Of a stretch of 64,000 nt of DNA, positions 1 to 64,000 are shown one piece after another. The stretch is from Paraspadella gotoi. Lineage: Eukaryota; Animalia; Chaetognatha. Positions within the stretch are counted from its first letter, which is position 1. Each line of letters opens with the position of its first letter. Location: NCBI GenBank assembly GCA_051294375.1, contig JBJCIZ010000239.1, positions 2,002,581 through 2,066,580 on the forward strand. The letters are read 5' to 3'. The notes under the pieces were generated by a model. That model was not told the origin of the DNA and did no database searches. It was given only the letters and a program-made list of their open reading frames with translations. A program made the translations under genes and the position numbers.

Positions 1-1103
1 GAGACAAAAAAAGGGCGACCCGTCCATCCTGGACAGGGAGGGGGGGAAGGGAAAGAAAACGACGACGACGACGACGACCGACGGGGGCAAAAAAAGGTAC
101 CTTAACGAATTGAGACAATGTACTCGGAGGGGGGGGAACATGTCAACGGGCGTTGAACTCGGCGGAGATATATTTATTTGACGGGAAAAAAATGAGAGAG
201 AGAGGGAGAAGAGAAGGGGAGAGGGGAATGAACGCCGGCCAAGATTATGTCTTTTTTTTACTTTTTGGGACGGAGAGACATTTTAAATAATGAGCTTCTG
301 ATTTATTTTTTTCTGTTAACTTTAAAATTCTGATTTAAAGCGCATTGTTTTAGGACGTGGACCACAGTGAATGGTTGTATAGGGAGATCTCCAGGTTAAA
401 AACTCTTCGAACCGATCGCCCATGGACGCGTTTTAATCTGTGTGATTTGTGTACTTGCTCATCGCTAAATTTAACGAGGGGTTGAAAGGGGGAATATTAA
501 AAAAAAAAAAAAATCAATATGGAATGATCATTGATCAGAGGTGAGTCGCCACGACTCGTTTTTGATTTCGACGTTATTTAGTTTTAAAAAAAGAAGGAAA
601 ATTAGTTTGGTAAAATGTTTTAAAACGCATGAACGTGAATTAAAACAAAATGGTGAAAATAAAAATTTGAAAAAAAAAAAAATTAAGTAACTGACAAACA
701 AATTATGAGGTGGTTAAACTAAAACCTTCATGGGCGACACGAAGAATTCTGTTTGAACTCATCTCGAAATTGTTTAAAAACCATTGAACCATAAAAGTTT
801 AAAAAATTATATTAAATATTCATAGATCTCTTGGTTTGAAAATAAATTAACTTGAAAAACGGTCCGACGGACCGAACGATTTTCTGACAAAAAAATGGGT
901 AGTTAGTCTCCATTAAAATACCCTTAATTTAATTACATGTGTTAAGAATAATACAAATACGTCTTTTTTTTTGGTTGAACAGTTAGTTTGAGACTCATCC
1001 GTCTGTCCGAAGGTCTATCTGTCCGTCGAAATTCCGAGTTTTAACTTTAATTGACCAAAGTTAAGTGAGAGTGAGAGAGAGAGGAGAGGAGAGAGAGAGA
1101 GAA

Positions 1104-1134
<31 letters not shown>

Positions 1135-1160
1135 GNNNNNNNNNNNNNNNNNNNNNNNNN

Positions 1161-1191
<31 letters not shown>

Positions 1192-1344
1192 GAGAGAAAT
1201 TATGAAAAGAATGAAGAGGAAATGAAATGAAATGAAGATAATAGTTGAGAGACAAAAGTTGAAAATGACAATGGCTTAAAAAAAAGGCAACAAATTTAAG
1301 TTTTCAAAATGTCAACAAAAAAAATGGAGTGGAGAGTCTATTAT

Positions 1345-1690
1345 TTATTTCTTTATTTCTTTCTTTCCTAATTTCTTTCTTTATTTCTTTCCTTATTTCT
1401 TTCTTTATTTCTTTCCTTATTTCTTTCTTTCTTTTTTTCTTTCTTTCCTTAGTTCTTTTTTTTTTCTTTTTTTCTTTCTTTTCTTATTTCTTTCCTTATT
1501 TCTTTCCTTATTTCTTTCTTTATTTCTTTCTTTATTTCTTTCCTTATTTCTTTCTTTATTTCTTTCTTTATTTCTTTCTTTATTTCTTTCCTTATTTCTT
1601 TCTTTATTTTTTTCCTTATTTTTTTCCTTATTTCTTTCTTTCCTTATTTCTTTCTTTCTTTTTTTCTTTCTTTCCTTAGTTCTTGTCTTA
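1345..1690. repeat. 12-bp (TATTTCTTTCCT)n-like tandem array
   Basis: Direct reading; explains the spurious F/Y/P ORF. Confidence 0.85.
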
Positions 1691-2084
1691 TTTCTCTCAT
1701 TCTTACTCTTTCTTTTATTCTTTCCTTTATCCTTCTTTTATTTTTCCTCTCTCTCTCTCTCTCTCTCTCCCTCCCTCCCTCCTCGCGTTTCAAAATCCAA
1801 AGACCTCAAAGACAAGGGTTATCACTCTGTGTTGAAGTTTTAATCTTTACTCGAAAAGTTTGTCAACCTCTAATTTTGTTAAGAGGTTCGAGATTCTCCC
1901 GAGGTCTTCGTGACACGAAAGATCGAATGCCGAAGGGGAAACGAAGAGGATTGTCGTTGCCTCGTTGGTGTCATTGCAGTCGTAATTGTATTTGCAATTG
2001 TCGTTGGTGTCGTGTTTCTGCTTGGAGGACCTGACAGATGGACGTTGCGTTTCATTTGAAATGACCTCGCCTTTGCAATTGTGG

Positions 2085-2115
<31 letters not shown>

Positions 2116-2947
2116 TTCGTGCCAGATAGTAAAATTCCAGAGGGGAAGGGTTGGTTTAAGAAGATAGGTCAGTTGTTGTTGTTGTTTGTTGTCGTTGTTG
2201 TCGTTTTGGCAAAAAGTCGTAAGAACTACGTCGTGAATTAGTTTTGGATTAGTTTGGAGATGGTGATATCAAAATTAGTTCATGTTTTTTAAAAAAAATA
2301 ATATTGTTGGAAGTCACTTATAGACGAAAGGGAATATTTTGAGCAGCGATAGGTATTTATGTAGATGCTTATGGCAGTAGGGTGTATAACATTCAGCGCC
2401 TTTTTTTTCGCAAAAAAGTTGTCAACTGGGAAAACTTAAGATTCAAAAAATCCACAACCCTAAACCGAAACTGACCTAAGGGATGACCTCATCACGTGAC
2501 CAAAGAAAGGGGAAAGATAAAAAGGGAAGAGGAGATGGACTGACTGAGGATTGAAAGAAAAATAAGGAGAAAAAAGGAGAGAGGAGAGAGAGAAATGGGA
2601 GAGGGGAGAAAGAAAGAGAATGGAGAGAGAGAAAGGGGAGAAAGAGAAAGGGTGAGAGGAGAGAGAGAGAGAAAGGGGAAAGGGGAGAAAGAAAGAGAAT
2701 GGAGAGAAGAGAGAGTGAAAGGGTGAGAGGTGAAAAAGAGAGAAATAAAGGGGGGAGAGAGACAGGGAAAGGGGAGATATAGAAGGGAGAGTTATGAGAG
2801 AGTTAAAGCGGACAGATGAGAGGGAGAGAGAGAGGGGAGAGAGGAAAGAGAGTTAAGGGGAGAGGGTAAGAGAAAGTGGACACATTTGCATCTTTCATCC
2901 AGGCTGACTGAATCGCTCTACTTCTTCCGGCCTAATTCTGTCAACGT

Positions 2948-3003
<56 letters not shown>

Positions 3004-3593
3004 GCTCATTGAGCGAAAAATTGGATTCCTCAACAAACGCGTAATCCGATTTTTAACTTTCTCTTTGTTTTCTTTCTCCTCTTTTAAATTTCTTTCTCTT
3101 TTCGCCGGTCGGTTTAGTTTTAAAATGTTATAACTTTTTTGCCTAAATTATTTTTACGATCATTATTTTAAACTTTGAAGAAGGGAAGCGAAGAGACAGA
3201 CACAAACTTTATTTACTCTAACTGTAACACTATGTATTTATTATTGCACGTTATTTGATTAATTAGTACATTATTCAAACTATTTTTCCGGCTTCGGACA
3301 GATAGAAACGCAGACAGACGCAAATTTAACTCTAACACTGCATTTATTATTGCTCGTTCTTTTGATTAAATAGTACTTTATTTTAACTATTTGCCCCGCT
3401 TCTACGAAACTTCAAAGTTTTTCTTTCGAAAGATAAAAAGGAATGCCTTCCGCGCTTCGAGGCATGGACGGCGCAGGAGGCATGGAGGCATGGAGGCAGG
3501 GAGAAAGAATGCCGAGAGTTGTAGGCATCGATTACGATGAGAGAGAGAGGCAAGGGGTTAAAGAAAAAATAGTGAAAGAAAAAAAAGAGCAAT

Positions 3594-3681
<88 letters not shown>

Positions 3682-4117
3682 TCTTTTTCGGCCTGAAAAT
3701 TTTTGATTTGTGCTTAGGATATAAATATTTTTCTTCAAGAGATACGAAGAGGCTCGGATTTAAAATTTTAGATGGATGACGCATCGTTTAATTTTTATCT
3801 TCTTTTATTTCTATAAGAAACTCATTTCGTGACGTATTATTTTTTAGTTTATTATTTTAGTCAATCTTCGCGTAACAGACCAGCCTTTGCGCTATACTTG
3901 TCGCACACTCTCTATTTTAAAATCAAAATTATACTGTTTATTAAAAAAAAAATTAGGGACGCATAAAAAAACAAAAACAAAAAAACAAAAAACAAAAAAA
4001 AACCGAAAAGAGGAGACCCACCCTATCTTTGTGCATTGAATGATAATTTTAATTTACATAACACTTAATAACAAATAAAACAAACAATTACACGGCTTAA
4101 ACAAAAGATCAACTCAC

Positions 4118-4229
4118 AGTGGCATGAGCATGTTCCCCTTCCGTCCGACCCGCGCTCTCGATTCGAAGAGAAAGACTTCGCCAGTCGAGTTGCTTCGCGG
4201 AGCTCCGGCCACGTAGATGAGCTTGTTTT
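4118..4229 (-). CDS. Integrin alpha coding exon 5 (gene presumably continues left of the window)
   Basis: cctccag acceptor and gtgagt donor, 112 nt, in phase with exon 4. Encodes ENKLIYVAGAPRSNSTGEVFLFESRARVGRKGNMLMP (GAPR motif). Confidence 0.9.
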
Positions 4230-4625
4230 CTGGAGGGGAAATTAATGTAAACCGGCGATGTAAAATGTATATACATAACTATAACTATAGTCTATACATT
4301 TGGTTATTTACCAAAGAAATTTCAAAACGAAAAATTAAGCATTTAAAACCTTTAAATATACCTTTTTATTTTGCCAAAAATCAGAACGCTAAAACATTGT
4401 TAACAGACAACTATTTTTTTTTTAACGAATTGTAAAAACAAAATATTCATGTAAAAATTACTATTCTCAACATAATTCTCATGAACAATCTATACTACAA
4501 TTACAATGACTTAGAAATGGAAAAATGTGAAATGAAAATGTATATATAATATATATAATAATATATATAATATATTATATTATATATATATATAAATATA
4601 ATAATATATTTAAAAAGAAACTCAC

Positions 4626-4724
4626 CGATGAAATTCCCCGTTGTGACGGACATTCCCAAGTAGCTGTTCAACTTGACGGGGGCCGGGGGATTCACTCCGT
4701 CTGTCACTGGTGAGTGGTACCACC
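4626..4724 (-). CDS. Integrin alpha coding exon 4
   Basis: ttttcacag acceptor and gtgagt donor, 99 nt, phase 1-1. Encodes WYHSPVTDGVNPPAPVKLNSYLGMSVTTGNFI; SYLGMSV resembles PS1-class FG-GAP repeat 4. Confidence 0.9.
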
Positions 4725-5944
4725 CTGTGAAAAGTGTGAAAAGTGATGTGGACAAATAGCGGCTATTGCATAGTCGCATCCCATATTGATGCATATATCT
4801 TTTAGTATATATCAAATGCCGTTTCGTTAGTTATCTTTCATTCATTCATTGATTCATTCATTCATTGATTTGTTCATTCTTTTCTACATTTTCNNNNNNN
4901 NNNNNNNNNNNNNNNNNNAAATAAAAGCAAGTTAACAGGATGTAATCATTCTTAATCGAACGCTTGCTAGCCACTCATTGGACATTATTCTTTCGCCATT
5001 CGGGCGTCCTCTACCAGTGATGAGGCCTTAAACCACAAAGAGCGCGTCAAGCAGCAGGCCGGCAAGAGACTAGCGGCTTCACTGTAGCTCGCACATGACA
5101 ATTCGCTCACCTAGCACATTTTTATTATCTCGTCTTGACACCAAAATAATTACCATCGATAGAATCTCTGCATCTTCTTTAAAGATTATTGTCATAACGG
5201 CGCGAACTATATATTTCGTCATGAGAGATGACATCAATCGGTAACACATCGTACGATTTAGAACTTATGCGGATGACAGACCCGCTTCTACCGAAAGGAT
5301 CGCATGAATTGTTACGATTCGAAAGGTATAAAGAGAACAAAAGCCCTTAGCACGATCGGACTTCTGAGACTACTCATGAGCGGCAAAGGCTGTTTCAGGA
5401 AGCTATGGAGCGACATGACGCAAGGCGAACAAAAAATGCCTCCGGAGCAGTTTAGGAGGACGAAATCAGAGGAGCATTAACGAAGATGAATGTGAACGAG
5501 AACAGAATTACAGAAACGAATAAATGAGAATAGTACACAAAAGACACAAAGAGCAACGTTTACGTAAGGTCTCAGCGTAATATCATGCCCTAGCTCCTCA
5601 GTGCACGTAGAGAGAGCGCAGATCATCGTCATGCATCATCCTCGACTCGAGAAAGAACGATCTCTGCGATGTACGAGCTGACGTCATGCAAGTATCGATC
5701 GACGCTCTCATCTGCTGGAAGAGAGAGGAGAGAGAGAGAGAAGAGAAGAGAGAAGAGAGAGTAATGTTTCGGAAGAAAAGTTGTTGGGTGTTTGTTTCTT
5801 AGGTAAATCTTAATATCTTGTTTATTCTTCTAACAATTGGGGAATGAGGACAAGAGCTTGATCAAGCGGGACCTAAATAGATCTTTTATGTGATATAGAT
5901 AGACTGCATCCTGTTTAAGAGTGCATATTATGCCGTCTCCTTCT

Positions 5945-7200
5945 ATCGCTATACAGTAACATCATTTTCGTGACTATTATTTTAGTTTAATTATTTAGTA
6001 AATCTATTCGGGCGTAAAGACCACCCTTGCCTATACTTGTCGCACACTCTCTATATTTTAAAAATCAAATATTAACGTTATTAAAAAAAAGGGACGCAAA
6101 AACAAAAACAAAAACAAAAAAAAAAACCGAAAAGAGAGACCCACCTATCTTTGTGCATTGAATGATAATTTAATTTACCTAACACTTAATAACAAATAAA
6201 CAAACAATTACAACGGCTAAACAAAAGATCAACTCACAGTGGCATGAGCATGTTCCCCTTGCGTCCGACCCGCGCTCCTCGATTCGAAGAGAAAGACTCG
6301 CCAGCTCGAGTTGCTTCGGCGCGAGCTCCGGCACGTAACTGACCTGTTTCAAGCGAGCGGCTAAATTACCGCCTAACACTAATAAACCCCGCAGATTTGA
6401 AGTCGAAAAAGTATCTTTTTCAAAAATAACGTAACCTCTATTTATCATATCGCGCCATTTACTGGTTCGGTATATTTATAATCATCAAAGAAAAATAATC
6501 CCAAAACAACGAGAATATTAAAGTGCTAATTTTTAAACTAAAACATATAATCTGTTTTATATTCTATGGTGCTAAACAAATCCAGAAATCTAAAAATAAT
6601 GGTGTTATTATCCAGGGAGATATCAACAATTTGTTTTTAAGATGAGAAGTTAATCAAAACAAATATTCGTATAATAATAAATTATAAATTATAAACTCGG
6701 AACAAATTATGGTATGCCACGAAAAATAAACAACTTCTTTTATGCGAACCCTTATCTAGATAGAGCTTTAAAAAAAATAAAAAAAAGAGAAAATGAAAAA
6801 GGCAATATTATAGAATAATATAAAGAAATATAGAATACTATATATTATGATGAGACATAATATATAAAATATACTTATATACAGATTATACTTCAAAAAA
6901 ACGTTACACACCGATGAAATTCCCCGTGAGTAGAAGGGAACATTTCCAGAGGTAAGTGTTTAACAACTTGACGGGTATTCCGGGGGATTCAGCTACCGTT
7001 CTGTCACTTACGAAAATTAGAGAGTGAGTGGTACCACCGATTAGGTCTTATGAAAAAGTAGAAAAGTGTATTGTGTTTAACAATATATCAGCAGAGGTCT
7101 ATTAGCAGTTTAAAGATCATCATTAGCATCTCCATAGACTTAAAGATTTATTAAGCAGAAAATATTCATTTTAGTTGTAAACTTAAAAATGTAGTCACTT
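5945..7200. other. Error-rich duplicate of ~3800-4870 (includes broken copies of integrin exons 4 and 5); probable gap-fill artefact
   Basis: Colinear with the block left of the 25-N gap at 4894-4918, with dense single-base indels spread equally over exon and intron. Confidence 0.8.
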
Positions 7201-8674
7201 TAACTCGCGGAATTTTACGTACTAGTTTCGCCCTTTTCTATCCACTGCAAAATCCATCTAAAGACTCATATGCACCGTGCCACTCTCCAACTCAATCAAC
7301 CTGCAGGCGTTCATAATATTCATCCGACTTGGAGTTGACTCCCGTTGAAAATTTCCGTGTATACGCGATGCGTTCCCCGGCCGCTCAAACTCTTTTTTTC
7401 TTATCACATCGTCGTTCCTCCACGCGAATCCGAACTACTGAGTCTTTCCTGCTATCAAACATCTCGCTATCAATCGTCACTCTTACTGAGTACAAGAGAA
7501 TATTGCGCGGAGGTCCGATAAAATCATGATTTTCCTTATTACATGCACTTCCCGACGTCTTGGATAATCAGCGTTGTCCGGGATCCGTCATCTCCCTCTC
7601 ACCTCTCTCTCTACTCTTCTCGCTCCTCTCTTCTCTCCTCTCTCTCCTCTCTCCTCTTACTCTCTCTCTCTCTGCTTCTCAATCTCCCTCTCTCCGTCTC
7701 TACTCATTCTCTCTCTATCCCTTATAACTCTCCTCTCCTCTCTCATCCCTCCCATCGACTGCGCTGTTCATCGCTGCAAAAAATGTTCCAGGCGTCAGCT
7801 ATCAACAATTTTTCTTTTTTTAATAAATCTATCATTTGTCGTGACCATATCAAATACGTCGCGGTCGGTCGGTCTTTTCGCTGCCACTTTCACAAAAAAT
7901 TTCGAATGCAGTTCTGTTTTTTCCCTTTCTTATTTACTCTATATAGAACTTCTCATTTCATCGTTAGACTCGTCTTCGCCTCGTCGTCGGTGTCGGTCGA
8001 CTTCGTCTTGTCTTTCCGATCGCGCGCGAAGCCTGAAATTTCTGTCAACCAATCAATTCTCCGCCCACCTCGACGGACGACGCAGACGACGACGACGATG
8101 GACAAAACGAGCAGACGATGAACCAACGATGAAACGACCCGGATGAACAAGGACCGGGAGACGAAGAGGAAAATTTTTGGGGGAAAAAAACAAAACGACC
8201 GACAAATGACGAGCGTGTTGACAAAAGACACCGACCCACACTCCCCAAGAAAGACGACAAAGACGACGAAATCAGAGAAGACGACAACGAAGACAACGAC
8301 AATGACTATTAACTATTAACGTAACTTTAGCTTTTTAACGTCATTTAAGAAAACCGTAAACGCAACGACAAACTTGCCTAGAACCCAACTTTAAAACAAA
8401 TTAAACCAGAGCAAGATTTAAATTTAAACAAAAAATGTCTGATTCCAAGAAAACTAACTAATTTTACTAACTAACTATCACTGATGGATTGCGTTGTAAA
8501 CTTGTGACAGTCGAGGGTGAATCGGTGAATGACCTATAGATTGGTCGGTCCCTCTCTCTCTCACACACACTCTCTCTCTCTCTCTCTCTCTCAGGACTGT
8601 AAAGTATCATTTTTCTCATTAAAAGTCTCACATATTTTTGCCCCAGAGCTACACTTGAGAACTGGAAATAAAGG

Positions 8675-8775
8675 GAAAAGAAAAGAAAAGAAAAGAAAAG
8701 AAAAGAAAAGAAAAGAAAAGAAAAGAAAAGAAAAGAAAAGAAAAGAAAAGAAAAGAAAAGAAAAGAAAAGAAAAA
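8675..8775. repeat. (GAAAA)n microsatellite
   Basis: Direct reading. Confidence 0.95.
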
Positions 8776-11534
8776 AAAAAAGAATGGCAATAAAATGAAA
8801 AAAAAACTTACTTTTCTATCGATTTTATCCAATTGTATCCGATTTTAAAATTCATAATCGTTTCGTGTCCTGAAGGCATTCTTAAGAAACGTATTCTCTA
8901 TGAACCTCATATCTATTGTTGTCCGTTCATGATAGTTATCAATATCATTTTTAACTTTGATGATATCTCGAAATTTAGGCCAGAATCCTTTTGATGGATG
9001 ACACGAACTTGAATGTTTAATTTTGTTTTCTCAAACTTTTATTGAAAGATTTCAATAAAAACTAACTAACTAACACTAGCTAAAACAAACTAACACTAAC
9101 TAACTAACCAACACACGTAATGCAAATTGATTTTATTTATATTTCGGAAAATTTCGGAGAATTTCGAAGAAATAAAAAATTAAAAAGCTGCGCTGTGATT
9201 TAAATGTGGATAATTTATTATTTTTATAACCCGTTTTCTTCTTTTTTTTGTCTCTTCTCTTCTCTCCTCTTTTCTTCTCTTTTTTCTCTCTTCTTCGCTT
9301 CTCTTCTCTTCTCTTCTCTTCTCTTGTCTCCTCTTCCCCCAACAGAGAATTACTATAACGAAGCCTATAGCTGAGAGATGGAGAGAGCATATATTTATAT
9401 TATGAATGAGACTCGAGCGAGAGATTTGAGTGTTATGAGCAGTGATGAGTGTATAGTTAGTGTGTATAACGAAAAAACGAACAATCAAAACTAATTTGTA
9501 AGCATAAATTTCTATAAACACTGATAAGGTTATAGATTTATTGTGGGACGGAGAAGTGTGGGTTCTAGGTGAGAGATATAACTTATTTACATCTCTGCTC
9601 GTCTTCTCAATGGACGGAACGGGACCTGCATAATTCGGTCCTCCTGTTGCCGGATGCAGACGAGATCTCGCTCCTAAGCTCTCAGTCCTCTTGGTCAGTT
9701 TGCAAATCCTCCGCAACTTTTTTTGGTTTTCATTCTCTCTCCCGTCTCCTTTTGCTGCGGTTTCTTTCTAACATCTCTTCGTCTCGACAGAGGAGAATCT
9801 GTAAGTATCATTTTCTCGTCACTATAAAACCGGTTTTAAAACAGACAATGCTGGTGTATGGCGCCGGCGGGTTTGGAACAGAAGACTAAAGACACTTGCG
9901 TAATCTTTAGGAATTAAGACATATTTTGGTTATCTAGACACAGAGTAACATGAAAGTAAGATTAATAAAAGAAAATTAAGAAAGATACAAAAAATAAGAA
10001 GAATTTTTTGAAAAAAAGACAAAATGACCAAGAAAGAACAGTACGACTATCATCAATTCATCGACTTACGATATGCCACGCCGCGCCACGTCCTACACTA
10101 ACTAATAAACTCTCTACTTCCTGTCGCTATAAATATAATTATTATCCGAGCTGTGAGTTATCAATTCTCCAGGTCTCACCTATTAACTCGTTGATCACAT
10201 AGTCGTCCTCGAAGACGCGCATTCTCATCCCTCGATCATGTCTTCTTTTCTCATGAGTTCTTCTTGGGATATCCACTACTATTTAGATTCCGTTACTTTG
10301 TTTTCTAGGATCTCGCTCGGTTAAATTCACTTTAAATATTTTAATTTCTCTTCCTTCTGGTGCTACGATCCCACGCCATACCTCATAGAGCGCCACAATC
10401 GGCAACTCCCTTGGTGAGCATGGTATGGCAATCGTCTAATGGGCACATTCGACTCGCTTAGCATCATTTTATGTTTTCTGCCCTCTCTTTCTCACTCTGC
10501 ACCACCGAATTTACTTAAAATATACAATATAATACTAACCTAAGCTATATAACAACTGGGGATTTTTTGCTCCATTTTCAATCACACCAGTGGTGATTGA
10601 ATTCTTATTTTTAATATATTAATATATCGGCTGTTTCAATTTCGTAGAGACAGGCATCTCTCTGAAAGCCCAACATGTACAACGCTTGGCTCTGTATGTG
10701 ATTTAGAATCGATGGGATCCGTTTGTGACTCCTGTCTTTCCTCACTGACGTTTTTCCTCTTGCTTGTGTCTATTGTCGTTTAATCCTTTACTCTTTCTAT
10801 CTTTCTCTTTTCTCATACATAAAAGATTTAATTTTCCGAAATCTAACTATACTACTCTCTCTTTTGATTCTCAGTCTTTCGGGGAAATAATCAACGTAAT
10901 GCGGCTACAACAATTACTATTATGAGACCTACTCTCCTCTCTCTCTTCTTCTCTTTCTTCCTTGAGTCTATTTCTTCTGAGCTGTCTATTTACTCTCGCT
11001 TTTCCTCGTCAGTTCTTGCAGAGTTCTACCTATGGACGAATTCTTGCCTCTTCGTGCCTTCCACTCTTCAACTCAATTCTCTCATACCTAATCTGACATT
11101 CTACTAAATACTATTGTGCTCCGTGGTGGTGTGCTCTGGGTGTGTGTGCCGACCTGAGATGCACTCGTTGTGGTCTATTGTTGTGCTGTCGCATCCGGTT
11201 GAACTAACAACGATTACCGTTCCCAAATACGGCTCGGTTCGAGAATCATATCTAGTGTGTCCGACAAGCGAAGGGACGCTATCAAATTCTTCTTCATACA
11301 GCTGCGTGTGGTGGCGGTCGTTCTGCCTCTCGTGAGCCCTCTTCCCGTCTCTCCTGCCCCGTCTGCTACGTCCAGTACCTCCTCCTCACTAAACACTCAC
11401 TCCCTTCGTGTACCTCCATCTCCTCCCCTCCCTTGGGCCCGACGATTTGCCGCGGGCCGCGGTCCGCTCGTTCACAGTGCGTGGTCCGTCGCACGGTCTC
11501 CTGCCGAGTCTGGCATCACACGTCGGGGCACCTC

Positions 11535-11820
11535 TCCTGTAGCGTCTCTGTCCATCACCCGCGTCTGTATCGTCCTTGGCAAACTCCACGCTTCCGTCCA
11601 GTCGTAGCTTTCCGGGTGGCGCGCTGACGAGCGCTGCGCTGAGACGCAACGCCCCCCCCGGAGCGGCGAAAACCCAGAGGTGCCCCCGCCTGCCAAGCAC
11701 CCGAACCTGCCTGTGCCTCTCAGATCCGTACTGCGTCGGCGCGCAAGGTCTCAAAAGTCAAGGTAAGTCAAAGGTCAGGAGAAGGAGTAACAGGCGCCTA
11801 GGCGCGGCGAGTTTCATCCG
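11535..11820 (-). CDS. Integrin alpha coding exon 3 (frameshifted, error-rich sequence)
   Basis: Fragments across frames read LGACYS..LRPC..FG.CQAGTSG..ALVSAPGSYDWTGSV..MDRDAT, matching the expected G.CY...PC...CQAG.S...GAPG.Y.W.G segment between exons 2 and 4. Boundaries are approximate. Confidence 0.65.
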
Positions 11821-12112
11821 TGAGGAGGGGAGAGGGAGAGAGAGAGAAGAGAGAGAGAGGAGAGAGGAGAGAAGGAGAGAGAGAGGAGAGAGAGAGGAGA
11901 GAGAGAGAGAGAGAGAACAGGAGAGAGAGAGAGGAGAGAAAGGAAATTTATTTAAGAGATGACAAACAAAAAATGACCACTTGAAAACAAATACCCAAAA
12001 AAAAAAAAACTCGTCACAACAAAAACAAAAAAAAAAACTAAAAACAAACAACAAAATCAAAAAACAGAAAAGATTCGNNNNNNNNNNNNNNNNNNNNNNN
12101 NNCGCTCCTCAC

Positions 12113-12273
12113 CTATGGAGACGTATCTGTGAGCGCAGACGACGACGACATCGTCTGTCGATTGCAGAGAGACGCCAAGCCACTGGTCAGTGAAATCCCA
12201 CCTTTGGTCATCCGGTTCTTGCTGCGTCTCAACCTGTTGACAGGAATCGTCCGCCGCAGAGCCGTAAAAGCAG
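12113..12273 (-). CDS. Integrin alpha coding exon 2
   Basis: cctccag acceptor, phase-compatible with exon 1. Encodes CFYGSAADDSCQQVE...DQWLGVSLQSTDDVVVVCAHRYVSI (QWLGV...CAHRY is typical of PS1/alpha6-type chains). The gtgagg donor lies just before an N gap, so the 3' end is slightly uncertain. Confidence 0.9.
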
Positions 12274-13696
12274 CTGGAGGTGGGGTTGGAATAAAAAAAA
12301 CTATTTATCTATTTGTTTAAATACTTTTAATAATAAAACTACTAAAAAATAATTTTGAAAAGGACGAAATACCCTTGGTTTTATTTTATATTGATCAGTA
12401 GTAGAATTAACCGGATTAAACCGGATTAAACCGACACAATTTTGAAACAAGATATTATTTTCGTTTTTGACCCAATAAACTTTTAGGATTCGTATTCACT
12501 TTAAATTAATCGCCGATCAAATACGAAATAAAATGCACCTCGAAATGATTTCACTCTGCAATACGAGATATTATTCTAATTATTATCATTATCATCATTA
12601 ATGGATTGCCTTCAACGACCGGATATTATTTTTAAAAAATCTGTCATTTTAATGTAGCCCCCCCCCACCCGTTTGTTAAAGGACAGGTCGTGACTTGCCC
12701 TCTCTCTTTTCCGCGGTCATGTAACGTTAATCTCTATTATCCTTTCAAAAAAAAAGATAACTAAACAATAACATTCTCTGACAGTTTTCGGGGAGAATAT
12801 AAGTAATGCTAAAAAATTGATATTATGAGATTATTTTTTTATTTTTTTTGACGTAATTGATATATTCCCGAGACGGAACAAGGACGAATTCTTTTCGTCT
12901 CAAGAGAATTTTTAAATGAAATCGATAAATGATGCATTGCGGGGGGTGGGGGGGTGAGGTTTAAGTGTGTGTGTGTTGGCTTTGTGTGTAGTATCGTTGN
13001 NNNNNNNNNNNNNNNNNNNNNNNNNNNNNNNNNNNNNNNNNNNNNNNNNNNNNNNNNNNNNNNNNNNNNNNNNNNNNNNNNNNNNNNNNNNNNNNNNNNN
13101 NNNNNNNNNNNNNNNNNNNNNNNNNNNNNNNNNNNNNNNNNNNNNNNNNNNNNNNNNNNNNNNNNNNNNNNNNNNNNNNNNNNNNNNNNNNNNNNNNNNN
13201 NNNNNNNNNNNNNNNNNNNNNNNNNNNNNNNNNNNNNNNNNNNNNNNNNNNNNNNNNNNNTCTCTCATAAATCGTCGAGGGCTGGCAATTTGGACGCCGG
13301 GATTAAACATTCGTATTAACGCGTCTGTACCTAGTTGACTGCCGACGACGACGACGACTACAACAACAACAACAACGCACCTGGAGAGAGAAAATCGATG
13401 GTTTTAATTACAACCTTTTTCGCGCAAAGAATCCTGAAAGTTTCGATTTGGATTTTTCTTTCTCTTTCTATTTCTTTCCTTCTTTCTTTCTTTCTTTCTC
13501 ATTCTCCCTTTTTGTCTCTCTTTTTTTCTCCCTTTCAATCTCTTTCAATCTCTTTTTCTATCTCTTTATCTCTCTCTCTCTCTCTTTTCTTTCTCTTTCT
13601 TATTTTTCTCTCTCTTTCTTTCTCTTTTACCCTCTCTTTTTTGACTTCGTTTTTATTTCTATCACTCTCTCACTCACTCTCTCTCTCTCTTTCTCT

Positions 13697-13738
<42 letters not shown>

Positions 13739-14188
13739 TCTCTCTCTCTCTCTTTCTCTCTCTGCTCTCTGCGTACTCGTTCTCAGTTCGCCTTTTCTGC
13801 CTTTCCTTCATTTCGCCTTTCCCTTTCGTTAATCGCCTTTCTTTCTTTAATTCGTCTTTCTCTCTTTCGCCTGCCGCCCCCTCCTACCGCCCCCCCTCAA
13901 TCGCCCTCGGTTGTCGGTTAATCAGAGTAGGGCGGGTGGACGGGCGAAACCCCCAGGTGTCGGACAGCGTCGGACGAACCGACAGTAAAAACTCCGCCTC
14001 TCAAAATCTGAAGAGAGTTTGTTAGCCAATCGGGGTAAAACGTCAACGTAATCTAATCGCCCTGTACTAATAAATATTTTAAATACGTACGAACGATTTG
14101 TCTATTACAAATTCTGATTCCTAGTAATATTGGAACGATAGATTTCAAACTGTTAAAAGCGAAATATTAACGATTAGGTGCCCAAATT

Positions 14189-14458
14189 GGCTCTCTTTTA
14201 CAAAAGCGCTTTATTTTTGTTTCTTTGTTTCTTAATTTTAACTTTAATATTTTAACCCAATTTTTAACATTAATCCTAATCCTAATCTTTCTAAAGCTTA
14301 ATTGTTAACCCTAATCATTAATCTTAATCACTAACCTAATCCCTATCCCTCATCTATAACCAAATCCCTAACCCTAACCCTCCACCTTATCTTTAAACCA
14401 AAAAACCAACATTATTCCGAATATGAGACGAAACGGGGCGCTTTGGGGAAATAAAGCC
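14189..14458 (+). mobile_element. MITE-like element with an internal degenerate (CCCTAA)n tract
   Basis: Imperfect ~21-bp inverted ends GGCTCTTTTTTACAAAAGCGC / GCGCTTTGGGGAAATAAAGCC around a CCTAAT/CCCTAA tract. Confidence 0.6.
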
Positions 14459-15246
14459 ATCGAACTTTGGCCTTCTTTTCCGCCCTCTTCCGTTACAGTA
14501 GTAATATGATTAAGCTTATTAATTAAAGTAACTTTATTATTTTTCATGTTTTTTTCCCTTTTAATCGTTCGTTAGTGTCCTTTTTTGTACTATGATTTAG
14601 CTTATTAATTAAAGTAACTTTTTTAAATGTTTTTTTCTTTTTAATTTTCGACCCTTGTCCTTTTGTTCGTGAGTGACCTTTTATTTTTGTGGTTTGGAAG
14701 GAATTAAGATGACGGAAATGACGACGGCGGGACAGCGACTATAAATACGACGATCAAGACGACGACGACGACGAGCAAGACGACAACGATGAAGACAAAG
14801 AATAAGAAGACGATTATGAAGACGACGACGACGACGACGATGAGCACGACAAAGAAAAAGATAGCGACGCCCTACCGCGTCGNNNNNNNNNNNNNNNNNN
14901 NNNNNNNNNNNNNNNNNNNNNNNNNNNNNNNNNNNNNNNNNNNNNNNNNNNNNNNNNNNNNNNNNACAGAAGAGAGAGAGAAGAGAGAGAATTCTCTTCT
15001 CTTTTAGAGACGGATCCCCGACAACGCTGGATATCCAAGACGTCGGAGTCTTTAAAAATCATTTTCGCCTCCGGCAATTCTCTTTCCTAAGACGACGATA
15101 GCGATGACTCATGTCGGACGTGACGCCGAGAGAAAAGAGCGCCGGGGAACGCCGCTTCGATTGACGGGCGACTCCGAGGCGGATATTTAACGCCTGCAGG
15201 TGGAGGAGTTGAGGGGCGGTCTGGTCTTTGGGTTTTGCATGGAAGG

Positions 15247-15589
15247 GGCACGGTTTTCCGAAAGCGACTCATTTTTGGTTCTTTATTCCTTAACTTAATT
15301 ATTAATCTAATATTTAAACCTTAATTTGATATAAAAATTTTAACCTAATCCTTAATCGTAAACTCTAATACTTAATTCTAATCCTTAATCCTTAACTCTA
15401 ATCCTTAATTTTAATCCTTAATCCTTAATTCTAATCCTTAATTCTAAACTCTAATCCTCAATTCTAATCCCTATTCTAATGTACAACCATAATCCCTAAT
15501 CCTATCGATTGAATTAGGATGATTCAATTTAAAAAATCGATTTATTTTGAAATTTAATCCGAAAGTAAGCGCTTTTGAAAAATAGAGCC
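15247..15589 (+). mobile_element. MITE-like element, same family
   Basis: GGCACGGTTTTCCGAAAGCG ... (CCTTAA-like)n ... GCGCTTTTGAAAAATAGAGCC. Confidence 0.55.
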
Positions 15590-16829
15590 GATTTGAAAAA
15601 GACGTCAAGTGGTGGTTAGGGCGGAGGGGCTGGCGAAGGGGATGAGCGGAGGACAATTGCCGACGAGATATTTGACAAGTCATGAAGGAAAGGCTTGTCA
15701 AGATTCCAATGACAATACAGATGACAAAAAAACCTTCCCATTCTCTCTCTCTCTCGTCTGCTCTCCTCCTCTTCTCGTCTTCGCTGCTGCTAGCTTTTTT
15801 CGCTCCTAGTAAACGTTGGTCATTGGGTTCAGTTATGTCTCATTGTCGTAATATTAGTAGTTGTCATCATCATGGGGAACATTGTCGTCGTCGTCATTAT
15901 CACGAAAAGCTTGGCCGTCATAGTCAAAGTCATAGTCTGGTTGTCATCATCGTCATCATCGTCATCGTCGTCGTCATCGTCGTCGTCGTTTCGATGTCGA
16001 TTTGTCTTCATGACGAATTTGTGGTTAAACTTAAAGAGGCGAGGAATTCTATCGATTGATATTTCGTGAGGGAAAAAAGTGCGGGCGAGCCGCGGCGGCG
16101 GCGGCGGCGGCTGCGGCAGCGGCGGCGGTAGCGGCGCCCGAGGCGAAAGAAAATTGATAAATGGCAAACGCGGATGAATAAGTTATTATCGGGGATTAAA
16201 ATTGAATATTGAGAAAGAATGGTGAAAAAAAAGCAAGCAATAAAAAGAGCAAGAAAAAAAATAAAAGCAAGCAATTTCTAGGAAGAGAAGGAATTGTCAA
16301 TAAGCGAAATCAAGAGAAGAAACTAAAAAAAGAAAAAAATAAATTGAAAACGAAAAAAAAGAAGAGAAAATAGAATAACTAATAAACAGAAAAAAAACCA
16401 TGTGAATTTCCATAATTCAATAATTTCAATAAACGATATACAACGGAAGAAACAAAGAGATGAAACATAGGCAAGAAACAAGGGGATGAAAGAAGAAATA
16501 AAAAACAAAGTACATCGAGCCGACAAAGAATCGAATCTCGTACCGACAAAAGTGACAGAAATCGTAAAAACCGACAGAAATGAGAGGAACCGACGGTTAT
16601 TAATAGAAAAACCGACGAGTGATTCTTTTGCCGACGTCGTGTCTTGTCGGTTTCTTACCGACAAAGAAAAAGGGGATCGGGATATTGTTGGAATGATGTA
16701 GAAATAATGTGAAAATGATGCAGAGAGGATGTAGAAATGTCATTTCAACATCATTATTCCCTTTTTATACATTGATTTGGAAATAAAGTAATGAACTAAA
16801 TACGATTTAATAAAGTTGAAATTATATTG

Positions 16830-17005
16830 ATAGGGAAGCCAGGAACTCTGGGAGTGAATAAACGAGACTGTGAGAGAGTCTTGATTGAAAGCTTGCAGGG
16901 ACCTGCTATGTCATTATCTTATAAGAGTGATGGAGGCCTTAAACCACCAAAGCCTGTCCAAAGTCAGGGGCAAGATAGCTTATTTATTAAATGAATGGAT
17001 AATTT
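16830..17005 (+). repeat. Dispersed repeat (SINE-like tail)
   Basis: The motif GGCCTTAAACCACCAAAGCCTGTCCAAAGTCAGGGGCAAGATAGCTTATTTATT recurs at ~5015-5080, 18066-18130 (inverted), ~59810-59853 and 62265-62500 (inverted, interrupted by a GACCAATAA array). Confidence 0.7.
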
Positions 17006-17653
17006 TTATATTGGTTGTACCAATTTCATAATAATGAAGCAGAAATGAATAAAAAGAAAGATGATCCATCATCGTCTTTCATAAAGAAAAGGAGTAATCC
17101 GGAGGAACGCCTCTCGAGACAGACAAACAGTTTCGAGAGTCGGGGGAGGCGGGCTGTGGGAGAGAGTATGCGTCCATTCTTCTCTTTAGGAGAGAGTATT
17201 TATGGTCGGTCGTTTTAATTTGGGAAAATTGATTGAATTTTTATGACGAAAAATTTTAGGGTCGGGTATTTTAGCAACTTCTAAAGATTAACTATTAGGT
17301 TGTGGAATCCACAATGTGGATATCTGTTACTAATCTTTTAATCTAATAACTATTATATATTATCTATTATCTTTTTATATATTACTCTACGTAATGGAAT
17401 GAGGAATTTTAAAACGATAATGTACTAAACCTTACAAAATAACGAATATAAAACTCTTTCAATCAACGCTTAACTTTAAGCCGCATAGTTAAGCTTATTT
17501 TAAAGGTTTTTCTCATAATTAAAAAGAAGAGTAAAAAAAGGACGGAGGAACTGAGAGCTGAACTCTCAAAAAATAAACAAGAAATCAAATTCTGGGGAAA
17601 AAAATTCTTTCTTTTTTTTTTTTTTAGAAGATTCTTCCTTTGGGCCAAAGGCG

Positions 17654-17690
<37 letters not shown>

Positions 17691-17795
17691 TCATCGTCCC
17701 TCGTCATTCGGCCCTCGAGAGGTTCGAAGGAGAATCGTAAACAAAAGAACAGAAAACTGAGATGAGGCGGAACCGGATTTCGTTTGCCTTTTGTT

Positions 17796-17912
17796 TATAT
17801 GTGAATGTTATTTAGTAAAGTTATACTAGGTTTGTTATAAACAATAGCGGAATGTTATATGTGAATGTTATTTAGTATAGTTATACTAGGTTTGTTATAA
17901 ACAATAGCGGAA
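17796..17912. repeat. Near-perfect 60-bp tandem duplication
   Basis: TATATGTGAATGTTATTTAGTA.AGTTATACTAGGTTTGTTATAAACAATAGCGGAA occurs twice at period 60. Confidence 0.9.
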
Positions 17913-18228
17913 AACGAAACGGTTTTTTTTTATATCAAAAGAAAAATATCTTGAGCCGGAAAAAAAATATCGATAAATCGATTGGGAAAACAGAACTAAA
18001 AATTCCGAAAAGCCAATTACCAATTTTTTTTTATATCAATCACTATTGAATGAAATTGGCACAACCAAAATTATCCATTCATTTAATAAATAAGCTATCT
18101 TGCCCCTGACTTTGTTGTTTTAAGGCCTCAATGTTATAAAATGATTTTTACGCAAAAAATTTAAACACTTCCACAATCCCAACCCATTTCCCCCCCCCAT
18201 CGACCTTCCATACCCCAGACCGACTCAC

Positions 18229-18564
18229 CTATACAACGCCCCCGGCCGAGCCACGCCCCTCAACCTCTCCTCCGTGGAATTGGCCCGCGGCGCGCCCACC
18301 AGCATCAGCGTCCGCGCCGCGCCGCCCAGAGCCGCGTTGGTCTGCACGTGCTGCGCCACGGAGAAGCCGAAGTAGGATCCGTCCGGGCCGCGGCGAACGA
18401 CCGGCAGTTCGAAGTCGAGGTTGAAGCCCCGTGCCGTTTGGGGCGAGAGGAGGAGGAGGAGGAGGAGGAAGTAGGGGGAGACTATCACTAGAGGAAGCGG
18501 GAAGTGGGTGTGTCTACTCGAGGGTGTCGACGAAGAGTTTGAGGTTCGCCATCGACGGAGAGAA

Positions 18565-18600
<36 letters not shown>

Positions 18601-18647
18601 ATTGTCACTGTCGTCGATCCGACGCGAATATTCCACGAGGAGACCAT
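18229..18647 (-). CDS. Integrin alpha (PS1/alpha3-6-7 class), coding exon 1: signal peptide and first FG-GAP repeat
   Basis: Translation ...YFLLLLLLLSPQTARG|FNLDFELPVVRRGPDGSYFGFSVAQH...LMLVGAPRAN...PGALY shows the canonical integrin-alpha mature N-terminus (FNLD, GSYFGFSV, LLVGAP). Ends at an AG|gtgagt donor (phase 2). The start could also be the ATG at 18602. Confidence 0.95.
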
Positions 18648-21600
18648 TGTTTGTTTTATGTTTAATATTTGTTTGTTTTTTTGTTTATTATAATCTTAAT
18701 TTCAATGGAAGAACGCTGATTTTCGTTTCAAGCTTTTTCTTTTGGGGGGGGGGCGGCGGTAGGAATTGTTTGGCCTTTTTTTTTGATGTTTTATTAATTT
18801 TTGCGGGAAATTCTCGTTTTGGTTTTGGTTTTTTTTTTTCGTTGCGATTTGATTCGTTTTTTAGGTGTTTTTTTTTTTATAATTTTGTTTCGTATTCGCG
18901 TTGTTGAGAGTAGTAATAAAAACAAATATAAAATATTGCACCGAAAAATGAGTTAATATGTATATTGCACCGGTGGGAGTCGTGATTGATTAAAACTGAG
19001 TAGAAGTTGAGTAAATAAAAGAAATAGTCATTTATATTGAAGGCGCGATATAGTGATTAATATTTGTAAATGATTAATCCTGTTTTCGTGAGCAAAAATT
19101 GGTCAATAGGAAAAAAAGCGAATCATACGGTTAAAGGGTTTTTTTTTGTCAGGTAGGCGCGGTATTTTCACGCCCTCTCACGGACAAAAACGACGATAGC
19201 GGCGCCGAATTTAACGTCATTTTAATTTTAAATTCGCTTTGTTCATTTGTTTTCGCGGGAATATTTGAAAAATCCTTTTGATAAAAAAATAAAAAGAACG
19301 AAATTAAAAAAAAAAAAGATGTTTAAATCTTTTTAGGAATTTTTTTAAATCTTTTAAATTTCTGCGCGAATGTAGCGTGTCTGGCGTAGGAGCGAAATTT
19401 TGAGTTTGACTGGAGTAATAAATTTGGGGGAAAAAAAAAACAGATTGACTGCGGCTTGTCTGGAGCGGTAGGTTAGAGAAATCCCCGAATGATCATCGGC
19501 CTCCTGCAAAGGAAAATGGGAAAACAAGTTTAATACGGAATATTCTGACAAAACAAGATACGAGTTTCTCAAAGAAACAAAGACAAACAAAGGGGAAAAA
19601 GAAATTCTTTGTTCTGTTTCTAGAGGTCGCCCGGGTCATCGCGTTAAGTATCTGTTTCGTGTTTTGTCTGAAGAAGCGGTTTTCTTTTTTCCTTCAAAGA
19701 AACGGAATGAAACCATCGCCCTGTTTCCCTCTTAACAAAATCGAAAAGATTTTCAGACCCAAAATTGAAAAAATCCGTTTCTAATTTATTGCAGATGCGT
19801 TGGTAGTAAAAAGTGAAAACAAAAGTTTAAAGGATAACAAAAGTTGTATCTTTTAAAAAGATCTCTTTCTATATATATTTTTATTTTTTCATTTCCTTTC
19901 TGACTTTTATCTTCAAAATTCGACTTTTAGAAAATTGGATTTTTTTTTATATTTCTTTAACATTTTTTTTTTTGACTGGGGCCAGTGTCTTTATAAAAGC
20001 TTTATTTTTTTTTTACGAGGCGCATTAAAAAATCAGTACTGTTAATGTAAAAAAAAAAGAAAAAGAAACGATAATTTGGTTTTTATTACGATTCGATAAA
20101 CTTTTTTTTTTACTAGACGGGATCACTTCTTTAGTTTAGATGTAATAAGATGTAATAAGATGTAATAAGTCGAACAAACGTTAAAAACAACAATTTCTCA
20201 AACTTACCACGGGCTCAAAATTTTGGCCTAAAAAAAAAAAACAGGAAGTTTCCGAAAAGACGAAAATTTATTTAAAGTTTATTTGTTTACAAATGGATGA
20301 CGAAATTCTAGAAAAATCGAAGCAGATTTTTTTTTTTGGTATACAATATATTGTAAGTTAAAATTGTGACGAATGAACTTTGGATTTTTGAAGATTAACC
20401 TCCCCANNNNNNNNNNAAAAAAGTTGCCACGTTATTGCCACGTTATTTTGTCACGTTTTGCCGACGTAGCGCTTTTCGTTCGTTTCATCGTCGTTTTATG
20501 TCCGAATTACTGTAAAACGAGTAATGGGCGGGGGGCGGACACGAGAAAGTGGGATGGGGTTATTCCGAAAGGCGCGTAGATGCCATAATCAAGGCCACTT
20601 TTTTTTGGGCGCGTTTTATTTCAGGCCATTTTGGGGATTTTTTTTGTTTCGAGGCAGTTTTTTAGGCCATTTTTTGGCTTTCACAGGCCACTTTTCGGGA
20701 TCAGTATTTTTAGGCCATTTTTGGTTTTGATTCCCAGAGGTTTTTAGTTGTCGGTGTTTGCAAAGTTTTTGGATCTGGAGAAAAAAAAATTAATTTCGTC
20801 TTTGACTTTTTAATTTATAAATAATAATAACAATTGCGTTCAAGGAAAACGATAGACAAAACATAAAGAAAACCAAACAAGCAAAACAAGCGCTGAGTCA
20901 CTATTTTTTTTTCTTTTCTCACCCAAAACAAAGAAAACATTTAAAAAATAGTAATAAAAAACCCGAATAACTGTGAAAGTAATGATGATAATAGCGAGAG
21001 AGAGCAGAGAGATAGAGAGAGAGAGAGAAAGGGAATGAGGGAAAGGGAGTGAGTGGAGGAGAGAGAGAGAGAGAGTGATTTTGTTCGAAACATTAAAACG
21101 AAAAAAAAAAATTCTTTTTATTCTTTCTGATTTTCGAGTGAAACAGATTTTTAGTTCTTTTTGTTTTTTTGTTTTTTTTGTTTTTTTCCGTTTTTTTAAT
21201 TATCTTTTTTTTCTCTCTCAGTCGATCGATCGAACTGAAGCCGACAACGAGACGAGATGAGTTTTATTCTTAGTCGAGTTTATTTAATGTTAAAAACGAC
21301 AGCTAAAGATTAAGAATGAATATCATTGCGAGGGGTTTGGGAACTTAGTATTTAACCAATCAGTCTCGAATTGGAGGAAAACAAGAAAAAATCTAATAAA
21401 TCAATTTTAACGATGATAATAGCTGTAATGATATTATTTTAGCCATTGAGCGATAAACGATTAAAGGCTATTAATATTTGGACTGTCAGTTAATAATAAT
21501 TTTCTATCTATTATTTATTTTTATTTTTTGTGTCTTTTTTTTCATTTGTTTTTTTCTTCTTTTTTGTAGTTTCCTACATTGTTTTTTGTTTTTCTTTTTT

Positions 21601-22517
21601 CAGTTTCTTCTCTTGTTCTTTGTTCCTTTGTTTTTTTTAAATATTTTTGTTTTGTTTTATTTATTTTTCTGTTTTTATTTGTTTCTTTTAATTTTATTTT
21701 GTTTTTTCCGTTTGTTTTATTTCGTCCCCTGTTTTTCTTTTTGTTTCTTCTTTTGTTTTTTTTGTTTCTTCCTTTGTTCTGTATTTCCTACAAATTTCTG
21801 CATCGATCGACGTCGATCTTTTCCGACTCGAAGGAAATAACTGTAGCGACGATAAAAAATTAACCGACTTCGAAGTAGACGAAATTTTTTTTTTGTCCAA
21901 ACAGACATTCTTTGGGAGAAGCAGAGACGGACTGACGAACGGATGGACGGATGGACGGATGGACGGAGAGCGAGGGGAAATTACCAACAAAGGCCTTTTT
22001 TTAATTTATAGGGACAGACTAAACCGGAAACGATTGTTATGAAAATTGCAATATAATTTTTTAAGGATACTAAATTTATATTAGATTAATTTTTTATTCA
22101 ATGTATTTTATGTGAATATTAGTAATTAGGTTTATTGAACATGTTACATTTTATGTTGGCTTGAAATATGTTGAAATACATTCTGCCCTAGTTTTATTTT
22201 ATTAGATACCAAGAATCTATTGTAATGCATCTATTAAAAGGAATCGAATGTGATGCATTGTATTATAAATTAAAATCTTAAAAACAGATTAACGTAATTT
22301 TTGAAACAGTTAAAAAACGAAGAGGCAAAAAATAAAGATTTGCTTTAAAAAAAGCGCTCCTGGCGGGAAAAAAAGTCTTACAAAATAAAAGAGCAACAAA
22401 ATGTAAACCGAATTAGGCCGAACCTCTTTATCAGAAATATATAGGTCAAGGCTTTTTGTTCCGGCAGAGCAGAAGTTTTTATCAGTCAAGGTTTTTGGGA
22501 AGCCAGGAAGTTGGGTG

Positions 22518-22570
<53 letters not shown>

Positions 22571-23751
22571 TTTGCAATTAAAACTGCGCAAGAGCTCAAA
22601 CTGGATATCGTTTAATTCGAAATCGTTTACTTAAAATTTCATTTGTATATTACAGCAGAAACAGTGCATTAGTGATAAAATTATAAAATGTTTAAAAAAA
22701 AATTGTAAATGAAAAATATTTGATTCGTTGTTAAGTTCTTTTTTTTCGCACAGTCCTAATCATACACACTTTTCGTTATTTTAGGATATCGGAGATTTAA
22801 AAACATTTAAAAATATCCTTGACAGATTCTATTAAGGCGGTTTGAGTGTATGAAGTTCGAAAAAGACAAAGTCAATGATGGAGAAAACGATAATGATGTT
22901 GAAGTAACGTAATTCGAAACGCGTATCTGAGTGGCTCAGACAGATCGTTTCCGTTCGGATCAGTTTGCTATTTCTTTTTGTCGAAAATTTTTGGGTAAAG
23001 TCAATCGAGAATATGATATTGATGTTTTACTGATTACATTTTTTCCGTTTGTTTTATCTTCTTTATGTTTATTTCTTATTTTTATGTTCATTCACAACAA
23101 CAAATTGCTTTCGTAAGAGATAAATGTATTGATTAAAATATTACATCTTCATAAGTCCAAAAATTAAAACAGAAAAAAATAAGGTTAGTTTCTAACGAAA
23201 TAAGCTAACAATGAACCTAATATGAATGTCATATGATCATAATAAGAACAGAAAAGAAAAGAAAACAAAAAAACAAAAAAACAATTAAAAGTAACAAAGT
23301 TGAGAAACCGTTGAAAAGAATCACCTCTTCTGTGCTTCAGCAACGAAACAGTTGTTCATCGCGTAAAATTAAAAGTTAAATAGATCAAGTTAAGTTTAAT
23401 TGACTTTTTTTTTTTAAACCGAAGAAAGAGGAATCCCAGGGACACCGAATCGTCGAAAGGACCGCGAATTAATTTATGCATCTTTTTTTTCTTTTTTTTT
23501 AAAGGCGAAGGTTAATCTTTTTAGTGAGAGTAATTAATATTATTTTTAAGGAAATTAACAGCCCCGGCTTTTAAGCTGGGAGAGGTTGAGTGTAAACTTT
23601 AGAGAGAGTTAAAAAAAAAGAAAGAAAATCGTCATAACGGAAAAGAGATCGTGCGCTCTCTCTGTCTCTCTCTCTCTCTCTCTCTCGTGTCTTGGGAGTA
23701 GGAATGTTGATGGATAGCTGAGCCAGGCAGGAAAAAACTGTAAGAGAAAGG

Positions 23752-23786
<35 letters not shown>

Positions 23787-24012
23787 AAAGGATGATTTTA
23801 AAACTAAAAGGATTTGAGCGAAGTTTTTTTTTCCTTTTGAAAGGAAGAAAACCTGTGAATTTATTTTCTGAAGACTTGGGACCAGCGGGACATCTCTCTC
23901 TCTCTCTCTCTCTCTCTCTGATTCGATTTAACAAGTGACTAGCCATCCCTGAATTTAGGGATTTCATCCCACAAATGTGGTTTGCATCTTTTTTCAAAAT
24001 GAGATTTGAAAT

Positions 24013-24048
<36 letters not shown>

Positions 24049-24169
24049 TTCCTTAGCCTTTGGGATAAGAATAATCTTTTCTCCCCGAGAGAAAATATGC
24101 GACTTTTCCAGGCGGAAAAACCTACGAGCAAAATCGCTTCTCAGGTTTCGATGTAAAATGCGTCGCCGC

Positions 24170-25230
24170 TTAAAAGGTCAAAGGCGATCGCCGCTTAAAT
24201 ATTAAAGGCGATCGCCGTTAAATGTTATAGGCGATCGCCGTTAAATGTTAAAGGTGATCGCCGTAAAATGTCAAAGGCGATGCCCCGTTAAATGTTAAAG
24301 GCGATCGCCGTAAAATGTCAAAGGCGATCGCCGTTAATGTCAAAGGCGATCGCCGCTAAAATGTTAAGGCGATCGCCGTTAAATGTTAAAGGTGATCGCC
24401 GTTAAATATTAAAGGCGATCGCCGGTTAAGAATATCAAAGGTATTTATGCTTGTTTAATGTATAAAAAAAGTATATATATGTGACCAAAATATATTAATA
24501 GCAGCCTTTAAATAATTTAATTGGATTTATAATAAGAGTACCTTCTTCTCGTGAAAAACCGACTTAACCTAAATAAAATGGCCATAACGTTGAAAAGACG
24601 ATTTAATCAATCATATTAATCAATCAATCAATACAATCAATCAATCAATCAATCAGCCCCTCAAACGTGAAAAATATTTAATGAATCAGCTAATCAATCA
24701 TCAATCATTATGCGTCGATACGTCGCCTCAAAGGCGGATCGTCTTAATTAGTTAATGTCGAACTCCGATCGTTTCGTCTCTCGTCCAAAAGCCGACCTTA
24801 ATTATTAATTCGATTGCGTGCGTAATTTGTCCAAAGACGATTTCGACTTTTTATCTCCAAATTCCAAAGTCTCGAGAATCGAAATGAAACGAATCCACTT
24901 GTACGTAGGGAACAGTTGTTAAACCAGGGCGGCAACCCCCCCCCTGCGCGATTTCTATTCCCTGTGACACCTGCATTTCTCGTTTTTTCTTATCCATGTG
25001 AATTTCAATCTTTAAATATCGTTGACGTTTAAGTTAATATATTTTTAAACTAAATAAACTGAATCCTATAACCCTAATCTAAATCCATGACTTAATCCTA
25101 AACTCTATATAAATTCGTTATCTATAATTTTCTAACTTTACCCTCAACCTATAACCAAAGTCTCTAATCCCTATGCTTAATCATTAACATAATCCCAATA
25201 ACCTTAATCAATAACCGAATCCATAACTTA
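24170..25230. other. Error-rich duplicate of 25836-26738 across the 25-N gap at 25811-25835
   Basis: Same order of minisatellite, (TCAA)n and CCTTAA-like tract on both sides, with indel noise in the left copy. Confidence 0.8.
24172..24425. repeat. ~23-bp minisatellite with palindromic core GGCGATCGCC (~11 units; further units at 25836-25935)
   Basis: Units of AAAGGCGATCGCCGTTAAATGTT read directly from the sequence. Confidence 0.9.
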
Positions 25231-26157
25231 ATCCCTAACCTTTAACCTAATCTTTAATATAAAAAAATAATTTATTAAAAAAATTAGATAAAATGGATCT
25301 GTTCTGGGAAAATTAATGCCGAGACGTGCTGTCACCTGTCGAAGGGTAGCGGTCCCCCTGTGGGAGAAGGAGTGGGGCGGAAAGGGGCGGGAAGAAGATC
25401 GGACGAAAGTCGCGTACAGGGTGCAGCCTGGTCCGACCAGAGGGAAAGAAGCCGGACGAGTTTCCCGTGGAAGAAGTGGAGTGTCGCGAATTCGGACGGA
25501 CAAAATGAAGCAAAAAAATATTAGACGGAGTACGCCACCTCGTAACTATGAGTGTGTTGAGTAGAACTGTACGAAGGACGGACGGATGAGCGGACAGACG
25601 GAACGCGACAGCAACGACGACAAGCGAAGAGTACAACGAACGAAGGAAAGAAGAATGGACGAATGGAGAACGGAGGGACGTACGGGACGATCTCGAAAAA
25701 GAATCTAATATTGATTGAAGGACTGACTAACCGACCGGACTAGAACAGACAGACAGACCGAATTAAGGGAAAGAGATTACGGAAGGCTTTGTGTCGTGTT
25801 TATCTCCTCTNNNNNNNNNNNNNNNNNNNNNNNNNCGCCGTTAAATATTAAAGGCGATCGCCGGAAAAGGTCAAAGGTGATCGCCGTTAAATGTTAAAGG
25901 CGATCGCCGTAAAAGGTCAAAGGCGATCGCCATTAAATGTAAAAGTAAAAGTCCAAAGAGATTGTCGCAAGAAATAAAAGCCGGTATTTATTTGTTTATA
26001 ATGTATAAAAACAAAATTATATATTGTTGCCAAAATATATTAATACAGTCCATTTTTTGGATATATAAAGTACTTCTTCTCGTAAAAAACCGACTTAACC
26101 TAAAAATAAAATGGCCATAACGTTGAAAAGACGATTTAATCAATCAATTAATCAATC

Positions 26158-26191
<34 letters not shown>

Positions 26192-28444
26192 CGTGAAAAA
26201 ATATTTAATGAATCAGCTAATCAATCAATCAATCAATTATCGTCGATCGTCGCCTCCAAATCGAATTAATTATTAATTCGAACTCCGATCGTCGTAATTC
26301 GTCCAAAGGCGATCGTCTTAATTATTAATTCGATCGTCGTAATTTGTTCCAAAGGCGATCGTCGTCGTCGTCGTTGGACGATTTACGACTTTTCAAATTC
26401 CAAAGTCTGAGAATCGAAATGAGACGAAGTCACTTGTCTTGGGGAAGTTGTAAACCAGGACGGCACCCCCCCCCTGGGATTTCTATTCCCTGAGCACACC
26501 TCATTTCTGTTTTTTTTTTATCCCATTGAATTTTAATTGTAATATCGTTGACGTTAAGCTAAATATATTTTTAAACTAATAACTTAATTCTTAACCCTAA
26601 TCCTAAACAATAACTTAATCCTAAACTCTAATTTTAAATCGTTATCCCTAATTTCTAACCCTTACCCTCAACCTTAAACCAAAGTCTCTAATCTCTAAGC
26701 TTAATCATTAACATAATCCATAACCTTAATCAATAACCNNNNNNNNNNNNNNNNNNNNNNNNNNNNNNNNNNNNNNNNNNNNNNNNNNNNNNNNNNNNNN
26801 NNNNNNNNNNNNNNNNNNNNNNNNNNNNNNNNNNNNNNNNNNNNNNNNNNNNNNNNNNNNNNNNNNNNNNNNNNNNNNNNNNNNNNNNNNNNNNNNNNNN
26901 NNNNNNNNNNNNNNNNNNNNNNNNNNNNNNNNNNNNNNNNNNNNNNNNNNNNNNNNNNNNNNNNNNNNNNNNNNNNNNNNNNNNNNNNNNNNNNNNNNNN
27001 NNNNNNNNNNNNNNNNNNNNNNNNNNNNNNNNNNNNNNNNNNNNNNNNNNNNNNNNNNNNNNNNNNNNNNNNNNNNNNNNNNNNNNNNNNNNNNNNNNNN
27101 NNNNNNNNNNNNNNNNNNNNNNNNNNNNNNNNNNNNNNNNNNNNNNNNNNNNNNNNNNNNNNNNNNNNNNNNNNNNNNNNNNNNNNNNNNNNNNNNNNNN
27201 NNNNNNNNNNNNNNNNNNNNNNNNNNNNNNNNNNNNNNNNNNNNNNNNNNNNNNNNNNNNNNNNNNNNNNNNNNNNNNNNNNNNNNNNNNNNNNNNNNNN
27301 NNNNNNNNNNNNNNNNNNNNNNNNNNNNNNNNNNNNNNNNNNNNNNNNNNNNNNNNNNNNNNNNNNNNNNNNNNNNNNNNNNNNNNNNNNNNNNNNNNNN
27401 NNNNNNNNNNNNNNNNNNNNNNNNNNNNNNNNNNNNNNNNNNNNNNNNNNNNNNNNNNNNNNNNNNNNNNNNNNNNNNNNNNNNNNNCAACAAATCCGAT
27501 AACTGGAGTATTTACACGCCAAAAAACACGAGGTAAACAAATAGAAATTAAAAAAAAATACTGGTCGCTCTCTCCAAAAAAAAAAACAACAAAAAAACTG
27601 TGAACCAGTTTCACGGCGAGGTTTAAGCAGATGTAGGATGATGTTTTATATAAAATGTTTGAATCTTCGTCATTAAGTCATTTTAAAACTGTACAGGAAT
27701 TTTTGCTCAAAAAATGTCTTTAGCTGAATATTTTTGAAACAAAGTTCTTGTTTAAACTTTAAAAATATTTTGTCAAAAAACTTGGAAACTTATAATTTTA
27801 TAAACGCCTTTACCTGCTTACGTTCCCACCTAATTGCGCCTTAACCCGCCCGTGTCTCGATGATTTATTCTTTTTTTTTTTCTTTTTCTTGTTCAAAATT
27901 TTTTTTTTTTTTTTTTTTTTGTTGTGAAAACTCGAATCGGCGATGCATCTCACGCGCTCCCTTTTCTCCTCGATCGCAACCAACTCACGCTTTTTCCCCC
28001 TCCCCCCCCACACACAAACCCGCGCGCGAGAGAGAGCGAGAGAGTCGAACGCTTGCGAACGTTCGAACGTGCCAGCAAGCATGCTTGCACTAGGCAATCG
28101 ACTGGGCGAAGTGAGCGAAGTGAAAACCGAAATCACACGAAAAACTAATTCACGATCGAACGTTTAGGATCACGCGTTGGGGACGGTGAAGCGATCCTGG
28201 CGGCGAGAAAGCGATACGTATCACTCTTGTCGAATTTTTTATAACGGGCTGATCGGAAAGCGATATCGCTTAAAAGGACATTTTATATAACGGGCCGAAT
28301 AGGAGAGACGGGAAAAACGATTTAACTTCTTGTGTATCGATTACATAATTTAGCGACGATCGATCGCCGTAAGCCAACGATCTCAAGGCGAAGCGGATTC
28401 GTCCTTTTGGCCTTAGGACGAAAGAGCGAGCGACGAACGAAATT

Positions 28445-28782
28445 GGGCACTGTTTTCCGAAATTATCCTTAAATATTTAATCTAATCCTTAACTTAATCT
28501 TAACTTAATCTTAACTTAATCTTAAGTTAATCTTTAACCATTACTTAATCCAAGCCTAATCCTTAAGACTGAACTATAAATAACGATAACGATAACATTA
28601 AGGATAATAGTATAATCCTTAATATTATTGTCTAACCTTAATCCCAAAACAAATCTCTCATCCTTAACTTTATCCCTAACCTTAATCCCAAACCTTAATC
28701 CTTAACCTATTCTTTAAATAATAAACTTAAAAATAAGATTCTGAATTTAAGCTGAAATGGGGCCATTTTAGAAAATATGACC
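28445..28782 (+). mobile_element. MITE-like element, same family
   Basis: GGGCACTGTTTTCCGAAA ... (CTTAAT/CCCTAA)n ... GGGGCCATTTTAGAAAATATGACC. Confidence 0.5.
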
Positions 28783-29327
28783 TTAAATCTAGCGAAGGTC
28801 GAGAAAGGTTTCAACGGCGATCGGAAAAAATCGATCGTCGATCAAATTTTTTTTGGTTGGGATGAGAAATCGATCGATAAATTACGTTGGCGCCGGAGAG
28901 AGAGAAGAGAGAGAGAGCAGAGAGAGAGAGAGAGGAGAGAGAGAGAGAAGAGAGAGAGAGCGAAGAGAGAGAGAGAGAGGAGAGAGAGAGATGAGAGAGG
29001 AGCGAGTTATAGTTTTTTTTGTTTTTTTAGTAGATTTTTTCGGATGGAATTAACAGGTGTGCATCTCTCGTCGTCTTCAACTGCCGACAAACGACGTGAC
29101 AAACCTAAAAAAAGACACGTTTTCTGCCACCAGATGTCGCGCGCGACGATTCCAGTTACGACGGAGAGCGATACGCCGGAGTCTTTTTAATATTCCGAGT
29201 TTTAGCGACGCGCGCGCGGATTTTGGGCGTGGCAGAGAAGTGAAGCTGGTGAAGCTTGGGAGAGAAACAAAGAGAACGAAGAAAGGTCACTGATGATGGA
29301 CGAGAGAGTGAGAAAGAGAAAGAGAGA

Positions 29328-29406
29328 GGGCAGGGCAGGGCAAGGCAAGGCAAGGCAAGGCAAGGCAAGGCAAGGCAAGGCAAGGCAAGGCAAGGCAAGG
29401 CAAGGT
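29328..29406. repeat. (GGCAA)n microsatellite
   Basis: Direct reading. Confidence 0.95.
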
Positions 29407-30891
29407 AAGGTGAATGTCTAAGATGCCTTGAGGATGGGTTATCACTTACCAATTTGAGAAAGAGACACACACACAGAGATAGAGAGAAGCAAAGACAATT
29501 AAGATCGGATGACTTTTGGACGACGAGGAAATTTGAGCAATTCGGATTATATTATAATTCATTTATATTTTCTTTTCATATGAACGTAAATTCGTTTTAG
29601 TCTAACCAGCGACTGGCCTCCGAGATTTACTCTGTGTCGAGCGAGACGTATGGTTTCAGATACGTATGCAGATACTATGCATCGGTAAATTCGGATTCTT
29701 TTGAAAAATCCATGAGGTTGTCTCCTACAAGAATAGAAAATATCCAACTTAATATTTTTATTTGCTTTTTTTTTAAATTAAAATGACGCGTGACATCGTG
29801 GTTCAATTCTTTGCCGAAGATGACGCGGCTTTGCGATCTACCTTGGTGTACGGACAGCGTACACATGCCGTACTCTTTTAAGCAACGTCCGTCGTTGGTT
29901 GTACAATTCCCTCGTATCAAGGATTTATTTTTATTCGTTTTATATTCATTTTATATTCTATTCACGCGAGGTCGAACTCGTTCATTGCGATGAGGCGTGC
30001 AACTTGTCCTTTGCGGGCCATTGTCGTTGTTTCTCGAAGGATGAGATGCGTGCCAGCCTAGATTGACCTGAAAAAGTCGTTCGTGACTTTCTTTTCTTGT
30101 TTATGGCGCGTGAGTGTAGGACGATGCGAAAATCGAAGATGCTGAACATCTCGTTTTCACTTTTTAAGCTTTCCTGCGCCAACGTCACGAAAAAAACAAG
30201 AACAAGAAACCTTCGGCTCGGGCAAGCAAAAGTAGATAGCAGGAGCAGCGTGAAACCAAGGAAAATCTCCTCTTTTNNNNNNNNNNNNNNNNNNNNNNNN
30301 NGTGAAAACCAAGGAAACCCTGTTGCTTGTGTCCACAAACTCTGTATTCTCTCGAGATTCACAAATGAGATTCGCGGATGAGTCATCGTCGTTTCTTCAC
30401 AAATTCACGCGGCCGGTTTTTATTTTTTTGCTGACTCGTTGCTGATGGTCGCGATGCTCGGTATCTGAGGAGTTTGGGAGAAAGTTTCGGTTAATAAAAA
30501 GATAATTGTTAAATAAGCTACTATTGATACAAACGAAGAGTTCAAAATAAACGTTTTTGAAGAAAACAGTTTTGCATTTTTGTTTAAATGTTGAAAATAT
30601 TTTTAGCGAAACGTTAATTAGCAATTGCAAGCAATAAAGGCAAATGAAAACATATTAAAATAAAACAAAACAAAAATTTACAGTAAACAAAGCAAAACTC
30701 GATGAATAAAAAACAAAACGAAGAAACTCGTAGGAGAGAGAGATGAGCGAGCTAAGCCGTGGTGCTTTCGAGTTCGGTGAGAAATACAGACTTCGAACTC
30801 CTTCTGAGATTCGGGGCCCTGTCGATCCGGCGGAGATTCGCGTGTTGAAGGAACGGGGCCCCGATCGAGCCTTGTGGGTTTCGTGAATCTC

Positions 30892-30979
<88 letters not shown>

Positions 30980-31251
30980 GTTTTTAGAAGAAGTCTTTTT
31001 GAATCTCGTGGAGCGCTCTCTCTCTCTCTCTCTCTCAGATAGAGAAGCCAGGACTTTTCTTTTCTTGGAATATCAAGAAAATAAGTAACAAGTAAACGGA
31101 GAGAAGGACAATATTTCTTTCTTTTTTTTTTGAGAAAAATATCCTTACATAACAAAAAAAAATTTAAAAAGTTAAAAAATAAGTTATTTAAAACATCTGG
31201 ATTCGCTTTTTTTTGGTATTTTTTTTTGTTTCTTGCTCACTTTCACTCTGA

Positions 31252-31317
<66 letters not shown>

Positions 31318-32609
31318 TATTCAAGATTTTCGGGGAGAGAGAGAGAGAGAGAGAGAGGTTCGCTTCGTGTTGTAGGTCGCTTTATCCATCTCCCTCCACT
31401 TTGGTAGTCATCTTGGAGGAGGAAGAGGAGGAAGAAGAGGAGGAGGAGGTGGAAGAGGAAGAAGAGGAGGAAGAGTGGGAGGATGATGATGATCGGAGAG
31501 AGGATGCGAAAAAAAAATATCGAAATGAAGACGAACAGAGGAACTCGGTTGTCGTCGTTGTCGTCGTGGTTGTTGTTGTGGTTTGAACGAATCGGGGGAG
31601 GGAAGATCACAAACCTGTTGTCGTTGTTGTCGTTGTCGTCGGGAAAAGTTACGCCCACGATTCTCTGGCTGATCACGTGATCGGAAGTAGCGCGTCGATG
31701 AGACAAAGAGAAGAGGAGGAAGAGAAAGGAGAAAAAGGGAGGAAGGGAAGGGAAAAGAAAAGAAAAAGAAAAGAAAAAGAAAAGAAAAAGAAAAAGACAA
31801 AGAAAAAGAAAGAAAAAGACAAAAAAATCAAAAAGAAAATAATAAAAAAAGGAAAAACAAGAGGTAAAGATCAAAAGAACAGACGAGAGAGATAACAATA
31901 ATTAGGAAAAAAAATGTATTCTTAATAATACTTTGTTTTAGAGCTTACGAATCAGTAAAGCTGGAGACAACTATACAAGCTGCTTATCTTTGCATAAATT
32001 AATTATATTTATATTATTGAATTGACGACTATAAATTTCTCAACACAGGAGGAGATTCTGTGGTTGCAGAACTTCCGTCCACTGCTGCGTGCCAAGTGGG
32101 CCACGGAATGTTTCACACCCACTCCGACGCTANNNNNNNNNNNNNNNNNNNNNNNNNNNNNNNNNNNNNNNNNNNNNNNNNNNNNNNNNNNNNNNNNNNN
32201 NNNNNNNNNNNNNNNNNNNNNNNNNNNNNNNNNNNNNNNNNNNNNNNNNNNNNNNNNNNNNNNNNNNNNNNNNNNNNNNNNNNNNNNNNNNNNNNNNNNN
32301 NNNNNNNNNNNNNNNNNNNNNNNNNNNNNNNNNNNNNNNNNNNNNNNNNNNNNNNNNNNNNNNNNNNNNNNNNNNNNNNNNNNNNNNNNNNAAAAAAAAG
32401 GGGAAAAATAGGAAAACAAGAACGGTAAATCCAATGTGTTGCGGCGCAGTGTGTATTTCCTTTTGATCACATATGACATAACATGACATGACTAACAAAC
32501 TTTCTTTGCCCGTGTATTTATGACATGCACTGCATCAAAAATCGTCTTTTATTCCTTATAGTTTTAGGATTTCCTGAAGCCGGGGCTAGCAGTCCCTTAA
32601 ATTTAAGGG

Positions 32610-32746
32610 TTTTTTTTTGGCTTAACAAACAAGCAATCAACTATTAGCAAATTATATGTTAAAAATGCACGGACAGACAGACTTAGCGACCAACCGAAAA
32701 GTGACTTATAGAGTTGCTCCGCGAGTACTCGCGGTGCAACTAAAAA
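32610..32746. mobile_element. Helentron-associated (HINE/DINE-1-like) short element end
   Basis: ACGGACAGACAGAC microsatellite, then CTTATAG and a long hairpin AGTTGC-T-CCGCGAGT|ACTCGCGG-T-GCAACT (32712-32741) ending in AAAAA. Confidence 0.5.
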
Positions 32747-32767
32747 TAGGAAAACAAAGTGAGTAAA

Positions 32768-33020
32768 GAGAAAAGAAGGGATTGAAAAGAGAAAAGGGAT
32801 TGAAAACAGAAAAGGGATAGAAAACAGAAAAGAAGGGATTTGAAAACAGAAAAGAAGGGATTGAAAACAGAAAAGAAGGGATTGAAAACAGAAAAGAAGG
32901 GATTGAAAACAGAAAAGAAGGGATTGATAACAGAATAGAAGGGATTTGAAAACAGAATAGAAGGGATTTGAAAACAGAAAAGAAGGGATTTCAAGACAGA
33001 AAAGAAGGGATTGAAAACAG
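32768..33020. repeat. ~21-bp minisatellite (GAAAACAGAAAAGAAGGGATT)n
   Basis: About 12 tandem units; repeated in the duplicate block at ~41735-42025. Confidence 0.9.
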
Positions 33021-33344
33021 CAAGGGAGAATATTATCGTTTCTCAACTGAACACGAAAATAAAACGAAACAAGTTTGAACCAGTTGGAAATTCGTTTTAT
33101 AACCATGTTACTGACGAATATAATATAATATATTTTCATAAGGAAATTACTTCATTTAATTGGTTATTAAAATACTTTTTTTCCAATTGACTTAAAATTG
33201 GTACAATCAACAGAAAAATCATTTAATAAACCACCCGTTTTGACTTTGGTCATTTTGACCTTTTGGCGACTTAAAATGGACCACCGTGCATACTGAATAG
33301 ACTGGTCAGTGGTCAGGGTCAACCATCGTGATACTAACACAGTG

Positions 33345-33590
33345 AAGAGACAGTAATTATTATTATGTATTAGTGACAGAACCGTTCAATATAAGCAGTC
33401 CCTGAGCTTCGGATCAGGCTGTAACACCGTGTTACAGGCGGGTTAAGCGCCCCGTCCCTCTTAACTGCTAGGCGACTACCGGGCTAGAACCCGGGACCCT
33501 AGGGTTGGGAGGCGAATGACTTGCCTCCTGCACCAATGGCCGGTGATGAACGGTTGGTGGATTTTATTCCACCATAATAGCGACTTTTGC
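33345..33590 (-). mobile_element. tRNA-related SINE-like element
   Basis: Minus strand has A-box-like TGGTGCAGGAGG, tRNA-Gly-like TTCGCCTCCCAA and B-box GGTTCTAGCCC. An independent copy lies at ~54175-54440. Confidence 0.65.
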
Positions 33591-33668
33591 CATGATTCTT
33601 CGTTGCGTTTGGATTAAGATAAAAATTGATATATTTTTTATCACAGCAAAGATCTTCGTTAGAATAAA

Positions 33669-33715
33669 CAACAGACAAGTTTTGGCCCTTATTTTACAAG
33701 CTTTCATCAGCGTTT
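33669..33715 (-). ncRNA. Decayed hammerhead-like motif
   Basis: aaacg-CTGATGA-aagctt-gtaaaat-aagggcc-AAAA-cttGTC-tgtt. Shares aaacgCTGATGA with the 56351 motif, but GAAA is mutated. Confidence 0.45.
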
Positions 33716-35512
33716 GAAAGTAAAATTATTTAATTTAAAACTAAAACTGATAGTTTCGACTGTCAGGTTAAGTTAAATTTTAACCAATTTTTTTTTTCTG
33801 TTCCTGCTAAATCCCACATTGTTTTGACGTTCGTATGGAGCGACACGTGCGTTCCCGCGTGGAGTGAAAGTTCGACGTCCGCGGAGTCATCGGCGGGCAA
33901 CATCTCGATTGAGACCGGCCCAAATTATTAGGAGAAGTGGGAGGGAAAAGGGGAAATTAATATCTGTCTTATTTTTACTTTTGCAATGTTTGAATTGTCT
34001 CGGGAGGGAACAATTTTAACTCCGTTGGGGGTTTAATTTTAACTGTTTTTAACTCACGTTTTCAACATTTTAAACGTAAACATTTCTCGTCGACTATACT
34101 CTGTTTGTTGATATTTAAAACTTACCAACGAGTTCCAAAATCTGTAGGTCATTTAAGAAAGGACCAAAGTCAGCCAACGTGATCGAAACCAAATTTACAA
34201 AGGCTCAAACTCACTGTCACTCTGGGGCCAATCCAAGTTGGAATCTGTTTAGAAATCGGACCCCCTCGTTCAAGATGCTATAAGCGATGAACGAACGTAG
34301 GTCAGGCTTGGAAAGAAGATGCTCAACGGTTGGCGATAAAAGCTTCGAATCCTCAATGTTTAACTCACAAGAACTGCTAAAGTAGATCGTCAAGCTATGT
34401 TTTACGAAAGCATCCTATTTAAGCATATATTTAAAAAATCTAACAAAATGAAAATTAAATATTTAAAATAAATATTAGAATAAAGATTCAAGTTAAGGTT
34501 TAGAATAAGGGATTAAAGAATATAAAACATTTAAATTTTTTTTAATAATATTTGAAATAAATTATAATATTAATTTTAATTTTTTAAGGATAGAATTTAG
34601 CACTTTTGTAAAATTAGTTTGACCGCCTTTTAGATTTCTACAAACAGAAATAAATTTTATATCTTTGTCTAATCACTTTGAGAGAGCAAATATCTCTACC
34701 ATTTATTTTGTTAGAATAGTCTCATTTTTAAAAGAATTTTAAAAATATATTTGCTTCCTTTTAACTTTAAAAGTCGCTCGTATCCGACAGGCGTCGCTTC
34801 TGTTTCTAAACTCGTAGGAAAATAACTTTAAAGAACAAATGAACAAACAAATGTGACACTTTATTATTTTAAAAATTAAAAGCCGATCCGTGTAATAAGT
34901 ATATGCAAAACTAATTTGCTTGAATGACTTATTCACACTAAAAAACTTTTTTTACAAATATTATACATAAAAAACGACATCTATAACTAACGAATGATGC
35001 AATATTAAATCTTATTTACAATAATAATTTGTCTATTGTCTCAGGCAGTGAGGTAGCTGAATAAAAAAAGCCTGTACAAGGTAAAAATAGGTATTAATAA
35101 TACATCGCATCATAAAAGTAACGTAAACGGTAAAAAAAATTAAAAAAGAAACTTCAATTATTGGTTAAGATTTTTCTAAGTTCAATTACGAATGTTCAAA
35201 CAAACATAAGGAGAAAAAATGGTATAAAAAAGTGTTCATTCGTGTATCAAAGAGCACTTCATTAGTTTATTGCTTAAAATCATAATATCTTTAAAACATT
35301 GGTCGTAATTTTTAAAGTGTATACCAAGTTGCATTACTAATTAAGAAAATTAAAAAAAAAAAACAACAAAACTTAACAGAATTCAAACAAACCTAGAAAA
35401 AGTTCCCGCCTTCTCCCACCTTACTAACAACCCTCCTTTGACTAATCGTAGTAATACGTAACAGCCTATTAAGTATTATAATTCTTCCTCTCCCTCTCTC
35501 CCCTTTTTCTAA

Positions 35513-36019
35513 TCATTCCCCGCCCTCTCTCTTCCCTCTCCCCCTCCTCCTCCCTGCCCTAGCTCTCCTTTTATTCTGATCGTTCTCGATCGACACGTAA
35601 TTGGAGCATTGCTCCGGCAGCGCCGCTCGAATCTCCTCCACGTTGACCACCTGCCGCTCCAGCTCGTCGTATTCCCGCTGATGGAGTCGAATGAGCGTCT
35701 CGTGCTGTCGAGCGCCGATTTCCATCCACGACAATCGGGCGTCGAGATCGAGAGCGGCGACGGCGGACTCGGCGGCGTCCAACTCTTTCGTCAAAGACTC
35801 CAACGCGTCCGGGTCGGCCACTTCCACGTCCTTTAAATCGTCGAGAATGCGAGCCAAGTCGCGGAGCACGGCGTCGGCTTGTCGGCCAACGGCGGCGCCG
35901 GTGTCGGCGGCGTCGTCGGCCACGCGGAGGGCGTCGTCGGCTCGGGCTGCGTCGGAGGCGGCGTCGGCGGCTGCCGCGGCGAGTTTGGCCTCGGTCGCGT
36001 TGACGACGGATTCGAGAAC
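35513..36019 (-). CDS. LAMC1: Laminin gamma last coding exon
   Basis: 507 nt to TGA. Ends ...VVNVEEIRAALPEQCSNYVSIE-NDQNKRRARAGRRRGRGKREGGE*, matching the gamma-chain terminal LP..C.N...IE motif. Confidence 0.93.
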   Translation of the reverse strand, partial: VLESVVNATEAKLAAAAADAASDAARADDALRVADDAADTGAAVGRQADAVLRDLARILDDLKDVEVADPDALESLTKELDAAESAVAALDLDARLSWMEIGARQHETLIRLHQREYDELERQVVNVEEIRAALPEQCSNYVSIENDQNKRRARAGRRRGRGKREGGE

Positions 36020-36441
36020 CTTTTGAGGTTTTGGAAGGTAAGGGGATTAATCGATTTTGTATTAAATTGTTTTATATATGTAAATAAATTAATTATGAAT
36101 TTATTAAGTAAATGGTTTAAATATTTTACAAGTTTAAAAATAAATTTTAAACCAACACTAGAATTCGCAAATTCAAGGAAAGAAAAACATTTTAATTTTT
36201 TTCCATGAAAATAAACGAAGATTTATAATCTCATTTACATATAGCAGCAAATCTAATAATGAAAATTTTTAAATCTTAATTAAGGATTATAAGTTTTAGA
36301 TAAGATTTTTCCACGCAAATATGATAAAAGTAGAACAAAATAAGATAAATTAAAAAAAACACGCAAAGCCACAATAAACATATTTGACATAATAATAAAT
36401 AAACAACAAAAAATCAAGCGCCAAACTTCCCCCAACTTCAC

Positions 36442-36828
36442 CTCCGCCTTCTCGACCACCTCCTCCCCCTTCCCCCTCGTCTCCTCCATGTCCTCCAGCA
36501 TCTCCCCAATCTCCTCGTCCACGGCGCCGACGATCCTCTCCGCCTCCACGGCGTCGGCGAAGGCCGTCTCGGCGTCGCCGCCGGCGGTGAGGAGCTCCCG
36601 ATTAGCGGCCTTGGCCGCGTCTTTGGCGTCCTCGACGGCGCGGCGCACCTCCTCCGCCTTGTCAAGCGCCTCGTCGGCTTCGGCCTTGGAGTCTTCCACG
36701 CGGTCGTTGAAGTGTCGCAGAGTCTCCAGCGTCTCCTCCGCTTCCTTCAGGATTCCGTCGGCGGCGGATTTGGCGGACTTGGCGCGGTGGAAGGCGGCGT
36801 CCGCGTCGGCGAGAAGCTCGTTGAGGAC
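36442..36828 (-). CDS. LAMC1: Laminin gamma exon 16 (coiled coil)
   Basis: 387 nt, phase 0-0. Encodes VLNELLADADAAFHRAKSA...ETLRHFNDRVEDSKAEADEAL...VVEKAE. Confidence 0.93.
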
Positions 36829-37119
36829 CTGTTGGGGGTGCAGTGGGAGTGATGAGGATTGAGCAGTGATAAGGTGGGTGGGGGTGTTGAGATGTGATGG
36901 ATGTAGGAGCTTTGTGATAAATTTTTCTTCGAGTTATGACAAAATGCTTGAAACAATTACAATTATAAACAATTACTGAAAGGGTCATTAATGTTCCAAA
37001 AAAATCCCATAATTAACAAATAAAAAAATATAAAAAATAAACAAAAATGAACAAAAACAATTAAAAACAAAACAAAAAATAAAGCTAATAAAAGCCACAA
37101 AAGAGAAAAAATCCCTGAC

Positions 37120-38606
37120 CTGCCCCAAAGCGTAGGACTCGTTGTACAACTTTCCGGCCACGCCCATTTCCGCCTCCATCTCCTTCAAAGCCTCCGCGTA
37201 ATCCGCCTTCAATTTCTCCGCCGCCGACGTCACCGCCGCCGCCTCCGCCGCTATCTCGGCGGCGTCCTTGGCGATCTTCTCGGCGCTCACGGTCGGCGCT
37301 CCGGCGTCGAGAACGGAGCCGCGAATTTTCTCGGCGTCGTCCCGCGCCGCCTTGGCTTTATCGAAAGCCAGCGCCGCAGCGGACTCCAGCACCGTCGCCC
37401 GCGAATCCAGCGCCGCAGCCTCTTCCTTCAAGCGCCGCAAATCACGCCGGACGTCGCCGTTCTTCTGCAACGCCTCGTCCAACATGGCCGCCGCCGAGCG
37501 CGACGTGGCCAAAGCCTCTTCGGCGTCGGCCGACACGTTGGCGGCTTTGTTGGTTTGATGATCGGCGAGATGTCGGGTCTTTCGAGCGATGGCGGCCAAT
37601 TCGTCGGCTTCTTTCTTCTCGTTCCTCTGCGCCTTCTTGGCGGCGTCGGTCGCATCTGCTCCTTCTCCCTCGATCAGCTCGTCCAGATCCTTCAGAAGCT
37701 TCTCGATTCTCTCCAACGCTTCGTCGACGTCGTCCCTCGTCTTCCTCGCAGCCTCCAACTTTTCTTCGGCCGTCATCGTCTTGTCGGCCAACATCTCCGC
37801 GTCGTCCTTCAACTCCTTCAACGCTTCCTTCAACTCTTTCGCCCGATGCAGCCGACCCTCCTCCGGTCGATCCTCTTCCTCCACCTTCGTCCTCAACACC
37901 TCCAACATCCCGTCAACTTCCTTCAAAAGATTCTCGAATTGCGTGTCGTTGATATCCACGGCCAATTTGGGTCCTCCGCTGAGCAACAGGCGTTTGAATC
38001 GCTCCACCGCCTGACGATGGTCGTCGACCTTGTCCCGAATCAGTCCGTAACAGGCGGGACATTCCCTGCACCTGCCTTCGTTCGTCCTCAGACCAAACAT
38101 GTTCTCCGCGCACCTGTCGCACCTGACGCCTTCCACGTTCTCCCGACAGATGCATTGACCGTTGTCCCGGCACTGCGCCGTTTCGCTCCCTTCCGGATCG
38201 CACTTGCAGTCTCGGCATCCGGCGAAGGAGAACCGATAGAATCCGGCGGCGCATTGGGCGCAACGCCTGCCGTTGACGCCGCTCTTACAGGCGCACTGAC
38301 CAGTCGCCTGATCGCATTCATCGTTGAGAGAACCCGTGGGGTCGCAGGAGCAAGGTTGACACCCGCGACCCGAGGCTAGGTTCCAGTAGCCGGCGCCGCA
38401 GCGATTGCAGCGCCGACCGGAGACGTGGGGTCGGCAGGGGCATTTGCCGCTGCGTTGGTCGCAGGAGAGGGAAGAGGAGGAAGAAGAGAGGGAAGAGGAG
38501 GAAGAAGAGATGGTGCCGTTTGGATGGCATTCGCATGGCAAACATTTGCCACCGGAAACGACCGCGTTGCCATAGAAACCGTCGGCGCAGCGGTCGCAGT
38601 GAAAAC
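37120..38606 (-). CDS. LAMC1: Laminin gamma exon 15 (last LE repeats and start of coiled coil)
   Basis: Open 1487-nt exon: LE repeats, then CRECPACYGLIRDKVDDHR (the CPACY hinge typical of gamma chains), then heptad-rich helix; ttacag/gtcagg boundaries. Confidence 0.96.
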
Positions 38607-39451
38607 CTGTAAGAAAAAAAAGAGTATCATCATATTATTCATAACTCCGAATGTTCTTTAAAGAGGAACAAACTCCATCCATGGCTACTAAAGCGCAGTA
38701 AAAATTCTAAATTTAACTTTAATTAAAATCCTAAAAGTGAGGAACGAACAATATTAAGCTAATGAACATTTAGTTATAAAAAAAATTTATAATAAATTTT
38801 ACAATTTAAGCAGTAGGACATTTATACCAGTACTAATCCAATAAATTTTAGCATTTCAAAATAGTTTTTTGTATGATTTTTTTGAAGATTTTGATATAAA
38901 AAAAATAACTTTTTTTAAAAAATTTTTTCATTAAGTTGATCAAATATAAAAAAGACCTATATTTTAAGCTAAAAATTAAAATATATATTAAATATAGTTT
39001 TTTTAACCCACTTTATGTAAGAATTTTTAAAAATGATTTATATTTTCTTTTATCAACTTTTGACAAGGAATTCAAATATGTAATCAAAATTAAGAAAAGC
39101 CTATTTTGAAATTTTTCGATTTTATAAGGATAATACTATATATAAATATATATATTATATTACAAAAATTTAAGAATATAAAATTATTTTTTTTAATAAA
39201 TTAATATTCACTGATGGCATGTTGTTCATAATTGACATTTAGAATTTTTGTATATAACTTTCACTACACTAATGGCTACTAAATAGGCTAGAACCTCTTA
39301 TTCAGTGACAAACATAAAAAAATATGTAGCATTATATTTAGAATAAATTAAACAAAATAATAATAATGAAAAATCCTAAATTTTCTCTTTTCACTGCCGA
39401 TGTTCATTTGTTTCCTCTCAAACTTCATCTCCCAATACGACCACTACCGAC

Positions 39452-39613
39452 CTCCAGTGTTGCGAATGCACTTGAGACACTCGCCCGTCGTTCGATCGCA
39501 ATTGGCGACGGCGTTGGCGTCGATGTTGCCCGAACATTCGCACGGGCGACACTCGCAGCCCGGACGTCCGATCTCGTCCGTGTTGCACCGCGAGAGGTCG
39601 CCGAAGTGCCCGT
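39452..39613 (-). CDS. LAMC1: Laminin gamma exon 14 (nidogen-binding LE module)
   Basis: Encodes [60 protein letters not shown] is the gamma1 nidogen-binding motif. Confidence 0.95.
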
Positions 39614-39946
39614 CTAAGGGTTTTGGCAAAAGGGGGGGAAAAAAAAGGGGAAAGATGTGCGCCGAGTTTTTGGATCGAACGATTAAATGTAAATTGTAAT
39701 TCTGGTTTTTTTTAATCGTTAATTTATAACTCAATTCGTTAATTCATTTCAAAGTTAGTTCAGTCATTGTGTCATTCGTTTACTATTATTTTTATACCAT
39801 TTATTCCTTTCCATAACCATAATTTTATAATTCCTTAAATTCACTAATTGGTTTAATTCATTTAGCCCCTAGTTCCTTTTTTAACTTTCATCCCTTCTCT
39901 CTCATTAATTACTAACATTCATTCATTCATTCATTCCCAATCTCAC

Positions 39947-40301
39947 CAGCGCAAACGTCGCACCGGGTCCCAGTATATCCTTCGGGACAAGCGGTACACA
40001 CCACGCCCCCGTCGTCGGTGGTCGCGCAAACCCCGCCTCTCGGACAAGGACACTTGCGGCAATCCTCGGCCGTTCCCCGGAGTGCGTCGCCGTAGAATCC
40101 CGGCGCGCAACGTTCGCAGTTGTCGCCGACGGTGTTGTGCTTGCAGATGCAGCGTCCCGTCCGAACGTCGCAGGTGTCGGAGTGAGAGTTACAGGTGCAA
40201 GGGACGCAAGGGGTCAAGGGGTCGTCGTCTTGAGTTTGGCGACGAAATCCGGGGGCGCAACTTTCGCAGAATTGACCCACGTAGCCGGAGGGACAGGTGC
40301 A
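39947..40301 (-). CDS. LAMC1: Laminin gamma exon 13 (LE repeats)
   Basis: Clean 355-nt exon encoding [21 protein letters not shown]...[14 protein letters not shown]. Confidence 0.95.
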
Positions 40302-40541
40302 CTGTGGGTTTGGATGGGGGGGATAACAAAAAACTGAACAAATTTAACAATTGAAAATTAATTACTAAGACGGTGGATTTTAATGTTTTACTGTTTACAG
40401 CGGCCAATGAAGTCGGGAGCAAGTATTCGCCAAAAAGAAAAAAAATGAAAAAAAGTTTAAAAAAACACGAAACGAGACCAAATTAAAACAAAACACTAAC
40501 CCCCCCGTTTTAACCTCACCCCACGAACCCACCCCACTCAC

Positions 40542-40778
40542 CTGTTCCACGAACTTTTCCGCTCCCCCTCCGCCCCCGGTTCGTCGAGCGCCCCCTAGCC
40601 TCACTTCGTCCACTTCCCCGTCTTCGCCTCGCTCGTAGTTGGCGCGGATCCGCAGCGCCGTCAGGTTGGCCATCAGCGTTTGGAATTGCAGCGCCGACAG
40701 TCGCGGCGTCCAGGAGAAGTTTGGTCCTCGTTGAGGCGGAACTTGTAGCGGCGCCACTGTTGGTCGGGAGGCGTTGCC
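40542..40778 (-). CDS. LAMC1: Laminin gamma exon 12 (L4 domain)
   Basis: GN..PDQQWRRYKFRLNED.NFSWTPRLSALQFQTLMANLTALRIRANYE...FVEQ, with two small frameshifts in the 5' part; gtgagt donor. Confidence 0.9.
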
Positions 40779-41188
40779 CTGTTTGGGGGGGGGGAAGGGA
40801 AGGAAAGGGAAGGGAAAAGGAAAAAGGGAAAGTGAAAATATGGAACGGAGGAAATGTTTTTTTTATACTCAAAATCAGAATAAAAACTTGTAACAATCGA
40901 ATTAAAGAATGATACATATGACATACGGTCTAAAACTTAAATAAGATTGGGTTAAGGATTATATATAATAAAATAATAATTTAAGTTAAGTATTAAATTA
41001 AAAATTGAATTTTATCATTAAGAATCTTAATGCAGCGCTTTCGGTAAATAGTGCCCAACTTCTTTTCAATTCAGATAATTTCATCATTTAAGCAAAAATC
41101 AGTTCAAACCTTTATTTCAATCCCAACCTCAATCCTCGTCCCTAATCCCCTTCCCCGATTCCTAATCGCCAAATTCCCCCCGACCGAC

Positions 41189-41379
41189 CTGGCGCGAAGA
41201 TACAGGCGCCATGACCCTTTCCGTCTGTTCCCGTCCGCCCCTTCCAACACCACGCGGCGCGCGACGCCCGAGCGGGAATCCGGCGCGAGAGCGCGGAGAG
41301 ACCGGCCCGGAATTCGAGGAATCGATCTAGGAGAATTTCCGGTCGCCGAGAAATCGTGACGGCGCACCACGAAGTAGAC
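41189..41379 (-). CDS. LAMC1: Laminin gamma exon 11 (L4 domain; noisy here and in the second copy at ~50130-50306)
   Basis: VYFV.APSRFLGDRKFSYDRFLEFR...VVLEGADG...VMAPIFAQ reconstructed from both copies (cf. YF.AP.KFLG...SY...L.LEG). Confidence 0.82.
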
Positions 41380-41576
41380 CTGAAATTTAGGGGGGGGGGG
41401 GGCGGAACGGAAAAAATTCTGCTAATTTGCATACTTGGAGTTAAGGGGGGGATTTAGGAACGTGTAAGTTTTTATTTTTATCTTTTGAGTTGATGCGAAA
41501 CGAAATATTAAATAAGTATATTGTGTGGGTCGGCAAGAAAATCCGTATTGANNNNNNNNNNNNNNNNNNNNNNNNN

Positions 41577-44500
41577 TGTGTTTTTTTGGCTTAACAAACA
41601 GCAAATCAACTATACCAATATGTGTAAAAAATGGCCGGACAGACAGACATAGGCGATCCAACGAAAAGTGACTTAAGAGTTGCTCCGCGATACTCGCGGT
41701 CAACTAAAAATAGGGAAAACAAAATGAGTAAAGGAGAAAGAAGGGATTGAAAAGAGAAAAGAAGGGGTTGAAACAGAAAAGGATCTGAAAAGAGAAAAGA
41801 AGGTATTGAAAACAGAAAAGGCGATTGAAAACAGAAAGCAGGGATGAAATAGAAAAGAAGGGATTGAAAACAGAAAGAAGGGATTGGAAAAACAGAAAAG
41901 AAGGGATTGAAAACAGAAAGAAGGGATTTAAAAACAGGAAAAGAAGGGATTTGAAACAGAAAGAAGGGATTGAAACAGAGAAAAGAAGGATTTCAAAACA
42001 GACAAAGAATGGATTGAAAACAGCAAAGGGAGATCTATCGTTTCTCAAACTGAACACGGAAAATGAAACGAAACAAGTTTAAACGAGTTGGGAAATCGTT
42101 TTATAACCATGTTACGCGAATATAATATAATATATTTTCATAAAGGAAATTACTTCACTTTAAATTGGTTATTAAATACTTTTTCCAATTAACTTAAAAA
42201 TTTGGCTACAATCAACAGAAAAATCATTTCAATAATACCACCCAAGTTTGACTTTGGTGACTTAAAAATAGGACCATCGGATACTAACACAGTGAAGAGA
42301 CAAGTACTTATATTATTAGATTATTAGAACAGATCCCTGAGCTCGGATTCAGGCTGTATAACCACCGGAATGTTTACAGCGGGTTAGCGCGCCCGTCCCT
42401 CTTAACTGCTAGGCGTACACCGGGATTAGAACCCGGGCACCCTTGGGTTGGGGGCGAATAGACTTGCCTCAGGCCACCAATGGCCGGTGGATGAACGGTT
42501 GGTGGAATATATTTCCACCGATTGATTCTTCGTTGCGTTTGGATAGATAAAATTGATATCTTTTTTTCTCCACAAGCAAAGATCTCTCAGTAGCTCGAAT
42601 AAACAACAGACAAGTTGGCCTTATTTTACACTCTTCATCAGCGTTAAAGTAAACATTATTTAATTTAAAAACTAAACTGATAAGTTTCGACTGTCAGGTT
42701 TAAAGGTTTAATATTTTTAACCAATTTTTTTTTTTCTGTTCCTGTTCTAAATCCCACATTGTTTTTGGACTACGTATGGAGAGACACCCGTGCGTTGCCC
42801 GCGTGGAGTGAAAAGCTTCGACGTCCGCGGAGTCATCGGCTGAGGCAACATCATCGATTAGAGGACCGCCAAAATTATTAGGAGAAGTGGGAGAACAAGG
42901 GAAATAATAATATCACGTCTATTATTTTTACTTTGCCAAATGATTTTAATTGCCTCCTCGCGCGAGGCGAACAATTTTAAACTCCGTTGGGGTTAAATTT
43001 TTTCAACTGCCTTTTTAACTCACGTTTTTCAACATTTTTAAACTTAAACATTTCTCGTCGACTATACTCTGTTTGTTATATTTAAAGACTTAACCAAACG
43101 AGTTCCAAAAAATCTGAGTCATTTAAGAAGGACCAAAGTCAGCCATACGTTGATCTGAAACCAAATTTACAAAGGCTCCAAACTCACTGTCACTCTGGGG
43201 CCAATCCAAGTTGGAATCTGTTAGAATCGGACCCCCTCGTTCAAGATCTATAAGCGATGGAACGATACGAGGTCAGGCTGCGAAAGGAAGATGCTCAACG
43301 GTTGGCTGATAAAAGCTTCGAATTCCTCAATGTTTAACTCACAAGAACTGCTAAAGAGATCGTTCCAAGCTATGTTTTACGAAAGCATTCTCTATTGCAG
43401 CATTATATTAAAAAAATTCTAACAAATGAAAATTAATATTTAAAATAAATATATAGAATAAAGATTCAAGTTAAGGTTTTAGAATAAGGAATAAGACATA
43501 TAAAACATTTAAATTCTCTTTTTAATAATATTTGAAATAAATTATAATACATTTAATTTTAATTTTAAGGATAGAATTTAGCACTTCTGTAAAGATTAGT
43601 TTGACCGCCTGTTTAATTTCTACAAACAGACCTAACATTATATCTTTGTCTATATCAATTTGAGAGATCATAATTATCTCTACCATTTATTTTCTGTTAT
43701 TACACTACCTCGCTCTCATTTTAAAAAGAATCTAAAAAATATATTTGCTTCCTTTAACTTTAAAAGTCGCTCGTATCCGACGGCGTCGCTTCTGATATCT
43801 ATATGTAGGGAAAAATAACTTAAAAGAACAATATGAAAAAACAAATGTGAACACATATATATTTAAAAATTAAAAGCCGATCTTGTTGTAATAACGTTTT
43901 AATATTGCAAAACTAATTTGCTTGGAATGCTTATTACAACTAAAAAAAATCTTTTTTACAAATATTATATCATAAAAAAACGACATTCATAACTAACGAA
44001 ATGATCAATATTAAATCTTATTTACAATAATTAATTTGTCTATTTGTCTCAGCAGTGAGTAGCTGAATTAAAAAAAGCCTGCTACAAGGTAAAAATAAGG
44101 TATTAATAATAACATCGGCATCATAAAAGTAACGTAAACGGTTAATAAAAAAAATTAAAAAAGAACTTCATTATTGGTTAAAGATTTTCTCTATAAAGTC
44201 ATATTACTGAATGTTCAAACAAACATAAGGAGAAAAAATGGATATATAAAAAGTGTTCATTCGTGTATCAATTGAGCACATTCATTGTTTAATTGCTTAA
44301 AATCATTATATCTTTAAACATTGTGTCGTAATTTTAAAGTGTATACCAGTTGCTTACTAATTAGAAAATTAAAAAAAAAAAACAACAAAACTTACATAAT
44401 TCAAACAAACGAGAAAAGTTTCCCGCCTTCTCCACCTTACTACAACCTCCTTGACTAATTCGTAGTAATACGTTAACAGCCTATTAAGTATATATAATGC

Positions 44501-47500
44501 ATTCTCTCCCTCTCTCCCCTTTTTCTAATTCATTTCCCGCCCTCTCTCTTCCCTCTCCTCCCTCCTCCCCTGCCCTGAGCTCTCCTTTATTCTGATCGTT
44601 CTCGATCGACACGTAATTGGGCATTTGCTCCGGCAGCGCCGCTCGAATTCTCCTCCACGTGACCACCTTGCCGCTCCAGCTCGTCGTATTCCCGCTGTAT
44701 GGAGTCGCAATGAGCGTCTCTGTGCTGTCGAGCCGGGCCGATTCATCCCGACAAATACAGGAAAGAGGTCCTCGAGTATCTCGAGAAGCTGTCTGACGGC
44801 GGACTCGGCGGCGTCCAACCTTCTTTCGTCAAGACTCCAACAGCGTCCGGGTCGGCACTTCCCGTCCTTAAGAAATCAAGTGGAATGTCCGAAGCCCAAA
44901 GTCGCTCGGAGGCATCAGGACATTGTCGGCCAACGCGGGCCGGTGTCGGCAGGCGTCGTCCGGCCACGCGAGGGCGTCGTCGGCTCGGGCTGCGTCGGAG
45001 GAGCCGGCAGTCGGCGCTGCCGCGGCCGGAGTTTGACCTCGGTCGCGTGACGACGGATTCGAGAAGAGCTTTTGAAGGTTTTGAGGTAAGGGGATTAATC
45101 GATTGTATTAAATTGTTTTATATATGAAATAAATTATTTATGAATTTATAAGTAAATGGTTTAAAGTATTTTACAAGTTTAATAAATAATAACATTAAAG
45201 CCAATCAAGAGAAACATTTAATTTTTTTCCATGAAATAAACGAAGATTTATAATCTCATTTACATAATAGCAGAAATCTAATAATGAAAATTAAAATCTT
45301 TTAATTAAGGATTATTAAGTAAAATTAGATAAGATTTTTCCACGCAAATATGATAAAAGATAGAAACAAAAAATAAGTAATTAAAAAAAAACACGCAAAG
45401 CCACAATAAACATATTTGACATAATAAAAATAAAGCAACAAAAATAAAGCGCCAAACTTCCCCAACTTCCACCTCCGCCTCTCGACCACCTCCTCCCCCC
45501 TTCCCCCTCGTCTCTACATGTCCTCCACATCTCCCCAAATCTCTCTCCACGGGACCGACGATCACTCTCCGAACTCCAACGAAAAAGCGTCCGGCGAAGG
45601 CGTCTCGGCGTCGCCGCCGCGGTGAGGAGCTCCCGATTAGCGGCCTTGGCCGCGCTTTGGCGTCCTCGAGGCGCGGCGCAACCTCCTAACCCTTCACGCA
45701 CTCGTCGGCTTCGGCCTGGAGTTTCCACGCGGTCGTTGAAGTGTCGCAAGAGTCTCCAGCGTCTCCTCCGCTCCTTCACACGATTCCGTCGGCGGCGGAT
45801 TTTGGCGACTGCGCGGGTGGAAGGCGCTTCCCGCGTCGGCGAGAAGCTCGTAGACCTGTGGGGTTGTGCAGTGGGAGTATGAGGATTGAGCAGTATAAGG
45901 TGGGTGGGGGTCTGAGATGTGATGGATGTAGGAGCTTTGTGATAAATTTTTCTTCGAGTTTATGAAGAATGCTTGGAACAATTACAATTATCATACTGAA
46001 AGGGTACATTAATGTTCCAAAAAATCCCATAATTAGCAAATAAAAAATATAAAAAATAAACAAAAATGAACAAAAAATTAAACAAAATCAAAACAATAAA
46101 AGCTAATAACAAAGCCACAAAAGAGAAAAAATCCCTACCTGCCCCAAAAGCGTAGACTCGTGCTACATCTTTCGGCCACGCCCATTTCGCCTCTCTCCTT
46201 GCAAGCTCCGCGTAATCGCCTTCAATTTCTCCGCCGCCGACGTCACCGCAAGACGCGCTCGTACTCGGCGGCGTCCTTGCGCGATCTCTCCGGCGCTCAC
46301 GGTCGCCGCTCCTGGCGTCGAGAACGGAGCCGCGAATTTTCTCGGCGTCCCGTCCCGCGCCGCCGTTGCTTTATCGAAACCAGCGCCGCAGCGGACCCAG
46401 CACCGTCGCCCGCGAATCCGCGCCGCAGCCTCTCCTTAAGCGCGCAATCACGCCGGACGTCGCCGTTCTTGCTGCAACGCCTCGTCCAACATGGCCGCCG
46501 CCGGAGCGCGACGTGGGCCAAAGCCTCTTCGGCGTCGGCCGACACGTTGGCGGCCTTTGGTTGTTGATGATCGGCGAGATGTCGGGTCTTTAGAGCGATG
46601 GCGGGCCAATTCCGTTCGGCTTCTTCTTCTCGTTCCCTCTGCCACACTTGGCGGTCCCCGGTCGCATCTGCTCCTTCTCCCTCTATCAGCTCGTTCCAGA
46701 TCCTTCAGAAGCTTCTCGATCTCTCAAACGCTTCGTCGACGTCGTCCCTCGTCTTCCTCGCAGCCCTCCAACTTTCTTCGGCCTTCATCGTCTTGTCGGC
46801 CAACATCTCCGCGTCGTCCTTCAACTCCTTCAACGCTTCCTTCAACTCTTTCGCCCGATGCAGCCGACCCTCCTCGGTCGATTCCTCTTCCTCCACCTTC
46901 GTCCTCAACACCTCCAAACATCCCGTCAACTTCCTTCAAAAGATTCTCGAATTGCGTGTCGTTGATATCCACGGGCCAATTTGGGTCCTCCGTGAGCAAA
47001 CGGCGTTTGAATCGCTCCACCGCCTGACGATGGTCGTCGACCTTGTCCCGAATCAGTCGTAACAGGCGCGGACATTCCCTGCACTGCCTTCGATCGTCCT
47101 CAGACCAAACATGTTCTCCGCGCACTGTCGCAACTGGACGCCTTCCACGTTCTCCCGACAGTGCATTGACCGTTGTCCCGGCACTGCGCCGTTTCGCTCC
47201 CTTCCGGATCGCACTTGCAGTCTCGGCATCCGGCGAAGGAGAACCGATAGAATCCGCGGCGCATTGGGCGCAACGCCTGCCGTTGACGCCGCTCTTACAG
47301 GCGCACTGACCAGTCGCCTGATCGCATTCATCTTGAAGAGAACCCGTGGGTCGCAGGAGCAAGGTTGACACCGCGACCCGAGCTAGTTCCAGTAGGCCGG
47401 CGCCGCAGCGATTGCAGCGCCGACCGGAGATCGTGGTCGGCAGGGGCATTTGCCGCTGCGTTGGTCGCAGGAGAGGAAGAGGAGGAAGAAGAGAGAAGAG

Positions 47501-50450
47501 AGGAAGAAGAGATGGTGCCGTTTGGATGGCATTCGCATGGCAAACATTTGCCACCGGAAACGACCGCTTGCCAAGAAAACCGCGGCGCAGCGGTCGCAGT
47601 GAAAACCTGTAAGAAAAAAAAGAGTATCATCATATTATTCATAAACTCCGAATGTTCTTTAAAGAGGAACAAACTCCATCCATGGCTACTAAAGCGCAGT
47701 AAAAATTCTAAATTTAACTTTAATTAAAATCCAAAAGTGAGGAACGAACAATATTAAGCTAATGAACATTTAGTTATAAAAAAAATTTATAATAAATTTT
47801 ACAATTTAAGCAGTAGGACATTTATAGCCTAGTACTAATCCAATAAATTTTAGCATTTCAAAATAGTTTTTTGTAGATTTTTTTTTAAATTTTTGATATA
47901 AAAAAATTTAAAACTTAAGTTGATCAAATATAAAAAGACCTATATTTTAAGTAAAAAATTAAAAATATTATATTAAATATAGTTTTTTAACCCACTTTAT
48001 GTAAGAATTTTTAAAATGATTATATTTTCTTTTATCAATTTTGACAAGAATCTCCAAATATGTAATCAAAAATAGAAAAGCCTATATTTGAAATTTTTCG
48101 ATTTTATAAGATTAATCTATTATATAATAATATTATATTATATTACAAAATTTAAGAATATTAAAATTATTTTTTTTACAAATAATATTCACTGATGGCA
48201 TGTGTTCATAATTGACATTTAGAATTTTGTATATAACTTTCACTACACTCTAATGGCTTACTAAATAGGCTAGAACTCTTATCAGTGACAAACATAAAAA
48301 CAATATGTAGCATTATATTATAGAATAAATTAATCAAAAAATAATAATAAAAAATCCTAAAATTTTCTCTTTTCACTGCCTATGGTCATTGTTTCCTCTC
48401 ACAACATTCATCTCCCAATACGACCACTAACCGACCTCCAGTGTTGCGAATGCACACTTGAGACACTCGCCCGTCGTTCGATCGCAATTGGCGACGCGTT
48501 GGCGTCGATTGTTGCCCGAACATTCGCACGGGCGACACTCGCAGCCCGGACGTCCGATCTCGTCCGTGTTCACGCGGAGGTCGCCGAATGCCCGTCTAAG
48601 GGTTTGGCAAAAGGGGGGGAAAAAAAAGGGGAAAGATGTGCGCGAGTTTTTGGATCGAAACGATTAAATGTAAATTGTAATTCTGGTTTTTTTAATCGTA
48701 ATTTATAACTTCAATTCGTTAATTCATTTCAAAGTTAATTCAATCTTGTGTCATTCGTTTACTATTATTTTTTATACCATTTATTCCTTTCCATAACCAT
48801 AATTTAATATAATCCTCCTAAATTCACTAATTGGTTTAATTCATTTAGCCCCTAGTTCCTCTCTTTTAACTTTCATCCCTTCTCTCTCATTAATTACTAA
48901 CATTCATTCATTCATTCATTCCCAATCTCACCAGCGCAAACGTCGCACCGGGTCCCAGTATATCCTTCGGACAAGCGGTACACACCACGCCCCCGTCGTC
49001 CGGTGCGTCGCGCAAACCCCGCCTCTCGGACAAGGACACTGCGCAATCCTCGGCCGTTCCCCGGAGTTGCGTCGCCGTAGAATCCCGGGCGCGCAACGTT
49101 CGCAGTGTCCGCCGACGGTTGTGTGTCGCAGATGCAGCGTCCCGTCCGAACGTCGCAGTGCGGAGTGAGAGTTACAGGTTGCAAGGGACGAGGGTCAAGG
49201 GTCGTCGTCTTGAGATTGGCGACGAAATCCGGGGGCGCAACTTTCGCAGAATTGACCACGTAGCCGGAGGGACAGGTGCACTGTGGTTTGGATGCGAGGG
49301 ATAACCAAAAAACTGAACAAATTAACAATTGAAAATTAAATTACTAAGACGATGGATTTTATGTTTACTGTTTACAGCGGCAATGAAGTCGGGCAAGTAT
49401 TCGCAAAAAGAAAAAAAAAATGAAAAAAAGTTTTAAAAAACACGAAACGAGACCAAAATAAAACAAAACACTAACCCCCCGTTTTAACCTCACCCCACGA
49501 ACCCCACCCACTCACCTGTTCCACGAACTTTTCCGCTCCCCCTCCGCGCCCCGGTTCGCTCGAGCGGGCCCCTAGCCTCACTTCGTCCACTTCCCCGTCT
49601 TCGCCTCGCTCGTAGTTGGCGCGGATCCGCAGCGCCGTCAGTTGGCCATCAGCGTTGGGAATTGCAGCGCCGACAAGTCGCGCGTCCAGAGAAGTTAGGT
49701 CGCTCGTGAGGCGAACTTGTAGCGGCGCCACTGGTTGGTCGGGAGCGGTGCCCTGTTGGGGTATCGGAAGGGAAGGAAAGGAAGGGAAAAGGGAGAAGGT
49801 GAAATAATTGAGACCGGAGGGAATGTTTTTATATTACTCAAAATCAATAAAACTTGTAACAATCGAATTAAAAGAATGATACATATGACATACGTCTAAA
49901 ACTTAAATTAAAAGTGGGTTAAGGATTATATATAATAAAATAATAATTTAGTTAAGTATTAAATTAAAAATTGAATTTATATAATTAATAAAGAGCGCTT
50001 TCGGTAAATAGTGACCCCAATCAGATAATTTCATCATTGAAGCATCAAAGTTCAAACCTTTATTTCAATCCCAACCTCAATCCCGCCCTAATCCCCTCCC
50101 GATTCCTATCCCACAAATCCCCGACCGACCTGCGCGAAATCGGCGCCATGACCTTCGTTCCCGGTCCGCCCCTTCCAACCACCACCGCGGCGCGCGACGC
50201 CCGCGGGAATCCGGCGCCGAGACGCGGGAGCCGGAATTCGAGGAATCGATCGTAGGAGAATTTCCGGTCGCCGAGAGAAATCGTGACGGCGCACACGAAG
50301 TAGACCTGAAATTTAGGGGGGGGAGGGGCGGAACGGAAAATCTCATTTGCATATTGGAGTTAAGGGGGATTTAGAACGTAAGTTTTATTATCTTTTGACT
50401 TGCGAAACGAATATTAAATAAGTATATTGTGTCGCAGAAAATCGTATTGA
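41577..50450. other. ~8.9-kb error-rich tandem duplicate of 32605-41551 (laminin exons 11-17 and 3' flank); probable assembly overfill or other haplotype
   Basis: Colinear end to end with the block on the other side of the 25-N gap at 41552-41576. Differences are mostly random 1-bp indels in exons and introns alike. Confidence 0.88.
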
Positions 50451-50847
50451 GCTTCGCCTATATTCCATTTTTTCTCGTTCTGTCCCACTCTTCCCCCTCT
50501 CTCTCTTTCTCCCTCCACCTTCATTTCCCCATTCAGTCAAAATTACAGACTTGAGACAACATATATAAGAATATATAATATTATTCGCACAATAGGTCAT
50601 GAGCAAGAAATTATATTTCAACTTTTGATGTCTTTAAGGGCTTTCTCCCGATAAGCTCGTATATAATTTAAATATGTAATCGAAATGTCCTGGTTAAATC
50701 GGACGTGTGCCGATACAAAGTTAAGATAATGTTAATTAATAACGCCTACTTCCTAAGTTGATAGTGAAAACAAAATTAAAATATTATCAATAACAATATT
50801 TAATGAGATACAAATAAAATTGCAACTTGAACCATCATTCGACTCAC

Positions 50848-50962
50848 CGGATCGACCCGCCTCGTCGGCTTCGCCTTCAAAGTCCCCGAAGACGAACTCC
50901 ACTCGACGGGCAACTCGGTCGTCGGGTCCAGTTGATCACCGGCCGTCCATCCCTCCGCCGAT
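50848..50962 (-). CDS. LAMC1: Laminin gamma exon 10 (L4 domain)
   Basis: Encodes SAEGWTAGDQLDPTTELPVEWSSSSGTLKAKPTRRVDP; cag/gtgagt boundaries; phase-consistent with exons 9 and 11. Confidence 0.85.
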
Positions 50963-51321
50963 CTGGGAAGATTAGAATGGATGGCGTGGATTAGAGACAA
51001 TTAAAGTTGCATTTAATAAGATGTCAGAAACGTGTAAGAATTATACGTTGCTTTAGAAAATGTAATTTTGCGATCGTTTATCCATAGCAAAATTGTAATA
51101 AAAAGTAATTTTTCATTATTTTTTTCTTGCTTCAAGTTTATTTAGTTTACTAATTTTCTAATTTACTTAGTTATTTACTTCAGAATTTATTTAGTTAATT
51201 TCTTTAGTTTTTAAAAGGTAAGTGCTTTTTTTTTTGGGCCATAAGACTAAGATTGATACTGGACGACCCTTCCCCCATCCTTAAACCACCCTCGACGATC
51301 CTCTCCAAGTCGCGCGATCAC

Positions 51322-51467
51322 CTGGAGAAGTCGGAGACGTCATCGAAAGCTTCGAATTCTTCGGAGACTCGACATTGAGACGAATGACCGAAGCAGAAGC
51401 ATCTGGCGCACCCGAACTCGTCGTCCAGGCGGAGGTTGAAGTGGCCGGGCTTGCACCTTCCACAATC
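51322..51467 (-). CDS. LAMC1: Laminin gamma exon 9 (LE to L4 boundary)
   Basis: Encodes DCGRCKPGHFNLRLDDEFGCARCFCFGHSSQCRVSEEFEAFDDVSDFS (CFCFGHS motif); cag/gtgatc boundaries. Confidence 0.92.
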
Positions 51468-52023
51468 CTGGAGGTGTAAGAGAGAGGGAGAGAGAAGAGG
51501 TAGTGAGGAATGGTGGGAGGAAAAGACAGACGGAGAGAGGTTGGCAGAGAGGGAGATAAAAAAGGGGAGAGAGACGGGGGGGCAATTTAACCCCTAATTT
51601 AATTAAACGTGTTTTGGGTTTTTTTTCTACAATCCTTGAATTCGTCTTAATTTCGGAATCAGGTTATTTTTTAGGTTAAAGATTATATANNNNNNNNNNN
51701 NNNNNNNNNNNNNNNNNNNNNNNNNNNNNNNNNNNNNNNNNNNNNNNNNNNNNNNNNNNNNNNNNNNNNNNNNNNNNNNNNNNNNNNNNNNNNNNNNNNN
51801 NNNNNNNNNNNNNNNNNNNNNNNNNNNNNNNNNNNNNNNNNNNNNNNNNNNNNNNNNNNNNNNNNNNNNNNNNNNNNNNNNNNNNNNNNNNNNNNNNNNN
51901 NNNNNNNNNNNNNNNNNNNNNNNNNNNNNNNNNNNNNNNNNNNNNNNNNNNNNNNNNNNNNNNNNNNNNNNNNNNNNNNNNNNNNNNNNNNNNNNNNNNN
52001 NNNNNNNNNNNNNNNNNNNNNNN

Positions 52024-52126
52024 TGTTGACGGAGCCTGCGGCGGTGCAGGTGCAGCTTCGGCACCCGGTCGAGGAGAAGTCGAAGTGATTGGGAAGACAG
52101 GTGTCGCACTTGTCGCCTCCGACGCC
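52024..52126 (-). CDS. LAMC1: Laminin gamma exon 8 (partial, runs into N gap)
   Basis: Encodes GVGGDKCDTCLPNHFDFSSTGCRSCTCTAAGSVN, then enters the gap at 51690-52023. Confidence 0.9.
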
Positions 52127-52398
52127 CTTTTGTTTTCGAGGAAAAGGGGAGGGAAGGCAGATGATTGGTCGCTTGATTTAAGATTCTCTGACAAGCGATT
52201 GGTCAAATTTAAGTTTTTTAACACGAGTTAATTTTTTTGGCGGGATAAAAATACTGGAAAAATATTATACGTAAAAGCCTAATATGTTTCAATGAGTTTC
52301 ATTAAAATTACGGCTGAAATTCCAATTCTTAATCAGATTTCAAAGTTTAAATATTTAATGAACTCAGTAAGTTTCAACTGCGTTTCCGACAGCCTTAC

Positions 52399-52532
52399 CT
52401 TCTTGCAGCGGCACCGTCCGCCAACGTCGCACTGACTCGTAACGCTGCCGACGGGATTGCAGTAGCACGGCAGACAGCCGTCGCCCTGCGGGTTCTTGAA
52501 ATAGTCGGCACGGCACTTTTCGCAGTGCGGAC
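52399..52532 (-). CDS. LAMC1: Laminin gamma exon 7 (LE repeats)
   Basis: Encodes GPHCEKCRADYFKNPQGDGCLPCYCNPVGSVTSQCDVGGRCRCKK; tag/gtaagg boundaries; phase matches neighbours. Confidence 0.93.
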
Positions 52533-52969
52533 CTAGGGGNNNNNNNNNNNNNNNNNNNNNNNNNNNNNNNNNNNNNNNNNNNNNNNNNNNNNNNNNNNNN
52601 NNNNNNNNNNNNNNNNNNNNNNNNNNNNNNNNNNNNNNNNNNNNNNNNNNNNNNNNNNNNNNNNNNNNNNNNNNNNNNNNNNNNNNNAGAAAGGAAAGAA
52701 AAAGAGGGAGAGGAAGGGAGACAGAGAGGGTGAAAAAGGGAAAGAGAAAAGAAGGCAAAAAGAGAGAGAGAGGGGAAGGGAGAGACGGAGAAATGGGGAG
52801 AAGGAGTGAGAAAGAGGGAGGCAGAAAAAAAAGAAGGTAAATAAAGACAATTAGCATCATTAATCAATAATCATGTATAAACCCTCCCCCCCAAAAAAAA
52901 TGGTAAATTAGCGATAAAAATTCAAATCCTTTTGGAGAACAAACAATGACAACCCAAGACCAGACTCAC

Positions 52970-53123
52970 CCTCGGTGTTCTTCCCGCAGTCGAGGCATCG
53001 CCCTCCGCTGCCCGTACGATCGTACAATTCCCGATCGAACGTGCAGCGTTGACTGAGTCCGTTGCACTTACAGATTCTGCATTCGTTGGGGTCGGAGGAA
53101 GAGGCCTTGCCCCACGGTCGGTC
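52970..53123 (-). CDS. LAMC1: Laminin gamma exon 6 (LE repeats)
   Basis: Clean 154-nt exon encoding DRPWGKASSSDPNECRICKCNGLSQRCTFDRELYDRTGSGGRCLDCGKNTE; gtgagt donor. Confidence 0.93.
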
Positions 53124-54174
53124 CTTTTTTTTTGGGGGGGGNNNNNNNNNNNNNNNNNNNNNNNNNNNNNNNNNNNNNNNNNNNNNNNNNNNNNNNNNNN
53201 NNNNNNNNNNNNNNNNNNNNNNNNNNNNNNNNNNNNNNNNNNNNNNNNNNNNNNNNNNNNNNNNNNNNNNNNNNNNNNNNNNNNNNNNNNNNNNNNNNNN
53301 NNNNNNNNNNNNNNNNNNNNNNNNNNNNNNNNNNNNNNNNNNNNNNNNNNNNNNNNNNNNNNNNNNNNNNNNNNNNNNNNNNNNNNNNNNNNNNNNNNNN
53401 NNNNNNNNNNNNNNNNNNNNNNNNNNNAAAAAAAAAGCTACTATTCGTGACCTTCCCTTCTCGGCTCACGTCGGCGAAACGTCTTAAAGGGTAACAAGAC
53501 GTGTCCGATAAATATGGCAAAAAAAAAACATCCCAGAACAAAAGCAGTGCCCGTATAAAGGTCCAATTCCATCGCCGTTAACCAACACATTTTCGAAGTT
53601 GTTTTGTTTTTTTTAAACAAAGAGAGAGAGAGTGTTAGCTCGTGAAAGATTTGGAAGATTTCCCGGGTTGACAAAAATTTAAGCCGAAAGAAGTTTGTTT
53701 TTGGTCGTAACTAAAAAATCTAAATTATGAATTTTGGATGTGCCGTCGTTTAAGTATTGAACTATTGGAGTGCCTGTGTTAGGTTTAATGTCGACGCGGG
53801 AACATGTAAGACTCAAAAAAAAGAGAGGAGAGAGAGAAGAGAGAGGAGAGAGGGAGAGAGAGAGAGAGAGAGAGGGTTTCCTTCGGTCAATTGATGCCGA
53901 CGCTTTAAGTCTGGCTCTTTGGAATCCGGCCTGTTGAATTTAAGAATATCGTTTGTTGCGTCGTCCGAAATCGAAGAAAAAGAAAATTAGAAAACAGACG
54001 ACGGAGAGTAGACGTTTTGTGTGAAGTCAAAATCGTTTTATGTTATATAGTAATCTTGCAGTTATCTTCTGTTTCCTTCTATAGTTTATACACCTTGTTT
54101 CACAAAAACTTTTTTGTCCTATTTATCTTTTTTCAAATTTAGGTGAGATCGACCAAGTAAGAGACACGGCTTAA

Positions 54175-54440
54175 AGAGACAGATAGATTATTGTTAATGT
54201 GTTTAGTGATAGAACGTTCAAGGTAGTAAGCAGTCCCTGAGCGTTCGGATCAGGCTCTGTGAAGTCAGCCGATGTTAACAAGGCGGGTTAAGGCGCCCGT
54301 CGCCCTGCTTACACTGCCCAGACGACCACTGGGGCTAGAACCGACGCGACGCTTTGGGTTGCTGGGAGAGGCGAAATGGACTTGCTCCGGCACCAATGGC
54401 GCTGGATGAAGGTTGGTGGATTTTAGTCCCAACATAGCGG
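54175..54440 (-). mobile_element. Second (noisy) copy of the tRNA-related SINE-like element
   Basis: Shares gcagtccctgagc.tcggatcaggct...ggcgggttaag...gggctagaacc...caccaatggc...ggttggtggatttt with 33395-33570 in unrelated flanks. Confidence 0.65.
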
Positions 54441-54881
54441 CCTTTCATCATTTACAGAAGCGTTTATTTTATTTTGTAAATTAAAAGATAAGGTTAGAGG
54501 GTTAGGGTGTTATGGATAACGTTAGGGATAAGGTTAGGGGATTAGTTTAGTGATAAAGTTAGGAAGTAGGGTTAGGGACTAAATTTTAAGATTGGGTTAG
54601 GGTGTTAGAAAATCATGGGAAAGAAGCTAAGGTTTAGATATTAGGTTAGGATTCTGGATTAAATTTACGGATTAGGTTCAAGTTTAAACAAAGAAAATTA
54701 TATAGAGTTAAATATTTAAAATTTTAAAGGAAAAACAAAGCTTTTTGAATTTGTTCTTCTCTAAATATTAAGGCACATGGAAAGAAAGGATTATCACATG
54801 GTATAATTTAAATTGAAAATTAAATTCTTTAGAGAAAAACAAAGTTTTTATTGTGTGTACAACGAATATTAATATGGAGAT

Positions 54882-54929
54882 ACGGACATGTGTTTCGGCT
54901 TCACATTTCGAGCCTTCCATACAAGCGTG
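54882..54929 (-). ncRNA. Hammerhead ribozyme motif, noisy inverted copy
   Basis: Reverse strand reads acacg-CTTGTATGGA-aggct-cgaaatgtga-agcc-GAAA-cacatGTC-cgta: the same motif with indels, stem II ggct/agcc. Confidence 0.6.
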
Positions 54930-56350
54930 TGCCATAAGGACAAATTTTGTGGAAAGAGAGGGTGTGAGAGAAAGAGAGAGACGAGAGAGAGAGAGAGGAG
55001 ATAGATGTGTATAGTTCCAAACGACAGTGGTGGAGACACGATAGTGGTCCAGATGAGAAACAGGCTGAAGTTGAGGTACAGATTGAGTGAAGTTGGTGAA
55101 AAGAAATGAAATTTGTTAGAGGAGAGAGAGAGAGAGAGAGAGAGAAGAGTAGGGACACATGGGGATAAATAAATAAGTATTAAAGATACATTTTGTATAT
55201 GCTACAACAACAGCCTAAAAAGGTCAGCTTCTGTCCGCTAGTTTCTGCTAGGAAATTCGGCAGGCACAGGCCATACTGTTTCAGGGAATCAGACGTCTCG
55301 TTGCTGTGCCCATGACCCCAAACTGGTTCTCAAGAGTATTAGAGAGCAATTTAATCAAAGCCCTCGAGCGCCTCTTTTGAACCGTGATGGAGGACGATCA
55401 CATCTCCCTCCAAAGTTATGAAATCGCTTATCAAAAGCGTGTGAAGCCCCCTCCACCACCCCACACAATATTCCCTGCTCCACTCAAGAGACAGGCGGAG
55501 GACGCCTTAGCGCGGCAATGGCAAACGATGGCCGTCTCAGCTCAATGAACATCTCAGTCCTGCTCATCTGGCGACTTGGGCGCTTGCGCTCCAAAACGGA
55601 CCGGCTTCAGGAGAGGGACGAGAGTCACCACTCCTGTCACTAAAGCGGCAAGAACGGACCAACGCTTGCCCGCCTGCTAGCAGGCGAAGATGAGGGCAAG
55701 CCAGCAGCACAAACAGCCAAGGACATAAGAGAGTGGCTCCTGGGAATCATTTTCCGTCAGGTTCGATACCTCAGTGCAAGACATTCCGTGGTTCAACCAC
55801 ACTCATCCTCTCAGCCTTGACGCGCTCATGACCTTGGCACAATCGTCTCTGTCCTTCTTTGCAATAAACAAGGGGGGCCAGCTCATTTTGTGAGCTCTTT
55901 CTCTTTCCTCCTTATATTTCACTTTCCTATCCCCTACACTATCAACTATCCTTTTCACATTTCAATTTCATAATTCATGTTTACTATCCTTGTCAGCTAA
56001 CTATTTAAATTAGATATTGTTAAACTCTACTGAACATTTAGTTTTTCAAAATTTTTACTTTTGTTGTACATTACAAAGTATGCTTTAATACTTATTTTAT
56101 TTTATCCCTGGTTGTCCCCTCTCTCTCTCTCTCCTCTCTCTCTCTCGTCTAACAAAGTTTCATTCTTTTCACACAACTCACTGCAATCTGTCGCTCACTT
56201 CACGCTGTTAGTCATCTGACCACTATTTCTGTCTCAACCACTTTGGTTGTGAAAACCTTTACCTCTATTCTTCTCTATCTCTCTGTCGCTCCTCTTTCTC
56301 TCTCTCTCAACACCCCTTCTTTTCCAAATAGGGATTGTCCTTAATGGCAA

Positions 56351-56393
56351 ACGCTGATGAGCGCTGCGAAAATGTGGAGCGAAACATGTCCGT
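56351..56393 (+). ncRNA. Minimal type I hammerhead ribozyme motif
   Basis: acg-CTGATGA-gcgct..agc-GAAA-CATG-TC-cgt: conserved core, stem I acg/cgt, stem II gct/agc, and palindromic CATG in place of helix III, as in Penelope hammerheads. Confidence 0.78.
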
Positions 56394-56585
56394 ATTCTCT
56401 CAATTAAATTCGTTGTACCTACAATTTAAAAACTTTGTGTTTTCTCTAAATCCTAATAACGAAACGAAACGGCGGGTTTCAATCATTCAATTCTTAAAAG
56501 AAAAAAAAAAAGGAAAGAAGGGGGGACTCTCCGGGAAAAGAGAGCCCGAAACCCCAACCACCTCCACGACTGCCCAGACCACAGC

Positions 56586-56782
56586 CTGATAAATACGGCG
56601 GCATCCCGCATCCGTCCCCGCTGGTGTTGTGTTCGCTAACGATCAGACGAGACGCCGCGGTTACCGACGCGACGCCCTGTCGAGTTTGACGCAATGGGAA
56701 GGGCGTGGCCGTTGCGACTTGCAGCGCCCGTCCGACGGCGGGCGAAATTCCGAGATGGCGTAGAAGTAGAGGATTGAGGACC
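56586..56782 (-). CDS. LAMC1: Laminin gamma exon 5 (end of LN, first LE; frameshifted)
   Basis: VL.[21 protein letters not shown].HCV.....RL...EHNTSGD.C across frames. Donor position is approximate. Confidence 0.8.
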
Positions 56783-57161
56783 CTGATTTGAGTTTTTTTT
56801 TTTTTTTGGTAGGGGAGCAAATATCAAACTGGTATAATACGTATTAATGGCTTATTTTTAAAAATATATTAAACCGCACGTGAGTGTAAACGTTTTAATC
56901 AACCACTTATACAATAAGAGAGACACAAGGGCCATTTTAATCCGATGTTTAACGCGAAACAAATCAAAAAACTTAAGACTTAACCATTCATCAGATTAAC
57001 AATCATAAACATTTAAAAATAAAGACCCCAAAAAAAACAAAGAAACATATAATAATAAACTACAAAAAAAAAAAACACAACGAAAATAAAAACAATAGTA
57101 AGAACGAACCAAACAAGAAACACGGACGGAAACACAAGATTCTATTCTGACCGACCGACAC

Positions 57162-57311
57162 CTTCCGGATCCCCAACACTTCGTGCAAACCGAAAGTGTT
57201 GGAGTTCGATTGAGCGGAGACGCGATCCGGGTCGCGGTACGAAGTCTGTTTAGAGTTCGGGCGAATGTTGGAAGTCAGTTCGCTGGGGGAAGGGGCGTCC
57301 CCCGAGGGTGA
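57162..57311 (-). CDS. LAMC1: Laminin gamma exon 4 (LN domain; frameshifted)
   Basis: TLGGRP...DFQHSPEL.DFVTATRI...LNR.NTFG..EV.GDP across frames. Confidence 0.78.
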
Positions 57312-58069
57312 CTGAGATCGGAGCGGTCGGAGGGAATTTAGGAGTGGCGAGAGGGAAAGAGTGTGGGAGAGAGAGAGAGGGGGGAAAAGGGGGTTGTGAA
57401 TTGTGAAAATTTGTGAAATTGTGAAAAGTTTTTAAAAAAAGCTTTTATTTTGATTTTGATTTATTTGTTATAATATTTTTGTGTTAAAGAGTTTAAATGT
57501 AATGGATTATTTATCGATGTTTTTGGATGGGACGATTGATTGTAGAAAAGAAAATTAAAACAAGAAGGAGACGAAAAGTTAGTAAAGTAAATACAAAATG
57601 AACACATTTGTTTATACATTTATACATTTAACACTCATTTTTATTTTATTCGTTCATTTGTTAATGTTATTCATTCATTGACCTCTATGTCTCACGGCCT
57701 CTTCTCTTCCTCTTTTTCTTTCTCTCTCTCTCTCTCTCTATCTCCTATCCTCTCTTCTCTCTCTTTTTCTCTCTCTTTTTTCCTTTCGTTTCTCTCTCTC
57801 TCTCTCCTCCGTCTGCTCTCCTCTCTCGTCATCTCTCTCTCCAATCACCTCTCTCTCTCTCTCTTCTCTCTGTGTGCTCTGCAGATCCCTTAATAAGGTT
57901 CATTTTTACAACTCTCTCTCTCTCTCTCTTCTTCTCGTCTTTTTCTTCTCTCATCTCGTCTCTCTCTATTCTATGCTCTCTCGAACGGTCCTTAATTAGG
58001 TTACGTCGTTTTATACACTCTCTCTCTGACTCTCCCTCTCTCTCTTCTCTCTCTCTCATTCTCTCTCTC

Positions 58070-58105
<36 letters not shown>

Positions 58106-58154
58106 TCCTCGTCTCTCCCTCTCCTCCCTCTGCCTCTCCCCTCAAAACATCCAC

Positions 58155-58500
58155 CTGAACGGCGATATTCGCCCCGGTCAGCGGCGAGGATGTCGGAACA
58201 TCGTTCGTAACACAAAGCCTTTCTTCACGTCGGGTCCGGAACGAAATGTTAGTCATCATGCGTCGTAACGGACACCTGGGCTACTCGTCTCGCACACCCG
58301 AGTAAAATTGGTAACGGCTCCCACGTACAAGTTCGCACTCTTTTTATATACAAGATTCCGGAACGGACGTGTGGGAACCGAAGACTGAAGCGTAGGTTAT
58401 ATCGAATGCTTTGCGAAGGATTGAAGCGTGAGATTGCAGAGTACGGATGCTGCACGTTCTGCAACATCGTTTCCGAATTGCCACAGGTCTCGTTGGAGTG
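58155..58500 (-). CDS. LAMC1: Laminin gamma exon 3 (LN domain; frameshifted)
   Basis: Across frames: ET(W)WQSETMLQNVQHPYS.NLTL.LRKAFDITY...PES..YK...YQFYSG...LC....SDISPLTGANIAF, the gamma1/netrin LN signature. Confidence 0.85.
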
Positions 58501-59152
58501 CTGGCGTTTATTTTGTTGTTTGCGGTGTGTGAGTGGGAGGGGGAGGAAAAGAGGGGGGTGAAAGTTGTGATTAGTTTTTGGGGTTAGAATGGGGGAGGGC
58601 AGAGAAAAAGGATAAATGTGAACTTGGGGATAATGTTTCATAGGTCTTATGACCGCTGAAATGACAATATTTGATGCTTTCTTATTTGTACAGGTCAGGC
58701 TCTCACGCCTATCTGTATCTCTAATTGGTTTGTTTTTAATCGTAGACTGGGTATTTTACAGCTCAACCACTGCCGAATATTTTATTGATAGATGGGTTAA
58801 AAAATTTAAAAAAAAAAACAAAGAAAAAAAACAAACAACAAAACAACCATGAGATTAGAAATAAGACACAAAATTTCAAACAATCCAAAAACCCCCCCAA
58901 AAAAAATTGTAACTTTATATTTCTACCTGTTTTTGCTAATTTTTTATTGACAAAACAATGAAAATTTAAAAGAGTTGTAATAATAACATTATCAGAATAT
59001 TGAATAAAAAAAAATTGTGTACTTTCGACAATTTAAAAATAGCTTCTCTGCCTTCCGAATCTTTTAAGCAGACACTTTTAAGTAATTTCTTTGCAGAAAG
59101 CATCTTCGATTTTTCAAAACCGTAACCTCCTCGTGCACTCGCCCTACTAAAC

Positions 59153-59348
59153 CTTCGCTGGAAACAGTCCGTCAAGAACTTCGCCGGGTGCGCCCTCTTC
59201 GCGTCCCGCGAATCGCAAACGTCGCACTCTTTCCTCGCGCCAGTTGACGCCCGTTTGACGGCAGAATTCGATCGGTGGAGATCCGGCAGTGTTGTCCGCG
59301 ATTGCACCTCCGCGTTGAAGGCCGCGTTGACGAAGGAAAGGGATGCAT
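59153..59348 (-). CDS. LAMC1: Laminin gamma exon 2 (LN domain; frameshifted)
   Basis: Across frames: RCIP.FVNAAFNAEV.ADNT.GSPPIEFCRQTGV.GARKECDVCDSRDAKRAHPAKFLTD, matching the gamma-chain LN start; ag/gt boundaries. Confidence 0.88.
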
Positions 59349-59417
59349 CTGTTCCGGGGGTTGGCGCGGGTGGATGAAGAGCAAGACGTTTTTCAATTAA
59401 AGCTTTAATTAAACTTT

Positions 59418-59566
59418 AATATTAATAAAGTATATTAAGTAATATTGAGGAATATTAAGTTTCATATTGAAGTTTAATACTAAATATAAAATTTTCAATA
59501 TTAAGTTTCATTATTAAAGTTTCAATATTAAGTTTCAATATAAAGTTTCAATAATTAAATTTTCAA
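59418..59566. repeat. ~13-bp (AATATTAAGTTTC)n degenerate tandem array
   Basis: Direct reading. Confidence 0.75.
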
Positions 59567-60356
59567 GCTGTAATGTCCGGTTTCCTGTGATCGACAGAAT
59601 TTTTAGGACTGCTACTCAATCACACGCCGCAATGGCTAAGAAGCAATTGTTTCTTTCCTTCGCCTCAGCGATTTAAAAAAACATAGAAAATAGGAGTGAA
59701 ATAAATCACTGTTTATTATATTTATTGTTTAAATTGTATTACATTCTATCACTGCTTATCATAACTAGTGATGCAATATCACTCTGGGAGTTTATTGAAC
59801 TAAACTTCAACCCCCATCATAGCCCTGTCCAAAGTCAGGAGGCAAAAGGCTTGTGGAGGGACGAAGATACACACGAGTTGTGGTCATAATTTTAGAACCT
59901 GGCGCCATGCAATTTTTTGGGCAATAGAATTGGTCGAAATCTCTATTTCCACCCGATACAAACACTTTTCAGGCCAGACGCAATATTCCGACAGTAGATT
60001 TTTTCCCCTGGTAAAGAATTCCTTAAAATGATCACAACGTCAACGTCACCGTTTCAAAAATATTTTATTGTTCGTTCCCGACCTTTGAAAAAAAAGTTGA
60101 AATTCTCTTCTCGCAAATCTCTAATGGCTAATAAATAACGAAAATATTAATGACTGGAGAAAAGTTCCAATTTTGAGAGGCAAAGGTGAAATAAATCGTT
60201 TTTTTTTTAAGCAAAAAAAAAAAAAAAAAAACCTGAGATTTTTATTTCAAATTTTTTCGACCCAAAATGTTAATTCGTTTGATTTGAATTATTAATAATA
60301 CCGTTAGGTGATTGGTTTATAGGAGCATAAAATAAAAAGAGTCGAAAAGATATGGC

Positions 60357-60428
60357 TCCATGTGGTCTAGTGGGTTAGGATTCGGCGACTCTCACCGCCG
60401 GGCCGGGGTTCGATTCCCCGCAATGGGA
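60357..60428 (+). tRNA. tRNA-Glu (anticodon CTC), in laminin intron 1, antisense
   Basis: TCCATGTGGTCTAGTGGGTTAGGATTCGGCGACTCTCACCGCCGGGCCGGGGTTCGATTCCCCGCAATGGGA closely follows metazoan tRNA-Glu-CTC, with A box, B box GGTTCGATTCC and a TTTT terminator just after. A few 1-nt indels suggest read noise or a pseudogene. Confidence 0.8.
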
Positions 60429-60838
60429 AATTTTCAAAAAATTTTTGAAACGTTATAGTTCTTTTAAAATGTAAGTTATCGCTGCCCCTAAATTGGAACA
60501 AGCTGTGGTGGTTTAAACCAAATGAAAGGTATACATGAATGATTTTTAAAAAAGAATGTTTCAATTGTATACTAAAAGGACCATTCCTTATGTACAGGAA
60601 TCATTCATTTAAAAATCAATTTGGACTTTTTTAAAAAGCTGTGCATTGTATTTTATTGTTTAAAAACGGATTCTCAATTCCCTTCCTGGTCCCTCTGAGC
60701 CAATTTTTTTCTGGTTTCTATACAGATCCGCGACGTTTCTTAAAAAACAAAAAAAACACTAAACAACAAAAAAAATAAACAGAATTCTCTTTTTTTAACT
60801 TTTTAGGTCTAAAAGTCATTTGGCTCTGGGAAAAAGGA

Positions 60839-61272
60839 CGGTGTTATTTCCGCAGAACGCCCAATTTTAACTTATAATTCGGAATTAGGTTTCATTTTTT
60901 TTAGTTAAAGACGTAAAATTAAAGTTAGGGGTTAAGAATTAGGTTGAGGATTAGGATCAGGATATAGGTTAATGAATTAGATAAGGATAGGTTAAGGATT
61001 TAGATTAAAGGATTGATTAAGGATTAAGATTAAGGAGAGGGTTAAGGATTAGGTTGTGATTGAGGTTAATGACATTTAAGTTAAAGACTATGTATTTGAA
61101 ATTAAGGATAAGAAGTTTAGGATTAGGTTAGGGTTATCCCATTAAGGTTAGGGGATTTAGGGTTAGATATTGATTATAAGTTTAAAAATATATTTTTAAA
61201 AGTTTTTTAAGGTTAAAAATTAAGTTCTGGGAAAAACTAGCAAAAAGTGGGAAGCTCTCGAAAAGAGAGCCG
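60839..61272 (-). mobile_element. MITE-like element, same family, reversed
   Basis: CGGTGTTATTTCCGCAGAACGCCC ... (TTAGGG/TTAAGG)n ... GCTCTCGAAAAGAGAGCCG. Confidence 0.55.
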
Positions 61273-61829
61273 ACATTTAAGTCGCTTCGGTTCCGCAATC
61301 GACAGGAAATAAGAACTTGGGAAGTCCTTGTTTCTTTTATGTTTTTTTTTTAGTTTGTTTTCTTTTGAGAGGGTCGGTAAAAGGGGGGCGGAGGAGGTGG
61401 AGAGATAGAGTTGCTGTGGGGAAGAGAGAGAGATTTCTGATTTTTAGGTGAAATGTGTAATGAGAATTTGAGGAGAAATGAAAAAAAGGGAGAGGACGGA
61501 AAGAGAAACAGGGTGGCTTTTGAATGGAAGGAAATAAGGGAAAGAAGAAAGAAGAAGGAAAGAAAGAGAGACGAATGTTAAAATAAAGAGAGAGAAGAAA
61601 GAAAGAAAAAATAAGTATTATTAATAACGAAAAAAGAAAAGAGATGAAAGAAAGTAGGAAAGAAGGATAAGAAAGAAGACTGTAAATCTGGTTTCTCATC
61701 GAGAATTTTTTACTTCTTCAATCTCTCTCACAAAGAGGGTGGTGCGAAATTCTAACCCTAAAATGCACTTTGTTCCGCGGCGTCGATAAGACTCTCTCTC
61801 TCTCTCATCTTCTCTCTCTTCTCTCTCGT

Positions 61830-61863
<34 letters not shown>

Positions 61864-62645
61864 CGTGGGCACCGCAGGTTAAATTGGGTCCAAATCGAGT
61901 CGTAAATTGAGTCCAAGAGCCAAAACTTATCCGAGAAATCGAGTAGGCAAAAGAGATAAACAAACAATTACGATCCGCAGATAAAATACTTTTAATATAT
62001 TTGGAGAAAAACCAAGACGGATCTAGTTTTGAAGCTAACAGAGGAAAAATATTAGTATAAATTAGAAATAAAATCGCGTAGTGCATTTGGCGAGAAAAAT
62101 ATTTGTTTGTTTAGAGAATAAAAGAATCAATTTGAGAAACTGTAGAATTTTAATTGTACGCTACTTTTGCGTAGATTTCTTCGTGCCAGTTAATAAAGTT
62201 TTCAACTCTTTTTCTTTTCTTTTTTTAAAAGAATACAAATGAAAATGGGTAAAAATAAATATAAAATAAATAAGGCTAGTATCTTGCCATGACTTTGGAA
62301 CAGGCCTATGGCGGTTTTAAGAGCGAAGTAAAACCAATAAGACCCAATAAGACGAATAGACCTAATAAGAACGCAAATAAGACCAAATAGAGACCAATAA
62401 GACCAAATAAGACCAATAAGACCAATAAGACTGCCATCAATATTACGATAACATGAGCAGGAACTCCCTGCAAAGCTTTTAATCAGACTCGCCAAAGAGT
62501 CAAGAGTGGTCCAGTCCAAACCACCCAGCTAGACCTTCCATAGCTGACTGTCCCTCGACCCCTCCGGGGGGTAGGCCTTTCCCCCACGTGTACCCCCCAA
62601 ACCCCCCCACCCTTTTCTTCCAAAAACCCCGGGGCCAAACTAAAC

Positions 62646-62914
62646 CTTTTTTGGTTTGGGTTCGCCGCCACGATCGATCGTAAGCAACTGCTGGACCCGA
62701 AACTCCTCCGTCCTCTCAGATGTCGTTGTTTTCGTTGTTGTCGTTGTTTGTGTTGTTTTTCGACGAAGAGAAGGTGCGTTCGGAGAGGAGGGGATTGCGA
62801 CCGCCGCCGGCGCCCGCAGACGCCGCCAAACAACAGACACGACAGCGCCGCTGAGAAAGCGGCGCGTCTTGGAGAGGAATCTATGAGGTGTAAGGGTCGC
62901 AAAGTCCGTTGCAT
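62646..62914 (-). CDS. LAMC1: Laminin gamma chain, exon 1 (signal peptide, start of LN; noisy)
   Basis: accATG context, hydrophobic AAFSAALSCLLFGGVC, then SSSC(Y)DR..GGEPKPK joining exon 2 as R-C-I-P (cf. gamma1 C...GRPQRCMPEF). At least one frameshift; AG|gtttag donor. Confidence 0.6.
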
Positions 62915-64000
62915 GGTGATGAAAGGAGTGGCGGGAGGGGAGAAAAGAGAGAGAGAGAGGAGGAGAGAGAGAGAGAGAGAGAGAGGAGACTCGACCGAAC
63001 GGAGCGGGGTCTTCTTCGCTAACATAAGGTGTCGCCTTCTCCTGCGTAGAATTAGAAGCCGTCGTTTTAAAAAAAAAAGAAAATTAAATGCATATATATC
63101 TTCCTTCTTTCAAATTAGTTAATTTGGTCGTCGTTATCGTCCAGATTATCGTCGTCACCGTCGTCATCTTATGCTTTTTTTAAATGTTTTTTAAAAATTG
63201 TTTCTCCTAAGAAACTTTGTGCATGAGTTGTTTGTATCACTCCCCGTCCCGCACGGATACCGCGAAACCCCCTCTGACGGGGAAAAAAATGGTTTTTTTC
63301 TTTTATTTTTTCGATTTTAAATTTTTTTCGTCAATAACATTTTGTTTGGTTTTTTTTGTAGTTTTTTTTTCATTTTTTTTGAGACGCCGCCGGCGCGAAA
63401 GGAAAACCGTGACCCTCCTGAAAAACGAATATTTCGGAAAAATTAATTAAAAATATAAATGAAAGTTGGTTTTAAAAAATTCAGTTAAAAAAAAAAAAAA
63501 CAACAGAAAAAAAAGTTTAAAGTTCTTCCCAACATAAAATAAAATGGTTTCGATCAGATTTTGTGAACTGAAAAAAGAAGTAATGACGAAGGAAAAATCG
63601 ATAAGAATTGAAAGAAAAAGACGACTATGACGACGACGCTTTTGAAGACGACAACAAAACGACACCGAAGGACGATACGACACGAGAGCGGGGACACTGA
63701 GAGACGATAAACACGGACAGCGAACGACGTACAACCAAAACAAGCAACAATTTCCTTCCGTGAAGAAAAAAGTCATCAGTGAAAAAAAAGAGTTTTTTAA
63801 TACAACTTTTTTTCCCAAGTGAAAGAAAAAAAAAAATTAATGGAAATGAAGAAAGAGAGTGTGTAGATAAGAAAGCAGAAACAGAAAAAGAGAGAAAAGG
63901 GAGAGAGAGAAGAGAGAGGGAGGAGAGACAGAGAGAGAGAGATTGAGAGAAAAAGAAAAAAATAATTTATTTTTCTCTCTGCGTTGTATCCTTCCGTTTA

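What the first reader, a model, noticed from the sequence alone, without database searches (positions are those of the whole stretch)
12274..62645. Intron ends are mutually complementary: possible structure-based splice-site pairing
Seen: in both genes many introns start with G/U-rich runs and end with C/A-rich runs that are reverse-complementary to the start of the same intron. Integrin intron 1 (~6 kb): UGGGGUAUGGAA (18217-18206) with UUCCAACCCCA (12291-12281), 11 bp plus one bulge, each ~10 nt from the splice site. Laminin intron 1 (~3.3 kb): CCGGGGUUUUUGG...GGGUGG (62632-62607) with CCACCC...CCAACCCCCGG (59373-59354). Intron 12: GUGGGUU-CG-UGGGG (40532-40519) with CCCCA-UCCA-AACCCAC (40319-40304). 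Weaker cases occur in introns 7, 9, 11 and 16. Established: in teleost fish, complementary (AC)n/(GT)n repeats at intron ends bridge splice sites and reduce U2AF2 dependence. Inference: this animal may use an analogous G-run/C-run bridging system with intron-specific arms. G-rich/C-rich composition alone gives chance pairing, so specificity is unproven.
Basis: partly seen in the sequence, partly recalled or inferred. Interest (0 to 1): 0.8.

Follow-up and report, generated by a model that had tools for sequence, protein, structure and literature searches.

The report
G-rich starts, C-rich ends, interchangeable pairing
In two genes of an invertebrate, introns start G-rich and end C-rich, so their ends are predicted to pair, but ends swapped between introns pair about equally well, so these are likely two separate mammal-like splicing signals rather than intron-specific locks.

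Summary
The three quoted arm pairs are present at the stated coordinates in homology-supported introns of a laminin-gamma and an integrin-alpha gene. The real feature is a compositional polarity: in 15 introns with both ends readable, G is higher at the 5' end in 14 and C is higher at the 3' end in all 15. Intron-specific pairing is not supported: native versus swapped ends give p 0.09-0.12 for 30-60-nt windows; helix lengths are equal; pairing across exons is as strong as across introns; 5' G content does not predict 3' C content (rho 0.06); hand-picked arms can be made to favour 4-8 different 3' ends. Against my reading, 80-nt windows show a weak native preference (p 0.007; 0.025 across windows), carried by a (GA)n/(CT)n intron and an (AT)n intron. 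G-run/C-run intron ends are described in humans (Lin 2016), and the scan noted one similar intron in another genome (e1-7499326). What stays interesting is mammal-like G-runs and U-poor, C-rich acceptor tracts in an invertebrate. No RNA data, no orthologous introns; noisy assembly; n = 15.

The parts
12274..18228 (-). Integrin alpha intron 1 (5955 nt), GTGAGT...CTCCAG
   Evidence: Junction reads GALYS|CFY; spliced relative L001 aa 109|110 continuous across it
18206..18217 (-).
   Evidence: in a 250+250 cofold a different G-run, not this arm, takes the 3' arm
12281..12291 (-).
59349..62645 (-). Laminin gamma intron 1 (3297 nt), GTTTAG...GAACAG; arms 62632-62607 and 59373-59354
   Evidence: junction gives the K-R-C motif; nearby exon sequence has single-base errors
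58501..59152 (-). Laminin intron 2 (acceptor could lie 11 nt further on)
57312..58154 (-).
56783..57161 (-). Laminin intron 4: no end pairing
52127..52398 (-). Laminin intron 7
50963..51321 (-). Laminin intron 9
50306..50847 (-). Laminin intron 10 (acceptor taken from the duplicate copy): G-poor start, C-rich end
40779..41188 (-). Laminin intron 11: GGGGA-type start, UCCC-type end; best case for matched ends
   Evidence: 0 of 14 foreign 3' ends pair as well
40302..40541 (-). Laminin intron 12 (240 nt); arms 40532-40519 and 40319-40304
   Evidence: 9 of 14 foreign 3' ends pair as well or better
39614..39946 (-). Laminin intron 13
38607..39451 (-). Laminin intron 14
36829..37119 (-). Laminin intron 15: U-rich, G-poor start but very C-rich end (30 C of 57); counter-example to paired arms
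36020..36426 (-). Laminin intron 16
4230..4625 (-). Integrin intron 4: (AT)-rich, no G-run; second driver of the 80-nt signal
42330..50450 (-). Error-rich second copy of 33396-41551 (laminin exons 11-17), likely an assembly artefact
   Evidence: 89% identity; 195 indel columns in exons; isolated substitutions 2/3/3 by codon position

Best explanation
Introns of these two genes carry G-runs just after the 5' splice site and C-rich, U-poor tracts just before the 3' splice site, and these are likely two independent splice-site signals whose complementarity is a by-product. The G-runs would act as intronic enhancers (protein-bound or G-quadruplex-forming, as in mammals); the C-rich tract would serve as this lineage's pyrimidine tract, read by U2AF or a poly(C)-binding protein. 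Any G-run can pair with any C-tract, so pairing would add at most a generic zipping and is predicted not to choose which splice sites are joined. Shown: polarity, interchangeability in silico. Inferred: the enhancer and tract roles.
For: C-rich ends in 15 of 15 introns but three or more GGG at the start in only 5 of 15; both in 2 of 15. 5' G and 3' C content are uncorrelated: rho 0.06, -0.005, 0.12 at 40, 60, 80 nt. Native vs swapped duplex energy p 0.11, 0.12, 0.09 at 30, 40, 60 nt. Longest Watson-Crick helix 5.20 vs 5.20 at 40 nt. Across-exon pairs -16.3 (n=12) vs across-intron -16.0 (n=13) at 40 nt; -23.6 vs -23.6 at 60 nt. Hand-picked arms from the three showcase 5' ends can be made to rank 4 to 8 different 3' ends of 19 first. 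Integrin intron 1 holds 172 overlapping interior windows that pair with its 5' end as well as the true 3' end. In 4 two-intron folds own-end pairing is mostly lost to exon-loop or skip pairs. Four-G-run motif in 4 of 18 5' ends. Both signals are described separately in mammals: G4 motifs 5.6-fold enriched at 5' splice sites on the RNA strand (10.1101/700575, passages); C-rich tracts bound by alphaCP (PMC4797308, listing and abstract start).
Against: 80- and 100-nt windows favour native pairs (p 0.007 and 0.042; 0.025 corrected over five windows; 0.0055 at 80 nt with a 16th intron), and part survives composition shuffles (excess p 0.019 mono, 0.049 dinucleotide). A binary best-arm test gave p 0.26, 0.03, 0.05 for 12-, 14-, 26-nt arms. 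For laminin introns 1, 9, 11, 12 no interior window rivals the true 3' end. G4 enrichment at splice sites is reported as restricted to mammals and birds, so the enhancer role has no invertebrate precedent in what I read. No binding or splicing data for this animal. n = 15 has little power.
Confidence: 0.5

Rival explanations
1. Generic bridging: the G-rich start pairs with the first free C-tract made after it during transcription, which is normally its own intron's end, so interchangeable arms would still bring the right splice sites together, like bracket matching, and would relax the need for a U-rich tract. Coarse matching of repeat type (GA with CU, AU with AU) would help.
For: Ends pair in 9 of 13 whole-intron folds; mean end-to-end pairs about 17 native, 14 chimeric, 6 shuffled over 9 introns (my averages); U-poor acceptors in 12 of 15; weak native preference at 80 nt; human (GGG)m-(CCC)n precedent.
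Against: No G5-C3 correlation; equal across-exon stability; equilibrium two-intron folds do not favour it; the order-of-synthesis argument is inference and was not simulated; 4 of 13 introns show under 4 end-to-end pairs.
Confidence: 0.27
2. One reading: each intron has its own selected complementary arms that specify splice-site pairing.
For: As quoted, each of the three 5' arms ranks its own 3' end first of 19; intron 11 beats 14 of 14 chimeras; borderline best-arm counts.
Against: The ranking is reproduced by hand-picking for 39 of 162 non-native pairs (12-nt arms); margins are 1.3-2.1 kcal/mol; best-arm energy p 0.16-0.27; the intron-12 3' arm prefers two other 5' ends; arm letters differ between the two assembled copies of intron 12 without compensation.
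Confidence: 0.1
3. No splicing role: the polarity and the few matched ends come from mutational or repeat processes (strand-biased slippage of G/GA and C/CT runs, or decayed inverted ends of transposon-born introns).
Against: The skew is tight to the splice sites (G 0.34 then 0.31, 0.19, 0.16; C 0.42, 0.27, 0.20, 0.17 in successive bins; interior 0.17 each), as expected of splice-related signals; I did not look for target-site duplications.
Confidence: 0.13

Closest known systems
[quoted passage not shown] 2016, PMC4691745; first of 7 parts and keyword passages read)
   Same: G triplets in the first 40 nt and C triplets in the last 40 nt; only slightly more stable than composition-kept shuffles (-113.85 vs -111.47 there); bridging proposed, not shown in the passages read.
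   Different: Invertebrate; only 2 of 15 introns meet the three-and-three rule although all 15 have C-rich ends; no co-occurrence detected here.
Teleost/lamprey (AC)m-(GT)n bridged introns (same paper)
   Same: Low-complexity complementary ends next to the splice sites; interchangeable, non-unique arms; weak pyrimidine tracts.
   Different: Opposite polarity (AC at 5', GT at 3'); co-occur across introns and not exons, which fails here; a third more stable than shuffles; tested by compensatory mutation.
Conserved complementary boxes in Drosophila introns (Raker et al. 2009, PMC2724269; abstract and section 10 read)
   Same: Pairs of 9 nt or more near both ends, enriched in long introns with weak acceptors.
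   Different: Defined by conservation in several species and beating rewired controls; sit about 60 and 80 nt from the sites, clear of the tract; here the arms cover the tract, conservation is untested and rewired controls do as well at short range.
G-run/G-quadruplex elements at mammalian 5' splice sites (10.1101/700575, passages) and alphaCP-bound C-rich tracts (PMC4797308, abstract start only)
   Same: RNA-strand G-runs just downstream of donors; C-rich tracts before acceptors.
   Different: Reported enrichment is limited to mammals and birds among ten species (fly and worm negative); here an invertebrate shows it, on two genes; no link to weak donors is evident here (3 non-consensus and 2 GTGAGT donors among the 5 G-rich starts).

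Membership tests
(GGG)m-(CCC)n / (AC)m-(GT)n bridged introns (Lin 2016) | Complementary low-complexity runs at opposite intron ends (three GGG in first 40 nt and three CCC in last 40 nt) | tested here: inconclusive
   Met by 2 of 15 introns (11, 12); polarity in 14-15 of 15
(GGG)m-(CCC)n / (AC)m-(GT)n bridged introns (Lin 2016) | Runs co-occur more than expected from independent distributions | tested here: not met
   2 of 15 observed, 5/15 x 4/15 x 15 = 1.3 expected; rho 0.06; low power
(GGG)m-(CCC)n / (AC)m-(GT)n bridged introns (Lin 2016) | Pairing favoured across introns, not across exons | tested here: not met
   -16.0 vs -16.3 and -23.6 vs -23.6 kcal/mol; two-intron folds
(GGG)m-(CCC)n / (AC)m-(GT)n bridged introns (Lin 2016) | More stable than composition-preserving shuffles | tested here: inconclusive
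   Excess -0.5 to -0.9 at 40 nt (p 0.08-0.10 against swapped), -2.4 to -3.0 at 80 nt (p 0.02-0.05)
(GGG)m-(CCC)n / (AC)m-(GT)n bridged introns (Lin 2016) | Structure forms, compensatory rescue, reduced U2AF2 dependence | not testable with these tools
   Needs probing and minigenes
Conserved complementary boxes (Raker 2009) | Boxes conserved in orthologous introns of related species | not testable with these tools
   No genome held; the only close relative found, L001, is spliced; laminin scan empty
Conserved complementary boxes (Raker 2009) | Native pairs exceed rewired splice-site controls | tested here: not met
   Helix of 9 bp or more in 3 of 15 native vs 42 of 210 rewired; energy p 0.09-0.12 at 30-60 nt; weak excess only at 80-100 nt
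G-run / G4 intronic enhancers | G-runs enriched on the RNA strand just after the 5' splice site | tested here: met
   G 0.34 and 0.31 in the first two bins vs 0.17 interior; four-run motif in 4 of 18
G-run / G4 intronic enhancers | Bound by hnRNP H/F (recalled) or folded as G4, and enhancing splicing | not testable with these tools
   Only predicted: G4 in the minimum-energy fold of 3 of 18 5' ends

The most novel reading that the evidence does not exclude
This invertebrate lineage has moved a large share of intron definition onto RNA structure: G/GA-rich starts zip co-transcriptionally onto C/CU-rich ends of matching flavour, genome-wide, replacing the U-rich tract and much of the need for U2AF65; an independent invertebrate origin of bridged introns, on a broader scale than in fish.
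Probability: 0.2. Interest if true: 0.7.

Novelty: new variant of a known kind. Interest (0 to 1): 0.3.

Why it matters
G-run enrichment at splice sites is reported as a mammal and bird trait, and G/C bridging was only proposed for human introns. An invertebrate whose introns start G-rich and end with U-poor, C-rich tracts would be an independent test of whether such ends work as protein signals or as RNA bridges. The question is one genome-wide computation away. As it stands, the intron-specific pairing claim rests on hand-picked matches and is not supported.

Tried and rejected
Whole genome: none held, so no genome-wide test. Sequencing runs: 9 of 11 listed runs hold part of the stretch, no RNA holder on record; no reads could be laid, so junctions, arm letters and the duplication are unchecked by reads. 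Laminin relatives: no locus in metagenome contigs; coiled-coil region search empty; best full-length hits 30-39% identical in the top rows. Integrin scan gave 42 loci: one close relative, spliced; no close genomic relative, so no covariation test. The duplicate copy was rejected as a source of compensatory changes because it is error-rich. Control introns from other animals: 12 of 16 candidate gaps could be snapped to GT/AG; 10 from AT-rich loci L022 and L016 show no G-rich start (G 0.03-0.15), 2 from L007 have C-rich ends (0.54, 0.32); a poor control because base composition differs. Left out of the 15-intron set: laminin introns 5, 6, 8 and integrin 2 (N gaps at an end), integrin 5 (no acceptor found), integrin 3 (noisy donor; added). 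The acceptor-like site at 29 has no homology support and served only as a decoy. Lineage: the window's integrin groups with unnamed proteins (L001, P0222, P0223; next hits 39% or less to L001); my guess of an arrow-worm-like marine phylum is untested; keyword passages of two chaetognath papers (PMC12460157, PMC2997562) say nothing on intron-end composition; their supplements were not read. Literature searches for an invertebrate G/C intron-end system returned none; the library is partial and Lin 2016 supplements were not read.
Full report
Setting. The window is an error-rich animal draft with 14 N gaps and two minus-strand genes: laminin gamma (about 62.9 to 35.5 kb; tblastn) and an integrin alpha of the PS1 type (from 18.6 kb). 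Bases 33396-41551 recur at 42330-50450 at 89% identity; the second copy has 195 indel columns in exons and no third-position bias (2/3/3), so it is likely an assembly artefact. Of 18 junctions translated, laminin 1, 6, 7, 9, 12-16 and integrin 1, 2, 4 read through in frame or give the family motif; the others have single-base errors nearby. A spliced relative, L001, confirms integrin introns 1 and 4. Fifteen introns have both ends readable.

Observation. The quoted arms are there and fold at -15.0, -25.9 and -19.6 kcal/mol. The broader pattern is real: G 0.35 at starts vs 0.07 at ends, C 0.09 vs 0.38; 14 of 15 and 15 of 15 (p 0.0008, 0.0007), fading to the interior level of 0.17 within about 100 nt. 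Acceptor tracts are U-poor: U fraction 0.35 or less, and longest U run 4 or less, each in 12 of 15. As a result the ends are predicted to pair: -15.1 vs -5.9 for interior windows; 15 or more end-to-end pairs in 9 of 13 whole-intron folds.

Specificity. Native vs swapped duplex energies: -10.8/-9.6 (30 nt, p 0.11), -15.1/-13.7 (40, p 0.12), -22.6/-20.3 (60, p 0.09), -29.5/-24.5 (80, p 0.007), -32.2/-28.4 (100, p 0.04). The showcase introns rank their own 3' end 3rd, 8th and 13th of 15 at 40 nt. Longest helices are the same for native and swapped pairs at 40 nt (5.20 vs 5.20; 7.00 vs 7.03 with G-U; 9 bp or more in 3 of 15 vs 42 of 210). The quoted 5' arms do rank their own 3' end first of 19, but they were chosen for that: choosing arms the same way makes 39 of 162 non-native pairs rank first against 4 of 9 native (12 nt), and the three showcase 5' ends can each be made to favour 4-8 different 3' ends. 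On the 15 x 15 set this count gave p 0.26, 0.03, 0.05 for three arm lengths and best-arm energy p 0.27, 0.16, 0.21. Lin's discriminating tests fail: G5 and C3 do not covary (rho 0.06), introns 10 and 15 have C-rich ends with G-poor starts, and across-exon pairs equal across-intron pairs. In chimeric introns 9 of 14 foreign ends match or beat intron 12's own, 0 of 14 for intron 11, 13-14 of 14 for introns 15 and 4. In two-intron folds intron 12's bridge drops to 0-1.9 pairs; with intron 13 the exon loop (28.9) and the skip pair (29.4) take over. Integrin intron 1 has 172 interior windows as good as its 3' end; laminin 1, 9, 11, 12 have none and laminin 3 has one.

What counts against my reading. 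The 80-nt preference survives correction over five windows (0.025), a 16th intron (0.0055) and partly the shuffles (p 0.019, 0.049). With 15 introns a modest real effect cannot be excluded.

Mechanism. Most likely (0.5) the G-runs and C-tracts are separate 5' and 3' signals with incidental, interchangeable complementarity. Next (0.27) is generic co-transcriptional zipping, in which each new C-tract takes the free G-run upstream; this is inference and was not simulated. Intron-specific arms (0.1) and neutral repeat dynamics or transposon relics (0.13) follow.

Known systems. Lin 2016 already describes three-GGG/three-CCC ends in 16% of highly structured human introns with a small stability gain, and the fish repeats have AC at the 5' end. 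Raker 2009 boxes are defined by conservation and lie clear of the tract. G4 enrichment at splice sites is reported for mammals and birds only; C-rich tracts bound by alphaCP are known in mammals (abstract start). Membership of the bridged-intron class fails on co-occurrence and on intron-over-exon preference, so I do not file it there. My searches found no invertebrate report. Ten introns from two AT-rich control loci lack G-rich starts, while two from L007 have C-rich ends, so the trait's uniqueness is not established.

Verdict. Observation partly confirmed, interpretation partly supported; a mammal-like end polarity in an invertebrate, not an intron-specific pairing code on present evidence. 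Interest 0.3.

Noticed in passing
window 42330-50450 vs 33396-41551: 8.5-kb tandem second copy of the laminin 3' half at 89% identity, full of frameshifts; smaller repeats at 3798-4228/5936-6349 and 24285-25216/25838-26738. Likely uncorrected long-read gap fill.
   Followed up: partly
window, laminin donors at 62645, 59152, 58154, 57161, 51321, 41188, 39451, 37119, 36426: Nine of 13 laminin introns tested have donors off the GTRAG consensus (GTTTAG twice, GTCGGT twice, GTGGAT, GTGTCG, GTGATC, GTCAGG, GTTTGG), mostly after an exon-terminal AG; may point to relaxed or altered 5' splice-site reading. Not checked by RNA.
   Followed up: no
window 52127, 53124, 36020: Three laminin acceptors end in AAAAG with A/C-rich, nearly U-free upstream sequence; introns 2 and 4 have 4-8% U in the last 30 nt.
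   Followed up: partly
window 57312-58154 and 53124-56582: Laminin introns 3 and 5 are purine/G-skewed in the 5' half and pyrimidine/C-skewed in the 3' half over hundreds of bases, with (GA)n then (CT)n tracts; introns 1 of both genes do not follow this. A GA/CT analogue of the fish AC/GT class is worth a genome-wide count.
   Followed up: partly
window 62400-62570 (-): Laminin intron 1 has a local GC-rich hairpin right after its G-runs and a strong predicted G-quadruplex (-38.5 kcal/mol over the first 80 nt), both competing with long-range pairing.
   Followed up: partly
L001 403-3828: Complete 1141-aa integrin alpha from an unnamed relative; with P0222 and P0223 (71%) it forms an isolated group, next hits 39% or less. 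Useful for placing this animal.
   Followed up: partly
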